This document shows, one piece after another, positions 1 through 64,000 of a DNA stretch of 64,000 bases (position 1 is the first letter of the stretch; every line of letters begins with the position of its first letter). Under the pieces are notes generated by a model, which saw nothing but the letters and a program-made list of their open reading frames with translations, ran no database searches and had not been told where the DNA came from. This stretch comes from Haliotis rubra (taxonomy: Eukaryota). The DNA is taken from contig NW_025766836.1 of NCBI RefSeq assembly GCF_003918875.1, forward strand, positions 744,001 through 808,000, read 5' to 3'. Position numbers and translations under genes: made by a program.

Positions 1-985
1 ACACCTCCCCAACCCGTGTGTTTCCACCCACCTTCACATGGTCCCAACACCTCCCCAACCCATGTGTTTCCATCCACCTTCACATGGTCCCAACACCTCC
101 CCGACCCGTGTGTTGCCATCCACCTTCACCTGGTCCCAACCTGTGTGGATCCACCCACCTTCACCTGGTCCCAACACCTCCCCAACCAGTGTGTTTCCAC
201 CCACCTTCACCTGGTCCCAACACCTCCCCAACCCATGTGTTTCCATCCACCTTCACCTGGTCCCAACACCTCCCCAACCCGTGTGTTTCCATCCACCTTC
301 ACCTGGTCCCAACACCTCCCCAACCCGTGTGTTTCCATCCACCGTCACCTGGTCCCAACACCTCCCCAACCCGTGTGATTCCACCCACCTTCACATGGTC
401 CCAACACCTCCCCAACCCGTGTGTTCCCACCCACCTTCACCTGGTCCCAACACCTCCCCAACCCGTGTATTCCCACCCACCTTCACCTGGTCCCAACCCG
501 TGTGTTTCCATCCACCTTCACCTGGTCCCAACACCTCCCCAACCCGTGTGTTTCCATCCACCTTCACCTGGTCCCAACACCTCCCCAACCCGTGTGTTTC
601 CACCCACCTTCACCTGGTCCCAACACCTTCCCAACCCGTGTATTCCACCCACCTTCACCTGGTCCCAACACCTTCCCAACCCGTGTGTTTCCATCCACCT
701 TCACCTGGTCCCAACACCTCCCCATCCCGTGTGTTTCCACCCACCTTCACCTGGTCCCAACACCTCCCCAACCTGTGTGGATCCACCCACCTTCACCTGG
801 TCCCAACACCTTCCCAACCCGTGTGTTTCCACCCACCTTCACCTGGTCCCAACACCTCCCCAGCCCGTGTGTTTCCACCCATCTTCACCTGGTCCCAACA
901 CCTTCCCAACCCGTTTGTTTCCATCCACCTTCACCTGGTCCCAACACCTCCCCAACCCGTGTGTTTCCATCCACCTTCACCTGGT
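1..985. repeat. 46-bp minisatellite (ACACCTCCCCAACCCGTGTGTTTCCACCCACCTTCACCTGGTCCCA)n, truncated by window start
   Basis: Unit recurs with period 46 from position 1, with a few internally deleted units; explains the spurious ORFs in all frames. Confidence 0.95.
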
Positions 986-1496
986 CGGATGATATGCAAG
1001 TGAATTCACATGGATTGAGTTAACTCCAAGGATCGATGTGACAGCCTCAGTTACCCACGGGAGGTTCGCATTGGCGTATTATCCAGCACATCCATTAGTA
1101 TCGACAACACGATGTTTCAAGCACCTGTTACGGCAATACAGTGAATTGTTGAATGGGTGAATGTAATATGCATGATCCATGCATCTCTGGATCAATTTAT
1201 ATACGGGACGGTTGAGTTGCCTAGATGTAACAGGGTGCGTGTCACGCCGATAACCTTGGAGTCCTATTATTGGGTGCATTATGTAACCTGTGTCTGGTGT
1301 GCTCTAATGTATTATTGCCGGATGTTGCTTGAAGCGACTTAACACCATATCAACATGGATCTACACTGTTCACTGAGACTCTCGTTCCTTGAGAATGAGT
1401 ACGGTGGTGTAGCCTCACACAAATTCCCAATTTTGAAAGAAAAGAAAATGTGGAGGTTACACAATTAGTTTGAAATCAGAGAATAATTGATGTATA

Positions 1497-1668
1497 GGAG
1501 GGTTAGTGGGGTAGCCTAGTTTATAAAGCATTTGTCGTCGCAACGAACACCCAGGTTCTATATTCCCACATGGGTACAACGTGTGAAGCCCATTTCTGGT
1601 GTTCCTCCGCCGTGAATGTGCTGGAATATTGCTAAAAGCGGCGTAAAACTACTCTCACTCACTCACTC
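1497..1668 (+). mobile_element. tRNA-derived SINE, family A
   Basis: GGGGTAGCCTAGT A-box-like head, CCCACATGGGTACAA..GAAGCCCATTTCTGGTG body, GCTGGAATATTGCTAAAAGCGGCGTAAAAC + (ACTC)n tail; >20 copies in window. Confidence 0.85.
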
Positions 1669-1830
1669 CTTGAGAATAACGTAGGCTTACAATAGTATAA
1701 GCATCGCATATTTCATACCGATTTTCCAGGCGCCAATATTTCCAACAGATTTTGCCCAGGGTGCCGTTGCAAATTACGATCGAAGCGCTAAGATGATCGT
1801 AACTCAGACAGAACAAGACAGACTTACGAA

Positions 1831-1999
1831 TGCGTGAGTGAGTTTAGTTTTACGCTGCTATTAGCAATATTCCAGTGATATCACGGCGTGGGACACCAGA
1901 AATGGGCTTCACACATTGTACCCATGTGGGGAATCGAACCCGGTCTTCGGCGTGACGAGCGAACGTTTAACCACTAGGCTAAACCACCGCGCGCACACT
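1831..1999 (-). mobile_element. SINE family A, full length with TSD
   Basis: Reverse-strand copy flanked by direct repeat GACTTACGAA (1821-1830, 2000-2009). Confidence 0.85.
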
Positions 2000-2137
2000 G
2001 ACTTACGAAGTCGCAGCGTAAATATTGTGTTAGCAGCCCGGGAGCAATATATTTGCCAAGGTACTGTCTCACTATAATCATCGCAAATATCGTAGGATTA
2101 TCTGAACTCACTTATCGAAGATTATTCCCATTTCAGA

Positions 2138-2407
2138 ATGACGGACAAGAAGGCGGTGGTGAAGAACGCTGACATGAGCGAAGACATGCAGCAGGATGCA
2201 GTCCAGAGTGCATCAGATGCATTGGGGAAGTACAACATTGAGAAGGACATCGCTGCATACATCAAGAAGGAGTTCGACAAGAAGTACAACCCCACATGGC
2301 ATTGTATTGTCGGACGCAACTTTGGCAGCTACGTCACCCACGAGACCAAGCACTTCATCTACTTCTATCTGGGACAAGTGGCCGTTCTCCTCTTCAAATC
2401 AGGGTGA
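2138..2407 (+). CDS. DYNLL: Dynein light chain LC8 (DLC1)
   Basis: 89 aa with [12 protein letters not shown]...[47 protein letters not shown]; splice acceptor CCCATTTCAG immediately before A-ATG; AATAAA at 2909. Confidence 0.97.
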
Positions 2408-3668
2408 CCCCTGTCTCCTACGAACTTCCATGATTACAAACTCAATATTATGTCTTCTGCCATCTCCATCCTGTATGCAATCAACTCAGACTCAGAAAGC
2501 AGTACTTTTGAACTCATCAGAAGAGTACATTATTTGAATTTTAAACTGTTCGAATTATTCAGTTGGTTTGGAGAGTCTACAATCTGGCAGATCAAAATAC
2601 TGTGGTTATGCAGTCAGAATATTGAATGAAGTATTTTCATGTTCTGAGCGGAAGCTTCGAGATATACACAGAGAACAACGTTTACCCGTTACTTATGCTT
2701 TTGGTCATACTAACACCCTGTTTGGTTCACATATCAAATGTCCATTTGCAAGGATTCGGATTATTTGGGTATTCAACAGTTTGATATGTGCATACATTGT
2801 TGTCCGAGTCAGTCCGTGTTGATACTAGAACATTTGGAGTACATTTGAATATATTTCAGATTTTAATTGTCTCTTGTTTGTTATTTATCTATTTGCAATG
2901 TGTGGACCAATAAACATTGCGTCATTAATGTAGCCTTTGTACTAATTTGTATGAACTTCCAAACGTGGGATGGAATGGGGTCTTCTCAGGGCATTGATTT
3001 TTGGTGGCTTGGTTGTTTTTGTGTGAATGGGAACCGGGTGTCCCAGTGATATATAGGGTTGTGAAGAGTGGCTCCCCTTACCGGTGCAAGGATACGGTGA
3101 TGTGTGTTTGAATCGCAGGTTTCCACACGGGTGTTGTAAAAGTCGGGGGAAAAGCTAAATTCCTTCTGCGGAATTAAGCTGCAGCGCTGCGACATACGTG
3201 ACCAACTCGTGTTATTCCGAAATAACCCGGAGGTTACGGAAAGGGGCGAGTCGTGACGATTGGCGCCGCGATTTACCTAAAAATTGAAGCGGCTGAAAAC
3301 CTAGCGACTCACACTGGAACAGTGAGTGCAGTTAAAGCGTTTCAGTTCCCTGACGTCATCATGTGGGATAAATGTCCACGTGATATCTACGAAGTTTACC
3401 ACTTAGTTCACACCGACGAGTATGGTACTTGAAGGTCCGGGTTAAGCTCCAGGAACCCGTGTTTGCGTAAGAGGCCAACGATTTGGGCGGATTCTATCTC
3501 CATTTCGTAGATTTCCTCTTCGCTGTCCGAAGCATGACCTACAGACAATACAGACCTGTCGTTCCAGTCCAAATAGGTTCCTACGAGGGCGTTCTTTGTG
3601 TTTTGGAACACACGGAAGTCTCACAGAACTAGATCAGGAGAATAACTCGGATAGTGAAGGCTTCTATG

Positions 3669-6600
3669 CCACACATTTTTTTAATGGTGCTGCACCGTAG
3701 CGACACGCATCGTTACCGCTCTCCAGAAGAAACATTGTGTTATCATAAACGTATACAGTTTTGAAGCTCAAACAATGGAGAAAATGAATAAGCGAATATG
3801 GATTTACGCCGCAATGGCAGTAACCTGTTTTTTCCAACAAATTACTTCCGTAGCGACCAGTGGCGTCTGTGACAACCATCATGGCCGTTACGACGAGATT
3901 CGCTTTGGGAGGGAGCAGCTCCTTCAATTCCAAGGATTGATTGATGTAAGTCATTTGAAAATTGATCTGCCACCGGAATGTGCATGCAACAATAATATTA
4001 GTAAAGGATAAATAATAACAGTAAAGGAAATAACACTGCTAGGCGCAAACGAGGAAAGAGAGAGGGGGGCTTCGACAAAAGGTGAGAACCCGGAAGTACA
4101 AACCGCCTCTCCCAACAATTATTCTATCAAATGTCAGAAGTCTACGTCGCCAAATAAATGAAATTGAGGCTTGTGTAAAGTGTATGTACGAGTTCCGAGA
4201 AAGCTGTCTCATGTGCTTTACGGAGACATGGTTGAACGGGTCTGTGGACAACACAAGTTTGGAACTCAGTGGATTCGGATCGCCGATTCGGCTGGATATA
4301 GATGCGGCAAAGACCGGGAAAAGTGTTGGAGGAGGTGTGTGCGTTTATGTAAACGAACGCTGGTGCAAGCAGCACGCGCTTCGAGAATCTATCTGCAACA
4401 CGGACACTGAACTTTTGTGCATTTCACTCAGGCCATATTATCCTCCTAGAGAATTCGGACAAGTTTTTTGTGACCACTGTATATATTCCGCCGGATGCTA
4501 ATGTGAAACGAGCTGCCAACACTATTCACACCACTATAGACAAACTTAATGGTTTTTCACCAGAGGCACCAAAATTCAATGCATGTGACTTAAAACATGT
4601 TCTGCCATCATACCATCAGTATGTAAAATGTCCGACAAGTTCTAGAAAAACTATTGACTTGTGCTATGGTAATGTGAAAGATGCCTACAAATCTTTTGCA
4701 AAGGCTCCGATGGGGACTTCTGATCACAATACTGTTTATTTAGTTCCTTTGTATTGTCAAAAATTAAAGTCAGAGAAGCCAGTCTTAAAATATGTAAAGC
4801 CATGGACAAAAGATTGTTTAGAACAGTTGAGAGGATGTTTTGATTGTACAAACTGGGATATGTTTGAACATACTAGTGATAATTTGAATGAGTTTACAAA
4901 TACTGTAACTGATTATATAAATTTCTATGTACAAAACATTGTGCCAGTCAAATGTATTAAAATATTTCCTAATAACAAGCCTAGGTAACTAAAGAGTTCA
5001 AATCAGTTTTAAATGAAAGGAAAAGGGCTTTTTTTGTGCAGGGGACAAGGTCAAGGTTAAAGAGATTCAGAAAGAGATTGCTTGTTTAACAAGGAAATGT
5101 AAAGAAGAATACAAAACAAAGATTGAAGGACAATTTTCGGTAAACAATTTACGTAATGCATGGAGTGGCATAAAATATCATTGGATCAAATATTAGACCT
5201 CGACAGTTGGAACCAAGCGATGACTTATCTTTTTCAAATGAGTTAAACTCATTCTACTCCCAATTTGATACTGGGATTTTTTCAGATGAAAGGAAACTTG
5301 TATTGGAATCGCTTCCACCTTGTGAAATGTTAAATTATATCGACAGATGATGTGATTAGTTCATTCGCTAAGATAAATCCACACAAATGTTGTGGGCCTG
5401 ATAACTTGCTTGGGATTGTTCTTGGGCAATGTACAGTGCAACTGGCTGTTATTTTTCAAAAGCTATTTCAGATATCAATTCCCATTCTTTGGAAAACCTC
5501 TAAAATTATTCCATTGCCAAAAAAGAAAAATCCCTCTGTTAATAATGACTTCAGACCAGTGGCCCTAACCTCTATTGCCATGAAATGTTTGGAACGTATT
5601 GTTAAGATCTTATTGTTGAATGAAGTCAGCCATGTTCTTGATCCATTACAATTTGCATACAGAACAAGGCGTGGGGGGTAGATGATGCAACAATCACTGT
5701 GTTAAACAGTATATATAAGCATTTAGAAAACTATGGTACTTATGTGAGAATAATGTTTGTTGATTTTTCATCTGCCTTTCATACTATTCAACCTCATTTG
5801 TTAATTGATAAACTTTTCAAAATGAATGTTAATTCTAACATCATCAAATTGATTAATTCATTTCTAGTTAACAGACAACAATTTGTACAGGTTAATAATG
5901 TGAAATCATCAATTGTAAACTGGCACTCCACAAGGTTGCGTTATTTCACCAATTCTGTTCATATTGTACACCAATGACTGTGTATCCAACACAGAAACAT
6001 GTTTTACAGTCAAATTCGCGGATGATGCTGCATTGGTAGGCCTTATTAGGGAATCAGAACTTGGTTACAGAGCTGAAATTCCAAAATTTGTAGAATGGTG
6101 TAAGTCGCACCTTTTTTATTTTTGAATGTGCAAAAAACCAAAGAAATGATCATAGATTTTAGAAAAGCTAAGTCAACAATAAATGCTGTAAATATTGAAG
6201 ATAATGAAATCGAAAGAGTAACTGAATACAAATATTTGGGTACTGTCTTAGATTTGAAACTCTCCTGGAACGAAAACACTGAGATTATTAGAATAAAAAA
6301 GGACAGCAGCGCTTGCATTTTTTGTGGAAGTTGAAACTTGTTAAAATCGACCAAACTATCATGATGTTATTTTACAAAACCTTTATTCAAAGTGTCATAA
6401 ACTTTAATTTCTTGAGTTGGTTCGGGAACCTGTCTGTTTAGAATAAAAACAAACTCTCAAAAATCGTAAACACTGCGTCTAAAATTATTGGGCTTCCTAT
6501 CGAAAGTATCGGCAGTTGTTATGAGCAGCAAATTTCAAAAAAGGCAAACAAAATTTAAATGATCCTACTCACATACTCTTTTCTGAATATTCATCATTAC

Positions 6601-6893
6601 CTTCTGGACGCAGGCTGCGTATGCCGACTTTCAGAACAAACAGGGTTCGCCACTTTGTTCCAGCTAGTATTAGATGCATTAACAAATTCTGTGAATGACT
6701 TGTCTTGAAACTACAAATTCTGTGAAAGACTCAATATCTATGTTTGTGTACTAAATTGATGTATTTATATCCTGATTATTTCATGATTACCAATTGCAGT
6801 GTTATGTATGGCTGCTTTATGAAAGGAAAACTGGAGAACGTATGATGCAAAACAAATTTCCCTTGGGACAATAAAGAATTATCCGTCTTATCT
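3669..6893 (+). mobile_element. Near full-length degenerate non-LTR retrotransposon, Rex1/Babar-like (APE endonuclease + RT), multiple frameshifts/stops
   Basis: RKRGKRGG..PLPTIILSNVRSL, CFTETWL, GGGVCVY, SDH (APE); NDFRPVALTS, DPLQFAY, FVDFSSAF, KFADD (RT); LNVQKTKEMIIDFRK, LPSGRR C-terminus; AATAAA + TCTTA repeat tail; possible 4-bp TSD TATG. Confidence 0.9.
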
Positions 6894-7014
6894 TATGTAG
6901 CAGCCCGTGAAGATCCCGTGATGGATCACCCACGTTCTGGACGGCCCACGGAGACGTGCCTATAAAGGCAGCATGTACAAAACTGAGTTTGGGCAAAGCA
7001 CTTGATACACCCAA

Positions 7015-7130
7015 GAGTGAGTGAGTGAGTATGGTGTTTCGCCCCTTTTAGCAATATTCCAGCAATATCACGACCGAGGACACCAGAAGTGGGCTTCACA
7101 CATTCCACCCATGAGCGAACGCTTGAACCG
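7015..7130 (-). mobile_element. SINE family A (internally deleted)
   Basis: (GAGT)n tail, TTTAGCAATATTCCAGCAATATCACG, GGGCTTCACAC. Confidence 0.75.
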
Positions 7131-7792
7131 CAAGATCACCAAACATTCAAACACATGTTTGACAAAAACAGTCGCCTTGGACATCAAACAAATGTTCCTA
7201 GGATGTTCCTGGGATTTATTGTATTCCGGAATAAATACAGTGGACATAATTTATGAAAAATGACAAACTGGAACACCATACACATTCATGCAAAGTTAAA
7301 TCAAAATTATTTATTTTCCAAACTTAACAATAGGTAAAACAGAGATTGCGATACAAAATATAAACAACATGTTTCAATATTTTCTCACGTCATATTTGGT
7401 TAGGATATGAAATGGGTTGACATCTTGGTGTCAGTTAAATAATGTTTGACGTGATTTTAAACAAATGACAAACAAACTAACCATCTGCGAACATTCATAA
7501 GCATCTGAGATCAAAGACGTATCAAGGGATCACATATAGGAAGAAATGACAATGGTGCAAAATGTCATTTGAAAGGCACAAAATGATATTTTCATTGGAT
7601 GTGATATGGTCTGTAAGATTTTGCATTGTAAATTATACAGACACAATAATATTTTGTATTTCAATATTCCCAAAAACTTCAACAAAGGTATTTGTGTGAA
7701 ATGTTTATGATGAGAGATATAGACTTGAGCACTTGACAATAAAACCGTAACTTGATCTATTGTCCCCGTTATTCATCCTCGTGGTCCATTGT

Positions 7793-8062
7793 TCATCCTG
7801 ATTTGAAGAGGAGAACAGCCACCTGTCCCAGATAGAAGTAGACGAAGTGCTTGGTCTCGTGGGTGACGTAGCTGCCAAAGTTGCGTCCGACAATACAATG
7901 CCATGTGGGGTTGTACTTCTTGTCGAACTCCTTTTTAATGAATGCAGCGATGTCCTTCTCAATGTTATACCTCTCCATAGCTTCAGTGGCGCTGTCGCAA
8001 GCGTCCTGCTGCATGTCCTCGCTCATGTCAGCGTTCTTGATGACGGCTTTTCTCTCACACAT
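7793..8062 (-). CDS. DYNLL: Dynein light chain LC8 (DLC2)
   Basis: Intact 89-aa LC8 ORF; acceptor TTCTTCTTCAG 6 nt upstream of ATG; AATAAA (minus strand) at 7310-7315. Confidence 0.97.
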
Positions 8063-8129
8063 GGTGTTCTGAAGAAGAAAAACGTTTTCCTGCGAATCAA
8101 AAATAAAACTTGCGATCGATTTGAAAACC

Positions 8130-8287
8130 GAGTGTGTGAGCGAGTTTAGTTTTATGCCTCTTTAAGAAATATTCCAGCAATATGAAGGCGGGGGGACACC
8201 AGAAAGAGGCTTCACACATTGTACCCACGTGGAGAATCGAACCCGGGTCTTCGGCATGACGAGCGCTCGCTTTAACCACTAGGCTAC
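8130..8287 (-). mobile_element. SINE family A in the LC8 intron, at the same position in DLC2-5 (15800-15955, 25686-25830, 32543-32687)
   Basis: Same location ~60 bp from the acceptor in all four inner paralogs, so it predates their duplication. Confidence 0.8.
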
Positions 8288-8389
8288 TGCATGATGGTGT
8301 TCTTGTGTTATATTTTTAGGCAATGTAGAAAATAAATTACGAAGGGAAACATGAAAAGAAGATAGATTGAGAGAAACATAGAAGAAAGT

Positions 8390-9003
8390 AGACTAGTTGG
8401 GAACATGGGCGGAAGGCAAAATTGGTGAGAACATGGATGGAAGGCAGATTGGTTTGGGAACATGGATGGAAGGCAGATTGGATGGGAACATGGATGGAAG
8501 GCAGATTGGTTTGGGAACATGGATGGAAGGCAGATTGGTTGGGAACATGGATGGAAGGCAAATTGGAGAGGAGCATGTTAGGAAGGCAGATTGGATGGGA
8601 ACATGGATGGAAGGCAGGTTGGATGGGAACGTGGATGAAAGGCAGATTGCCTGAGAACATGGATGGAAGGCAGATAGGTTGGGAACATGGACGGAAGACA
8701 GATTGATTGGGAACATGGATGGAAGGCAGATTGATTGGGAACATGGATGGGAGGCAGATTGATTGGGAACATGGATGGGAACGTGGATGAAAGGCAGATT
8801 GATTGGGAACATGGATGGGAGGCAGATAGGTTGTGAACATGGATGGGAACGTGGATGAAAGGCAGATTGCCTGAGAACATGGATGGAAGGCAGACTAGTT
8901 CGGAACATGGGTGGTAGGCAGATTGGATGAGAACATGGATGGAAGGTAGGTTGGTTGGGAACATGGATGGAAGGCAGACCAGTTGGGAACATGGATGGAA
9001 GAA
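8390..9003. repeat. ~28-bp minisatellite (GGAACATGGATGGAAGGCAGATTGGTTG)n in DLC2 intron
   Basis: About 20 diverged tandem units. Confidence 0.93.
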
Positions 9004-9160
9004 GTGAGTGAGTCAGAAAGGTTTAGAAAGCAATATTCCAGCAATACCACGGCGGGGAACACCAGAAATGGGCTTCACGCATTGCATCTATGTGGGGACT
9101 CAAACCCGGGTCCTCGGCGTGATGAGAGAAAGCTCAAACCACTACGCTACCCCACCGCCT
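9003..9160 (-). mobile_element. SINE family A (paralogous copies at 19651-19785, 26325-26476)
   Basis: Family A body and head ending CTACCCCACCGCC. Confidence 0.8.
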
Positions 9161-9434
9161 AAAAATGCATAATTATGTTAAAGGACATTATTCCCCCTTC
9201 AGATTCTTTCCATTGATTGCAATATCCGCGTTAATTCCAGTTGAATATGTTACCACAGATAATATTTCCACAGGTATATCTCTGGAATATTTTCTCATAA
9301 CACTTTTCATGAATCATCTTTCCTCCGTAAACAATTCATCTCGGGAAACATTAATTGCTCACATATATTACCCATGTATAGGCTATCTTATTATGAGTGT
9401 CAACCCATAACCAATCCTAAACATAAGCGGATAT

Positions 9435-10027
9435 ATAGAGGATACTAAACGACCTTCCGTGTAATACCATTTTTATTAAACGAGTTAATGATTTACGAGT
9501 TTGATGCTAAATCTTTCACGAGTTTAATAAAAATGGTATTTCACGTAAGTTTAGTATTCTGTTTATTACTCTCCAACATAAACTGCTAGAAACTGCCTAC
9601 GAAGTGTGATGACTCTCAGCTTTCCACGAGTCAAGCAAGGTCTAATACCATTGTGGCAGAGGTATTAGCATTGTGACGTCATAACTGTAAACCATTATGA
9701 CGTCGTACGTCTAGCGGTATTACACTAGTGTAATATTGCCGTAAAATAATACATAGAGGATATTTTGTTAAACTCGTGAACGTATCAACTTTGCCAGACC
9801 ATTCGATGATAAATACATGTTATTTGACAACATTAACAAAATATTCTATTTATTATATTTTGATCATTGTTTATAAATGATCGAGACATCGAGTAAGTCT
9901 GCATTTTATTACGCAACCCAACTACTGTCTAGCCCTTGAGCACACCATTTTTATTTTCACCAATGTTTACAGTATTTCACACTTAAGAATGTAATAAACT
10001 GCAATATCTTCCACGGGTGAGTAATAA
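9435..10027. mobile_element. Inserted repetitive DNA (probable non-autonomous DNA elements) in DLC2 intron
   Basis: Absent from the paralogous site in DLC4/DLC5 (GGATATGGTTGTA); internal inverted repeat TACCATTTTTATTAAAC / GTTTAATAAAAATGGTA. Confidence 0.6.
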
Positions 10028-10474
10028 ATGGTTGTATGTGCACTTTGAACTATTTCCAGCAAAACATACTATAACTCCGACAACCGGCTTCACATCGTCC
10101 GAACGAAATCGTCCGGAACCACCTCTCGCGTGACAAGCGAACACAGTCCTTCTCATTATCCCTAAACTATATGATGTTCCCTTCCGCCCAACCCTCTCTG
10201 GTATGCAAAATGAAACGAGTTTAGATTTGCCTACGGTTTTGAATCTCCCATACCATTCGGGACCCTTTTCAGTTTAGACTGAGTCAGAAAAAAACATATT
10301 TTCAGAGAATGAGCATTTAGACATCATTGGGGCAGACATCAGGAAAACAGTGATAGGTGTGACGGCAAATAAGAGAGATATAAGCGCGATAGAACTAGAA
10401 ATCTATAATACAGCGTTCATTCAGCATTTCAGTTTCTGTGTGTTTATATAAAAATATTGGAACAGTTTAGTACA

Positions 10475-10690
10475 CTTACCTGATTTGTGTGAAAAGTCCT
10501 ATGAAAATCGCGGGGATAACTGGCAAGTTGTGATATGGAAACTTTCTAAACGTTACTTTTGGTTACATATCATCCCATAACAACTGTACCACGCTATGAT
10601 TAGACATTCCATTGGTTAAATGCTGCAGTTTGACTGGTTGAGTCGAGTGTTTGCTGTAGGAGGTTTTAACTTCCCGGCATGCAAAACGCG
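10475..10690 (-). promoter_or_regulatory. DLC2 non-coding exon 1 donor and promoter module (X-box-like, CCAAT, SBS/ZNF143-like)
   Basis: Minus-strand donor CAG|GTAAGTG at 10479; ATCCCATAACAAC 10572-10584; ATTGG 10611; TTCCCGGCATGC 10671. Confidence 0.75.
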
Positions 10691-10945
10691 CGCATCCCCA
10701 AATTCATTCATGACAACCAGCGAGCAGGTAATAGACTACGGTGCATGCAATTTCGACTTTAGACCTGCGGGTTGCATGTCAAAGCACATATGTTGAACGC
10801 TTGAATGATCCCGAACTTCAGAATAAGCTGTGTGAAGCTGAACTGTGTTACCTTAAAGGATGTAGTTGATATTCACCGAAAGTGATATACTAGTACCTCC
10901 TAGATAACTGTGATATGAGATTTGACTGACGCTGGCAGTAAGATA

Positions 10946-12334
10946 CAGTACAACCACAAATTATTTAGAATTTAAAGATTGTAATTTTTTTTTTTCACTC
11001 ATTACTCACGTATTAAATGTGAATATTAGCAGAACATAACTCCAGTGAGTGAGTGAGGTGTATGGTTTTACGCCGCTTTTAGCAATATTCCAGCAATATC
11101 ACGGCGGGGACACCAGAAATGGGCTTCACACAATGTGCCCATAACTCCAGATTTAAAGACAGGTGAACAGTTAGTATTTTGTCAAGTCACCATGGGCAGC
11201 AATGCAGGCTTCAGTTCGGCGGGGCATACTACTGATCAAAGAAGTTAGAAAGTCGTGGTCCATGCTGTCCCAATATCGGACCACCTCTTCTTTCATTTCA
11301 GCAATATTTGTCAGATTTTTCTTATTGACACTTTCCTCCATAAGTTCCCAAACATTTTCTATTGGATTTAGGTCAGGGCTATAGCTTGGCCAATCTAATA
11401 ATGTCATATTGTGGGTCCGAAACCAGGCCTGTGAATGCTTTGAACGATGTTTTGGGTCGTTGTCCTGCTGAAAAATCCATTTCCATAGAACACGTGAGCA
11501 GATGGAAGTAAAGGTCCTTGGAGAATATCTGTGTACCACTCACTGTTCATATTCCCTTCAAATACACAGAGGGGCGTTGCCCCTAACACAGATATGCCAC
11601 CCCACACGTTTAATTTCGGACTGTACTAAATTTGGGCGCTGATACAAAGGTTTTTCAGTTTGTTTGGTCCAGAATTTCAGTGTATTAGGAAACAGCCACA
11701 CAGAACTTTCATCTGAGAAAATCACATTGTCCCAGTTAAAATTTCTATGCTGTAAGCACCAGTTCAACCTTTGCACCTTTTGTTCAGATTTCATGATCGG
11801 TGATGGGTTTCCTCGACGTTTCTGCCAACCCATTGCATGCAGCTCAATTCTAATTGACTCCTTACCCACAGCCACAGTTCCTCTATCAATCATACCCAGC
11901 CTTAAGTTTTCTAAACTCCTTCGTTTGTTTTTAGAAACAAGAATACCAAGCCGCCTCCTGTCACCGACAGTCAATTTTCTGGGCCTACCTGCGCCTCCCT
12001 GGTGCTCAATGCCATATCCATTTGCAATATTTTTCAAAACACGATAAACAGTGGACAAAGGGATGCCTGTTCTACTTGAAATCACTTTAGCTGATCTGAT
12101 GTCCTTGTTATAATACTCTAAAATCAACTTCCTCTTCTCTAAATCATCCATACTGAGGATCACTGAAAATGTCGTCTGCTAGCAAGTAAACAAAGGGGAT
12201 AACTCTTCACAAACTAATGAACGGAGTTGTCTCTCTTGAATGAAACCAAGCACTTGATAGCTGGTCAAGGTTGTTTATACTAGAAATCCAATTAACTATA
12301 TTCCTAAAATTCTCAATAATTTCTGGTCATACTA
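10946..12334 (-). mobile_element. Tc1-family (DD34E) DNA transposon with frameshifted transposase (11171-12151)
   Basis: ~28-bp imperfect TIRs CAGTACAACCACAAATTATTTAGAATTT / AAATTCTCAATAATTTCTGGTCATACTA; TA TSD (10944-45, 12335-36); GRPRK, VIFSDES, FQQDND(34)E of SPDLNPIE; two frameshifts; empty site in the DLC3 unit (~23990). Confidence 0.93.
11046..11139 (-). mobile_element. 5'-truncated SINE A nested in Tc1
   Basis: 11-bp TSD CATAACTCCAG (11035-11045, 11140-11150). Confidence 0.85.
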
Positions 12335-12601
12335 TAATAGTACGGCAGGTGTTTCGGTCATTAGCAATACTTGTTTTCAGTGTAGGTATTTCTTTCTCGT
12401 TTGGGGCACAAACGGAATCACACACGCTTGTAAACGATGTGTTACATATCCTCGTCATGCTCCTTCCTAACGTGAACTGACAAGAATCCATTATTCGCTA
12501 TGCTTTGAAATTGCGCAGATTCATCACAATGAATAAGTGATGGTTGTGTAACCCCCTCTGAAATGTATTCCGGTTATGCGGCGCGTCCTCTTAATGTTAG
12601 A

Positions 12602-12830
12602 GACGAGACCCGTGATGGTTATAATTGATCTTCAGTAACCCATGCTTGTCGTAAGAGGCGACTAACGGGATCGGGTGGTCAGGCTCGCTGACTTGGTTGA
12701 CACATGTCATCGTATCCCAATTGCGCAGATCGATGCTCATGCTGTTGATCACTGGATTGTCTGGTCCAGACTCGATTATTTACAGACTGCCGCCATATAG
12801 CTTGAATATATATTTAAACTCATTCACTCA
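12602..12830 (+). mobile_element. SINE family B (V-SINE/RUDI-like)
   Basis: CCCATGCTTGTCGTAAGAGGCGACTAACGGG V-domain-like core; TSD CTCTTAATGTTAGA on both sides. Confidence 0.8.
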
Positions 12831-13440
12831 CTCTTAATGTTAGAAGATAACCGCACAGGGAATAAATACACTGTTTAGAACGCCGTAAATATCTGGTTTG
12901 GGTGTGAATCTGTGATTCCATGTTACAATTTGTTTTGGGGGCTGGTAGCTTAGTGGATAAAGCGTTCGCTCGTCACGCCGACGGGCCCGGGTTCTATTCC
13001 CCGCGCATGGGTACAATGTGTCAAACCCTTTTCACTCACTCACTCACTAACTCACTCGCTCACTACAATTTGTTTTATAAATGGGTTTTGATATGGCTTC
13101 CCTTGACAAAGCAGCCAAGAGTGTGATAGAAAGTTTCGTATAGGAAATTGGTTGTATGGTGGTTGCCTATCTTTGTTCAACCACAGTAAGTCGTATTATT
13201 CTATCATGGCCGCGCACATGTGTACATCATAAGCACGTGATATGCCAGGGGCCTGCCATATTTTTCTTTCGTCAGTTTGTTTCTATTGCATTTGTGATAG
13301 AATGAATTAATAAGCAATGCGAGGGTATATTTAGTTGTGATAGCGTTTTATCAAAGGGTACCTCCGTATTTTAACCGCACAATATCGAAGTACACTGTGT
13401 GGGAAATTGGTTGTATTGCCCATCTTGGTTCAACCCCAGT

Positions 13441-13606
13441 GGGGGCTGTGGGGTAGCCTAGTGGTTAAAGCGTTGGCTCGTCACGCCGAAGACCCGGGTA
13501 CGAATCCCCACATGGGTACATTGTGTGAAACCCATTTCTGGTGTCCCCCGCCGTGATGTTGCTGGAATATTGCTAAAAGCGGCGTAAAACCAAACTCAGT
13601 CAGTCA
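13441..13606 (+). mobile_element. SINE family A, full length
   Basis: Head to tail complete; TSD TCAACC(C/A)CAGT. Confidence 0.8.
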
Positions 13607-13760
13607 GTCAACCACAGTAGGTCGTATTATTCCGTCGTGGTCGCGCATATACAAGCGCAAACGATGTGTTTATCAGATGCACGTGATTTGCCACCGGAAT
13701 GGCTGTTTCTTGCGTTAGTTTGTTTTTAGTTTTCATTTCACATTGTTAGCTTGATGTGGG

Positions 13761-14069
13761 CCGCCTCCGTAGTGTAGTGGTTAGAGCGTCCACCCGGGGA
13801 ACAAAAGGTCGGAGGGTCGATTCCCGGCCGCGTCATACCAAAAGACGTTAACCTGGCGCTCGGAATTAATGGGTAAAACAGGGACTGGTCAACTCGGAGT
13901 CAGTATAATTTGTCTGAGTGGGGTATTGATGCTTAACTGCGGCATGGTGTCTCAGTGAGCTAGCACTATAAAACCAGCTTAGTCTGGGCTAGTACAAACA
14001 GTCATGCATGCACGTCGTCATATGAGCGAAATATTCTTAAGTACAGCGTTAAGCCCCATTTCACCTCAT
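13761..14069 (+). mobile_element. SINE family C (tRNA head, Meta-domain-like)
   Basis: GTAGTGGTTAGAGCG / GGTCGATTCCCGGCC A and B boxes; GCGGCATGGTGTCTCAGTGAGCTAGCACTATAAAACCAGC; TSD TTGTTAGCTTGATGTGG(G); second copy at ~53980-54300 (-). Confidence 0.75.
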
Positions 14070-14637
14070 TTGTTAGCTTGATGTGGGAAGGAAACCCCAA
14101 CTGATACACACCTTGGACTCTCATGAAATCCACGAGCACGATAATATCAGTCAACAATCAGGAAACCGAATCAGGGACTACCTGGGGTTCGAACCACGAT
14201 TACAGATTTCATGTTGACCTAAGGGACCCTTTCGAACATAGCGAATGACAGTAACTTAGCCCAAAGGGCACTCATGTGATGGTTTGATCCGTTGTTTTCA
14301 ATGTGAATACCAGCTTTGAACAATGAGTAAGTCAGTGTACATTTATTGTAGATGTTTGCATCTATTGTATGTAATCGGGGTTATCACACTGCACTCGTGT
14401 AGTGGTTCCATCCAGTGGCATCAATGTGAACAATCGCGTTAGACAATGATTAAGTCAGTGTATACAAAACAGAGTTTGAGTAAAGTAAACCGGTGGTTGA
14501 TAGGACGAGCAACAGCCAACGCTGTTGTTACACCCAAGAACACATGGCCAGCATTTCAGTAGGTGTGTCTGCTTCGGAACCCCCGACTAATTTGCTGCAA
14601 ATATTAAGTAGTTAAGAAATATATCATCAGAAACATC

Positions 14638-14812
14638 GGGGCGGTCGGATAGCCTAATGGCTAAAGCGTCTGATCGTCATGTTGAAGACCCGGGTTCGAG
14701 TCTCCATATGTATATAATGTGTGCAGCCCATTTCTGGTGTGCCCAGTCGTGATATTACTGGAATATTATTAAAACATTGTAAAAACTCACTCACTCTCTC
14801 ACTCACACTCAC
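14638..14812 (+). mobile_element. SINE family A
   Basis: Head GGGCGGTCGGATAGCCTAATGG through (ACTC)n tail. Confidence 0.78.
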
Positions 14813-15461
14813 TCCTGGAATAGTCACCTCGGACGTCAAACAAATGTTGCTGGGATTTATTCCAATCCGGAATCAAAACAGCATACACATTCATGCAACG
14901 TTATAGATTTAAATCATTTATTTTCCTCCAAACTTAACAATAGGTAAAACAGAGATTCCGATATAAAAGACAAACAGCATGTTTCAGTTTTTCTTTCGTC
15001 ATATCAGGTTAGGTTATGAAACGGGCTGACATCTTGGTGTCAGCTACATGATATTTGACGTGATTGTAAACAAAAGGCTTGTTTACTTTAGAAAGATACA
15101 CATCAATACTCTACAACAAACCGACACATAAAATAATCATCAGCGAACATTCATAAGCATCTGAGATCAAAGACGTATCAAGGAATCACATAGGAAGAAA
15201 TGACAAAGGCGCAAAATGTCATTTGAAAGGCACAAAATGATATTCTTTGGATGTGATATGGTCTGTAAGATTTTGCATTGTAAATTATACAGACACAATA
15301 ATATTTTGTATTTCAATATTCCCAAGAATTTCAACAAAGGTATTTATTTGTGTGAAATGTTTATGTATTGTATCCGTGATGAGAGATATAGACTTGAGCA
15401 CTTGACAATGAAACCGTAACTTTATCTATTGTCCCCGTTATTCATCCTCGTGGTCCATTGT

Positions 15462-15731
15462 TCATCCTGATTTGAAGAGGAGAACGGCCACCTGTCCCAG
15501 ATAGAAGTAGACGAAGTGCTTGGTCTCGTGGGTGACGTAGCTGCCGAAGTTGCGGCCGACAATACAATGCCATGTGGGGTTGTACTTCTTGTCGAACTCT
15601 TTTTTAATGAATGCAGCAATGTCCTTCTCAATGTTGAACTTCTCCATAGCTTGAGTGGCGCATTCACAAGCGTCCTGCTGCATGTCCTCGCTCATGTCAG
15701 CGTTCTTGATGACGGCTTTTCTCTCAGACAT
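15462..15731 (-). CDS. DYNLL: Dynein light chain LC8 (DLC3)
   Basis: Intact 89-aa LC8 ORF; same acceptor context as DLC2. Confidence 0.97.
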
Positions 15732-16049
15732 GGTGTTCTGAAGAAGAAAAACGTTTTCCTGCGAATCAAAAATGTAACTTGCGAACGATTTGAAAACAGA
15801 GTGTGTGATTGGGTTTAGTTTTATGCCTCTTTAAGCAATATTCCAGCAATATGAAGGCGGGGGGACACCAGAAATGGGCTTCACACATTGTACCCACGTG
15901 GAGAATCGAACCCGGATCTTCGGCGTGACGAGCGCTCGCTTTAACCACTAGGCTTCTGCACGATATTTGGATTCTTCTTGTCGTTTTCCATGCGTAAAAT
16001 TGAGAAGGTACAATAACTTCTTTGCCTAGAATTAGTGAAGGCTAGGACG

Positions 16050-19000
16050 GCGGGCTGGTTGAGAACATGAATGGAAGGCGGACTGGTTGAGAACATGAAT
16101 GGAAGGCGGACTGGTTGAGAACATGAATGGAAGGCGGACTGGTTGAGAACATGAATGGAAGGCGGACTGGTTGAGAACATGAATGGAAGGCGGACTGGTT
16201 GAGAACATGAATGGAAGGCGGACTGGTTGAGAACATGAATGGAAGGCGGACTGGTTGGTAACATGAATGGAAGGCGGACTGGTTGGGAACATGGACGGAA
16301 GGCAGATTGGTTGAGAACATGGATGGAAGGCGGACTGGTTGAGAACATGAATGGAAGGCGGACTGGTTGAGAACATGAATGGAAGGCGGACTGGTTGAGA
16401 ACATGAATGGAAGGCGGACTGGTTGAGAACATGAATGGAAGGCGGACTGGTTGAGAACATGAATGGAAGGCGGACTGGTTGGTTGGAACATGAATGGAAG
16501 GCAGACTGGTTGAGAACATGAATGGAAGGCGGACTGGTTGAGAACATGAATGGAAGGCGGACTGGTTGAGAACATGAATGGAAGGCGGACTGGTTGAGAA
16601 CATGAATGGAAGGCGGACTGGTTGAGAACATGAATGGAAGGCGGACTGGTTGAGAACATGAATGGAAGGCGGACTGGTTGAGAACATGAATGGAAGGCGG
16701 ACTGGTTGAGAACATGAATGGAAGGCGGACTGGTTGAGAACATGAATGGAAGGCGGACTGGTTGAGAACATGAATGGAAGGCAGACTGGTTGAGAACATG
16801 AATGGAAGGCGGACTGGTTGAGAACATGAATGGAAGGCGGACTGGTTGAGAACATGAATGGAAGGCGGACTGGTTGAGAACATGAATGGAAGGCGGACTG
16901 GTTGAGAACATGAATGGAAGGCGGACTGGTTGAGAACATGAATGGAAGGCGGACTGGTTGAGAACATGAATGGAAGGCGGACTGGTTGAGAACATGAATG
17001 GAAGGCGGACTGGTTGAGAACATGAATGGAAGGCGGACTGGTTGAGAACATGAATGGAAGGCGGACTGGTTGAGAACATGAATGGAAGGCGGACTGGTTG
17101 AGAACATGAATGGAAGGCGGACTGGTTGGTAACATGAATGGAAGGCGGACTGGTTGAGAACATGAATGGAAGGCGGACTGGTTGGTAACATGAATGGAAG
17201 GCGGACTGGTTGAGAACATGAATGGAAGGCGGACTGGTTGGTAACATGAATGGAAGGCGGACTGGTTGAGAACATGGATGGAAGGCGGACTGGTTGAGAA
17301 CATGAATGGAAGGCGGACTGGTTGAGAACATGAATGGAAGGCGGACTGGTTGGTAACATGAATGGAAGGCGGACTGGTTGAGAACATGAATGGAAGGCGG
17401 ACTGGTTGGGAACATGAATGGAAGGCGGACTGGTTGAGAACATGAATGGAAGGCGGACTGGTTGAGAACATGAATGGAAGGCGGACTGGTTGAGAACATG
17501 AATGGATGGCGGACTGGTTGAGAACATGAATGGCAGGCGGACTGGTTGAGAACATGAATGGAAGGCGGACTGGTTGAGAACATGAATGGAAGGCGGACTG
17601 GTTGAGAACATGAATGGAAGGCGGACTGGTTGAGAACATGAATGGAAGGCGGACTGGTTGGTAACATGAATGGAAGGCGGACTGGTTGAGAACATGAATG
17701 GAAGGCGGACTGGTTGAGAACATGAATGGAAGGCAGACTGGTTGAGAACATGAATGGAAGGCGGACTGGTTGGGAACATGAATGGAAGGCAGACTGGTTG
17801 GTAACATGAATGGAAGGCGGATTGGTTGGGAACATGGAATGGAAGGCAGACTGGTTGGGAACATGAATGGAAGGCAGACTGGTTGAGAACATGGATGGAA
17901 GGCAGATTGGTTGGGAACATGGATGGAAGGCGGACTGGTTGGGAACATGGATGGAAGGCAGATTGGTTGAGAACATGAATGGAAGGCAGACTGGTTGAGA
18001 ACATGGATGGAAGGCAGACTGGTTGAGAACATGGATGGAAGGCGGACTGGTTGAGAACATGGATGGAAGGCATATGGATGGAAGGCAGATTGGTTGGGAA
18101 CATGGATGGAAGGCAGACTGGTTGGAGAACATGGATGGAAGGCAGATTGGTTGGAACATGAATGGAAGGCAGACTGGTTGAGAACATGGATGGAAGGCAG
18201 ACTGGTTGAGAACATGGATGGAAGGCGGACTGGTTGAGAACATGAATGGAAGGCAGGATTGGTTGGAGAACATGGATGGAAGGCAGATTGGTTGAGAACA
18301 TGGATGGAAGGCAGACTGGTTGGAACATGGAATGGAAGGCAGACTGGTTGAGAACATGAATGGAAGGCAGACTGGTTGAGAACATGGAATGGAAGGCAGA
18401 TTGGTTGAGAACATGAATGGAAGGCAGACTGGTTGGAACATGAATGGAAGGCAGATTGGTTGGGAACATGGATGGAAGGCGGACTGGTTGAGAACATGAA
18501 TGGAAGGCGGACTGGTTGAGAACATGAATGGAAGGCGGACTGGTTGAGAACATGAATGGAAGGCGGACTGGTTGGGAACATGAATGGAAGGCGGACTGGT
18601 TGAGAACATGAATGGAAGGCGGACTGGTTGAGAACATGAATGGAAGGCGGACTGGTTGAGAACATGAATGGAAGGCGGACTGGTTGAGAACATGAATGGA
18701 AGGCGGACTGGTTGAGAACATGAATGGAAGGCGGACTGGTTGAGAACATGAATGGAAGGCATGGAAGGCAGGTTGGTTGAGAACATGGATGGAAGGCGGA
18801 CTGGTTGAGAACATGAATGGAAGGCGGACTGGTTGGTAACATGGATGGAAAGCGGATTGGTTGGGAACATGGACGGAAGGCAGATTGGTTTGGGAACATG
18901 TTAGGTAGGCAGATTGGTTTGGGAACATGTTAGGTAGGCAGATTGGTTGGGAACATGGATGGAAGGCAGATTGGTGTGGGAACATGTTAGGTAGGCAGAT

Positions 19001-19650
19001 CGGTTGTGAACATGGATGGAAGGCAGATTGGTTTTGGAACATGTTAGGTAGGCAGATTGGTTGTGAACGTGCTTTGAAGGCAGATTGGTTTGAGAACATG
19101 GAAGGAAGGCAGATTGGATTGGAACGTGGACGGAAGGCAGATTGGATTGGAACATGAATAAAAGGCAGATTGGTTGGGAACAATGATGGAAGGCAGACTG
19201 GATTGGAACGTGGATGGAAGGCAGATTGGATTGGAACATGAATAAAATGCAGATTGGTTTGAGAACATGGAAGGAAGGCAGATTAGTTGGGAACGTGGAT
19301 GGAAGGCAGATTGGATTGGAACGTGGATGGAAGGCAGATTGGTTGGGGACGTGGATGGAAGGCAGATTGGATTGGAACGTTGATGGAAGGCAGATTGGTT
19401 GGGAACATGGATGGAAGGCAGATTGGTTAGGAACATGGATGGAAGGCAGAGCTTGATTGGGAACATGGATGGAAGGCAGATTGGTTGGGAACGTGGATGG
19501 AAGGAAGATTGGTTGGGAACGTGGATGGAAGGCAGATTGGTTGGGAACATGAATAAAAGGCAGATTGGTTCGGAACGTGCTTTGAAGGCAGATTGTATGC
19601 GAATTGTATGCGAATATGTATGGAAGGCAGATTGGATGAAAACATGGAAA
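16050..19650. repeat. 3.6-kb 28-bp minisatellite (GAACATGAATGGAAGGCGGACTGGTTGA)n in DLC3 intron
   Basis: Near-perfect units 16050-17800, more diverged toward 19650; same family as 8390-9003. Confidence 0.96.
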
Positions 19651-20840
19651 GAGTGAGTGAGAAAGGTTTTACTCCGCTTTTAGCAATATTCCAGCAATAT
19701 CACGGCGGGGAACATGTGGGGAATCAGAACCGAGTTTTTGGCGTGGCCAGAGAACGCTCAAACAACTACGCTACCCCACCGCCCACGTGTATATGTTGAA
19801 GGATATTATTCCCCTTCAGATTCATTCCACTGAGAGTAATATCCACGATAAAATTCAGTTGAATATGTTACCATAGATGATATCTCCACAGGTATATTTC
19901 TGGAATATTTTCTCAAAACAATTTTTATGAATCATCTTTCCTCCGTAAATAATTCATCTCCGGAAACATTAATCGTTCACATATATTACCCATGTAATCT
20001 TACTTTGAGAGCCTATAGCCAATCCTTAACATAAGCAGATATGGTCGATTCCAACGAAGAGTGTACACAGCTGGGTACAAGGTGTCCAAAATAGAATTGC
20101 TTGCACCTTGTAATTTCTTTTACCAATGTAAAGTCAACACATTTGCCCCTTATGACAATCAGTTGCTATCACTAATCTCTAAAAGTGACAAGTTGGTGGA
20201 TCAGTGAAGTTGAAGGCTCATTTTCTAAATTACCTACAAATACCAACATCATACGTTGTATATCTTGTGATTAGATGGGTTATATGTTGCCTAACATCCA
20301 AATTCACTGTTGTTCTGCATGCACAATATGTTAATGAATATAGAAACTCTGAAGCCATACCATGGTTTCTTTCATGTTTTATAACCTCAAGCTTTACGAA
20401 AATAGAACCATTTTGGTACCTTTGTTTGATGTAAGTGAGATAGCACCACTTAGTGTTCTTTTCACAAACAAATCGTTATTACATATCTATCTTATTCATC
20501 TGAGAGACAACGAGTGGAACGTTTGGTAAGTACAACAAATTTGAAAATGCATCAATATCTAAAGTTTGGGTGGAAGATAAAAAAATTTACTTGTAGGTAA
20601 CAAATATCACGTAATTCCTTGTATTTCATAAATGTTTATATATGTAAAACTAAATCGTAGCTGGTTTATTAAAAACATCGAACAGTTTGGAAATTGTTTT
20701 CTAAATGCATAGGACATGTGAATGAAGATTGTTCACAACCAGTTTAAGGCTTTCTCTTTGTTTTGTCTCAGTGTAGCAATGTCATTTTAACTGATGGAAA
20801 TATACTTCTCATAAAAAGTTTAGACTCACTAGAAACACTC

Positions 20841-20978
20841 NNNNNNNNNNNNNNNNNNNNNNNNNNNNNNNNNNNNNNNNNNNNNNNNNNNNNNNNNNNN
20901 NNNNNNNNNNNNNNNNNNNNNNNNNNNNNNNNNNNNNNNNNNNNNNNNNNNNNNNNNNNNNNNNNNNNNNNNNNNNNN
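20841..20978. other. Assembly gap
   Basis: Run of N; CACTAGAAACACTC on both sides. Confidence 0.99.
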
Positions 20979-21732
20979 AGAGTACACTAGAAACACTCAC
21001 TATATGTTATGTGTGTGTGTGTGTGTATGTATATGTATGGTCACATCAAAGATTGATTTCTCCACTAACTTGGAGGAACCAACTGCAAACCTTATCCAGA
21101 TGAATTGCACGAGGAACATGCATCAAATTGCTGAAAAGCATGTACAAATATCGTACATGTGAACAGCTGCGTTTTGGTGTAATGATTTTTATCATTTATT
21201 GAACTCATAACAATAATCTTTTCAACATTGCGAATTTGTTTTACAATACATGAGTCCATGTGCAAAATTTAGTTTAAAACAGTCGCCTGAAGTAAGTGGC
21301 TATATTTACACTAGTGAGTCTAAACTGTTGATGAGAAGTATAGAAATTGAACTAAAGTCATTACATCTGAAATGTTATTTGCCAAATGTTTCAACTAACA
21401 TTTGTATTCAAAGAAAGCACATCACAAATGTTCAAAACGCTTGAACTATTACCATATACCATATAAAATTATGTACAGATAAACATGTCACTAAAACCAT
21501 CAATACATTATACGTCTTACTGAACTTTAACTCTGCTTTAATTACCCATATTTTGCAATGACAATTGCTATTAGATAGACATTTACAGAAAGGTTTAACT
21601 ACAAAAACGAGTTACCTACGAATAAGACATACCTTTGACAAATCTAATTACTAAACCTATGCAACTTACTTCTACTACAGTCTCAATTCTCCTATGTTCG
21701 CAAGTGCATCGGTGACAGCCCTGAACAAGACA

Positions 21733-22193
21733 TACAATTTCAAACACACTGACTGATGTTACAACTTCAAACACACTGACTGATGTTACAACTTCAAACA
21801 CACTGACTGATGTTACAATTTCAAACACACTGACTGATGTTACAATTTCAAACACACTGACTGATGTTACAACTTCAAAAACACTGACTGATGTTACAAC
21901 TTCAAACACACTGACTGATGTTACAACTTCAAACACACTGACTGATGTTACAACTTCAAACACACTGACTGATGTTACAACTTCAAACACACTGACTGAT
22001 GTTACAACTTCAAACACACTGACTGATGTTACAACTTCAAACACACTGACTGATGTTACAACTTCAAACACACTGACTGATGTTACAACTTCAAACACAC
22101 TGACTGATGTTACAACTTCAAACACACTGACTGATGTTACAACTTCAAACACACTGACTGATGTTACAACTTCAAACACACTGACTGATGTTA
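21733..22193. repeat. 27-bp minisatellite (ACAACTTCAAACACACTGACTGATGTT)n, ~17 copies
   Basis: Near-perfect tandem units inside the TIR element. Confidence 0.95.
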
Positions 22194-23489
22194 CCTACAA
22201 GTACGGAATGTTACCAACGAATACACATGTTACATACGAATCTACCGTTTATCCCGTGATATCATGCAAACTTTTACTTTTATCACCAAGATCAACTTGT
22301 TTTCTGACATTTCAATCAAAAAGAATTCATTATATATCACTATAATAAGGTCTAAACCACGAACTGCAGTGCATCCCTGAATAGAACATTAATATTCGTG
22401 CAGAAAATGTAAAATACACTTACTAATTACCAATATGTTGTCTGGTCTCATCTATGATGACTTCCAAATGGAACACATGTCACGTGTTGTCATTCCACCA
22501 ATCTATTTTAATGTGATCAATTGTTGGTACTTTTGGGAGTTAAAATTTACTTACGAATACAGGTTATTTTGTGTGATATCTTCGTAAACACAGCACAGAA
22601 AATGTTCAGATGTAGCACACGTATATATTGAGGCCCTTTGCACTTGAACTTCGGATATCATTCACTAATGTGTTCATTTGTGGAAACAGCAACATATTCA
22701 ATGGTATTTGTAGGTAACCTGATTTTTTTTACCAAATCAGACTTTGATTTTCTAACATTTTTTCAGATTAAGAAATATTATGTAACGCCATTGCATTTGA
22801 GTACTTTACATATTAATGCTGTAAAAAGTAATACAAAACATAACCTTGTGTTGCATTCACATAAATTGACAGAGTCATTGAAAACTGTATTCGTAGGTAA
22901 CGCAAAAAAATACCACTTGAAAACAAATTACCAAAATTACGAATTAAACCCTAGACAAAATCATTTCAGGGGATTTATTCATGAAATATTTGGCAATCAG
23001 ATTACGTTGTTCACTTTTCGTTGGAATCGACCATATATGGTTGTATGTGCACTTTAAACAATTTCCAATAAAACATACTATAACTCCGACAACCGGCTTC
23101 ACATAAGGAAATCGTCCGGAACGACCTCTGGCGTGACATTACCTAAACTACCATGTATATGATTTTCCCTTCCGCCCAACCCTCTCTGCAATGCAAAAAG
23201 CTCTAATGAAACGACTTTGGATTTGCCTCCGGTTTTGAATCTCCTATATCATTCGGGATACTTTTCAGTTTAGATTGAGTCAGATCTATTTGTTTCTATC
23301 AAAATTACATATTTTCAGCGAATGAGCATTTAGACATCATTGAGGCAGACATGGACAGTAGCACAACAGTGATAGGCGTGACGGTAAATATAATATAAGC
23401 TCGATAGAACTAGAAATCTATATTACAACATTGATTCAACATTTCAGTCTAAATGTGTTTATATACGAATGTGGGGACAGTTTAGTACA

Positions 23490-23715
23490 CTTACCTGACT
23501 TGTGTGAAAAATCCAATGAAAATCTCCGGATAACTGGCAAGTTGTGATATCGAAACCAAATTATTTCATTTCGATGTTAATTTTTGTTACATATCGTCCC
23601 ATAACAACTGTACCACGCTATGATTAGACATTCCATTGGTTAAATACTGCAGTTTGACTGGCTGAGTCGAGTGTTTACTGTAGGAGGTTTTAACTTCCCG
23701 GCATGCAAAACGCGC
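23490..23715 (-). promoter_or_regulatory. DLC3 exon 1 donor and promoter module
   Basis: Donor CAG|GTAAGTG at 23494; GTCCCATAACAAC 23596-23608; ATTGG 23635; TTCCCGGCATGC 23695. Confidence 0.75.
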
Positions 23716-24317
23716 GCATCCCCAAACTCATTCATGACAACCAGCGAGCTCTATGCAGGTAATAGACTACGACGAATAATTATGTGTATGATGCATACAA
23801 TTTCGAGTTTAGTCGGCGTGTTGCGTGTCACAGCACATATGTTGAACGCTTGAATGATCCCGGAACTCAATTCAGAATAAGCTGTGCGAAGCTGAACTGT
23901 TTTACAATATAGGATGTAGTTGATATTCACCGAAAATGATATACCTGCTACATAACTGTGATACGAGAGTTAGCTGGCGCGGCAGTTAGATAATAGTAGG
24001 CCAGGTGTTTCGGTCATTAGCAATGCTTGTTTTCAGTGTAGGTATTTCTTTCTCGTTTGGGGCACAAACGGAATTACACACGCTTGTAAACGATGTGTTA
24101 TATATCCTCGTCATGCTCCTTCCTAACTGCCGTGATACTGCTGGAATATTGTTAAAAGCGGCGCAATACTAAACTCACTCAGTCCTAACGTGAACTGACA
24201 AGAATCCATTATTCGCTATGCTTTGAAATTGCACTGGTTCATCACAATGAATAAGTGAATGGTTGTGTAACCGCTTTGAAATGTATTCCGGTTATACGGC
24301 GCGTCCTCTTAATGTTA

Positions 24318-24524
24318 NNNNNNNNNNNNNNNNNNNNNNNNNNNNNNNNNNNNNNNNNNNNNNNNNNNNNNNNNNNNNNNNNNNNNNNNNNNNNNNNNNN
24401 NNNNNNNNNNNNNNNNNNNNNNNNNNNNNNNNNNNNNNNNNNNNNNNNNNNNNNNNNNNNNNNNNNNNNNNNNNNNNNNNNNNNNNNNNNNNNNNNNNNN
24501 NNNNNNNNNNNNNNNNNNNNNNNN
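24318..24524. other. Assembly gap
   Basis: Run of N at the DLC3/DLC4 unit junction. Confidence 0.99.
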
Positions 24525-25347
24525 ATTCTGAAAGGGAGTCTGTGCTTCTTGCCGCACTCCAGCATCCACGCCTTGTAATGTAAGTAACCGAGCATGGACT
24601 AGACGATCCAGTGATATGTGTTGGGTCAACAGGGTGCAAGATCACCAAACGCATCTTTGACAATAAAAGTCGCCTCGGGCGTCAAACAAATATTGCTGGG
24701 ATGTTGCTGGGATTCATTCTAATCCGGAATCAAAGCAATGGACATATTTTATGAAAAGTTACTGGAACAGAATACACATTCATGCAAAGTTAGATTTAAA
24801 TTATTTATTTTCCCCAAAACTTAACAATAGGTAAAACTGAGATTGTAACATGAACGATAAACAACTTATTTCAATATTTTCTTTTGACATATCTTGTTAG
24901 GATTTGAAACGGGTTGACGTCTTGGTGTCAGCTAAATGGTGTTTGACCTGATTTTAAACAGAAGGTTTATTTACTTTAGAACGATACACATCAATACTTT
25001 ACAACAAAACGACAAACAAACTGATCATCTGTGAACATTCATAAAAGTCTGAGATCAAAGACGTATCAAGGGATCAGATAGGAAGATAAGACAAAGGTGC
25101 AAAATGTCATTTAAAAGGCACAAAGTATTATTTTCATTGGATGTGATATGGTCTGTAAAATTTTGCATTGTTCACTTATACAGAGAAAATAATATTTTGT
25201 ATTTCAATATTCCCAAGAATTTCAACAAAGGTATTTATTTGTGTGAAATATTTATGCATTATATCCTAGATGGGAGATATGGACTTGAGGACTTGGCAGC
25301 CGTAATGTTATCTATTGGTTTCATAATCCATCTTCATGGTTCATTGT

Positions 25348-25617
25348 TCAAACTGATTTGAAGAGGAGAACGGCCACCTGTCCCAGATAGAAATGGATGA
25401 AGTGCTTGGTCTCGTGGGTGACGTAGCTGCCAAAGTTGCGGCCGACAATACAATGCCATGTGGGGTTGTACTTCTTGTCGAACTCCTTCTTGATGTATGC
25501 AGCGATGTCCTTCTCAATGCTGTACTTCTCCAAAGCTTGAGTGGCGCTATCAATAGCGTCCTGCTGCATGTCCTCGCTCATGTCAGCCTTCGTGATGGCG
25601 GCTTTTCTCTCAGACAT
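25348..25617 (-). CDS. DYNLL: Dynein light chain LC8, divergent paralog (DLC4)
   Basis: Intact 89-aa ORF with V7A, K9T, N10K, N33S, Y75H, G89V relative to canonical LC8; acceptor TTCTTCTTCAG 6 nt upstream of ATG. Confidence 0.96.
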
Positions 25618-27597
25618 GGTCTCCTGAAGAAGAAAAACATTTTCTCCGAATCAAAATGCAGCTTGCGTCCAATTTGTAAACCGAGGAGTGGGTGAGTGAG
25701 TGAGTTTAGTTTTACGCCGCTTCCAGCAATATTCCAGCAACATCACGGCGGAGACACAAGAAATGTGTTTCACACATTGTACCCATTTGGGGAATCGACC
25801 CTGGCATGACGAGTGAACGCTTTAACCACTAAAGTACTGTCGGAAATACAAAAATACTTAGGTTTTTTAGCTGTTACTCTGTATCCCTAACATTCACACA
25901 ATTACAAATAGCCTATGTCGAAATAACCCACATCGACCTTACAGTCGATTTCAGCTTTAGTTTAAAGACTAAGCACACAGTTTTATTGAAATGTCCACAA
26001 ACATATTCGAGATCCCTGCCCCTTTTTTATGTTCCGTAACACATATGGTTCACTGGATGAACTACCTGTACGTCTCTCACTTTCAGATTAAGATTCTTCA
26101 GTGTTTTTACTGGTGAGATGCAATCAATTATAATCACACTATAATCGGTGATCAGTAAACACACCAAGACAGTCTAATTGCAGTTTCACAACTGAGCTTG
26201 ACGCTAAACCTCGCGGCAATATCCGTTTTCGATTGTCGTCTTTTGTGACAAGCAGAAAATGTTGAGGACCAAATCTAACCCGGAATCCACACGGGTGAAG
26301 TTATCAGGTACATGTATATGTTCGTGAGTGAGTGAGTTTAGCTTTAGCAATATTCCAGCAATATCGCGCCGGAGACACCAGAAATGGGCTTCACACATTG
26401 TACACATGTGGGAATCGAACCTGGGTCTTTGGCGTGATGAGAGAAGGCTTTAACCACTAGGCTAACCCACCGCCCTGCATGTATACGTTAAAGGATATTA
26501 TTCCCCCTTCAGATTCTTTTCATGGACGGTAATATCCATGTTAATTTTCCAGTTGAATATGGTACCACAGATCATAGTTCCACAGGTGTACTTCTGGAAT
26601 ATTTTCTCATAAACATTCTCATGAATGATCTTTCCTCCGTGAACTAGTTCACCCGGAAACATTAATCGTTAACATGTATTACCCCAGAAGGTTCCCTTAT
26701 TATGAGAGCCTATAACGAACCTTAGACATAAGTGGATATGGTTGTAAAGTGCACAATTTCCAACAAATTGTTATAATTCCTACAACTGGTTTCACATAAG
26801 GAAATCGTATGGAGCTACCGCTTTCGTGACAAGCGAACACTTTGACCAGGCAAGGATTTACAAATGATTGCCAGCAGAGTCCAATAAAATGAGCACTGGG
26901 ACCTGTGTTCGTTCGTTCGTTTGTTTGCACGCACGCATCAATAGGCAAGCTATATAGGACCGCCGTCTGTGAAGATTTCAGCCTAGACCAGACAATCTGT
27001 AATAAGTGATCTGGTTGACTTTACGTCATAACTGAATCACTGGCTTGCCTGGTTCATTCTACATTATTTATGGACTAACTCGATGAATCATGAATGTTAC
27101 TGAGGTTTACAAACCGTTCCTAACCACAGCGATATCCCGATACTGCGGACCAATTCTGTTTGTGAGTGCGTGAGTGCGTGAGTGTGTTAAGAGTTTAACT
27201 CACATCAGCAGTATTTCAGCTATATGGTGACTGATTCTATTTGTACCAGGCGACGCAGATCTATTACAGACAAGAACAAAACAATCATACAGAAAAGGAT
27301 CAATATAAACAGTCAGAGGTGCCTTTGTTTTCATATAAATATGTAAAGGCTTTTTCATTCAAACAAAATGAAAGTCATGGTTGAGACGAATACCAGTTCT
27401 GCAAAACTGTTTAGGTGTGTCTCCGCCATTACTATCCGGGTCAATATAGATACCGGTAGAGTCAGTTAGAAAACTAGATTAACCGATGATCAGTTTGGTT
27501 AGGCCACAAGTTGTTGTTCATTGTTCGTCAGATTGTTTAGTTCAAACTGAGTATTTTCGAATACGTGGCATATTCACCTACAATCTATCCATTTTGT

Positions 27598-27826
27598 ACA
27601 GTATATATGATGAAACTGTAGTCTGTCCAACTGTCCCTCGACAATATATATGATGACACTGTAGTCTGTCCAACTGTCCCTCGACAGTATATATGATGAC
27701 ACTGTAGTCTGTCCAACTGTCCCTCGACAGTATATATGATGACACTGTAGTCTGTCCAACTGTCCCTCGACAGTATATATGATGACACTGTAGTCTGTCC
27801 AACTGTCCCTCGACAGTATATATGAT
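27598..27826. repeat. 43-bp minisatellite (~5 copies) in DLC4 intron
   Basis: CAGTATATATGATGACACTGTAGTCTGTCCAACTGTCCCTCGA tandem; single shorter unit at the paralogous DLC5 site (~34261-34297). Confidence 0.93.
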
Positions 27827-28144
27827 GTTCCCTTCCGCCCAACCCTCTCTGGTATGCAAAATGAAACGAGTTTAGATTTGCCTACGGTTTTGAATCTCCC
27901 ATACCATTCGGGACCCTTTTCAGTTTAGATTGAGTCAGATCTATTTGTTTCTATCAAAATAACATATTTTCAGAGAATGAGCATTTAGACATCATTGGGG
28001 CAGACATGGACAGCAGGAAAACAGTGATAGGCGTGACGGTAAATATAATATAAGCTCGATAGAACTAGAAATCTTTATTACAACATTGATTCAGCATTTC
28101 AGCCTAAATGTGTTTATATAAGAAGGTGGGGACAGTTTAGTCCA

Positions 28145-28311
28145 CTTACCTGATTTGTATGGAAGTCCTATGGAAATCGCCAGACAAGTTGTGATATCGA
28201 AACCAAAGTATTTTATTTCGATGTTACCTTTGCTTACATATCGTCCTACAACAACTGCATCACGCTAATATCTGAAATTCCATTGGTTAAATACTGCAAT
28301 CTGAGTGGCTG
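28145..28311 (-). promoter_or_regulatory. DLC4 exon 1 donor and proximal promoter (degenerate X-box, CCAAT); SBS displaced to 30437
   Basis: Donor at 28149; GTCCTACAACAAC 28243-28255; ATTGG 28282. Confidence 0.68.
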
Positions 28312-30430
28312 CCATGCTTGGGGCGGATACAGGGACTGGGCAGATGTCCACCTTGGCAGAATTTCTTCAACCTAAACAATGGGACAATGAGAACGGTGGA
28401 TGCCCATCAGATGCCGTTATTTGAAAAATATCCCCGGTAGTTCTAGTCTAATGTATTCTAGCAATGTAAGCTTTGTTTATGCGTTTATGGTATGATAACT
28501 GATGCCATTTGATCCTATTTCTGTGTTTTGTTACCTTGACATGTGACTAGTTCATGTAACAATGTGATGTCTTTTGACCTATTACATTAAAAACCAAAGT
28601 TTGATTTATTTGAATCCCTAAATTAAATCAACCTAACTTTGCCATTGCTAGAAAAGTCTAAACAAATTGCTTAGATAAGTATACAGTTTTAACTTTAGAG
28701 CACATGCTGTATTTGTTATGCAGCAATGAAGTTCCGTTCATATGCTCAAAACAGCATCAAGGCAATTAAAATTGCAATACAATACAGCGATTACTACTCT
28801 CTTGCTGTAACCCATGTTTGGTGGTGTAAACCTACACCTGTTTATTTGTTTATTCACTTTATGGTCAGTTAATGAAATTATAACAGGTATAATTAGTAGT
28901 AACACCACTCAGATTTCCCGACAAAGGTCCCCATATGTCTGGAGTAAATACTCAACATTATAAATTAAGGTCTGGTGTGGCATATGTATTACGTGTTATG
29001 TAATATGCGCATGGATGTGCGGCAAGAGGAATTATCAAACAAAACCAAACAAACATCAATCAAAGGATTAACCGATAACATAACACGTTAATTGATTAAT
29101 AACTTCTATCTTGCACAAAGGATTTGTCAAAAGGTTGTGTACAGTGTATATATATCTAGATTTACTAACGTATACTGAATACACCCTGTCGTAAAGTGCC
29201 TGTGTAAAAACAACGCCCTTCCTTCAAAGGATTGTGGGGCGGTAGGGTAGCCTAGTGGTTAAAGCTTTGGCTCGTCACGCCGAAGACCCGGATTCGAATC
29301 CCCACATGGGCACAATGTGTGAAGCCCATTTCTGGTGTCCCCCGCCGTGATGTTTCTGAAATATTGCTAAAAGCGGCGTAAAACCAAAACTCAGTCAGTC
29401 CAAGGATTGACCGGCAATACGTTGATTGATTGCTCATTGTTGTATAACTAATTACTTTCAAAATAATGGTGGACATCATGCAAATAGTTGTCACATATGC
29501 GATCTTGGGTGACCAATGAGACTATACACCAATGTGAAAAACCTGAAACAGTCACGTGACCAGTAGAGAAATTATCACTAGTTATTACTTGTTTGAGTGG
29601 CAGTTAGAAGCTGTTTTCTAACGGCATTAGCATCTACACCGAAACGTCACATCGATTGCAATAAAGACGTTGTCTGTCCATAAAAACGTCCCTGTTTATC
29701 ACCAGTTATAACGATTTATACAACTTTAGCATATTTCACTGTTAAAAGACAGATGATATGGAACAGATTGGCACATCGTTCCTTTATGTGGATATTGATG
29801 GATACATTCCTCGATCAAGGTAAGGGCCTGATGTTATTGTTATAAATTTATTCGGTATTAATTTGAATATCTGCATTTTGTTTACATTCTTTTCTTGTAG
29901 CATCCCACAGAATCATTCTACTTCATTTCTTTGCGCCGTGAAGTTTAATGAGACAGACAACATACACAAGGTCGAACTTAGGATGCGTGTGTGAAATATG
30001 ATTCACGAAGGCAATTTATAAAATGTTTAGATATTTCAGTCATGTTATAAATTCACTAAACAGATCGTTCCAAAATCCATAAACATATATCAATAAATAT
30101 TTAGGATTATAAGACAAAGATGTGAAGCCGTACATTGACTTTGACATATTTTCCCACTGGCAGATGAAGTTAAACTTCAATTTGTTTTCATTTGTTATCA
30201 TAATAATGAAGATGGAAATATAAATGAATAAATGAAATTGCATCTTCTTTGTTGATCAAAGTCAGGATATACATATCATATACATATACTACCAATTGAA
30301 CTTACGGGTGGCGCATTTAGAGATAGCAACTCAGTCAAGAATTCTGGGATATCGTCCGGGTACTCACGGGGGATAAACAATAACAAAAGCAACAACCAGT
30401 CCCAGGGGAATTGCTCTGGATCAGTGTCCC
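28312..30430. other. ~2.1-kb insertion in the DLC4 promoter (second copy 34796-36760 in DLC5)
   Basis: Interrupts the CCAAT-SBS segment that is contiguous in DLC2/3/6. Confidence 0.8.
29235..29400 (+). mobile_element. SINE family A, DLC4-specific
   Basis: Flanked by CAAAGGATT / CAAGGATT; empty site CTTCAAAGGATTACCGG at ~35681 in the DLC5 copy. Confidence 0.85.
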
Positions 30431-31276
30431 TTTAAGTTCCCGGCATGCTAAACTAAACGGGCGCATCCCTAAACTCATTCATGACAACCAGCGAGCTCTA
30501 TGCAGGTAATAGACTACGACGAATAATTATGTGTATGATGCATGATATTCGACTTTAGCTGACGGGTTGTGTGTCACAGCACATATGTTGAACGCTTGAA
30601 TGATCCCGGCACTCAATTCAGAATAAGCTGTGCGGAGCTGAACTGTGTTACAATATAGGATGTGGTTGATATACACCGAAAGTGATATACCTCCTATATA
30701 ACCGTGACACGAGATTTGACTGACGCCGGCAGTGAGATAATAGTGAGTGAGTGAGGTTCGCACTCAGCAATATTCCAGCTATATGGCGACGGTCTGTAAA
30801 TAATCTAGTTCAATTCAATCCAATTCATTTTATTCTCAAAAAGAACCACCCACGGTGGTACAGGAGAAAAGTTTTCCAAAAATAACAAATATTTGTACTT
30901 TACATGATGGCGGTTATATTGTACTAGACAATCCAATGATCAAAGTAAGATAATAGTACGCCAGGTGTTTTGGTCATTAGCAATGCTTGTTTTCAGTCTA
31001 CTTATTTCTTTCTCGTTTGGGGCACAAACAGAATCACACACGCTTGTAAACGATGTGTTATATATTCTCGTAATGCTCCTGCCGTGATATTGCTGGAATG
31101 TTGCTGAAAGCGGCGTAAAACTAACTCACTCACTCTTTACGTGAACTGACAAGAATCCATTATTCGCTATGCTTTGAAATTGAACATGTTCACCACAATG
31201 AATAAGTGAATGGTTGTGTAACCGCCTTGAAATGCATTCCGCTTACACGGCGCCCCCTCTTAATGTTAGTATGGTA

Positions 31277-31441
31277 TGGGACGGTGGGGTAGCCTAGTGG
31301 TTAAAGCGTTGGCTCGTCACGCCGAAGACCCGGGTTCGAATCCCCACATGGGTACAATGTGTGAAGCCCATTTCTGATGTCCCCCGCCGTGATGTTGCTG
31401 GAATATTGCTAAAAGCGGCGTAAAACCTAACTGAGTCAGTC
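31277..31441 (+). mobile_element. SINE family A, full length
   Basis: TSD AGTATGGTAT. Confidence 0.82.
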
Positions 31442-32204
31442 AGTATGGTATAAAACCTCACTCACTCACACACTCACACACTCGCTCGCTCGCCCGACTT
31501 ACTCACTAACCATTAGGCTACCCCACCTCCCCTTAATCGAGCATGATCAAGACGATCCAGTAGTGTGTATTCGGTGAAAGGTCACCAAGCATTCAATGAA
31601 ACATTGCTTTGACAATAATAGTCAACAAATGTTGCTGGGATTTATTCGAATCCGGAATCAAAATATATCTTAATGGAACAGCATAGACATTTATGCAAAG
31701 TTGGCTTTAAATCATTTATTTTCCCCAAAACTCAACAACAGGTGAACCAGAAATTGTGATATAAAAGATAAACAACTCATTTGAATATTTTCTTTTGACA
31801 TATCTTGTTAGGATATGAAATGGGTTGACATGATTTTAAACAAAAGGTTTATTTACTTTAGAAAGATCAACAACAAAACGACGAACACAATAATCATTTG
31901 CAAACATTCATAAAAGTCTGAGATTAAAGACGTATCAAGGAATGACATAGGAAGAAATGACAAAGGTGCAAAATGTCATTTGAAAGGCACAAAATGATAT
32001 CTTCATTGGATGGTATATGGTCTGTAAGATTTTGCATTGTTCACTTATACAGACAATATAATATTTTGTATTTCAATATTCCCAAGAATTTCAAGGTATT
32101 TGTGTGAAATATTTATGCATTATATCCGAGATGGGAGATATAGACTTCAGCACTTGACAGTGGTAACTTTATCTAGTGTCTTCATAATCTTCATTGTTCA
32201 TTGC

Positions 32205-32474
32205 TCAAACTGATTTGAAGAGGAGAACGGCCACCTGTCCCAGATAGAAATGGATGAAGTGCTTGGTCTCGTGGGTGACGTAGCTGCCAAAGTTGCGGCC
32301 GACAATACAATGCCATGTGGGGTTGTACTTCTTGTCGAACTCCTTCTTGATGTATGCAGCGATGTCCTTCTCAATGCTGTACTTCTCCAAAGCTTGAGTG
32401 GCGCTATCAATAGCGTCCTGCTGCATGTCCTCGCTCATGTCAGCCTTCGTGATGACAGCTTTTCTGTCAGTCAT
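32205..32474 (-). CDS. DYNLL: Dynein light chain LC8, divergent paralog (DLC5)
   Basis: Intact 89-aa ORF, identical to DLC4 except residues 2, 3 and 7. Confidence 0.96.
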
Positions 32475-34642
32475 GGTCTCCTGAAGAACAAAAACAGTTT
32501 CTCCGAATCAAAATGCAGCTTGCGTCTAATTTGTAAACCGAGGAGTGGGTGAGTGAGTGAGTTTAGTTTTACGCCGCTTCCAGCAATATTCCAGCAACAT
32601 CACGGCGGAGACACAAGAAATGTGTTTCACACATTGTACCCATTTGGGGAATCGACCCTGGAATGACGAGTGAACGCTTTAACCACTAAAGTACTATCGG
32701 AAATACAAAAATACTTAGGTTTTTTAGCTGTTACTCTGTATCCCTAACATTCACACAATTACAAATAGCCTATGTCGAAATAACCCACATCGACCTTACA
32801 GTCGATTTCAGCTTTAGTTTAAAGACTAAGCACACAGTTTTATTGAAATGTCCACAAACATATTCGAGATCCCTGCCCCTTTTTTATGTTCCGTAAAACA
32901 TATGTTTCACTGGATGAACTACCTGTACGTCTCTCACTTTCAGATTAAGATTCTTCAGTGTTTTTACTGGTGAGATGCAATCAATTATAATCACACTATA
33001 ATCGGTGATCAGTAAACACACCAAGACAGTCTAATTGCAGTTTCACAACTGAGCTTGACGCTAAACCTCGCGGCAATATCCGTTTTCGATTGTCGTCTTT
33101 TGTGACAAGCAGAAAATGTTGAGGACCAAATCTAACCCGGAATCCACACGGGTGAAGTTATCAGGTACATGTATATGTTCGTGAGTGAGTGAGTTTAGTT
33201 TTAGCAATATTCCAGCAATATCGCGCCGGAGACACTCATAAACATTCTCATGAATGATCTTTCCTCCGTGAACTAGTTCACCCGGAAACATTAATCGTTA
33301 ACATGTATTACCCCAGAAGGTTCCCTTATTATGAGAGCCTATAACGAACCTTAGACATAAGTGGATATGGTTGTAAAGTGCACTTTGCACAATTTCCAAC
33401 AAATTGTTATAATTCCTACAACTGGTTTCACATAAGGAAATCGTATGGAGCTACCGCTTTCGTGACAAGCGAACACTTTGACCAGGCTTACCCCGCCCCT
33501 AAGGTAAGTGTGGAGTCGAAAGGCAAGGGTTTACAAATGATTGCCATCAGAGACCAATAAAATGAGCACTGGGACCTGTGTTCGTTCGTTCGTTTGTTTG
33601 CACGCACGCATCAATAATCAAGCTATATAGGACCGCCGTCTGTGAAGATTTCAGCCTAGACCAGACAATCTGTAATAAGTGATCTGGTCGACTTTACGTC
33701 ATAGCTGAATCACTGGCTTGCCTGGTCCATTCTACATTATTTATGGACTAACTCGATGAATCATGAATGTTACTGAGGTTTACAAACCGTTCCTAACCAC
33801 AGCGATATCCCGACACTGCGGACCAATTCTGTTTGTGAGTGCGTGAGTGAGTTAAGAGTTTAACTCACATCAGCAGTATTTCAGCTATATGGTGACTGAT
33901 TCTATTTGCACCAGGCGACGCAGATCTATTACAGACAAGAACAAAACAATCATCTAGAAAAGGATCAATATAAACAGTCAGAGGTGCCTTTGTTTTCATA
34001 TAAATATGTAAAGGCTTTTTCATTCAAACAAAATGAAAGTCATGGTTGAGACGAATCCCAGTTCTGCAAAACTGTTTAGGTGTGTCGCCGCCATTACTAT
34101 CCGGGTCAATATAGATACCGGTAGAGTCAGTTAGAAAACTAGATTAACCGATGATCAGTTTGGTTAGGCCACAAGTTGTTGTTCATTGTTCGTCAGATTG
34201 TTTAGTTCAAACAGTATTTTCGAATACGTGGCATTTTCACTAACATTCTATCCATTTTGTACAGTATATATGATGACACTGTAGTCTGTCCCTCGACTAT
34301 ATGATTTTCCCTTCCGCCCAAACCTCTCTCAATGCAAAAAGCCCTAATGAAACGATTTTAGATTTGCCTCCTGTTTTGAATCTCCTATATTATTCGGGAT
34401 CCTTTTCAGTTTAGATTGAGTCAGATCTATTTGTTTCTATCAAAATTTCATATTTTCAGCGAATGAGCATTTAGACATCATTGAGGCAGACATGGACAGA
34501 AGGACGCGACGCGGGACAACAGTGATAGGCGTGACGGTAAATAACAGAGATATAAGAGCGATAGAACTAGAAATCTATATTACAACATTGATAAAACATT
34601 TCAGTCTAAATGTGTTTATATAAGAATGGACAGTTTAGTCCA

Positions 34643-34795
34643 CTTACCTGATTTGTATGGAAGTCCTATGAAAATCGCCTGGCAAGTTGTGATATCGAAA
34701 CCAAATTATTTCATTTCGATGCTACCTTTGCTTACATATCTGTATCACGCTAATATCAGAAATTCATTGGTTAAATGCTGCAATTTGACTGGCTG
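34643..34795 (-). promoter_or_regulatory. DLC5 exon 1 donor and proximal promoter (X-box deleted, CCAAT retained); SBS displaced to 36765
   Basis: Donor at 34647; CTTACATATC|TGTATCACGC junction at 34740/34741; ATTGG 34766. Confidence 0.68.
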
Positions 34796-37700
34796 TCATG
34801 CTTGGGGCGGACACAGGGACTGGGCAGATGTCCACCTTGGCAGAATTTCTTCAACCTAAACAATGGGACAATGAGATCGGTGGATGCCCATCAGATGCCG
34901 TTATTTGAAAATATCCCCGGTAGTTCTAGTCTAATGTATTCTAGCAGAGTAAGCTTTTTTATGCGTTTATTGTATGATGACTGATGCGATTTGATCCTAT
35001 TTCTGTGTTTTGTTACCTTGACATGTGACTAGTTCATGTAACAATGTGATGTCTTTTGACCTATTACATTAAAAACCAACGTTTGATTTATTTGAATCCC
35101 TAAATTAAATCAACCTAACTTTGCCATTGCTAGAAAAGTCTAAACAAATTGCTTAGGTAAGTATACAGTTTTTAACTTTAGAGCACATGTTGTATTTCTT
35201 TTGCAACAATGAAGTTCCGTTCATATGCTCAAAACAGCATCAAGGCAATTAAAATTGCTATACAATACAGCGATTACTACTCTCTTGCTGTAACCCATGT
35301 TTGGTGGTATAAACCTACACCTGTTTATTTGTTTATTCACTTTATGGGCAGTTAATGTACTTATAACAGGTATAATTAGTAGTAACACCACTCAGATTTC
35401 CTGAAAAAATGTCTGGAGTAAATACTCAACATTATAAATTAAGGTCTGGTGTGGCAAATGTATTACGTGTTATGTAATATGCGCAAGGATGTGCAGCAAG
35501 AGGAATTATTCGCTGAGTTAAAAAACAAACATCGATCAAAGAATTAGCCGATAACACGTTGATTGATTCATTACTTTTATCCAACGGATTTATCAAAATG
35601 TAGTGTTTATGTGCGTAGATTTACTAACATATACTGAATACACGCTGTCGTAAAATGAGTCTGTAAAAACAACGCCCTTCCTTCAAAGGATTACCGGAAA
35701 ATACGTTGATTGATTGCTCATTGGTGTCTAACTAAATTACTTTCAAAAGAATGGTGGACATCATGCAAATAGTTGTCACATATGCGATCTTGGGTGACCA
35801 ATGAGACTATACACCAATGTGGAAATCCTGAAACAGTCACGTGACCAGTTGAGAAACTATCACTAGTTATTACTTCTTTGAGTGGCAGTAAGAAGCTGAT
35901 TTGCTAACGGCATTAGCATCAACAGCGAAACGTCACATCGATTGCAATAAAGACGTTGTCTGTCCATAAAAACACATTCCTGTTATAACGGTTCAAACAT
36001 GTTTTGCATATTTGACTGTTAAAAGGGACATGGAACATGTTTCTTTGTCAGCAGCAGATGAATGGCACATCGTTCTTTATGTGGATATTGATGGATACAT
36101 TCCTCGAACAAGGTAACGGCTTGATGTTATTGCTATAATTGTATTCGGTTTTAACTTGAATATCTTCATTTTCTTTATATTCTTTTCTTGTAGCATCCAA
36201 TAGAATCATTCCACTTCATTTCTTGCGCCGTGAAGTTTGATGAGACAGACAACAGACAACAAGGTCGCTCTTAGGGCGTGTGTGTGAAATATGATAAACG
36301 GAGGCAATTTATAAAATGTCTAGATATTTCAGTCATGTTATAAATTCACTAAACAGATCGTGTACATTTTATGAAGATCCAAAATGCATAAAAATATATG
36401 AATAAATTATTTAGGATTATATGACAAAAATCTGAAGACGTATATTGACTTCGGGGCTTTTTTTCAGTCCTAACATATTTTCCCACTGGCAGATGAAGTT
36501 TAACTTCAATTTGCTTTTCATTTTTTATCATAATAATGAGGATGGAAATATTAATGAGTAAAAGAGATTGCATCTTCTCTGTTGATCACTGTCAGGATAT
36601 ACATATCATATACATATACTACCAATTGAACTTACGGGTGGCGCATCAGAGATCGCAACCCAGTCAAGAATTCTGGGATACCATCCGGGTACTCGCGGGG
36701 GATAAACAATTATAAAAGCAACAACCAGTCCCAGGGAATTCCTCTGGATCAGTGTCCCTTTCCCTTCCCGGCATGCTAAACGGGCGCATCCCCAAACTCA
36801 TTCATGACAACCAACGAACTGTATGCAGACTAAGACGAATATTTAGGTGTATGGTGCATGAAATTTCGACTTTAGCTGACGGGTTGTGTGTCAAAGCACC
36901 TATGTTCAACGTTTGAATGATCCTGGAACTTCAGAATAAGCTGCGTGAAGCTGAACTATCTTATAATGTGGTTGATATACACCGAAAGTGATATACCTCC
37001 TATATAACCGTGACACGAGAGTTGCTGACCCCTTAAGATATCAGGTCGCCATGTGTTTCGGTCATTAGCAATGCTTGTTTTCAGTCTACTTATTTCTTTC
37101 TCGTTTAGAGTACAAACGGAATCACACACGCTTGTAAACCATGTGTTATATATCCTCGTCATGCTCCTACCTAACTGCCGTGATATTGCTGGAATATTGT
37201 TAAAAGCGGCGCAATACTAAACTCACTCAGTCCTAACGTGAACTGACAAGAATCCATTATTCGCTATGCTTTGAAATTGCGCAGATTCATCACAATAAAA
37301 AAGTGAATGGTTGTGTAACCGCTTTGAAATGTATTCGGGTTATACTCACTCACTCTCTCGCTCACTCGCTCCGCCGCCATATAGCTGGAAAATTGCTGAG
37401 TGCGGCGTACAACTAAACTCACTCACATTTGTTTTATAAATGGGTTTTGATACCATGCCTTACCGTGTCAAAGGAAACAAGAGTGTGATAGAAAGTTTCG
37501 TGTGATAAATTGGCTGTGTGGTGATTGCCTATCTTGATTCAACCACAGTGGGTCGTATTATTCTGTCGTGGCCGCGCACATTGAAACGCAAACGATGTAT
37601 TTATCAGATGCACGTGATATGCCACGTGACTGGCTGTTTCTTGCGTCAGTTTGTTTTTAGTTTTCATTTCACGTTGTTAGCTTGATGTTGGAAGACAGAC

Positions 37701-38999
37701 CCGACTGATACACACCTTGGACCATTATTCGAAATAATGCAGGTCCTTATAGCCGACAGCTTTTTATCCTTAATAACTAATAGTCCTTGAGCCAGACCTT
37801 GAAAATATTGATTTGACTACCAAATTGAGGGGCAAACAGTCACTATGATTTTCATATAGCTTAAGGTATGTACTTTTTAAAATCACGTGATGGACACCTC
37901 CCATGCCCTGCTAAATAGGTTTTTGTCAGCCATATTTAAAGATGGCCGCCATTTTATTGAAACGGACCATCTGTCTACAAAAACAATGCTACAGCTAAAA
38001 CTATAAGCATTAGACATAGACATGTGGGTGAAATATGTTCAAAATTAAATTTCCCACATTTTGATATGTAATTTGTGGGGGTTCAGCATGATTAGGTTTA
38101 AAAACCTGGGGAAAATGTATGAAACAATACGATTTCCCTTAAAAATGCAGACATTTTGTTATTTTCTGAGACAAATAATCATCACAGAGAGGAGATCTTA
38201 CATAAAGTAGAAAGCCTATTTCCCTAAGTATACAGTTGGTTCCATTTTATATTCAAATCCAAATTAAAATGGACTTTTAATCAAGTTTATAATGCAGGTC
38301 CCATTTTTCACTAAATGGCAGCCTTTCAGTAAAGTAAGTTTCTGAAAACAATGACCCAGCTCAAATTGTAAGCTCGAAGTACGTTATGTTAGGATGAAAT
38401 GTGTTCTGTATTGAATTTCCCACATTTTGACATGTAATTTGTGAGGGTTCAGCATGATTAGGTTAAAAAAATGGGGAAAATGTATGAAACAATACGATTT
38501 CCCATAAAAATGCAGACATTTTGTTATTTTCTGAGAGACATAATCATCACAGAGAGGAGATCTTACAGAAATTAGAAAGCCTATTCCCTAAGTATACATT
38601 TGGTTCCATTTTATATTCAAATCCAAATTAAAATCGACTTTTACTCAGGTTCATAACGCAGGTCCTATTTTTCTCTAAATGTGTTCAATATTGAATTTCA
38701 CACATATTTAGTTCGCACTTGTTGATATTGTTTCAACCATATGTTCACAGTTCTTCCAGTTCGCACCATGTGGAATATTTTCGTTACAGTATCAAAGAGT
38801 TTGGACCTTAAAACTGCAAAAAATATTTTCTTGTTTTCATGTCATTGTTTTCTGCTTAAATACAATGAAACAGAATTTGTCAAAGATTCCACGAAAAATC
38901 ATCAACAGAGAAACCTGGAGGCAGAGTTTGTTGAATCATTTCTTTACAGTAGGTAGACGTGTATATGTCAGATAAATTATTGCCTGAAACACTGGCATC

Positions 39000-39509
39000 T
39001 ATGGAATCCTGGAAGGGACATTGTCGCGTTGTCGCATTGTCGCCCTCTCAAATACAAGCAAAATTAACCAAAACGCGACATGCGACATCGCGACAACGCG
39101 ACATTTCGCCCATTTGTCGCACTGTCGCGATGTCGCGTGTCGCGTTTTGAATAATATTTTTTATTCCTCCAAAGGCGACACGCGACATAGCGACAATTTT
39201 CAAGGTCAAAATATGTCGCGTGTGTCGCGTCGCCATATGTAAGATGTGTAAAAACAGCCTAAAAATTACCAAAAGCGGCGACCGCGACATATATTTTATC
39301 GCATTGTCGCGTGTCGCGCTTTGTTAAAATATTGAGTATAGTATGTATTATAACATATGACTAAAACGCGACGCGCGACAATGCGACAAAATATATGTCG
39401 CGTTGTCGCGATGTCGCGTGTCGCGTTTTGGTTTATTTTGCCTCACTTTACTTGTTTTTGAGAGGGCGACAATGCGACATAGCGACAATCTCCCTTCTCG
39501 GATTCCATA
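39000..39509. mobile_element. MITE with TATGG termini and 6-bp TSD (IS3EU-like), rich in TGTCGC/GCGACA repeats
   Basis: TIR TATGGAATCC..GAAGGGA.ATTGTCGC / GCGACAATCTCCCTTCTCGGATTCCATA; TSD GGCATC (38994-38999, 39510-39515). Confidence 0.85.
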
Positions 39510-41602
39510 GGCATCTGATAATGTCAACCTGACAGAATATCAAAAAGAAGATGACTGATATAGCTTTGTTCATGAGAGAAGAAATACGAAACAGTTTTCA
39601 GGACAGTTTTAACAACATAGATAGACAAGAAGTTCCATCTGAAGCAGGAACAACACATTGCGTGAATGGGATAATTGTCCAGCCACCATCTGTGTCACGC
39701 ACACCTCCAAGACCTGCACCAGTCACTTTCAACAGAGAGAAAAGACGTAGTATTGAGCCCTCTAAAAGGTTCTACACTGTTGGAAAAAAGAAGTGGCCCC
39801 CTCCCTTGAAACCTGATCTCAATCTTTCTCAAACTCCCCATGACTCAACCTTCTCAGCACAACAACACAATCTGTTATGGATCCTCGCTATTCAAACATC
39901 GTTTGAGTTGCAGTTGTTTTGGGTCAAGTCCTATTTGCAAAGGCAACTGAGCTAGTACGGAGAGACAATAAACGCTTCAGAAATGTCGTGGTATTGGTAA
40001 TGATGGGCAACTTGCACACACTTAGCACTTTGATGTCAATTATTGGAAAGTTGCTGGACTTCACGACCTTGTTATAGAGTCAGGAATAGTTGCTGAAGGA
40101 TCGATCAAGAGTATAAGAAGGCAAGCACTACAACCGAGCTGTTCGTCTTCACAAACTTACTCATGAAGCAATGGTGAGATTGATTAGGCTGGAATTCGTG
40201 GAATGGCTTCAGCAAACACGCCCTGATGTTCAACAAACTGAACTTGTCCTTGCAAAACGAGGTGAGCTTCATCAATGTATAAGTCATGAAACCTAAAGAG
40301 AAATCCTTGAGAGAAGTTCCTGGATGGGATGGAAATCTGCACATTGTTCACAACCTATCTCAATGTTTTGCGCCATGAAAGGGGACACCTAGCAGCCATT
40401 TGGATGACCAATATCGATTTGGTGGAAATCTTGCTTGGGCTCATACATGTAGAAAAAGAAGGCAATTGGAACCTCACCTCGTTTGTATTCGTGACATGAT
40501 ACGTTGGTGCTTTTCCATGAACAAAACAAACTATGCAAGATGCCGTCCTGTTTACTATGCACAGAAACATCTCCAGAATTGGACAACCATGTCCATAACA
40601 GAGGTTTTTCAGTTCAGCTTAGCAAAAGAAATCCTTTTGGACGATTTGCTGTTGACCAAGCCACAGAGGAAACAGCCAACACAAACGGCCGGTGGAACTC
40701 GAGGCTTCAGCATGAAACCAGGAACTGTGTCTTGATACTATCTGACAGCAGAGCGCAGAGCCCTGTAGCAACTTCGTCATCTAGAGTCGTTCAAATCGCA
40801 AAGCACGTGCCATGCTGACCTGGAGAAAACACGAACACAGAAGGACGAATGTGATGTCCAAACACTTGTTGACATTCCCTGTAGTATTGGACCAATCTAT
40901 TTGTTGGAAATCACACAGAACTGGTTTGTATATCATCAAGGACTGCAGCTACATCTCAAGTATCATTGGATCTTTTGACTGCACACCAGAAAGGACTAGA
41001 TGCATACAACAAATTCAAGGAAAAACTAGGGGAGGGGGGAAGGCTTTCATAACACACTAAAGTAACTCAAATTGAAAACATTCACTGACATGAACAAGAA
41101 ATCACCAAAAGTTCCTGACAAACACATAGTGTGGAAGGCAGACAAAAGTTTATTTGGAAAGATGGTGCTCATTGCCCCAAACCGAAAATTGGACATGAGA
41201 AATGTCCTCTGTCATCCTCTGGGACCGTTGTCATGGTCACTGGCAAATAGTGATGGAACACTTAAAAAGACCAACAAAGCCATGCTAGCAAGCAAAGTGT
41301 CTTTAGCTGAAACCACCCCATAACAAAGTGCTGCACTCCTTGATGTCATGGCAATCCTCCTGAATCTTCATGGCGACTACCATACTTTTGATGTGCTCTC
41401 CAAGCATTCCAGACGTCACAGATGGACTTGACTGGGAGAAAGATACCAGTGGGAATCTACTGAAGCGGATGACAGGACCTCCAGCTCGAGAAATTGTTTT
41501 GGAACTCATTGGAATGTTCAAGAAAACTGTCGACCATCGGATTGTGTATGTCTCTTGAATGGTATGAAGTGTCCAGCAGCATGCAAGTTGGTAGACTGCT
41601 CC

Positions 41603-42402
41603 AACAATGATGATGATGACGACAACAATGATGATGATGACGACGACGATGATGATGATGACAACAATGATGATAATGACGACGATGATCATGATGATGA
41701 CAACAATGATGATGGAGGCGACGACAACAATGATGATGATGATGACAACAATGATGATGATGATGATGACAATGATGATGGTGACGACAACAATGATGAT
41801 GATGACGACAACAATGATGATGGTGACGACGACGATGATGATGACAACAATGATGATGTGACGACAACAATGATGATGATGACGACAACAATGATGATAA
41901 TGACGACAATGATGATAATGATGACAACACTGATGATGTTGACAACACTGATGATGATGACAACTCTGATGATGATGACGACAACAATGATGATGATGAT
42001 GACAACAATGATGATGGTGACGACAACAATGATGATGATGACGACAACAATGATGATGATGACAACTCTGATGATGATGACAACAATGATGATGGTGACG
42101 ACAACAATGATGATGATGACGACAACAATGATGATGATGACGACGACAATGATGATGACAACAATGATGATGATGACGAAAACAATGATGATGACGACGA
42201 CGATGATGATGATGATGACAACAATGATGATGGTGACGACAACAATGATGATGATGACGATGATGATCATGATGATGATGATGACAACAATGATGATGGT
42301 GACGACAACAATGATGATGATGACGACGACGATGATGATGATGACAACAATGATGATGGTGACGACAACAATGATGATGATGACGACGATGATCATGATG
42401 AT
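41603..42402. repeat. Compound (GAT/GAC/AAC) trinucleotide microsatellite
   Basis: ~800 bp of ATG/ACG/ACA triplets directly after the transposase Cys-rich domain. Confidence 0.95.
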
Positions 42403-42637
42403 AGTCAATAACCACCCATGGCAATCAGCGAAGAATCCTTAAAATTATTGTGTAAGGCTTATTACATTGTAAACCTCACGACTCATGAAGTAATTCAATA
42501 TCTACATATCAACATCTCTTTCAACGATACCACTTGTTGAGATTTTGTGAATATGTGGTATTTAGAGAAAGGTATTTCGTAGGAGTGAGTGAAGGAGTAT
42601 GCTTTACACCACTTATATAGCCGGGCGTGGAACACTA

Positions 42638-43714
42638 AAGGACTATCGGAAATAGAAAAAAAACTGTATTTTCTCATTTATCTCTACAATTTATGTAGTT
42701 GATATGTGCAAGTGCGAAATATCTGTTAAACTAAGTTCGGCCTAATTACAAGTCTCAGTGGTAGGGACATAAGAAACGTAGAAAAAGGACTTTACTGAGG
42801 AGAGATTAGTGCAGAAATGAACAATGCGGGTTTTTTCTAAGTCCAAAGCGATTTATTTGGAACAGACCATGGCTTTATGCAAATTAGTGTGCGACGATAT
42901 TGTATTACAAAGGACACTTTTTAAATGCCCAATTTGAAATTAGACGTATCTTCATTATAAACGATAGCTGGCGTAAAAAATAATAATTTTCATGCTGAAA
43001 CTATTAAGGATGTAGCTACCATGGAGTCTCACTGCCACTATAAAAAGAAACAGATAGGAGGGTTTGTCTCAAAAGCAAAACCTGGACGGGTGTCGCAGAC
43101 GATCTTTGGGGTCGGGCTTTGGGATAGAGATATCAGCTAAGATAAGATAATCCTTTAGGGCAATTATACTGGGGAAGTACACGGCATGTCATAACAATTT
43201 ACAAACAATATCCAGTCCTGTCGATCTTTGCGATCGGGTGGTCATGCCACCTAATACATTCAATACGATGCGTTTCTATGGTTATCAGGTATCATACTCT
43301 TTTACATATCTCAACATACACTTCATGAAAGAAAGACAGGTGTTAATCAATAGATGAGGCATAGTCAACACACATGAAAAGGCACAAAATATCTTTGAGA
43401 TGACCCCTTGTACCTGTAGGCAACACGTGCATTTCATGCCAGGTGAGTCGACGGCCCGTCGTCATACCTGGCTGAGCGACCTAATTGCCATCTATAGTCT
43501 TATCTATTGTTTCCAGCAGCTATTCGTATTTTTTCTAAGTTTTGCCCGATTTTACGAGTAAACATGATTTTCTGGATATTCTATTACGCATCCCAATGAA
43601 TGCTAAGTTAGGCCGAAGTGGGTTATTTCGACATTTGCTATTTGCAGTTGTGTAAATTTTAGGGATACAGAGTAACAGCCTAAAAACAGCTCTTTTCTAT
43701 TTCCGACAGTACTT
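42638..43714. mobile_element. Non-autonomous TIR element with TA TSD, nested in a SINE A inside Academ
   Basis: AAGGACTATCGGAAATAGAAAA / TTTTCTATTTCCGACAGTACTT; removal restores SINE GGAACAC-TA-GAAATGGGCTTC; one-ended copies at 25832 and 32689. Confidence 0.82.
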
Positions 43715-45984
43715 TAGAAATGGGCTTCACACATTGTACCCATATGTGAAATTGAACCAGGGCCTTTGGTGTAACAAGCCAACACTTTAACCACTAGGCC
43801 GTATTTGGAAGGACGCACAATCAATTGAAAAAATTTAACCCTTAACATTTAAACCTTAAGACAGAACCATATTGTTTGAATGTACAGAATCTGTAACCTA
43901 CAGAAATATATTCTGTATGTCCAAGAAAGTTAATCTTATGTCTATCTTTTTAACAGTTTTTCAAATATAAATATATGCAATGATGTACAAATCCTTGCAA
44001 TTAGATATAAAAAAGTGTGAAATTCAATACTGAACTCATTTTACTCTAACATAACCTTCTTCAAGCTTACAATTTGGACTGGGTCATTGTTTTCAGGGGG
44101 TGATAGTCCATTTTTGGCGAACGGCCGCCATTTAGTTAAAAATGGGACCTGCGTTATAAACCTGATTAAAAGTCCATTTTAATTTAGATTTGAATATTAA
44201 ATGGAAACAAATGTATACTTAGAGACATAGGCTTTCTAACTTATGTAAGTTCTCCTCTTAGTGATCATTATTTTCCCGAGAATATAACAAAATATCTGCA
44301 TTTTGGGGGGGAAAATCCTATTTTTTCATACATTTTTCCCAATTTGTAAAACCTAATCATGCTGAACCCCCACAAATTACATATCCAAATGTGGGAAATT
44401 GAATTCTGAACATATTTCACCCACATTTCTATGTCTAATGCTTATAGCTTTAGCTTTAGCATTGTTTTTGTAGACAGATGGTCCGTTTCAAGAAAATGGA
44501 GGCCATCTTTAAAAATGGCCACCAAAAACCTATTTAGCTGGGCACGGGAGGTGTTCATCACGCGATTTCATAGAGTACATACCTTAAAATCATAGTGACT
44601 GTTTGCCCCTCAGTTTGGTAGTCAAATCAATATTTTTAAGGTCTGGCTCAAGGACTATTAGTTATTGGGGATGAAGAGCTGTCGGCATAAGGACCTACAT
44701 AAAACAAAAGCTGTGGTTCCGAGTGGTTTTCAGTCGGCTTCGGGCCTAAGGACCGACGTTAATTTCGAATGCTGGCCCAAGGATTGTATCAGTCGGGGCT
44801 GTCTTCCCACATCAAGCCTTAAGCTATATGAAAATCATAGTGACTGTTTGCCCCTAAATTTGGTAGTCAAATCTCATCTGGCTCGTGGAAGAGTATTATT
44901 TTTTAGAAAATATCATTCAGTAATTTCTTGTTCAAATTTCTAAATTAAACTCTTTAACCCAGTTTGTTAGTTGTCATAATTTTTCTTTGCCGGGAATTAC
45001 TTATAATTGTAGCTAAAATATAGGGCCTACACATTCTGATCAGCACCCACAACTACTTATGGTTCTGGGTCCTCAGAATGGTTCGTGACCTCACAATGTG
45101 TGACGTCACCAATAACGTTGACGTTCTTAGGCTTCACATTGTGTTTTCTACAACTGTTATTTCCAAGACTTTACAGTTATGTACTTATAAATAAACAAAA
45201 CTGAATATTTATCCTGTAATTATTGTTTTTAACTAATGTCATCGTTTATTTTCTGAAGCAGCCAATCAACGTTCAACAAAAGGTGTAACCTCCATAGGGA
45301 CTTACAGGAAAATATTATACAATTATAGACTCTTGTAGAGGTTGATATCGGTTTTTATTGACCTGAGTAAAACAATATCGACCGAGCTTGCGAGGAACAT
45401 AAACTTTTAATGCACACGCTGGGCCATCTACCCAAGTGATCCGATTGGCTGAAAAGCGGGGGAAGCCCCTTCGTACGGGATTCCTTGTCTATTTTTAGTA
45501 ACCCAAGTCAATATCGTAATTTATCAGAAAACTCAAGTCAATATCGTGTTTTGTAGTCAATCATGTGACGGTATTTTGACCAATCGTGGTACAGGAAAAA
45601 TACTACCTATATAATAATATCCTTTATCATCCAAAACTGTGTTCCACTGGAGATATCGCTTGTGTAAGATCGTATGATATCTCCTAGGAGATATCGTTTT
45701 GACAGTAGATTTTTTACAATGCCCTGACAATGCTATGACATCATCAACTTGATGACGTCACAATGCTCTGACATCGCTGCACTGCAAGTCTAATGGTAGT
45801 ACAGTGTTGAGAGATTTTCATTGAAAACTAATGAAACACTCATTGATAAAGGTAAAAATATCCTCGGCAAGCCTCGGATATTTGTAACTTTATCAACTCG
45901 TGTTGATATAAATGATATCAGTAGACACTTGGGTGAGATTCTCTCTGTGTCTTCCTTCTCATATGGGTAATAAATTATCAGAAC

Positions 45985-46552
45985 CTTGCACCTTTATCAT
46001 TTCTTCCTATATGTGATCCTTTGATGCGTCTTTGATCTCAGATGCTTATGAATGTTCGCTGATGATTATTTTATGTGTCGGTTTGTTGTAAAGTATTGAT
46101 GTGTATCTTTCTAAAGTAAACAAGCCTTTTGTTTACAGTCACGTCAAATATCATGTAGCTGACACCAAGATGTCAACCCATTTTATATCCTAACAAGATA
46201 TGACGAAAGAAAATATTGAAACATGTTGTTTATCTGTTATATCGCAATCTCTATTTTACCTATTGTTAAGTTTGGAGGAAAATAAATAATTTAAATCTAA
46301 CTTTGCATGAATGTGTATGCTGTTTCAGTTAGTAATTTTTCATAAACAATGTCTACTGTTTTGATTCTGGGTTCGAATAAATCACGGCAAAATTTGTTTG
46401 ACGTCCGAGGCGACTATTATTGCCAAGGATGTGTTTGGTGATTTTGCACCCTAGTGATTCAATACATGTCACAGGATCGTCCAGTCCATACTGATTATCT
46501 ACATTACAAGGCGTGGATGCGGGAGTGTGGCATGAAACTAGAAACACAGACA
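45985..46552 (+). pseudogene. Orphan inverted LC8 distal 3' UTR and downstream flank (no CDS)
   Basis: Reverse complement of DLC3 14820-15215 and DLC4 24535-25100, including the AATAAA (~46280). Confidence 0.85.
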
Positions 46553-47253
46553 CTGTCATGTCGGAATCATCCTGCCTTGCAACAATATTAACAATATTAA
46601 AGCACCAGAAATGGGCTTCACACATTGTACCCATGTGGGGAATGGAGCCCGGGTTTTCGGTGTGACGAGCGAACGCTTTAACCACTAGGCTACCCAAGCG
46701 CCCGGATTTACAGTAGGTTTGGATTTCACACAGAACAGTAGAAAGTCAACGATGTTGCATTTTTTATTGGTCAACACATAATAAATAGGTAAAAACATAT
46801 AATATAATGCCTCAGAAATATTCCACATATATAATACAAAAGGTGGAATTCATTAATATGCATCCCTTCTTTAAATCATTATAATTGTTCAGTGGCAGTT
46901 GAGCTAAAAATGACAAAATATGTCAATGACTGGTACATGCTCTTGTGACGTCACGGATAAGGTGCAGTGCATGAAAGTCACGTTCCAAAGTCCTGAACTA
47001 TTTTCTTTCATCCACTTCCAGTAACACGTCCTGTTGAAGGCCAAGAGACAGAACGATCGCAGACTGTCTTTAATGCCAGATCTGTTTAATGTTTCGGGCA
47101 TTGTATTCAAGTATATGTTCTTCCATACAATTTAAGACTATTTCATTTATTAAGGTAATGCCCACTCTTTGGTTAAGTGATGGTTACTACGTACTATTAG
47201 AGGTCAGACGATAGAAGGACGTTATAGTCATGGCAATCCGTAGGAAACAAAGG

Positions 47254-47523
47254 TTATCCTGATTTGAAGAGGAGAACGGCCACCTGTCCCAGATAGAAGT
47301 AGATGAAGTGCTTGGTCTCGTGGGTGACGTAGCTGCCAAAGTTGCGGCCGACAATACAATGCCATGTGGGGTTGTACTTCTTGTCGAACTCCTTCTTGAT
47401 GTATGCAGCGATGTCCTTCTCAATGTTGTATTTCTCAAGGGCTGCTGTGGAGCAGTCTACAGCGTCCTGCTGCATGTCCTCGCTCATGTCAGCGTTCTTG
47501 ATGACGGCTTTTCTCTCAGACAT
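47254..47523 (-). CDS. DYNLL: Dynein light chain LC8 (DLC6)
   Basis: Intact canonical-like 89-aa LC8; acceptor T-tract TAG ending 47528; AATAAA (minus strand) at 46763-46768. Confidence 0.97.
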
Positions 47524-47815
47524 GATTCTAAAAAAAATAATTTCATGTTAGTATCATTTAAGTTTGGTCATTGATATTGTTACTGTTGTACGTGTGTTGT
47601 ACAGATACATTGTTTAATTATTGTTTAACGCCGTACTCAGCGATATTCCAGCTATATGGCGGCGGTGTGTAAATAATCTCGTCTGGACCAGACAATCCAG
47701 TGACTAACAGCATGAGCATCGGATACGAGCAGATAAACAAACACTGCTTAGCCATATAATGAATATCTTTCAATCATATCTGTCCACATTGTAGCACTTC
47801 CTTATTTACACTGGT

Positions 47816-48082
47816 GACCCGTGAAGATCCGGGGTAGAATAGGTCTTCAGCAACCCATGCTTGCCACAAAAGGCGACTATGCTTGTCGTAACAGGCGACT
47901 AACGGGATCGGGTGGTCTGGCTCTCTGACTTGGTTGACACATGTCATCGGTTCCCAATTGCGCAGATCGATGCTCATGTTGTTGATCACTGGACTGTCTG
48001 GTCCAGACTCGATTATTTACAGACCGCCGCCATATAGCTGGAATATTGCTGAATGCGGTGTAAAACTAAACTCACTCACACA
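47816..48082 (+). mobile_element. SINE family B (V-SINE/RUDI-like) in DLC6 intron
   Basis: TSD TATTTACACTGGT; other copies at 50900-51012, 51355-51600, 54440-54680, 56827-57090, 57180-57305. Confidence 0.82.
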
Positions 48083-48656
48083 CTATTTACACTGGTACAG
48101 CTCGTATATAACAACGTCTTGTCTTCGGTTTGTAGAAGCTAACCAGGCGGTGATGGAACCGCAGACATCCCCTTGAGTGTGAGTTTGGTATTCCACCGCT
48201 TTTAGCAATATTCCATTAATATCACGGCGGGGGACACCAGAAATGGGCTTAACACATTGTGCCTATGTGGGGAATCAAATCTGGGTCGTCGGCGTGAAGA
48301 GCGAACGACTTGACCACTAGGCTACCCCATCGCCCCACATTCCCTTGAATGAAACATTCATTGTGTTTAAATATTTAAATTATCAAGAGTAAGTGAGCGA
48401 GTGTACTCCGCTTTCAGCAATATCATGGCGATGGACACCACAAAAAGGCTTCACACATTGTACCTATGTGGGGATCTGAACCAAGAGAAGACGTCCACGT
48501 GACGAGCGAGCGCTGTTCCCAGTGAGCTACCAAACGGCCGTTAAGCCGTAACAAATAAAACTAAAAGCGGTTTTAAAAGGTTTCAGGCATGTACGCTTTG
48601 TTTGCAGCATAGCAGTGTAACTATTCATAACAGAAAGGGAAGAGATAATATGTACA

Positions 48657-48895
48657 CTTACGTTTTATGCTGTGTTGAAACTGGTTCCAATGTTAATCTC
48701 GAAGTGATTGCATTAATGTCACAACTTCAACTGCAGGTCAATATATACGCACCGGGGCAAATGTCAGGTAATAATCCCATGGCAACCACGCCACGCTATG
48801 AAAAGCAATTCTATTGGTTAATCGCCGTATGGTGACTGGCTGAGGCAGGTGTACTCTTTAGGGGGTTCTAACTTCCCGGCATGCCAAAAGCGCGC
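48657..48895 (-). promoter_or_regulatory. DLC6 exon 1 donor and promoter module
   Basis: Donor GTAAGTG at 48661; GTTGCCATGGGAT X-box (48774-48786); ATTGG 48813; TTCCCGGCATGC 48873. Confidence 0.78.
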
Positions 48896-49433
48896 GATAT
48901 CAAACTTTTGTATACAAAAGCTGCTTCACCTTGGTGATGAGTTCCGCTTCAGTGACTTACGCGCTTCAAAGCGTAGTTTTCTTTCACTGGCGGGGTTACT
49001 GGGTTCGATAAATGGTTATGCTCCCTGTTTTGGAAAATATCAAGTATTCATGGGCATTTATTTTAAATTCAGCCCGGATTACCACCATACTCTTTTCAAG
49101 GCTTATAACATTTAGATTAACATATGAATACCAAATAACCGAAATGGTGGAGTAGGTAGGAGCTGACTTGCAGTATATTGCTTCGAATCTCAGGATCGGG
49201 AATATACTTCTGATTAAAACCCGATTTATTAATTTATCTGATATTTAACAGTAAACAACGCCGATCAAATGTCACTTGTCATGTCAGAGCTTTCGGTGAT
49301 CTCTATAAAGAAAAAAGAAAAGCGTGAACATGAATCTCAGGATGTAGTACTAATCTGCCATAAAGACATTTTTAACAACCTGTTACTCTGTTGTCATTCA
49401 AACTCTCTCCGGGTTTTCTCACGGGATGAGATA

Positions 49434-50200
49434 AACTAACGCCTTGTCTCTGAATATATATAATTTTTATGGTAACAAATACATGTAATCACATTTAAAT
49501 TGAAAAGGAGATTCAGAACCTGAGGAAATCTAGACTTGCTTCATTTAGGGCTTTAGCATTGCAGGGAGGGCTAGGCAGTAGGGAAAATAATGTGGTTCAG
49601 GGACCGTGAGACAGACTTTGGCGCTGGGTAGTAAAGGGATGACACGAGGGATGGTTAGTGCTCTGTGTCTGGCTGAAGTGTGACTGTTAAACTGCAGTAT
49701 GACATTCGGTGTTCCTGTACTGTGAAACAGGCATTAGTCCGGACTAGTGCAAGCAAACACAACACTCACATAGTCTATCTCTCAGTCACAGAACCACATT
49801 ATTTTCCCTACTGCCCAGCCCTCCCTGGAATGCTACAGCCCTAAATGAAGCAAGTCTAGATTTCCTTAGGTTCCCAACTCACTGGGGCTCCTTTTCCATT
49901 TAAATGGGTTTATTAGTTACTATCAATATATATGTATATTATATGGTGGCTGATTAGGGCCATCGCTTTCTCGCCTTAAAATTCGGAAAATATCTTGTAT
50001 TCATGGGTATTTATTTCAAATTCAGCCCGGATTACCACCATACTCTTTTCAAGAGTATATTCTATGGTGGCTGATTAGTATGGTGGCTGATTATTTCTCG
50101 TCTCGTGATATCGCTTTCTCTCTTTCTCGCCTCCGAAGTTTAAGGCGAGAAAGCGATGGCCCTACTCAGCCACCATAATATTCAGGGACTCAGCGTTAGT
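49434..50200. mobile_element. Foldback/MITE-like element with long inverted arms and a nested TATGG-terminus MITE (49942-50177)
   Basis: 49495-49615 is the reverse complement of 49772-49905; outer ACTAACGC..CTGAATAT / ATATTCAG..GCGTTAGT; nested TATGGTGGCTGATTAGGGCCATCGC / GCGATGGCCCTACTCAGCCACCATA. Confidence 0.7.
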
Positions 50201-51023
50201 CCACCACTCACACCCACAATCAAGCATACACGTGCATGCACATGCAAATGTCTTCAATCTCATCTCATCGTTAAATTATGAAATTATCAAACCATTTTTA
50301 AACGTTTACTGCAACCATGAAAAGAAGAAGAAAGTATACAATCCATGTGACACAATGGTGAGTGAGTTTAGTTTTACGCCGCTTTTGCCAATATTCCAGC
50401 AATATCACAGTGTGGGACACCCGAAATCAGCTTCACACATTGCACCTACACTCGAGCGTAATTGAACCCGGCTCTTCAGCTCTTCAGCGTGAACGCGAAC
50501 GCTTTAACCACTAGGCTACACCACCGACCCATATGTGTATGAAGTTAGAGACGACAAAGCTTTATGGATGATCAACTTCTTTGTTTTCACAATGGCGACG
50601 TTTCGGTTTCCAAGCATGAATAAACAAGTTGATCATCCATACAGTTTTGTCATCTCCATACCACCAGCTTCTGGAATGCCACTCAAACAAATCATATATA
50701 TGAACTGTTTGATAAAAGGTGGTTCTTTCGGTTTATAATACCAATGTGGGGAATCGAACCTGGGTTTTCGGCGTGACGAGCGAAGGCTTTAACCACTAGG
50801 CTACCCCACCACTCCTTTCCTAACAAAAAAGCTCCGGAAGAAACAGCCCTTCGTGGCACAGAGGTGATATGTTTTCTGCCATTGGACATAATGCTAACGT
50901 TAGTTGGTTGGTTGGTTACTTGTTTAAAGCCACACATGGCAATATTCCAGCTATATTGCGACGACCTGTAATTTATCGAGTCCTGGCCAGACAATCCAGT
51001 GATCAGCAGCATGCAGTATGCCT

Positions 51024-51095
51024 TGCTTGATAACGGTGCTAGGATCTACACCGAAACGTCGCATCTGTTGCAATAAAGAGGTTGTCTATCCATAT
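51024..51095 (+). ncRNA. Minimal type I hammerhead ribozyme motif of a Penelope-like element end
   Basis: TGC-TTGATAA-C-GGTG(C)TAG-GAT-CTACACC-GAAA-CG-TC-GCA followed by AATAAA. Confidence 0.6.
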
Positions 51096-52082
51096 CCTCT
51101 TCACATTTATATTACTTTAGTTAATATAAAAAAACTGATTGCCAAGATATTCAACCTATAAATTGATAAAGTGTTATGACCCCGTCAGTGACAGTATATA
51201 CCTTGATGCCAGTTTTTTGCATTACAAGCCCAAGTGCCTCCAATGATGTCAACATACAAGAGTATATTCACGTAATCCATCCACAAGAATTGAAATCAAG
51301 AAAACAGCTGAGATGCCTTATTCAGATTCATTTAATGGATCAGTGCAAAATATTTGTTTGTTTGTTTGTTTGTTTGTTTGTTTGTTTGTTGCATTCAGCA
51401 ATATCCAGTCTGATGGCGGTCTATACATATTCAAGTCTAGACCAGACAATTCAGTGATCAACAGCATGAGCATAGGACTACGCAATTGGGATGCGATGTG
51501 CCAAACAATTCAGCGAGCCTGACCACCCAATCATCCCGTTAGTCGCCTTACGACAAGCATGGGTTGCTGAAGATCAATTCTAATCCAGATCTTCACGGGT
51601 GATAATGTTGTATCATTGGATGCTCTGTTCGGTCCAGACTGTATAATGCTTGCTGCAGAGACAGTCAACTGATGATATGAAAACGAATGTTTATTTGTCA
51701 TTTAGTTTTCAAGTAGTAACAAATGTTATATGTAGTGAGCAATAATAAGAGAGCCTGTCCTCGAAGCTGCGTTGGTTGATCGTTTGCACATGGTAAAGTA
51801 GTTGAATTAAAGCGAGATTTTACCTTGCCCGTTACACTGATACAAAAATTCTAAAATCGAAAGACACACATATGAATTTGTCATAATAAAGTAGTTATGT
51901 CGAGCCAAATATTAAATTCAGCATAGAAAAGTCTAATGTCGAAGACACAAAGGTGACTGAATTTTTGCTGACTGAACCAATATCAAATATACACGTCTTA
52001 AAATAAACCATGTTGTTTCACTATTTTCCCAACTAAAACTATAAATGATTTGAACTTTCCTCAAAATTTTAACGACATCACG

Positions 52083-53257
52083 TCACAGAAAATACACCTC
52101 TTTTTCCAAGGCGAATCGTTCCTCGTCAGTCGTTAAGTCTTTATACTTGGCAATCTCCCCGACCCTTTTGCATTTCACGAACCACGTGACCAGCTCGCTG
52201 CCCAGGGCATCCACCAATGCCTCGTCCTGTTCCAATTCCACCAGAGCTTCAGACAGAGAGTTGGGGAGGGTCTCGGCGTTCTCCCTCTGCCCCGGGGGTG
52301 GACACTCCAGTTCGTTCATCACACCGTCGAGTCCAGCGGCAATGGTTGACGCCACGATGAGGTAAGGGTTGCTTTTTCCGCTAGGCAGTCTGTTCTCGAT
52401 GTATGTACTCGACGGACCGTCGTTCTTGATTCGGAAACATGCTCCACGATCTTCTATACCCCAGGTTACTGTTGACGGGAAGTACGGCTGATGAAGTCGC
52501 CTGTAGCAGTTAACGGTGGGACTGGTAAAAGCGCACAGGGCTCTACTGTGCTTCATAATGCCAGCAATCCACTGTTTGGCAATAAGAGATAGATTATCAG
52601 GAGCGACAGCATCATAGAAAAGGCTGTCTCCAGATTTGTTCCAGAGAGAAAAATTAAAATGAGCTCCAATTCCAGTGGGTGTTTTCTCATTGTCCGGCTT
52701 TGACATGAACGTGACAGTAACATTTTTCGAATCTGACATTTCCATGAGACCTTGTTTCAGGTTTAACGCCATATCCGGGCACTCTATGCCATATTTGGGT
52801 CTGGTCACTGCTTCAAACATCCCAGGACCAAACTCCGGGTGGTAACGTTCTACATCGATGTTGGATCTTCTGAAGTTTTTGTCAAAATGAAGTAAAATGT
52901 TGGCGTACTTGTTCAGTGTCCTTTGGCAGTAAGCTTCTTCGCCATCAAATACTGGTTCCAGTGTTTCCTTATTCACCATTCTAAATTCAATTTCATAACC
53001 AGAATACAATTTGCATCCAAGTTCGTCCAACCTGTTCAGCTGTTTCCTAGCAACGTATCGCGGACACGCTTCCTGCGGAACACCGCCTTTCTTCCATCGA
53101 GGTTCGCACAACATTTCAGCGACCTTGACCCCATCGGCAACCCATGGGACCGGCCTCAGCGTTTCAACGTCGGGAAAACACAACATGTTGCCAGCGTTGT
53201 TGTTCCTGGGGTCATCCATTAAAACTTGTTCTGTTCTTGGACCAGCTAACAGGAACC
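52083..53257 (-). CDS. LGSN: Glutamine synthetase I-like / lengsin-like protein, exon 2 (catalytic domain)
   Basis: GYEIEF, HPEFGPGMFE, TFMSKP, GAHFNFSLW, NCYRRL, TWGIEDR, IENRLP, NPYL motifs; acceptor TTTTTTCAG ending 53258 joins exon 1 in frame (441 aa total); AATAAA at 51690. Confidence 0.92.
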
Positions 53258-53979
53258 CTGAAAAAATATGGTTCTGATGATGAGTACATGCACTTCTTTG
53301 TAGCTGGGGCCGTGGGGTAGCCTAGTGGTTACAGCGTTGGCTCGTCACTTCAAAGTCCCCGGTTTGATTCCCCACATGGGTACAATGTGTGAAGCCCATT
53401 TCTGGTATCCCCCGCCGTGATATTACTGGGATATTGCTAAAAGCAGCGTAAAAATAAACTCACTCACTCACTCTTTGTAACTGAAAAACTAAAATCAGCG
53501 TAAATGTCTACTGGCTCATTCACTACACCAAAATTTGAGTAGTGAAAGCGTTCTTCGAAGTTCGAATACTGATTTCCTGTCATTCGCAAGTAAGGCAATT
53601 TATATGATCGGTTCACGTATTCCGAGTCTTTGACAGAACAGACCTTTATTTAGAACTCATCATGTGAGGTACAAATGCACATTATATAGAAAACAATTTT
53701 ACATGATGGCGGGGAGGGTTTGCCGGAGGAATTAACACATTTCTTCATAATGCTACAATATTTACTTAATATTTTCATGAGACCATGTTTTCAGTGGGAG
53801 AGAGCGTGAAATTTAATCGTATTGGGTCGAATAGTGTCAGACTTTTGCAAGTCCTTCATACGTTCAGCATTAAAGAATGGACAAGAAAATATAATGGTAT
53901 ACATCACCAATATTGGCAATTTACAGAGATGACATTTTCTGTCTGTGACAGGATTTCAATACGGCATTTATCATATACG

Positions 53980-54024
53980 CTCATATGACGACGTGCATGC
54001 ATGCGTGCGTGCGTGCGTGCGTGC

Positions 54025-54068
<44 letters not shown>

Positions 54069-54300
54069 CATCAGCTGGTTTTATAGTGATAGCTCACTGA
54101 GATACCATGCCGCAGTGAAGCATGAATGCCCCACTCAGACACATTATACTGACTCCAGTCCTTGTTGTACCCATTAATGCCGAGCGCCAGGCAGGGAACA
54201 ACAAGTACCATATTTTAACGTCTTTTTTGGTATGACACGGCCGGGGATCGAACCCGCGACCGGGCGGACGGTCTAACCACCACACCACGGAGGCGGTCTC
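53980..54300 (-). mobile_element. SINE family C (Meta-like) with internal (CA)n/(GCAC)n microsatellite, in the GS-like intron
   Basis: Reverse complement of 13761-14069. Confidence 0.75.
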
Positions 54301-55351
54301 ACATGTATACTTAAATAGTATCTGCATGTACATCTACACAACGGGTATTGCGAAGCATTCACAAATGAGTAGATAGCTATCTGAGAGATTGAGTGATTAG
54401 GGACTGGCTGCTTATTTATTTTCGGTTCATTGCAGAAAGAGTGAGTGAGCGAGTTTAGTTTTACGCCGCACTCAGCAATATTCCAGTTTAATGGCGGCGG
54501 TCTGTAAATAATCGAGTCTGGACTGGACAATCCAGTGATCAACAGCATGAGCATCGATCTACGCAATTGGGATACAATGACATGTGTCAACCAAGTCAGC
54601 GAGCCTGACCACCCAATCCCATTAGTTGCCTCTTACGACAAGCATGGGTTACTGGAGACCATCTCTAACCCAGATCTATGAACTGTATGAACCCGTACAC
54701 CCTCCGCGTATGTTGTTTTATTCCGTAGTGGTGAAAGTAGTCCGCTTTTGTGACCGTGGCTTGCATTGTTACATTCATTCCGAAATGAATGCTATAACAC
54801 GTGACCGGGAATTACAACGAACACAAGGAACATCTGTTCAAACATAGCTCAAAATCAATTGGTTTCACATCATATAATCTGCGGTTCAGTAAAGTTTGTA
54901 TGTTCCCAGTTTCTAAACTTACCATAATAAATAGCAATATGACTTACTCTTATTTTAAACATGTTTTTTTATAATGACAAAGAGATTATTAGCATCGAAT
55001 GTTTCCGAATGTAAATCGAAAATTTACAAAATATGTTGACTTTTTAACTAAGTGATGGGTGTATTGTCAATCGACGATACACAACGCAAGTCATCGATAG
55101 TTTGATCAGTTCCTGACATCCCTCCACCCACACTTCCCACGGCAAGAAGGGAATTGTACTTGTAAAGAGTGTGAGTGAGTGAGTTCAGTTTTACGCTGCA
55201 ATATTCCAGTTCTAGCAAAATCAAGACCGGGAACACCTGAAATAGGCTTCACATATTTTTCATTGGGGAATCAAACCCGGGTCTTCGGTGTGACGAGCGA
55301 ACGCTTTAACCACTAGACTACCTACTATTGAACACGTAAGAATTGACATAC

Positions 55352-55502
55352 CTTCAAACATCCCTAGACCGTTGTCCAAGTAACTAGCCGCGTGGCGTCC
55401 GGCCACCAGCTGGCCACGATACGTGCCGTTCAGGTCGCACAGGGACAGTCGGACGTAGTCGTATTGGGTTATCTCTTTCTTGACCCCTTCTAGTTTGGAC
55501 AT
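55352..55502 (-). CDS. LGSN: Glutamine synthetase I-like / lengsin-like protein, exon 1 (beta-grasp N-terminus)
   Basis: MSKLEG..YVRLSLCDLNGTYRGQLV..GLGMFE; phase-1 donor G|GTATGT at 55351; TATATAA (minus strand) at 55586-55592. Confidence 0.88.
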
Positions 55503-55689
55503 CGTGATAATGAGATCGGACGAAATCACATCTTATCAGAACACTGTCCATCAGCTTCTGTTGCTGAATGCTACTTCTGCATCACTTATATAGGCTACCA
55601 TTATTGGGTAATTAAATGCCATATGTTACATGTTGGGGGTAATTGTCTACGTTCTTTGCTCGACCGCTATTGGTCTAACGAGGGAAGGG

Positions 55690-56157
55690 GGAAGTGCCAT
55701 CAAGAACTTATTTGGTAAACATGGTTTGGTATCTTTTGAAGATTTGAAAAATAAGCATGGGATAAAGGGTACATCTTTGGATCTTGAATATATTTTGTAT
55801 ATTTTCCCTGAATCATGGAAAAAGACCTTAAAAGGATACAGATTTATACATACGAATGATCGCAATATAGATTTCTTACAAAGGGATTTCATGACTTCAA
55901 CAAAAGGTTCAAGAAAATTTTGATAAGCTCCTGTCTAACAATGTTAAACTTCATGTTGCCATAAATGGAAAATTTAATTGAAAATATTGATTTTGAATGT
56001 CACATCTTTAAGAGAGAAATTAAAATAAATGCTGTACCGTGCTTCACCTTCAGTGTTTGGGAATGAGAACTTTGAACCTTATTGAATCAGCCTCCCTTTT
56101 AAACAACGCATTTGTTTGACAAAACTGGGAACATGCAAGTATAGATTACCGGTTGAA
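55690..56157 (+). mobile_element. Degraded LINE ORF2 C-terminal fragments
   Basis: LVSFEDLKNKHGI...FPESWKKTLK (L1/Tx1-like) and LPFKQRICLTKLGTCKYRLPVE (CR1-group-like). Confidence 0.45.
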
Positions 56158-56273
56158 TGAGTGAGTTGGGTTTTACGCCGATTTTAGCAATATTCCAGCA
56201 ATATCAGGGCAGGGACACCAGAAATGGGCTTCACACATTGTACCTATGTGGGGAATGAAACCGTGTGTGTGTG

Positions 56274-56316
<43 letters not shown>

Positions 56317-57357
56317 ATTCTGTCGATGTTTATTTATATTATTGCGATCACCGACGGCCTCCATTCCTGTCATTTCATACCATGCCTCATATTTTCCTCT
56401 CCAAGAACATAAACATAATATACTGACGTACATAAGAAAGTACACACCTGGTGTTTTGGGACTATTCCCATTAAAACCATAAATACTTTGCTAGCAATGT
56501 TGTAATTGGGTACAATATCTGTGGTGTTGTGGAAACACTTGCACAATGTTTGTGACAAGGCAGAATCAAAACCCTTTTTAAATATTAATGCAGTTTTAAA
56601 GAAAATATTTTACCAAAGAATCAGGTGTGTACTTTCTTTTGAACGTCAGTTTATATAGTCACTTGATTGTGAATCTTTTTACCGACACGTCGGGGTAGAA
56701 TGCTATTTTCGCCAGCGAAGACCAAGAGTCAAATTATTACTCATTCCTGTAAATGTTAGTCTCAGTTTTTATACATCATGATGCATATGTACATGCTATA
56801 CTTTATGACTCCTGAAACGAGTATAGACTCGTGAAGATCCGGGGTAGAATATAGGTCTTCAGCAACCCATGCTTGCCACAAAAGGCGACTATGCTTGTCG
56901 TAAGAGGCGACTAACGGGACCGGGTGGTCAGGCTCGCTGACTTGGTTGACACATGTCATCGGTTTCCAATTGCGCAGATCGATGCTCATGCTGTTGATCA
57001 CTGGATTGTCTAGTCCAGACTCGATTATTTACAGACCGCCGTCATGTAGCTGGAATAATGCTGAGTGCGGCGTAAAACTAAACTCACTCACTGAAACGAG
57101 TATGTATATCGTCACACGGCTATTCTACTACGAGGAAGAGCATCTGTCTTTTAAAACCACGCTCAGACATATGTCACGCTGTAAATAATCGAGTCCGGAC
57201 CAGACAATCAACTGATTTCCATTACGAGCATCGATCAAGTCAAGTCTGACCACCAATCAGCTTCTCCCATTAGCTGTTTCTTATGACAAGCATTGGTTGT
57301 TGAAGACGCTACTCAAGAATAACAGACCACCTGCAAGTGTCCGAACTACAACACTCA

Positions 57358-57393
<36 letters not shown>

Positions 57394-60162
57394 CTTAACG
57401 CACACACGTCACACATAGAATTAAGCAATAAAATATTGCAGAGTGAGAGAGTAAAGGTATAACACTGATTTTAGCAATATTCCAGCAATATCACGGCGGA
57501 GGACACCAGAAATAGGTTTCGCGCTGTGTGCCAAAGTGGAGACTCAAACCCTGTTCTTTGGCGTGACGAGCGAACGCTGTAACCACTAGGCTACCCCACC
57601 GCCCCTCTTGCAAAGTGACAACAAACGTTGTCCATTGTAACGTATGTTATGGGATTACACTTTCTCAGTTACGTACACAGATTATAATACTTTTATTGGG
57701 TTGAGTCCAATCCGGAATTCGAACCCAGGCAATGCACCTTATCGCTAGCTCGCAAAATCAGCACTCTAGCCCACTCAGCTACCGCAACTTCCACATAATG
57801 GAAGTCGGAGAACTGGTTATCTTTGTGTACACCTCTGACAAGTGTTAATTGGCTCCCACGGCCGAAAGTTGTCTGTCATACAGACTCCGAAACAAATACA
57901 TATCCAAGAAAGCCCCTGCAAGTATAGATTTCCACAGTTTCTGAAAATGAAGAAAGTCTCTGGGCTCCTTTTTATTATATTTTATGATTATAATTTAGTA
58001 ACTGTTTTTTTTCTGTAAAACATGTTCATTTCAGAGACTAGTTGTTAGTCAAGGCTGAAAGCTGTGAGGGTGTCCTCTCACTTAGCCAGATTCTGTCAAA
58101 ACAGGTTTCTCACATAGCCAGAGTGGGATTTGGCTGACTAATTAGTGAAATGTGTATCAAAGTGAGATACATTGGTATTTTATTATTTGAATTTTTTTTT
58201 AGGATTTGAGGAAATGCTCAATTGGTGACATAAGTGACATTTGTGTTTAAGTGAGATACAAATGTACATTGATATGGTATTATTTGAATTCTCTTGGGGG
58301 ATTTCAGGAAATGCTCAATTAGTGATATTAGTTAAATGATTTTCACTAGTCCAAGATTAATTATGCAAAAATAATTATTATTCCAAGCACACACATTTAG
58401 GCCTCTGGTTTCAAAAAGACGCAAATTGGACTGCACAGATAAATTCTGTACTTACGCCAATGATAAATTGTTTAAGGAGTTACAAATACCGATTATCTAG
58501 AAAAACACAATTCGTAATGTATAAATCCTATATTCTGCCATTAATTGATCCAGTTATCACTGTAAAAATAGTGTTAGGCATTAAATATATATGCGTTAAT
58601 ATGTTAAATATTTAACACCTCCCCACCGTTTATACGGAAACCTCAGGTGTTGATTTGCCAACGGAATATTGATGTTAATCATATAACACAGGCGTTAATG
58701 TGTTGATTTGCCAACGTTGATAATCATATAACACCTATGTACATCTTCAAACAATGTCAATGCACAGCGATGAGTACGATAGATCTTGTTGTTAATGAAA
58801 ATGTGTATCATATTAGATATGGTAATGTGTTCGAAATATTTAAAAATAACTAATCTTACCTCAAACATTTTGGTTAAATGTGCTGTACAGCTGGAAAGTT
58901 GGTCTAAAGTTATTGCCCCTCTAACTAATCTAATTGAAATAACATTGGGCTAAATGGAATAAGATGTCGTACTCCTTGTTTTACACATACACGTAATATT
59001 ACTTGCATACAAGTACGACTTACGTAATATTATTAACATCAGTGTTCATTTATTTACACCAGTGTTAATATATCTCTCTTCTTTATTAACATTATAGTGT
59101 TAATCTGTCAACGCAAGCGTGCCTCGATACATTTTGGCGCCAATGAATGGTGATCGAGGCAATCGCTGCATCTCTACTGGCCTCATATTACATGATACCT
59201 AGACATTCTTTAGATATCTTCAAATGGATGTCAGCATGTTCAAAACGCAGTGATTTCAATGCGAATATCGTCTGTCAACTCGCGCGATCGTAGCCGAAAG
59301 ACGTAAACGCTTTGATGAGGCAATAAGTTATTTTTAGAATGTGGCGTGCCAGTTCGCTAAAAAAGTAGGGAAAAGTGGTAACCCACACACGGGATATATT
59401 AGTATCATTTTCATTATTTCCATGAAAAATAGGTATCACTTATTGAGACAGGACATTAAGTTTGTATGTAACATGACATTGTGACAAATGAACCAAGGGA
59501 GGTAACTCTACGGCTACAGTGCCGTCATCTTCCAAAAGTGCCGTCAAACGTCATCTACGGGGTTTACACATTCCACTGCACGATCCTCGCCATTTTTAGA
59601 AGACTGGGCAAGCTGACGTTGTCATTATTCTCCCAAGGTAAGCGCTATGCGAAAATATAGTACACACATTGATGACATTGCGAAGATAATGTTCACATAT
59701 TAATGTTTACATGTTGTATTGATGCTGGAAGTCTAAGATCATGTGTAAACAGTGAGTCATAACCTAGACTGGGCAACCACATAGTCAAATGGGTGGTGTA
59801 CGTTTATCTAAAACATCTGAATCAGTGCAACTCCCAGTCAGGTAAACAAAACAATGTTATGAACTTATCCTACTTGGAACTTCAGGTGAGTATTTCAACT
59901 CAAATATTTATTGTATCATTGTAGATTTAAATCGAGTATATTGTTCACTGGGAAAATGTAATTCAATATTCTTGACAGGAACCGAGAAATTGACCTGTCT
60001 GACTTTCTGGAATTATGATCTACAAACAATAAGATGAGAGAAATAAATACATTCGAACATCATTACATTTCCATTATGGTTCTGACCTAACCTAAATGTG
60101 GTCTTCAGGTTCCCACTTACTTCCACATTAAGTGACATGATACTTTCATTTTGTTTCAGCAG

Positions 60163-63038
60163 ATCTCTCAAGCCGCAGTCTACTGTCTGCGCTGCCAACA
60201 CCAGACAGGATCCCCCTTCCTGATCTTACACCTACTACGATTGCAGCCCTTCAAGCAGGTGAAAGGAGCAGCCAGATTTTTAACTCTGTATTGAAGCAGT
60301 GTGAAACAGTTTACACAACTGTTTATCCATCAATGTCATCTTCACCATACTATCAATCAATCGTCAGGAGGATGGTGGCAAAATATCCTTCATTGGCCTA
60401 TGCACATGGCAAGACACTTTGGGTAAGTTTGAGTTGGCTTCAGTTTATATCTCTTATTCAGTGATGTAGTGTCAAAAGTGCATACATACTGATAGTTCAC
60501 ATATCCCAAGTACTCGACTTTTACCAATTTCAACATATATAGGCTCTTGTATTACAGAACTTGATATTCTGTGATTCTTTTTGTTTTATCACAGAGTAAT
60601 TATTTTCAGATAATGTTTTTGGTTGAACTGCATATGATTTAGAATTAGGTACTCTTCTGTTAGATTTCAGTAAGAGCTTGTGATTTAAAAGCACTCTTGT
60701 CTGAATGTTCTTTTCCTAAATAAATGCATGAGACTCAATACCCCCCAATTTGTGAATTCGTATAAAGGTAAAGTCAATATTATCTGTTTGCTATAACCAA
60801 GAAACACACTCCTTCCTTCTAATCGGAGGTTAAAACAAACTCTCCTATTGTGTCTTTTCAGAGCTTTTTGTGTCCAAATTGAGTCAGCGATGCCGCACCA
60901 ATAGATTTCAAAACAATGCAAAATCAACAAGACCTGCGCCTAAGGATTCTGAAGATGCACAACCTCAGAAGTTGTTCAAGATGGCTAATAAATCATCAGG
61001 TGTGACATCAGAGAAAGATTTTGCATCCCATCTTGATGAAATAAAGAAGGAATGGGAAGGAAAGCAATCAATTACTCATCTGCAAACTCTACTAAAACAG
61101 ACAAGACAATTCCGCAAAGAGTGGCAAACCACCTTGAAGCCTGGGAAGATTGAGCCCATTTTAGAAAAGTTCCCTTGTTTTGAGGAAGGATGCTTTGTAA
61201 GTATAAATCATTTGAGCTTATTCAACAGCAAATTTTTGTTTCAAATTTAGTTTCCCTAAAGTACTACCATGGACATCTTCATGTTTCCTTAAACCCTATT
61301 TATTATATACGGACATTACAGGTGTACAAAAGTACTTGTACAGTGTTAGCACATTAGTTGATTTATGGTCATTGTTGTTCTAGTGTTAATCTTATATTGA
61401 ACAAGCAGGCAAGCCCTGTTGCATGTCTTTGTGCCTCTTAATCATTAAATACATTCTAACATACTGTTTCAGTTGGTGTATGAATTCTTTTGCCAACGCA
61501 GTGATGATCCAGAGGAAGCGAGGGAAGAAATTGCCAGAAATATGAAATGGATAATGCACACTGTCGTATCTAAAAAAACTGCACCTGAGGCATGTATTAA
61601 TGGCTCCAGAAAACTCAAGATGTTTATTTTTTTCAATTTCTTGTTACAAGTTGCTTATATTATTTAATATCATAATTTAATATGTTTCTATTTAGATATG
61701 GTGAACTATCAAAATACTTAACTAATTTCACTAACCCTCTGTGATACCTTAATATGTTAATTAATATTGATTTGATATGGTTATTGTTTCAAACTGGGTT
61801 AACATGTAATTGGAAATTTTTATTTCAATAATTATTGTTTCAAATTTTCAGGGTACTGATGCTGAAAAAGCATCCAACTGTTCCGATTTGTAGAAGCTTG
61901 TTTCCAAGCAAAGGGCAAGGGTTTGAAGTCAAAGACCTGCATTACCATAGTCAATGTAAGATTTTTGAAAATGATGTTCTACTGTAAGTATTGTTACACT
62001 TGAAAACTGGTTTACTTCATTCCTGAAGTAAGTGCTTATGATCAGCTTTATGATAAATGGAAATGCATTAGACTGCAAGGACAGGTGATACCTTTATGAT
62101 AAAGATATATTTAAGATATTTTTTATTTGCAAATAGCAGTATAGTTAAGAATAGATGTTTCATTTACTTAATGCTGTTGTGAGATCAACTTGTAAACTGA
62201 CAATATTCAGCCGTAACAAAATGTTATTTTATGTTAACAGGATGTGAAGAGTGTGGAAACAGTTCCTCAAAAACATCTGCACAGCCAAGTGGAAGAGGCT
62301 CCTCATCTTGTGGTCTTCCTTGACAGCTCAAAACACATCCTATGCCAGTACATTGTGGAAGAGGCTCCTCATCTTGTGGTCTTTCTTGACAGCTCAAAAC
62401 ACATCCTATGCCAGTACATTGTGGGAGAGGCTCCTCATCTTGTGGTCTTCCTGGACAGCTCAAAACACATCCTATGCCAGTACATTGTGGAAGAGGCTCC
62501 TCATCTTGTGGTCTTTCTTGACAGCTCAAAACAGATCCTATGCCAGTACATTGTGGAAGAGGCTCCTCATCTTGTGGTCTTCCTTGACAGCTCAAAACAC
62601 ATCCTATGCCAGTACATTGTGGAAGAGGCTCCTCATCTTGTGGTCTTCCTTGACAGCTCAAAACACATCCTATGCCAGTACATTGTGGAAGAGGCTCCTC
62701 ATCTTGTGGTCTTCCTTGACAGCTCAAAACACATCCTATGCCAGTACATTGTGGAAGAGGCTCCTCATCTTGTGGTCTTCCTTGACAGCTCAAAACACAT
62801 CCTATGCCAATTCATTGTAGGAGACAATGTAAAGATTTTTCTTCAAACACAGTCATTGTTTGATGCAGTGATCAGTCTCCTTGGGAGTTACTATGTTTTG
62901 ATTTGGAGTACCCCTGCATATTGCCAGGTTCTTGGTCTGCTACAGCACTGGGTTGTATCTGACATATTTACTGGATCAAGGACATCCAATTGGATAAAGT
63001 TCAGTGATGAACTGACAAGATCCAAAGATAAACACTGA
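60163..63038 (+). CDS. Multi-exon SAMD3-like (EnSpm accessory-type) protein; exons ~60163-60422, ~60862-61196, 61473-~61589, 61852-61955, 62241-63038
   Basis: YPS...YQSIVRRMVAKYPSL..W, LQTLLKQTRQFRKEW..ILEKFPCF, SLFDAVISLLGSYYVL..LGLLQHWV; GT-AG sites flank most exons; one junction phase and one GC donor uncertain; start not located. Confidence 0.62.
62289..62816 (+). repeat. 66-bp coding minisatellite, 8 copies (VEEAPHLVVFLDSSKHILCQYI)
   Basis: Period 66 (62289, 62355, ...), in frame with unique coding sequence on both sides. Confidence 0.95.
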
Positions 63039-64000
63039 GATATTAGAATGTTTCCCAATCAAGCTTTGAACTTTCAAAAAATCTTTTGGGTAGTAATGCA
63101 GCAATGTATACCATTCTTTTATCCAATGGCATGATATTTCTCTAATAATATGTTAAAACAAAAGGTAAAAAAGTCAGTTATACCAGGGAACATCCCAAGG
63201 AGACCTTTGTGAAAGGAAACAGACTGATTCTTCCTTTAGTTTTCATTACAATGATGTTGTCTATTTCAAATTTATGCAAACTGCTGATATTCTAAAGAGA
63301 AAGATTATTATACAAATTATGAAAGCCAGTTTTGAAGAATTACTAATGATCTGCCTGGGAACATGTGTCCTGATATGACCATGAAGTTTGAACTTTTTTT
63401 ATGCTCTAATGCTCAAATGGAGAAAGAGAATAGTTTAATTTCAAGCTTTATCAGCGTTTAAAACTCAACTTTATTTGGCACTGTCTACCTTGTAATGTAT
63501 AACGATGGCTTTAAACAAAGCAGTAGTTTCACTAGTCCTTGGGCTACCTGTATTATTTGACAACTTGGACTGCACTATAGGACTAGTGCCAATTTTGATC
63601 CTATATTCTCAAAAAATGAAAGCACCATAGTATATTTCTGAAGGTGATGCCTACACTGTGCAGCTACTTTAGGTTACAAATAGCAATATTGTTTATATGT
63701 GTTGTCAGTGTTGCCCTTATATTGTTCATTGTCTGATAGTTGCAATATGTATTGCAATGTATCAGTTCTTTTCATTAATTAATGTATATATGCATACCAT
63801 TTTGATACGGTCCCAGCCGTGGAAGGAATGATTATCCTCAAAATACATGCCATTATCCATGTTCTGTTAAAATTCAGTCAAGCGTTCACCATTCTGTTCC
63901 TTAAGACTAAAGGATTAACAGTATTACCGGGTTATTTTTGCATGTGCCCTAAATAAATATGCAGTATTGTGAAGGATTCTGTGGACTCCTCTATCTGCCT

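What the first reader, a model, noticed from the sequence alone, without database searches (positions are those of the whole stretch)
10572..48884. Rigidly spaced X-box / CCAAT / SBS promoter grammar shared by LC8 paralogs
Seen: upstream of the exon 1 donors of DLC2, DLC3 and DLC6 is the same module. The gap from the 13-bp X-box-like site to ATTGG is exactly 26 bp, and ATTGG to TTCCCGGCATGC is exactly 60 bp (10611/10671, 23635/23695, 48813/48873). This holds in DLC6, whose intron and flanks do not otherwise align with DLC2/3. CCACGCTA and GACTGG motifs between the sites are also kept. Known: GTTGCCATGG is an RFX X-box core (ciliary genes), CCAAT binds NF-Y, and TTCCC..CATGC resembles the Staf/ZNF143 SBS motif. 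Inference: a spacing-constrained, enhanceosome-like ciliary promoter.
Basis: partly seen in the sequence, partly recalled or inferred. Interest (0 to 1): 0.7.

Follow-up and report, generated by a model that had tools for sequence, protein, structure and literature searches.

The report
Conserved promoter block of abalone LC8 genes
Three of six tandem abalone dynein light chain (LC8) genes keep the same ~125-base block just upstream of their first exon, which is most likely their inherited core promoter; the identical motif spacing follows from gap-free common descent, and it is not shown to be a special cilia-gene "grammar".

Summary
ATTGGTTAA and TTCCCGGCATGC sit exactly 60 bp apart at 10611/10671, 23635/23695 and 48813/48873, and an X-box-like 13-mer lies 26 bp before each ATTGG. 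The LC8 genes concerned are on the minus strand, so in gene sense the order is SBS-like, CCAAT, X-box-like, then 92-112 bp to a conserved donor GTAAGTGTAC.

The block is an island of homology:
- DLC6 versus DLC2: 94/127 identical with no gaps, between flanks that do not align.
- DLC2 versus DLC3: 4/127 changes in the block against 130/717 in the flanks (p = 2e-6).

This supports purifying selection on a proximal promoter inherited by tandem duplication.

The "grammar" reading is only partly supported:
- There are only two independent lineages.
- Absence of indels is marginal (P about 0.06).
- The X-box match (12/14) is of a quality found at chance frequency (161 hits versus 165 expected).
- The SBS-like site fits only the core.
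- No TSS or expression data could be obtained.
- The block is absent from the LC8 loci fetched for three other molluscs.

In DLC4/5 a 2.1-kb insertion splits the block, and the X-box/CCAAT half has since decayed. Earlier first-stage notes on this same stretch already flagged that decay.

The parts
10569..10695 (-). Conserved promoter block of DLC2. In gene sense it reads GCGCGC .. GCATGCCGGGAAGTTA .. CTCAACCAGTCA .. TTAACCAATGG .. TCATAGCGTGG .. GTTGTTATGGGAT.
   Evidence: Versus DLC3 there are 4 changes in 127 nt and no gaps, while the flanks are 76-87% identical with 14 indels.
23593..23719 (-). Conserved promoter block of DLC3.
48771..48897 (-). Conserved promoter block of DLC6, the diverged copy.
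   Evidence: ungapped 125-nt match, E = 3e-21; 94/127 identical to DLC2. The flanks do not align.
10572..10584 (-). X-box-like site GTTGTTATGGGAT. The equivalents are 23596-23608 (GTTGTTATGGGAC) and 48774-48786 (GTTGCCATGGGAT). Only the left half-site plus ATGG is kept.
   Evidence: The match is 12/14 to GTHNYYATRRNAAC, a quality that occurs at chance frequency.
10611..10619 (-). CCAAT box, TTAACCAAT in gene sense. The equivalents are 23635-23643 and 48813-48821.
   Evidence: This 9-mer is invariant in DLC2, DLC3, DLC4, DLC5 and DLC6.
10667..10682 (+). SBS-like core TTCCCGGCATGC inside an invariant 16-mer TAACTTCCCGGCATGC. The equivalents are 23691-23706 and 48869-48884. The 12-mer alone is also at 30437-30448 and 36765-36776.
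10589..10599 (-). Unassigned invariant 11-mer TCATAGCGTGG. The equivalents are 23613-23623 and 48791-48801.
10631..10642 (-). Unassigned conserved block CTCARCCAGTCA. The equivalents are 23655-23666 and 48833-48844.
10470..10479 (-). Inferred exon 1 donor, CAG|GTAAGTGTAC. The equivalents are 23485-23494 and 48652-48661. A GTAAGTGGAC variant is at 28141-28150 in DLC4 and at 34640-34649 in DLC5.
   Evidence: This 10-mer is conserved inside sequence that otherwise does not align. There is no RNA confirmation.
7793..8062 (-). DLC2 CDS including the stop codon. All 89 aa lie in one exon, with an acceptor 6 nt before the ATG.
   Evidence: The gene call carries PF01221.
15462..15731 (-). DLC3 CDS including the stop codon.
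47254..47523 (-). DLC6 CDS including the stop codon. The 3'UTR extends at least to 46766.
   Evidence: Contigs from probable RNA runs cover 46766-47285 at about 98% identity.
28237..28308 (-). Decayed proximal half of the block in DLC4. The X-box has become GTTGTTGTAGGAC, the CCAAT box is kept and the 26-bp gap is kept.
   Evidence: One search gives 12/69 changes versus DLC3, against 35/409 in the flank (p = 0.03).
34726..34793 (-). Decayed proximal half of the block in DLC5. The X-box is removed by a 13-bp deletion, and there is a 1-bp deletion next to CCAAT.
28309..30430 (.). Insertion of about 2.1 kb that splits the DLC4 block between the CCAGTCA element and the SBS-like element. DLC5 has the same insertion at about 34794-36758.
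   Evidence: The insertion is shared by DLC4 and DLC5 at 86-91% identity and is otherwise unique in the window, apart from one SINE.

Best explanation
The ~125-bp block is the proximal promoter of the ancestral abalone LC8 (DYNLL-type) gene. It was copied along with the gene by tandem duplication and has been kept by purifying selection in DLC2, DLC3 and DLC6.

The block lies directly upstream (minus strand) of a short non-coding exon 1. That exon is spliced, across a 1.1-7.7 kb 5'UTR intron, to a single coding exon.

The block is a dense cluster of at least six conserved elements. The CCAAT box is the most credible factor assignment (NF-Y). The GTTGYYATGGGA element may be an RFX half-site. 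The invariant GCATGCCGGGAAGTTA element may bind a ZNF143-like or other factor. Three further elements (GCGCGC, CTCARCCAGTCA, TCATAGCGTGG) are unassigned, and one of them could serve ASCIZ/ATMIN, the known LC8 regulator.

The identical 26-bp and 60-bp distances exist because the block has taken no indel since duplication. That fits general constraint on a compact multi-factor promoter. It does not by itself show helical-phase or enhanceosome geometry.

What is shown: homology, excess conservation, position next to a conserved splice donor, and decay after disruption in DLC4/5. What is inferred: promoter function, TSS position and factor identities.
For: 1. Island of homology. blastn between the DLC6 and DLC2 loci finds only the CDS exon and the ungapped 125-nt block. 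Exon 1, the 5' part of the intron and the upstream flank do not align better than shuffles (z from -0.2 to 1.6).
2. DLC2 versus DLC3. The block has 4/127 changes and no indels. The flanks have 130/717 changes and 14 indel events. Fisher p = 2.3e-6.
3. Position. The block ends 92-112 nt upstream of a conserved donor GTAAGTGTAC, and each CDS exon has an acceptor 4-6 nt before the ATG.
4. Natural disruption. In DLC4/5 a shared 2.1-kb insertion separates the two halves. The proximal half then diverged faster than its flank (12/69 versus 35/409, p = 0.03), the X-box was mutated in DLC4 and deleted in DLC5, and DLC5 lost 1 bp next to CCAAT.
5. It is not a repeat. In a DNA run the depth over 48576-49127 is about 30-77, against 1e5-1e7 over the SINE bins. 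No other copy exists in the window, even allowing 2 mismatches in the 12-mer.
6. It is not an RNA gene. There is no Rfam hit, and the covariation term is 0.02.
7. DLC6 is probably transcribed. Two runs that look like RNA but are only guessed to be RNA hold its 3'UTR at about 98% identity.
Against: - There is no TSS or exon 1 evidence. Only assembled contigs were available, and none of three probable RNA runs covers 48576-49311, which includes the predicted DLC6 exon 1.
- CDS dS between DLC6 and DLC2/3 is only about 0.20. Either the coding exons have been homogenised by gene conversion, or the flanks were replaced. An old conversion tract covering the block therefore cannot be excluded.
- The grouping of identities into discrete footprints is not statistically significant (permutation p = 0.12-0.29).
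- The block was not found in the LC8 loci fetched for Mytilus, Bulinus or Elysia, so there is no deep conservation to lean on.
Confidence: 0.72

Rival explanations
1. One reading: a spacing-constrained, enhanceosome-like ciliary promoter in which RFX (X-box), NF-Y (CCAAT) and a ZNF143/Staf-like factor (SBS) bind cooperatively. The exact 26-bp and 60-bp distances would themselves be under selection.
For: - All three motifs are invariant or nearly so: 28/30 positions are identical between DLC2 and DLC6, against 66/97 elsewhere in the block.
- There are no indels despite 33 substitutions. Using the locus's own ratio of 0.084 indels per substitution, P(0) = 0.06, or 0.044 when DLC2 versus DLC3 is added.
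- After the 60-bp distance became about 2.1 kb in DLC4/5, the X-box decayed.
- There is literature precedent. SXY modules have fixed order, orientation and spacing (PMC7866136). NF-Y shows preferred distances to RFX5 (29 bp) and ZNF143 (36 bp) in human (PMC4889920). The Y-box is enriched in RFX1-3 peaks of multiciliated ependymal cells (PMC7498320).
Against: - The X-box-like match is of chance quality (161 observed versus 165 expected at 2 mismatches or fewer), and its right half-site is missing.
- The 3' part of the SBS-like site is not in register and differs among the copies.
- There are only two independent lineages.
- The spacers are themselves 68% identical, so spacing and sequence constraint cannot be separated.
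- The arrangement was not found at any other gene: the metagenome pattern scan gave 0 hits, three other mollusc LC8 loci lack it, and it is absent within 4.3 kb upstream of the DLC1 coding exon.
- The distances differ from the published human ones.
- No evidence links these paralogs to cilia-specific expression.
Confidence: 0.12
2. The block is a patch of gene conversion, or leftover homology between paralogs, with no regulatory function of its own.
For: The coding exons show low dS (0.15-0.23) among DLC2-DLC6 while the surrounding DNA of DLC6 does not align. This suggests conversion operates in this array. The clustering of matches into footprints is not significant.
Against: - A conversion tract should be near-identical, not 74% identical.
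- The block is 6-fold less diverged than both flanks in the independent DLC2/DLC3 comparison (p = 2e-6).
- It decays specifically in the copies whose promoter was split.
- It abuts a conserved splice donor.
Confidence: 0.08
3. The block, or its SBS-like end, drives a divergent plus-strand transcript as a bidirectional promoter. Alternatively, the block is itself transcribed as part of a longer 5'UTR or a non-coding RNA.
For: - The SBS-like site points along the plus strand, and ZNF143 sites are enriched in bidirectional promoters, where they suffice to drive transcription in both directions (PMC3082894).
- In DLC2-DLC5 the sequence to the right of the site is conserved and ends in a donor-like GCAG|GTAATAG (10727).
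- The 12-mer stays intact in DLC4/5 although it is detached from the rest of the block.
Against: - The conservation on that side is shared only by the recently duplicated units and is absent in DLC6.
- The DNA to the right of the DLC2 block holds a decayed Tc1/mariner transposase, not a host gene.
- No contig from the probable RNA runs covers 48576-49311 beside DLC6.
- There is no Rfam family and no structural covariation.
Confidence: 0.08

Closest known systems
MHC class II/I W/SXY module (RFX5 complex + CREB + NF-Y + CIITA/NLRC5 enhanceosome)
   Same: An X-box-type site and an inverted CCAAT (ATTGG) lie on the same strand in the order X then Y, a few helical turns apart. Their distance is identical in every copy. 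The sites form part of a compact multi-element promoter (PMC7866136, PMC4889920).
   Different: - Relative to the LC8 genes the unit is flipped, with CCAAT distal and the X-box proximal.
- No S or X2 boxes were identified.
- The centre-to-centre distance is about 35 bp, against the reported 29-bp peak.
- To my knowledge RFX5/RFXAP/RFXANK/CIITA are vertebrate factors.
- The gene class is a dynein light chain, not antigen presentation.
- Binding is untested.
X-box (RFX/DAF-19) promoters of ciliary genes, for example C. elegans xbx-1, dylt-1 and dylt-2
   Same: A GTTGCC AT ... element lies within about 100 bp of the start of a dynein light-chain gene. For comparison, dylt-2 has GTTGCC AT GACAAC at -78 (PMC3112216).
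   Different: - Here only the left half-site is present, and the right half is GGGATT/GGGATG instead of RRNAAC.
- In DLC2/3 the left half is GTTGTT.
- The C. elegans LC8-type gene dlc-1 is not among the direct DAF-19 targets listed in that paper.
- No RFX dependence is shown here.
ASCIZ/ATMIN-DYNLL1 feedback regulation
   Same: ASCIZ/ATMIN is the experimentally established transcriptional control of LC8 genes from Drosophila to mammals, and it acts through the proximal promoter (PMC5963919, PMC4197704). The unassigned conserved elements in the block could be its sites.
   Different: The papers read give no ASCIZ DNA motif, so it could not be tested. The presence of an abalone ASCIZ gene was not checked.
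Staf/ZNF143 binding site (SBS1)
   Same: TTCCCGGCATGC has CCCR at positions 3-6 and C at position 12, and it resembles TTCCCATTATGC of SBS1 (PMC3082894, PMC3627581). A preferred NF-Y-ZNF143 distance is known in human (PMC4889920).
   Different: - The 3' third (A-YY-GCG) is not matched in register and varies among the copies.
- The distance to CCAAT is about 58-66 bp, not 36.
- No ACTACA extension is present.
- Whether a mollusc ZNF143 orthologue exists was not tested.

Membership tests
RFX X-box | A 14-bp imperfect palindrome, GTHNYY AT RRNAAC, made of two half-sites. | tested here: inconclusive
   The match is 12/14 in all three copies. The left half plus AT fits, but the right half (GGGATT, GGGATG or GGGACG) does not. 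Matches of this quality number 161 in the window against 165 +/- 15 expected.
RFX X-box | Conservation of the site among related promoters. | tested here: met
   GTTGYYATGGGA is kept in DLC2, DLC3 and DLC6. It is mutated in DLC4 and deleted in DLC5, the copies with the split promoter.
RFX X-box | Location close to the TSS or ATG, with RFX-dependent expression in ciliated cells. | not testable with these tools
   The site lies 92-112 nt upstream of the inferred exon 1 donor. No TSS, tissue expression or binding data were obtainable, because one search returned only contigs.
NF-Y CCAAT box | A CCAAT pentamer with the flanks Y-R-R-CCAAT-S-R. | tested here: met
   DLC2 and DLC3 have TAACCAATGG, with all flanks fitting. 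DLC6 has TAACCAATAG, with one flank mismatch. TTAACCAAT is invariant in five genes. The consensus is quoted from my own knowledge of NF-Y sites.
NF-Y CCAAT box | Typical position of about -60 to -100 from the TSS. | not testable with these tools
   The TSS is unknown. The box lies 131-151 nt upstream of the exon 1 donor, which would be compatible with a 40-80-nt exon 1.
Staf/ZNF143 SBS | An 18-bp site with CCCR at positions 3-6 and C at position 12 (PMC3082894). | tested here: met
   TTCCCGGCATGC meets both features in all five copies. The criterion carries little information.
Staf/ZNF143 SBS | The 3' part of the 18-mer, as in TTCCCATTATGCACCGCG (PMC3627581). | tested here: not met
   The sequence following ATGC is AAAACGCG in DLC2/3, CAAAAGCG in DLC6, TAAACTAA in DLC4 and TAAACGGG in DLC5. 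GCG is not in register and the stretch is not conserved.
Staf/ZNF143 SBS | Presence of the factor in the organism and binding by it. | not tested
W/SXY enhanceosome module | Fixed order, orientation and spacing of the S, X, X2 and Y boxes relative to the gene (PMC7866136). | tested here: not met
   The order X then ATTGG holds on the plus strand, but the LC8 genes are on the minus strand, so the unit is inverted relative to the gene. No S or X2 box was recognised. The spacing is constant among the copies, but these are paralogs.
Spacing-constrained composite element ('grammar') | Indels are excluded more strongly than substitutions, in independent lineages or at unrelated genes. | tested here: inconclusive
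   There are 0 indels with 33 substitutions, against 2.8 expected (P = 0.06). Only two independent lineages exist, and there are no instances at unrelated genes.

The most novel reading that the evidence does not exclude
The X-box-like site and the inverted CCAAT, 26 bp apart, would be a true RFX/NF-Y composite element in a mollusc dynein light-chain promoter. Fixed-geometry X-Y cooperation, known from the vertebrate MHC SXY enhanceosome and hinted at for RFX1-3 in multiciliated cells, would then be an ancient bilaterian feature of ciliary gene promoters. A third, ZNF143-like partner would be locked 60 bp away. DLC4/5 would be a natural spacing mutant that lost RFX control.
Probability: 0.1. 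Interest if true: 0.65.

Novelty: new member of a known kind. Interest (0 to 1): 0.3.

Why it matters
If the block is the working promoter, it gives a compact, testable regulatory unit of about 125 bp for an invertebrate LC8 gene family. It also comes with a built-in comparison: three intact copies and two copies split by an insertion, whose X-box/CCAAT half is decaying. That comparison could show whether LC8 paralogs in a tandem array have partitioned expression, for example ciliated tissue or testis versus general expression. It could also show whether an RFX-NF-Y partnership operates outside vertebrates. As it stands, this is an ordinary case of paralogous promoters sharing conserved sites. 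It is useful for annotation, because the genes are on the minus strand and have a 5'UTR intron. It does not show a new regulatory principle.

Tried and rejected
- **RNA evidence for TSS and exon 1.** The single run search and the single read-laying run returned only assembled contigs, with no raw reads. The probable RNA runs cover the DLC6 3'UTR and CDS but not 48576-49311. The differences in the cross-species DNA contig over the block were not listed. This line was inconclusive.
- **Orthologous loci by exact protein look-up.** DLC2, DLC3 and DLC6 are on record only in the window's own assembly, and DLC1 is not on record. The 90% clusters hold 331-2513 LC8 proteins from all eukaryotes, so no Haliotis orthologues could be picked out.
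- **Other molluscs.** The LC8 loci of Mytilus trossulus, Bulinus truncatus and Elysia chlorotica, each with 10 kb upstream of the called gene start, have no SBS core, no TAGCGTGG and no significant blastn match to the block. This is a weak negative, because their first exons are unknown.
- **DLC1 promoter.** It was not found within 4.3 kb upstream of the DLC1 coding exon, a stretch that includes 2.2 kb beyond the window start. The gene model runs further out.
- **Metagenome scan.** The pattern ATTGGTTAA-N51-TTCCCGGCATGC gave 0 hits.
- **RNA gene or RNA structure.** Rejected, because there is no Rfam hit and no covariation.
- **Repeat or TE origin of the block.** Rejected on single-copy depth and the lack of other copies.
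- **Divergent host gene.** Rejected for DLC2, because the neighbouring DNA is a Tc1/mariner remnant.
- **Discrete footprints.** A permutation test on run lengths was not significant.
- **ASCIZ motif.** None was found in the papers read.
- **Earlier scan notes by words (X-box, CCAAT).** These returned only other paralog-family promoters and no second instance of this arrangement.

Full report
**What is in the window**

The window is QXJH01000275.1:744001-808000 of assembly GCA_003918875.1. This follows from exact protein look-ups and a 100% match of locus L001 to the window. An earlier scan note calls the genome abalone.

The window holds six LC8-type dynein light chain genes. In each, all 89 aa are encoded in one exon (PF01221):

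| Gene | Strand | CDS |
|---|---|---|
| DLC1 | + | 2138-2407 |
| DLC2 | - | 8062-7793 |
| DLC3 | - | 15731-15462 |
| DLC4 | - | 25617-25348 |
| DLC5 | - | 32474-32205 |
| DLC6 | - | 47523-47254 |

Each coding exon has an acceptor 1-6 nt before the ATG, so exon 1 is non-coding.

**Check of the observation**

ATTGGTTAA is at 10611, 23635 and 48813. TTCCCGGCATGC is at 10671, 23695 and 48873, 60 bp start to start. The 13-mer at 10572, 23596 and 48774 lies 26 bp before ATTGG. CCACGCTATGA and GACTGGYTGAG are also shared.

The genes are on the minus strand. In gene sense the block therefore reads: GCGCGC, GCATGCCGGGAAGTTA, CTCARCCAGTCA, TTAACCAAT, TCATAGCGTGG, GTTGYYATGGGA. It is followed by 92-112 nt and then the conserved donor CAG|GTAAGTGTAC.

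GTTGCCATGG is present only in DLC6; DLC2 and DLC3 have GTTGTTATGG.

**The N gaps**

Gap 20841-20978 lies inside the DLC3 5'UTR intron. Gap 24318-24524 lies between the DLC3 block and the 3' end of DLC4. Neither touches a block.

Sequence on both sides of each gap is colinear, in the same order and on the same strand, with the paralogous DLC2, DLC4 and DLC5 units. The spacing across gap 2 (about 440 bp) resembles the 400 bp in the DLC4-DLC5 unit. Continuity is therefore plausible but unproven. Linking block 2 to the DLC3 CDS depends on continuity across gap 1. I did not fill either gap.

**Is it more than chance, and more than neutral homology?**

Between the DLC6 and DLC2 loci, blastn finds three things: SINE/TE fragments, the CDS exon (90.6%) and one ungapped match of 125 nt at 75% (E = 3e-21).

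Over 127 columns, DLC2 and DLC6 share 94 identities and no gap. Exon 1, the first 150 nt of the intron and the 150 nt upstream of the block do not align better than shuffled sequence (z from -0.2 to 1.6).

In the younger DLC2/DLC3 pair the block has 4 changes in 127 nt and no indel. Its two flanks have 130 changes in 717 nt and 14 indel events, giving Fisher p = 2.3e-6.

The block is single-copy in a DNA run of a related organism. Depth there is about 30-77, against 1e5-1e7 over the SINE bins. It has no other copy in the window. It matches no Rfam family, and its consensus fold has no covariation.

The block is therefore a selectively maintained, non-repetitive element that is probably not an RNA. 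It abuts the inferred first exon, so a proximal promoter inherited with the gene is the best reading.

**The natural experiment in DLC4 and DLC5**

TTCCCGGCATGC is also intact at 30437 and 36765. The matching CCAAT remnants are about 2.1 kb away, at 28282 and 34766. A shared insertion (86-91% identical between DLC4 and DLC5, otherwise unique in the window) sits between the CCAGTCA element and the SBS-like element.

The detached proximal half has diverged faster than its own flank: 12/69 against 35/409 versus DLC3, p = 0.03. The X-box-like site is mutated in DLC4. In DLC5 it is removed by a 13-bp deletion, and DLC5 has also lost 1 bp beside CCAAT.

This fits relaxed constraint once the block was split, and so supports function of the intact block. 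First-stage notes s1-347373 and s1-347394 had flagged this decay, and I confirmed it from the alignment.

**How strong is 'rigid spacing'?**

DLC2 and DLC3 are recent copies, so there are only two independent lineages.

Alignable flanks among DLC2-DLC5 show 24 indel events for 285 substitutions. With 33 substitutions between DLC2 and DLC6, 2.8 indels would be expected, and P(none) = 0.06. In the DLC2/DLC3 pair, indels and substitutions are depleted together.

Identity is 28/30 in the three named motifs but still 66/97 elsewhere, with three more conserved elements. The grouping of identities into blocks is not significant by permutation (p = 0.12-0.29).

The data fit a compact promoter under general constraint. 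They are compatible with a spacing constraint but do not demonstrate one.

**Factor identities**

*CCAAT box.* TAACCAATGG and TAACCAATAG fit NF-Y flanks well. TTAACCAAT is invariant in five genes.

*X-box.* The sites match GTHNYYATRRNAAC at 12/14, with the right half-site missing. Matches of this quality occur 161 times in the window against 165 expected, so the assignment rests only on conservation of GTTGYYATGGGA. Validated C. elegans dynein light-chain X-boxes have both halves (PMC3112216).

*SBS.* TTCCCGGCATGC meets CCCR at positions 3-6 and C at position 12 (PMC3082894) and resembles TTCCCATTATGC (PMC3627581). Its 3' part is not in register and differs among the copies, and the site points away from the LC8 gene.

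*ASCIZ/ATMIN.* This is the established LC8 regulator (PMC5963919, PMC4197704). It could not be tested, because no DNA motif was available.

**Comparison with known systems**

The closest analogue is the W/SXY module, which has fixed order, orientation and spacing of the X and Y boxes and cooperative RFX/NF-Y binding (PMC7866136). Human data show preferred NF-Y distances to RFX5 (29 bp) and ZNF143 (36 bp) (PMC4889920). The Y-box motif is enriched in RFX1-3 peaks of multiciliated cells (PMC7498320).

Here the X-like site and ATTGG have the SXY order on the plus strand, but the unit is inverted relative to the LC8 genes. The distances differ (about 35 and about 58-66 bp), and no S or X2 boxes are seen. 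The block may work like an X-Y composite, but membership is not established.

**Limits**

The RNA check failed to give a TSS. Only Logan contigs were available. Two runs that are only guessed to be RNA hold the DLC6 3'UTR at about 98% identity, but nothing covers 48576-49311. The differences in the one cross-species DNA contig spanning 48634-49462 (about 90% identity) were not listed.

No orthologous Haliotis loci could be fetched. Three other mollusc LC8 loci, the 4.3 kb upstream of the DLC1 coding exon and a metagenome pattern scan all lack the arrangement.

CDS dS of about 0.2 between DLC6 and DLC2/3 sits oddly with flanks that do not align. It suggests gene conversion in the coding exons, so an old conversion of the block cannot be fully excluded.

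**Verdict**

This is a conserved paralog promoter block with a credible CCAAT box, a weak X-box-like half-site and an SBS-like core. The fixed spacing is explained by gap-free descent, and evidence for a spacing constraint is only marginal. Interest is modest.

Noticed in passing
window 8370-9063 and 16045-19595: The 5'UTR introns of DLC2 and DLC3 hold 28-bp minisatellites. Many units carry a gene-sense CCAAT (ATTGG on the plus strand): 12 in DLC2 and about 39 in DLC3, mostly 28 bp apart. The younger DLC3 variant unit (54 copies) instead carries GACTGGTTGAG, the same 11-mer as in the DLC2 promoter block (10632-10642). This could be a CCAAT array acting as an intronic enhancer, or it could be coincidence.
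   Followed up: partly
window 28309-30430 and about 34794-36758: A ~2.1-kb insertion shared by DLC4 and DLC5 splits their promoter block. Near its SBS-proximal end it carries donor-like sites on the minus strand (CCC|GTAAGTTC at about 30303 and 36632). These might provide a replacement first exon driven by the retained SBS-like half.
   Followed up: partly
window 10704-10717, 23728-23741, 30475-30488, 36798-36811: A second X-box-like element, TCATTCATGACAAC, has a perfect right half (AT GACAAC). It lies about 20 bp beyond the SBS-like site in DLC2-DLC5 and is absent in DLC6.
   Followed up: no
window 7793-8062, 15462-15731, 25348-25617, 32205-32474, 47254-47523: Synonymous divergence among DLC2-DLC6 is low (dS 0.15-0.23; 0.02 for DLC4/5), although the introns and flanks of DLC6 do not align with the others. 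This suggests gene conversion or strong codon constraint on the coding exons. DLC1 is the outlier, with dS of about 0.46-0.68.
   Followed up: partly
window 11171-12163 (minus strand): Decayed Tc1/mariner-type transposase, with HTH_Tnp_Tc3_2 and DDE_3 in two adjacent ORFs, just upstream of the DLC2 promoter block.
   Followed up: yes
window 52083-53523 (minus strand): Glutamine synthetase gene (a 378-aa ORF with Gln-synt_C, E = 1e-72), next to the LC8 array.
   Followed up: yes
L004:1190-1203, L005:256-269, L006:442-455, L008:577-590: In contigs of an unidentified organism (one ENA metagenome assembly and several Logan runs), a canonical X-box GTAACTATGGCAAC lies about 200 bp upstream of a 97-aa LC8 gene that is 97% identical to DLC6. 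This is an independent hint that some LC8 genes are RFX targets.
   Followed up: no
window, many sites, for example 8201-8284, 13447-13513, 46607-46690, 48239-48322: A tRNA-derived, SINE-like repeat occurs at ten or more sites, including inside the LC8 introns. One copy reaches the Rfam tRNA gathering score (13447-13513). These copies account for nearly all the non-genic similarity between the DLC units.
   Followed up: partly
window 45986-46536 versus 24546-25102: An inverted copy (83% identical) of the region 3' of DLC4 lies just beyond the DLC6 3'UTR. Contigs from probable RNA runs cover 46000-46300 at higher depth than the DLC6 3'UTR. This could be another transcript or a longer UTR.
   Followed up: no

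What the first reader, a model, noticed from the sequence alone, without database searches (positions are those of the whole stretch)
25348..36776. DLC4/DLC5: ligand-groove substitutions coincide with promoter disruption (candidate neofunctionalised LC8)
Seen: only DLC4/5 carry K9T, N10K, N33S, Y75H and G89V. The same two genes have a ~2-kb insertion moving the SBS from 60 bp to 2155 bp (DLC4) and 1999 bp (DLC5) from the CCAAT box, plus a decayed or deleted X-box. Both ORFs are intact. Known: K9 and Y75 line the LC8 TQT-peptide groove, and G89 adjoins the S88 dimer-regulating site. Inference: changed partner specificity together with a new expression domain, or alternatively early relaxed selection.
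Basis: partly seen in the sequence, partly recalled or inferred. Interest (0 to 1): 0.75.

Follow-up and report, generated by a model that had tools for sequence, protein, structure and literature searches.

The report
Diverged LC8 gene pair, transposon-damaged promoter
Two neighbouring copies of the highly conserved dynein light chain LC8 carry changes at normally invariant residues and have a transposon in their promoter, a pattern that fits redundant copies drifting under weakened selection somewhat better than a new function.

Summary
These positions are invariant or nearly so in 136 other LC8s.

The promoter lies 2.2-2.5 kb upstream of each ATG, across a 5'UTR intron. A TTAA-targeting non-autonomous DNA transposon sits between the SBS-like element and the CCAAT box. 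A conserved 14-bp block is deleted. The X-box-like motif is decayed in DLC4 and deleted in DLC5.

None of this favours neofunctionalisation over relaxed constraint:
- The DLC4/5 stem has 6 non-synonymous and 2 synonymous changes.
- Five of six replacements at conserved sites is what random placement gives (p=0.49).
- Groove enrichment is not significant (p=0.24).
- DLC4/DLC5 identity comes from a 2.3-kb gene-conversion tract that includes the intron, so it does not show purifying selection.
- Three RNA-like runs of the species hold DLC3 and DLC1-like transcripts but no DLC4/5-type contig.

Intact ORFs, splice sites and poly(A) signals keep a functional, divergent paralogue alive as a rival.

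My odds: relaxed constraint about 0.55, functional divergent LC8 about 0.33.

The parts
25348..25617 (-). DLC4 coding exon: 89 codons plus stop, LC8 with T9, K10, I22, S33, H75, V89 and A7
   Evidence: PF01221, 141 bits
32205..32474 (-). DLC5 coding exon: 89 codons plus stop, the same derived residues, differing from DLC4 at codons 2, 3 and 7
24804..25347 (-). DLC4 3'UTR down to the conserved AATAAA at 24809-24804
31715..32204 (-). DLC5 3'UTR down to the conserved AATAAA at 31720-31715
25624..28149 (-). DLC4 5'UTR intron. Donor CAG|GTAAGTG at 28149, acceptor ...TTCTTCAG at 25624. Contains tRNA-derived SINE copies at 25692-25831 and 26324-26475, and a 43-bp tandem repeat at 27598-27827
   Evidence: inferred from conserved splice signals, no spliced read seen
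32481..34647 (-). DLC5 5'UTR intron (donor at 34647, acceptor at 32481)
28150..28319 (-). DLC4 non-coding exon 1 and core promoter: CCAAT 28286-28282, TAGCGTG 28267-28260, decayed X-box-like motif 28255-28243
34648..34803 (-). DLC5 non-coding exon 1 and core promoter: CCAAT 34770-34766, TAGCGTG 34752-34745, X-box-like motif removed by a 13-bp deletion
28320..30432 (.). Non-autonomous TTAA-targeting DNA transposon in the DLC4 promoter. The SBS-side inverted-repeat end is intact next to TTAA (30433-30436). About 100 bp of the promoter-side end is deleted. Nested SINE at 29235-29400
   Evidence: (repeat-level DNA depth)
34804..36760 (.). The same transposon copy in the DLC5 promoter, without the nested SINE
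30437..30448 (-). DLC4 displaced SBS-like core (GCATGCCGGGAA; reverse strand TTCCCGGCATGC)
36765..36776 (-). DLC5 displaced SBS-like core
25370..27626 (.). DLC4 side of a tract 98-100% identical to DLC5 32227-34289 (intron plus coding sequence), read as gene conversion. Flanks are 83-95% identical
23596..23706 (-). Reference intact promoter module of DLC3 (SBS, conserved GTTAAAACCTCCTA block, CCAAT, X-box-like motif). Equivalent modules: DLC2 10572-10682 and DLC6 48774-48884

Best explanation
DLC4 and DLC5 are one sub-lineage of a tandem array of LC8 dynein light chain genes (at least nine in the genome). Their shared ancestor suffered promoter damage.

A roughly 2-kb non-autonomous, TTAA-targeting DNA transposon landed in the TTAA directly beside the conserved SBS-like element. 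A following deletion removed the transposon's promoter-side end together with about 25 bp of promoter, including a block conserved in all other LC8 promoters. The X-box-like motif then decayed.

With seven canonical LC8 genes still present, selection on this copy weakened. It picked up six amino-acid replacements, five of them at positions invariant in other LC8s.

The unit then duplicated; flank divergence is about 8-12%. Later a 2.3-kb tract covering the intron and coding sequence was homogenised by gene conversion.

The copies are still intact but are probably weakly expressed or silent, and on the way to decay.

Shown here: the substitutions, the gene structure signals, the transposon, the deletions and the conversion tract. 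Inferred: reduced transcription, weakened selection, and the order of events.
For: - Site pattern: 6 of 9 replacements on the DLC4/5 lineage hit positions at least 98% conserved in 136 LC8s, against 1 of 22 in the six close sister paralogues (Fisher p=0.0007). So constraint differs on this lineage.
- That pattern equals random placement. Conserved positions number 65 of 89, and P(at least 5 of 6 at conserved sites) is 0.49.
- The stem has 6 non-synonymous and 2 synonymous changes, omega about 0.7.
- Promoter: a transposon with a 26-bp terminal inverted repeat and TTAA flanks, from a family with more than 2700 first-look candidates in the genome.
- The block GTTNNAACCYCCTA is present at DLC2, DLC3 and DLC6 (and in alignment at DLC0 and C2757) but gone in DLC4/5.
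- The X-box-like motif is decayed or deleted.
- Since conversion, DLC4 and DLC5 differ at 4 of 270 coding bases (3 non-synonymous, one at invariant V7). That is the same 1.5% as the intron.
- In RNA-like runs X1-X3 of the same species, every contig over codons 33 and 75 reads Asn and Tyr. The 3'UTR contig is DLC3 (20 of 21 diagnostic letters) and a coding contig is DLC1-like. Depth over DLC4 exon 1 and the unique intron is zero.
Against: - Both ORFs are intact. With an indel-to-substitution ratio of 0.07-0.15 in the neutral flanks, I estimate about 0.13-0.24 for the chance that 10-12 neutral changes leave 270 bp open. This is my own calculation, not a tool output.
- Splice donor, acceptor, Kozak context, CCAAT box and AATAAA are all kept in both copies.
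- Complete neutrality since the split from DLC2/3 is rejected: 7 non-synonymous changes seen against about 16.6 expected, p=0.007.
- DLC3 has as many replacements as DLC4, so the replacement rate itself is not raised.
- Three replacements (K9T, N10K, Y75H) fall on ligand-contact residues.
- The RNA evidence comes from contigs of three small runs of unknown tissue. These show presence, not absence.
Confidence: 0.55

Rival explanations
1. DLC4/5 encode a functional, specialised LC8. The groove edge (T9, K10), the aromatic groove wall (H75), the start of helix 2 (S33) and the C-terminus next to S88 (V89) are re-tuned, changing which peptides are bound, or favouring heterodimers with canonical LC8. 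The transposon-rewired promoter, having lost its SBS-proximal and X-box-like inputs, gives a restricted expression domain such as germline or a larval stage.
For: - Both ORFs are intact, and the splice signals, CCAAT box and poly(A) signal are kept.
- Strict neutrality since the split from DLC2/3 is rejected.
- K9, N10 and Y75 are ligand-contact residues (PMC3789673, PMC11750543, PMC3078936).
- The Pfam score is barely reduced: 141 against 146 bits.
- Diverged LC8-like paralogues with dedicated roles are solved in ciliate axonemal dynein complexes (PDB list).
Against: - Groove enrichment is not significant: 3 of 6 against a 26/89 background, p=0.24.
- Stem N:S of 6:2 and the site placement are both as expected without selection.
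- DLC4/DLC5 coding identity is explained by conversion, not selection.
- Post-conversion differences are 3 non-synonymous to 1 synonymous.
- No DLC4/5-type contig appears in three RNA-like runs where the sister genes are present.
- None of the derived residues T9, K10, H75 or V89 appears in 136 other LC8s. So there is no precedent for this combination.
Confidence: 0.33
2. DLC4 and DLC5 are not two fixed genes. They are one locus represented twice, as divergent haplotypes laid in tandem by the assembler or as a copy-number polymorphism. In that case 'the same two genes' is a single evolutionary observation. This concerns how many genes there are and is compatible with either reading above.
For: - In DNA run X18 the His75-type depth is about 24-38, against about 15-29 for single-copy contigs.
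- The tract shared by DLC4 and DLC5 (27300-27699, depth 22-27) is no deeper than a DLC4-only stretch (26500-26699, depth 29).
- An assembly gap lies just beyond the DLC4 unit, at 24318-24524.
Against: - The two units are joined without a gap.
- They differ by 8-12% with many indels, a private SINE and a private tandem repeat. That is far above ordinary allelic divergence.
- Contig depths are a poor measure of copy number, as the tool itself states.
Confidence: 0.1

Closest known systems
Canonical LC8 / DYNLL1-DYNLL2 / Drosophila Cut-up (Pfam PF01221)
   Same: 89 residues and about 90% identity to solved DYNLL1/2 chains. Full-length PF01221 match. H55, F62, Y65, F73, Y77 and S88 are kept.
   Different: T9, K10, S33, H75 and V89 replace residues that are invariant or nearly so in 136 homologues. 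Y75 is one of the five aromatic residues lining the peptide groove (PMC3078936).
Diverged LC8-like paralogues of axonemal dyneins (for example the Tetrahymena LC8-like chains in 6zyw, 7k58 and 9y6s; Chlamydomonas flagellar LC8 in 7jtk)
   Same: They show that LC8 duplicates can diverge and take dedicated places in dynein complexes (entries listed). This is the natural model for the neofunctionalisation reading.
   Different: Judged by their much lower scores against DLC4 (79-95 bits against 160-175 for canonical chains), those paralogues are far more diverged, and they sit in solved complexes. DLC4/5 differ from their neighbours by six residues and have no detected transcript.
Young tandem duplicates whose promoter is disrupted by a transposon and which then degenerate
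   Same: TTAA-targeted transposon between conserved promoter elements, loss of conserved promoter blocks, near-neutral N:S, replacements at invariant sites, and redundancy with seven canonical copies.
   Different: No stop codon or frameshift has appeared yet, and the RNA processing signals are all intact.
ASCIZ/ATMIN-driven LC8 transcription with feedback by LC8 binding (PMC5963919)
   Same: LC8 genes in animals are known to depend on a dedicated promoter-bound zinc-finger factor. That makes conserved promoter blocks in this cluster plausible regulatory sites.
   Different: I did not establish the binding motif. The elements here were named by resemblance to Staf/ZNF143 and RFX sites. Which factor binds them is untested.

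Membership tests
LC8-type dynein light chain (PF01221) | Full-length match to the family profile above the curated cut-off | tested here: met
   DLC4 scores 141.2 bits (cut-off 29.1), residues 5-88 on profile positions 1-86. DLC6 scores 146.5 bits. E-values of 1e-51 to DYNLL2/DYNLL1 chains in the PDB.
LC8-type dynein light chain (PF01221) | Aromatic peptide groove F62, Y65, F73, Y75, Y77 (PMC3078936) | tested here: not met
   Four of the five are kept. Y75 is His in DLC4 and DLC5, whereas Y75 is present in 136 of 136 other homologues.
LC8-type dynein light chain (PF01221) | Dimer-interface residues H55 and S88 | tested here: met
   Both are present in DLC4/5. The following C-terminal residue is Val instead of the invariant Gly.
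LC8-type dynein light chain (PF01221) | Homodimer that binds TQT-type peptides | not testable with these tools
   This needs SEC/ITC or NMR. A structure predictor would not resolve the effect of single substitutions, so no job was sent.
RFX (X-box) regulated gene | Promoter-proximal palindromic X-box, GTNRCC N0-3 RGYAAC (consensus from my own knowledge) | tested here: inconclusive
   DLC6 has GTTGCCATGGGAT: a perfect left half and 3 of 6 on the right. DLC2 and DLC3 are weaker, DLC4 is decayed, DLC5 is deleted, and DLC0 and C2757 have none. The 10-mer is not over-represented in the window.
Staf/ZNF143 (SBS) promoter | Site resembling TTCCCAnnATGCAYYRCG close to the start site (consensus from my own knowledge) | tested here: inconclusive
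   Reverse-strand TTCCCGGCATGC is kept in DLC2-6, and C2757 has TCCCAGTATGCATTG. The exact core-to-CCAAT arrangement occurs only three times in the genome, all at LC8 genes. Factor binding is untested.
Processed (retro)pseudogene | Intronless copy without its own promoter, with a poly(A) tail and target-site duplication | tested here: not met
   All cluster genes share a 5'UTR intron, exon 1 and a promoter module, and they lie in tandem.
TTAA-targeting (piggyBac-like) non-autonomous DNA transposon (the insert) | Terminal inverted repeats flanked by a TTAA duplication, many dispersed copies, no coding capacity | tested here: met
   26-bp inverted ends and TTAA flanks in four other copies. More than 2700 first-look candidates in the genome. 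No ORF of 80 aa or more apart from one in the nested SINE. Superfamily assignment rests on the TTAA target alone.

The most novel reading that the evidence does not exclude
DLC4/5 are an expressed, lineage-specific LC8 variant. Their re-shaped peptide groove (T9/K10 edge, His75 wall) and Val89 C-terminus would give a new client set, pH-sensitive binding, or obligate heterodimers with canonical LC8. A promoter rewired by a transposon would confine them to a tissue not sampled here. That would be a rare natural experiment in re-tuning one of the most conserved hub proteins of eukaryotes.
Probability: 0.3. Interest if true: 0.55.

Novelty: new member of a known kind. Interest (0 to 1): 0.3.

Why it matters
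LC8 is among the most conserved eukaryotic hub proteins. Natural variants at K9, N10, Y75 and G89 were absent from the 136 homologues sampled here.

If the pair is functional, it offers ready-made groove variants for studying client specificity. If it is decaying, as I think more likely, it is a clean worked example of a duplicate being released from constraint. A dated transposon hit at a TTAA inside a conserved promoter module is followed by loss of conserved elements and then replacements at invariant sites. Gene conversion makes two decaying copies look like independent witnesses.

Either way, the conserved SBS-like, CCAAT and X-box-like module of the intact copies is a usable candidate for LC8 promoter studies in this animal.

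Tried and rejected
- Purifying selection inferred from DLC4/DLC5 coding identity: rejected. The 98-100% identity runs through the whole intron.
- Ancestral-state reconstruction with iqtree2: the machine declines ancestral sequences. I did not try it another way. I counted shared derived states against the seven other paralogues instead.
- Orthologues in other species. The word-index protein search returns only 90% cluster representatives, and none above 92% identity to DLC4 appeared. The exact-sequence look-up shows each of the six proteins on one contig only. The look-up of encoding contigs had no record. Conservation across species could therefore not be tested.
- Expression. No listed run is on record as RNA. 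X1-X3 behave like RNA, with zero depth in unique intron, but they are contigs, so absence is weak evidence.
- A retrogene origin for the single coding exon: rejected because of the shared 5'UTR intron and promoter.
- The 2-kb difference as a deletion in DLC2/3/6 rather than an insertion in DLC4/5: rejected because of the inverted-repeat end, the TTAA site and thousands of dispersed copies.
- Groove-specific clustering of the replacements: not significant.
- One paper search returned nothing useful on K9.
- No complex or structure prediction was run. It would not separate the hypotheses.
Full report
**What is in the window.**
The window is G000:C1946:744001-808000 of a 1.38-Gb, 2855-contig animal genome. 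The nearest named LC8 proteins are molluscan, from Mytilus and several gastropods.

It holds six 89-codon LC8 genes:

| Gene | Coordinates | Strand |
|---|---|---|
| DLC1 | 2138-2407 | + |
| DLC2 | 7793-8062 | - |
| DLC3 | 15462-15731 | - |
| DLC4 | 25348-25617 | - |
| DLC5 | 32205-32474 | - |
| DLC6 | 47254-47523 | - |

A six-frame search of the whole genome adds three more: DLC0 7.2 kb before the window, one gene on C2757 and a more diverged one on C314. All six window proteins are already present as predicted proteins in public databases.

**The coding observation holds.**
Only DLC4 and DLC5 have T9, K10, S33, H75 and V89. They also share I22, and DLC4 alone has A7.
- K9, Y75 and G89 are invariant.
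- N10 is present in 135 of 136.
- N33 is present in 134 of 136.

Y75 is one of five aromatic residues lining the groove (PMC3078936). K9 and N10 are listed among ligand-contact residues in solved complexes (PMC3789673, PMC11750543). A phosphomimetic at S88 dissociates the dimer (PMC12017986).

**Gene structure.**
Each gene has a polypyrimidine tract and AG acceptor 4-6 bases before the ATG. A block ending in CAG|GTAAGTG lies 1.1-7.8 kb upstream. So the coding exon is exon 2, and the promoter lies beyond a 5'UTR intron of 2526 bp in DLC4 and 2167 bp in DLC5. A conserved AATAAA about 540 bp after the stop is kept in all copies. No spliced read was seen, so this structure is inferred from conserved signals.

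**The promoter module.**
In DLC2, DLC3 and DLC6 the order of elements is:
1. an SBS-like core (reverse strand TTCCCGGCATGC)
2. the block GTTNNAACCYCCTA
3. CAGCCAGTCA
4. AACCAAT
5. TAGCGTGG
6. an X-box-like motif
7. about 100 bp of sequence, then the splice donor

The exact core-to-CCAAT arrangement occurs three times in the whole genome, all at these genes. DLC0 and C2757 keep the SBS-like site, the AACCTCCTA block and two CCAAT boxes but have no X-box-like motif. The names of these motifs rest on resemblance only.

**What happened in DLC4/5.**
About 2.1 kb (DLC4) and 1.97 kb (DLC5) now separate the SBS-like core from the CCAAT box. The insert is a dispersed repeat. Genome searches give more than 2700 first-look candidates, with collinear copies at 74-80% identity. 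DNA contig depth over it is hundreds to thousands of times the single-copy level.

Alignment with four other copies defines 26-bp terminal inverted repeats flanked by TTAA. In DLC4 the SBS-side end is intact and abuts TTAA and then the SBS-like core. The empty site in DLC2 and DLC3 reads GGGAAG-TTAA-AACCTCC.

The promoter-side end of the element, about 100 bp, is missing. So is about 25 bp of promoter carrying the conserved block. A SINE nested at 29235-29400 exists only in DLC4. The X-box-like motif has two further changes in DLC4 and is cut out by a 13-bp deletion in DLC5.

The promoter damage is therefore real.

**Selection tests.**
*Stem branch.* The coding tree groups DLC4 with DLC5 (support 99) and places them weakly (support 64) beside DLC2 and DLC3. 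Eight nucleotide states are shared by DLC4 and DLC5 and absent from all seven other paralogues. They amount to six replacements and two synonymous changes, for omega near 0.7. This is marginally unlikely under the cluster's background omega of about 0.17 (p=0.06) and ordinary under neutrality.

*Site pattern.* The lineage has 6 of 9 replacements at positions at least 98% conserved. The six close sister paralogues have 1 of 22 (Fisher p=0.0007). Constraint has clearly changed. But 65 of 89 positions are conserved, so five of six hits at such positions is what random placement gives (p=0.49). Three of six on the 26-residue contact list is not significant (p=0.24).

*Rate.* Complete neutrality since the split from DLC2/3 is rejected: 7 replacements against about 16.6 expected, p=0.007. 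DLC3 has as many replacements as DLC4. The data fit a period of constraint followed by relaxation. They equally fit a shifted constraint.

**The two copies are not independent.**
The DLC4 and DLC5 units (24701-31268 and 31629-37345) are 83-95% identical in the 3'UTR and upstream region. They are 98-100% identical from 27626 to 25370, which covers the intron and coding exon. That is a conversion tract. Coding identity therefore says nothing about selection, and the shared substitutions count once. Inside the tract the coding sequence differs at 4 of 270 bases, 3 of them replacements, all within codons 2-7. That matches the intron's 1.6%.

**Expression.**
No run is recorded as RNA. Runs X1-X3 of the same species behave as RNA, with zero depth in the unique intron bins that the DNA run X18 covers. 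In X1-X3:
- Every contig over codon 75 reads TAC (Tyr) and every contig over codon 33 reads Asn.
- The 3'UTR contig matches DLC3 at 20 of 21 diagnostic letters.
- One coding contig is DLC1-like.
- No DLC4/5-type contig and nothing over DLC4 exon 1 was laid.

Contigs show presence, not absence, and the tissues are unknown. This is weak evidence against strong expression.

**Evidence for function.**
Both ORFs are open. The indel-to-substitution ratio in the neutral flanks is 0.07-0.15. From that I estimate about 0.13-0.24 for the chance that 10-12 neutral changes leave the frame open. This is my own arithmetic. Splice sites, Kozak context, CCAAT and the poly(A) signal are all kept. This holds the functional reading at about one third.

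**A caveat on copy number.**
In DNA run X18 the His75-type depth (about 24-38) and the depth of the shared tract are close to single-copy level. Divergent haplotypes laid in tandem, or a copy-number polymorphism, are not excluded. Against this, the 8-12% flank divergence and private insertions point to two real copies.

**Verdict.**
The most likely story is a redundant LC8 copy released from constraint after a transposon broke its promoter, then duplicated and homogenised by conversion. It is a tidy but ordinary case of duplicate-gene evolution. The functional-variant reading remains testable and would be moderately interesting.

The first stage also noted the six-gene cluster and the X-box loss on this same window. 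I re-checked both here.

Noticed in passing
window 1-986, 8396-9001, 16045-19595: Large minisatellites sit inside the 5'UTR introns or upstream regions of DLC1, DLC2 and DLC3. The unit is 28 bp, with a 46-bp unit at the window start, and the array is 3.5 kb in DLC3. They create long spurious ORFs. DLC4/5 lack this array.
   Followed up: partly
window 25692-25831, 26324-26475, 29235-29400, 31277-31442, 32549-32688 and about 12 other sites: A roughly 150-bp tRNA-derived SINE with an ACTC-repeat tail is very abundant. One copy lies about 70 bp upstream of the acceptor in DLC2-5. RNA-like runs contain many contigs of it.
   Followed up: partly
G000:C1946:736754-737017 (7.2 kb before the window), G000:C2757:338991-339254, G000:C314:148742-149005: Three more single-coding-exon LC8 genes, so the family has at least nine members. 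The first-stage 'six-member cluster' is really seven in tandem.
   Followed up: yes
window 52083-53219 (-) and 55260-55529 (-): A 378-aa open frame with a full glutamine synthetase catalytic domain (PF00120, 245 bits). A possible upstream exon 2 kb away had no Pfam match. This looks like a GS-like gene next to the LC8 array.
   Followed up: partly
window 4082-5977 (+) and 11171-12163 (-): Broken ORFs that look, by eye, like a reverse-transcriptase (LINE-like) element and a Tc1/mariner-like transposase, lying between the LC8 genes. No family scan was run on them.
   Followed up: no
window 41303-42442: A roughly 1.1-kb low-complexity tract that reads as His/Cys-, Ser- or Asp/Asn-rich frames on both strands.
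   Followed up: no
window 25393-25395 and 26500-27699, DNA run X18: His75-type contig depth and the depth of the tract shared by DLC4 and DLC5 are near single-copy level. This hints at a copy-number polymorphism or tandemly placed haplotypes.
   Followed up: no
window 28235-28228, 34740-34733, 23588-23581, 10564-10557 (approximate): A minimal ATG-TAA upstream ORF (GATATGTAA) just after the X-box-like motif is conserved in DLC2-5 but not in DLC6. It may lie in the 5'UTR.
   Followed up: no
window 20841-20978 and 24318-24524: Two runs of N, left untouched. The second lies just beyond the 3' end of the DLC4 unit.
   Followed up: no

What the first reader, a model, noticed from the sequence alone, without database searches (positions are those of the whole stretch)
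34731..34770. Stepwise loss of the X-box, ending in a precise 13-bp deletion in DLC5
Seen (plus strand): DLC6 ATCCCATGGCAAC, DLC2/3 RTCCCATAACAAC, DLC4 GTCCTACAACAAC. In DLC5 exactly these 13 bp are missing (CTTACATATC|TGTATCACGC) while the flanks, CCAAT box and splice donor remain. Inference: a graded release from RFX control across paralogs, predicting a gradient in ciliated-cell expression.
Basis: partly seen in the sequence, partly recalled or inferred. Interest (0 to 1): 0.7.

Follow-up and report, generated by a model that had tools for sequence, protein, structure and literature searches.

The report
Promoter deletion in duplicated abalone LC8 gene
One of seven neighbouring copies of a small dynein-associated (LC8) gene in the blacklip abalone has lost 13 bases of its promoter, removing a short control element kept in most other copies; this looks like ordinary decay of a spare gene copy, and nothing yet shows that the cilia regulator RFX is involved.

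Summary
The window is Haliotis rubra DNA with six LC8 (DYNLL) genes, plus a seventh 7 kb upstream. Five share a promoter, and DLC5 lacks exactly the 13 bases quoted.

- None of the sites fits any published X-box consensus. Each has at most one RFX-type half-site, and degenerate consensi show no gradient.
- The apparent gradient matches the general divergence of the core promoter.
- The 13-bp gap is one of 20 indels of 8 bp or more between the DLC4 and DLC5 repeat units.
- DLC4 and DLC5 share a larger lesion: a ~2-kb high-copy repeat insertion that replaces a family-wide promoter block.

New here: the deleted element belongs to a family-wide motif, GTTRYY-AW-GK. It lies 31-51 nt downstream of the proximal CCAAT box, on the gene strand, in DLC0, DLC2, DLC3, DLC6 and an unlinked copy. 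H. rufescens and H. cracherodii orthologues have it, and so does a Mytilus LC8 gene. It is probably functional, but the factor that binds it is unknown.

I found no expression data, binding data or independent read support. The scan has noted weak X-box-like promoter modules elsewhere in this genome (s1-320417, s1-352122). Most likely reading: degenerative or neutral promoter change in a young tandem duplicate.

The parts
34740..34741 (-). Junction of the 13-bp deletion in the DLC5 core promoter (gene strand ...GTGATACA|GATATG...)
34766..34770 (-). DLC5 proximal CCAAT box (AACCAATGA; 1 nt deleted just after it compared with the other copies)
34642..34647 (-). DLC5 splice donor GTAAGT ending the non-coding exon 1 (exon ends at 34648)
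32205..32474 (-). DLC5 coding exon (89-aa LC8 protein, intact ORF including the stop codon)
28243..28255 (-). DLC4 copy of the element, GTTGTTGTAGGAC (the half-site remains; the AWG part is mutated)
23596..23608 (-). DLC3 copy of the element, GTTGTTATGGGAC
10572..10584 (-). DLC2 copy of the element, GTTGTTATGGGAT
48774..48786 (-). DLC6 copy of the element, GTTGCCATGGGAT (perfect RFX-type half-site + AT + GG; a TATATAT box lies about 38 nt downstream)
34796..36763 (-). About 2-kb insertion of high-copy repeat sequence directly upstream of the DLC5 CCAAT region. It replaces the family-wide GTTAAAACCTCCTA block and displaces the GCATGCCGGGAAG (SBS-like) block to 36764 and beyond
   Evidence: (word depth in the thousands)
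28312..30430 (-). The same insertion in DLC4, so it is older than the DLC4/DLC5 duplication
25348..25617 (-). DLC4 coding exon (differs from DLC5 at 4 of 267 nt)
47254..47523 (-). DLC6 coding exon
15462..15731 (-). DLC3 coding exon
7793..8062 (-). DLC2 coding exon
2138..2407 (+). DLC1 coding exon. Its promoter lies outside the window at C1946:740826 (L014:3827) and lacks the element

Best explanation
In the assembly, the gap is a real, lineage-specific 13-bp deletion in the core promoter of DLC5. DLC5 is the youngest member of a tandem array of LC8-type dynein light chain genes in Haliotis rubra. The deletion removes DLC5's copy of a short element, GTTRYY-AW-GK. In most LC8 promoters this element sits on the gene strand 31-51 nt downstream of the proximal CCAAT box. 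The element equals the first ten positions of an RFX X-box (one half-site, the spacer and GG), but it never has the second half-site. Inferred: it is a functional activator site that works together with the CCAAT box (NF-Y). An RFX-family protein bound to a half-site is the leading candidate, not a shown one. DLC4 and DLC5 had already suffered a ~2-kb repeat insertion that removed another family-wide promoter block. DLC4 then mutated the element and DLC5 deleted it. The apparent 'graded' series is what ordinary divergence and gene conversion among tandem duplicates produce. The simplest reading is neutral or degenerative promoter decay, or rewiring, in redundant copies, not a tuned release from RFX control.
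For: Gene family and species: the 89-aa ORFs are 89-100% identical to each other. They are 96-97% identical to named molluscan LC8 proteins carrying PF01221. The neighbouring gene is 100% identical to a named Haliotis rubra protein on a contig of the same length as the window's. Deletion. Indel background: 52 indels, 20 of them 8 bp or more, in the 6.6-kb DLC4/DLC5 alignment. Shared earlier lesion; repeat depth. Gradient equals general divergence. No fit to published consensi: with PMC2375033. Family-wide element: present at CCAAT+31 in DLC2, DLC3 and DLC6. Present at +51 in DLC0 of H. rubra, H. rufescens and H. cracherodii, with a G/A change that keeps GTTRCY. Present at +38 in the unlinked C2757 copy, inside a 50-nt block identical in H. 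rufescens. Present at +44 in Mytilus edulis and M. trossulus LC8a. Background rate of the 10-mer is about 1 per 9.5 kb on both strands, counting the promoter hits themselves. With the published 6-mer half-site GTTRYY (286 hits in the window, both strands), finding it on the gene strand in 4 of 5 independent promoter lineages has a binomial probability of roughly 3e-4 to 7e-3, depending on the interval chosen. That figure is my own arithmetic, and the interval was chosen after seeing the data.
Against: I have no transcription start sites, expression data or binding data, so 'promoter element' and 'decay' are inferences. The 10-mer pattern was derived from the same sites it describes. In Mytilus the annotated gene model starts at the CCAAT box, so there the element may lie in the transcribed leader. 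Bulinus and Elysia LC8 loci show no such core within 8 kb upstream. DLC4 and DLC5 keep intact ORFs, with dN/dS of 0.26-0.44 against the other copies. They are therefore not obviously dying genes, and their promoter changes could be adaptive. The deletion was not confirmed in independent reads.
Confidence: 0.6

Rival explanations
1. The element is a working RFX X-box in DLC6 that was weakened step by step (DLC2/3, then DLC4) and finally deleted (DLC5). This would give a graded loss of RFX-driven, ciliated-cell expression across the paralogues.
For: DLC6 has a perfect half-site with the canonical AT spacer and GG. Strict-consensus mismatches rise from DLC6 (2) to DLC2-4 (3) to DLC5 (5). The DLC0 orthologues differ by G/A at the position where RFX half-sites tolerate R. 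LC8 is an axonemal and IFT dynein component, and dynll1 marks multiciliated cells in Xenopus (PMC10081853).
Against: No site fits any published X-box consensus, and a second half-site is absent everywhere. Degenerate consensi give no gradient. Sites as close as DLC6's to the strict consensus occur about 300 times in the 64-kb window. Laurencon et al. state that the presence of an X-box alone does not predict RFX dependence. The gradient equals the general promoter divergence. In C. elegans no dlc (LC8-type) gene is among the reported DAF-19-dependent genes. In mammals the main DYNLL1 regulator is ASCIZ/ATMIN.
Confidence: 0.15
2. The element is a functional site for a factor other than RFX, for example the dedicated LC8 regulator ASCIZ/ATMIN or another CCAAT-coupled factor. 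Its loss, together with the repeat insertion, adaptively rewires DLC4/DLC5, whose proteins carry unusual substitutions (Y75H, G89V, K9T/N10K). That would be regulatory neofunctionalisation rather than decay.
For: The element is conserved across old paralogues and species, yet never forms a full X-box. ASCIZ is the conserved transcriptional regulator of LC8 genes in flies and mammals (PMC5963919, PMC4197704). DLC4 and DLC5 keep open reading frames with dN/dS below 1.
Against: I could not retrieve an ASCIZ DNA motif from the held literature, so nothing links the sequence to ASCIZ. Between DLC4 and DLC5 there are 3 non-synonymous changes and 1 synonymous change (dN/dS 0.71, tiny counts), which fits relaxed constraint. 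No expression data exist.
Confidence: 0.15
3. The gap is an assembly error or a rare allele of the sequenced individual, not a fixed feature of the species.
For: Only the probable source sample has contig depth next to the site. The two other samples laid (X5, X3) do not cover 34510-34683. No second haplotype copy exists in the assembly.
Against: Thirteen bases in non-repetitive, non-homopolymer sequence is not a typical consensus error. No insertion at 34740 appears among the listed differences for X1. DLC4 and DLC5 differ by many comparable indels.
Confidence: 0.05

Closest known systems
RFX X-box (ciliary gene promoter motif; consensi GTNRCC N0-3 RGYAAC and RYYNYY N1-3 RRNRAC)
   Same: In DLC6 the first ten positions (GTTGCC AT GG) are identical to the canonical palindrome. 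The element lies close to the core promoter. The variation seen between copies (GTTGCC, GTTGCT, GTTACT) is of the kind RFX half-sites tolerate.
   Different: The second half-site is missing in every copy and species examined, and all six published consensi fail. The element has a fixed orientation on the gene strand, unlike a palindrome. No evidence of RFX dependence exists.
X-Y module of MHC class II promoters (an RFX-bound X1 half-site-like box acting with an NF-Y-bound CCAAT/Y box at fixed spacing). Recalled from my own knowledge, not tested here
   Same: An RFX-type half-site is paired with a CCAAT box in a fixed relative orientation and at short spacing (26 nt in DLC2, DLC3 and DLC6).
   Different: The spacing varies from 26 to 46 nt among LC8 promoters. 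The module is inverted relative to the gene. The vertebrate RFX5-RFXAP-RFXANK complex is not known in molluscs. This is a resemblance only.
ASCIZ/ATMIN-driven transcription of DYNLL1/ctp (LC8 autoregulatory loop)
   Same: It is the known dedicated control of LC8 promoters in flies and mammals, so a family-wide LC8 promoter element is what such a system would need.
Cis-regulatory decay and subfunctionalisation of tandem gene duplicates (duplication-degeneration-complementation)
   Same: These are young tandem copies in which promoter elements are lost by small deletions and transposon insertion, while the coding sequence is kept or homogenised by gene conversion.
   Different: No partitioning of expression has been shown here.

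Membership tests
RFX X-box | 13-15 bp imperfect inverted repeat fitting a published consensus (RYYNYY N1-3 RRNRAC down to RTNRCC N1-3 RGYAAC; PMC2375033) | tested here: not met
   the best fits are 1 mismatch to the most degenerate consensus for DLC2, 3, 4 and 6, and 2-3 mismatches to the strict one. The window holds 1453 sites at 1 mismatch to the degenerate consensus, and about 300 at 2 or fewer to the strict one.
RFX X-box | At least one canonical half-site GTTRCY / RGYAAC | tested here: met
   DLC6 has GTTGCC. DLC0 has GTTACT or GTTGCT, and Mytilus has GTTGCT. DLC2-4 (GTTGTT) and C2757 (GTTGTC) meet only the looser GTTRYY.
RFX X-box | Location in the proximal promoter | tested here: inconclusive
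   The element lies 26-46 nt downstream of a CCAAT box and near TATA-like boxes. No transcription start site is known. The ATG is 1.3-8 kb away because of a 5'UTR intron.
RFX X-box | Conservation at the same place in orthologues | tested here: inconclusive
   Conserved for DLC0 in three abalone species and for the C2757 copy in two. Orthologues of DLC2-6 could not be retrieved.
RFX X-box | Binding by an RFX protein and RFX-dependent, ciliated-cell expression | not testable with these tools
   No RNA run held the stretch. The contigs laid give no paralogue-specific transcript evidence.
LC8 / DYNLL dynein light chain (Pfam PF01221) | About 89-aa protein with high identity to named LC8 proteins | tested here: met
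   96-97% identity to Mytilus, Bulinus and Elysia 'dynein light chain' proteins carrying PF01221. All six ORFs are intact.
NF-Y CCAAT box | RRCCAATSR core in the proximal promoter | tested here: met
   AACCAATGG/AG in DLC2-4 and DLC6, and AACCAATGA in DLC5 after the 1-nt loss. This is a sequence match only.

The most novel reading that the evidence does not exclude
An ancient, orientation-fixed module pairing a CCAAT box with an RFX-type half-site is part of LC8 promoters from abalone to mussels. It would tie LC8 output to an RFX-family (or ASCIZ-like) factor. In H. rubra the lineage-specific copies DLC4 and DLC5, whose proteins have an altered ligand groove, were released from this control in steps: repeat insertion, point changes, then the 13-bp deletion. 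That would be a natural allelic series for how a hub-protein gene is uncoupled from the ciliary programme.
Probability: 0.15. Interest if true: 0.5.

Novelty: new member of a known kind. Interest (0 to 1): 0.3.

Why it matters
If the element is functional, the abalone LC8 array offers naturally occurring promoter variants: intact, point-mutated, deleted, and carrying a transposon insertion. All sit next to nearly identical coding sequences. That is convenient material for asking how LC8 genes are controlled outside flies and mammals, and whether RFX or ASCIZ is involved. As it stands, it is an ordinary example of cis-regulatory divergence among young tandem duplicates. It also warns that X-box-like matches are common by chance in this genome.

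Tried and rejected
1. Read support and expression. One run search found no RNA holder. Read laying on 31900-37100 was dominated by high-copy repeats. It gave no contig across 34740 in the independent samples, no exon1-exon2 joint and no paralogue-specific RNA.
2. Orthologous DLC2-6 promoters in other abalone.
- The exact proteins of DLC5 and DLC6 are not on record elsewhere.
- The 90% protein clusters hide abalone members.
- The H. asinina orthologue of the neighbouring glutamine-synthetase-like gene has no LC8 gene within 10 kb.
- The H. rufescens and H. cracherodii DLC0 loci hold only DLC0 and one convergent, unannotated LC8 copy, with no recognisable promoter inside the flank.
3. Other molluscs. 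Metagenome-derived near-identical LC8 contigs share only the coding sequence. Bulinus and Elysia loci show no GTTRCY-AW-R core upstream.
4. The 13-mer as a second Staf/ZNF143 (SBS) core. Only TCCCA matches the consensus as I recall it, so I rejected this.
5. The element as an upstream ATG in a Kozak context (GCCATGG in DLC6). Rejected as a family feature, because DLC0 and C2757 have no ATG there.
6. An ASCIZ/ATMIN DNA motif. It is not given in the text of the held papers.
7. A perfect X-box consensus match 10 kb upstream of the C314 LC8 copy. It lies inside a reverse-transcriptase ORF and is a chance hit.
8. No position weight matrix for RFX was used, because none was available from a tool. 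Scoring is at the level of consensus mismatches only.

Full report
WHAT IS THERE. The window is Haliotis rubra contig C1946:744001-808000. The glutamine-synthetase-like ORF at 52083-53219 is 100% identical to a named H. rubra protein on a contig of the same length.

The window holds six intact 89-codon LC8/DYNLL genes:
- DLC1, 2138-2407 (+)
- DLC2, 7793-8062 (-)
- DLC3, 15462-15731 (-)
- DLC4, 25348-25617 (-)
- DLC5, 32205-32474 (-)
- DLC6, 47254-47523 (-)

A seventh copy, DLC0, lies 7 kb upstream of the window. Two unlinked copies lie on contigs C2757 and C314. Each clustered gene has a non-coding exon 1, a 5'UTR intron of 1.3-8 kb, and a single coding exon whose acceptor sits just before the ATG.

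THE OBSERVATION. All four quoted 13-mers are at the stated places, and the DLC5 junction reads as quoted. In a five-way promoter alignment, DLC5 has a single gap of exactly 13 columns where the others read as follows:
- DLC6: GTTGCCATGGGAT
- DLC2: GTTGTTATGGGAT
- DLC3: GTTGTTATGGGAC
- DLC4: GTTGTTGTAGGAC

The gap placement is ambiguous by one G. The CCAAT box, the TAGCGTG block, the GTAAGT donor, the acceptor and the ORF are retained. DLC5 also lost one base next to the CCAAT box and four bases after the donor. Because four paralogues keep the segment, this is a deletion in DLC5.

I could not confirm it independently. Of the runs laid, only X1, probably the source sample, has depth beside the site, and no contig spanning 34740 was listed. 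The assembly holds no second haplotype copy.

IS IT AN X-BOX? I scored each site, on both strands and with spacers of 1-3, against the six consensi of Laurencon et al. 2007 (PMC2375033).
- None fits any consensus.
- All four sites are one mismatch from the most degenerate consensus. The 64-kb window holds 1453 sites at one mismatch to that consensus (89 more fit it exactly).
- DLC6 is two mismatches from the strict RTNRCC N1-3 RGYAAC. About 300 sites in the window are at least that close.
- Under GYTNYY-RRNRAC, DLC3 and DLC4 score better than DLC6.

What DLC6 does have is a perfect half-site followed by the canonical spacer and GG (GTTGCC AT GG). The second half-site is absent. The same paper warns that the presence of an X-box alone does not predict RFX dependence. 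A perfect consensus match 10 kb upstream of the C314 copy turned out to lie inside a reverse-transcriptase ORF.

IS THE DECAY 'GRADED' AND MOTIF-SPECIFIC? The identities are as follows:
- In the block from 35 nt upstream of the CCAAT box to the motif, DLC6 is 70% identical to DLC2/3 and 58-62% to DLC4/5.
- In the 13-mer, DLC6 is 85%, 77% and 62% identical to DLC2, DLC3 and DLC4.
- DLC3 against DLC4 is 11/13 in the motif and 74-85% in the flanks.

So the motif follows the general divergence of the promoter.

The copies are also not a simple series. Upstream of and through the motif, DLC3 groups with DLC2. Further downstream it alternates between DLC4/5-like and DLC2-like stretches, which marks gene conversion or unequal crossing-over. 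The coding sequences are homogenised as well. DLC0 and DLC6 differ at 5 of 267 nt with unalignable flanks. DLC4 and DLC5 differ at 4 of 267 nt, while their non-coding DNA differs by 6-15%.

HOW UNUSUAL IS THE DELETION? The DLC4 and DLC5 repeat units align over 6.6 kb at 94% identity. They differ by 52 indels, 20 of which are 8 bp or more. Another 13-bp gap is among them. One such event falling somewhere in a ~150-bp core promoter is not improbable under neutrality.

A LARGER, EARLIER LESION. DLC4 and DLC5 share an insertion of about 2 kb (28312-30430 and 34796-36763). It lies between the GCATGCCGGGAAG block and the sequence just upstream of the CCAAT box. It replaces the block GTTAAAACCTCCTA, which every other LC8 promoter keeps. 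The inserted DNA has word depths in the thousands in all DNA runs, so it is high-copy repeat sequence.

WHAT THE ELEMENT IS. The grammar GTTAAAACCTCCTA ... CCAAT ... (CCAAT) ... TAGCG is shared by DLC0, DLC1, DLC2, DLC3, DLC6 and the C2757 copy. DLC0 and C2757 keep it in H. rufescens, and DLC0 also in H. cracherodii.

I then scanned the 130 nt after the proximal CCAAT box in each promoter. A gene-strand element GTTRYY-AW-GK is found at:
- +31 in DLC2, DLC3 and DLC6
- +51 in DLC0 of all three abalone species (GTTACTAAGG or GTTGCTAAGG)
- +38 in C2757 of both species (GTTGTCAAGT, inside a 50-nt identical block)
- +44 in Mytilus edulis and M. trossulus LC8a (GTTGCTATGT)

It is absent in DLC1, mutated in DLC4 and deleted in DLC5. 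Across 275 kb of fetched DNA the 10-mer occurs 29 times on both strands, about 11 of them these promoter sites.

With the published half-site GTTRYY alone, presence on the gene strand in 4 of 5 independent promoter lineages has a binomial probability of roughly 3e-4 to 7e-3. That is my own arithmetic.

Caveats:
- The interval was chosen after seeing the data, and the 10-mer pattern was derived from the same sites.
- In Mytilus the gene model begins at the CCAAT box, so there the element may be transcribed.
- Two heterobranch gastropods, Bulinus and Elysia, show nothing comparable within 8 kb upstream.

I conclude that the deleted bases belong to a probably functional, family-wide LC8 promoter element that resembles half an X-box.

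MECHANISM.
- Shown: the deletion, the insertion, the family-wide element and the lack of a full X-box.
- Inferred: the element is an activator site acting with the CCAAT box, and its loss, after the insertion, lowers or changes DLC5 transcription.
- Candidate factor: an RFX-family protein on a half-site is plausible, given the G/A tolerance at the R position and the resemblance to the X-Y arrangement of MHC class II promoters, which I recall from my own knowledge. ASCIZ/ATMIN, the known dedicated LC8 regulator (PMC5963919, PMC4197704), is an untested alternative.
- Against a strong prior for RFX: in C. elegans no dlc (LC8-type) gene is among the DAF-19-dependent genes reported (PMC3112216). 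However, dynll1 marks multiciliated cells in Xenopus (PMC10081853).

STATE OF THE GENES. DLC4 and DLC5 keep open reading frames. They carry shared unusual substitutions (K9T/N10K, N33S, Y75H, G89V) and have dN/dS of 0.26-0.44 against the other copies, which themselves show 0.06-0.26. Between DLC4 and DLC5 there are 3 non-synonymous changes and 1 synonymous change. This fits relaxed constraint or a changed function, and I cannot tell which.

VERDICT. The most likely reading is ordinary cis-regulatory decay or rewiring in young tandem duplicates. Earlier notes of this scan describe similar weak X-box-like promoter modules elsewhere in this genome. They also note the same cluster, the promoter grammar and the DLC4/5 substitutions.

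The N run at about 24.3-24.5 kb was left untouched. 

Noticed in passing
window 47257-47523 versus L002:1501-1767 (C1946:736754-737020): The DLC0 and DLC6 coding sequences differ at only 5 of 267 nt (dS 0.08), and the similarity starts right at the ATG while the flanks are unalignable. DLC4 and DLC5 differ at 4 of 267 nt against 6-15% in non-coding DNA. This points to gene conversion confined to the coding exon.
   Followed up: partly
window 23396-23896 (DLC3 promoter, exon 1 and start of the intron): DLC3 is a mosaic. Its informative sites agree with DLC2 through the promoter and then alternate between DLC4/5-like and DLC2-like blocks. This indicates unequal crossing-over or conversion among the tandem copies.
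   Followed up: partly
window 10670-10700, 23694-23724, 48872-48905; L012:3969-4010; L028 around 4310-4345: Upstream of the GTTAAAACCTCCTA block sits a conserved block (GCGCGC.TTTTGCATGCCGGGAAG; CCGTTGTCAATGCATACTGGGATG in the C2757 copy). Its reverse complement resembles a Staf/ZNF143 binding site. That comparison is from memory and was not tested.
   Followed up: no
window 8370-9060 and 15895-19650: Large arrays of a 28-bp satellite. The second, about 3.7 kb long, fills most of the DLC3 5'UTR intron. It gives long spurious ORFs and strong GC skew.
   Followed up: no
L023 and L024 (H. cracherodii and H. rufescens DLC0 loci): Within 10 kb of DLC0, these species have only one further LC8 copy. 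It is unannotated, convergent and 5.5 kb downstream. H. rubra has DLC1 and DLC2 in the same span, which suggests a lineage-specific expansion of the array in H. rubra.
   Followed up: partly
L016:12167-12181 and L017:16822-16836: A full X-box (GTTACT GCA/TCA GGCAAC) is conserved between Mytilus edulis and M. trossulus downstream of the LC8 gene. It probably belongs to another gene.
   Followed up: no
L016:1105 and L017:3597: A CATGGCAAC core (the reverse complement of GTTGCCATG) lies about 500 nt upstream of the ATG of the second Mytilus LC8 gene. It is conserved in both species, sits in AT-rich and probably intronic sequence, and has no CCAAT box nearby.
   Followed up: no
window 4082-5977 and 11171-12163: Reverse-transcriptase-like ORFs and Tc1/mariner-like transposase ORFs lie between the LC8 copies.
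   Followed up: no
window 41303-42442: About 1.1 kb of 9- and 21-bp periodic repeats give His-, Asp/Asn- or Ser-rich ORFs in several frames.
   Followed up: no
window 52083-55529: A glutamine-synthetase-like (lengsin-type) gene lies next to DLC6. Its closest relative outside H. rubra is in H. asinina (80% identity), where no LC8 gene lies within 10 kb.
   Followed up: partly
window about 24300-24500: A run of N (an assembly gap or masked stretch) between DLC3 and DLC4. It was left as it is.
   Followed up: no
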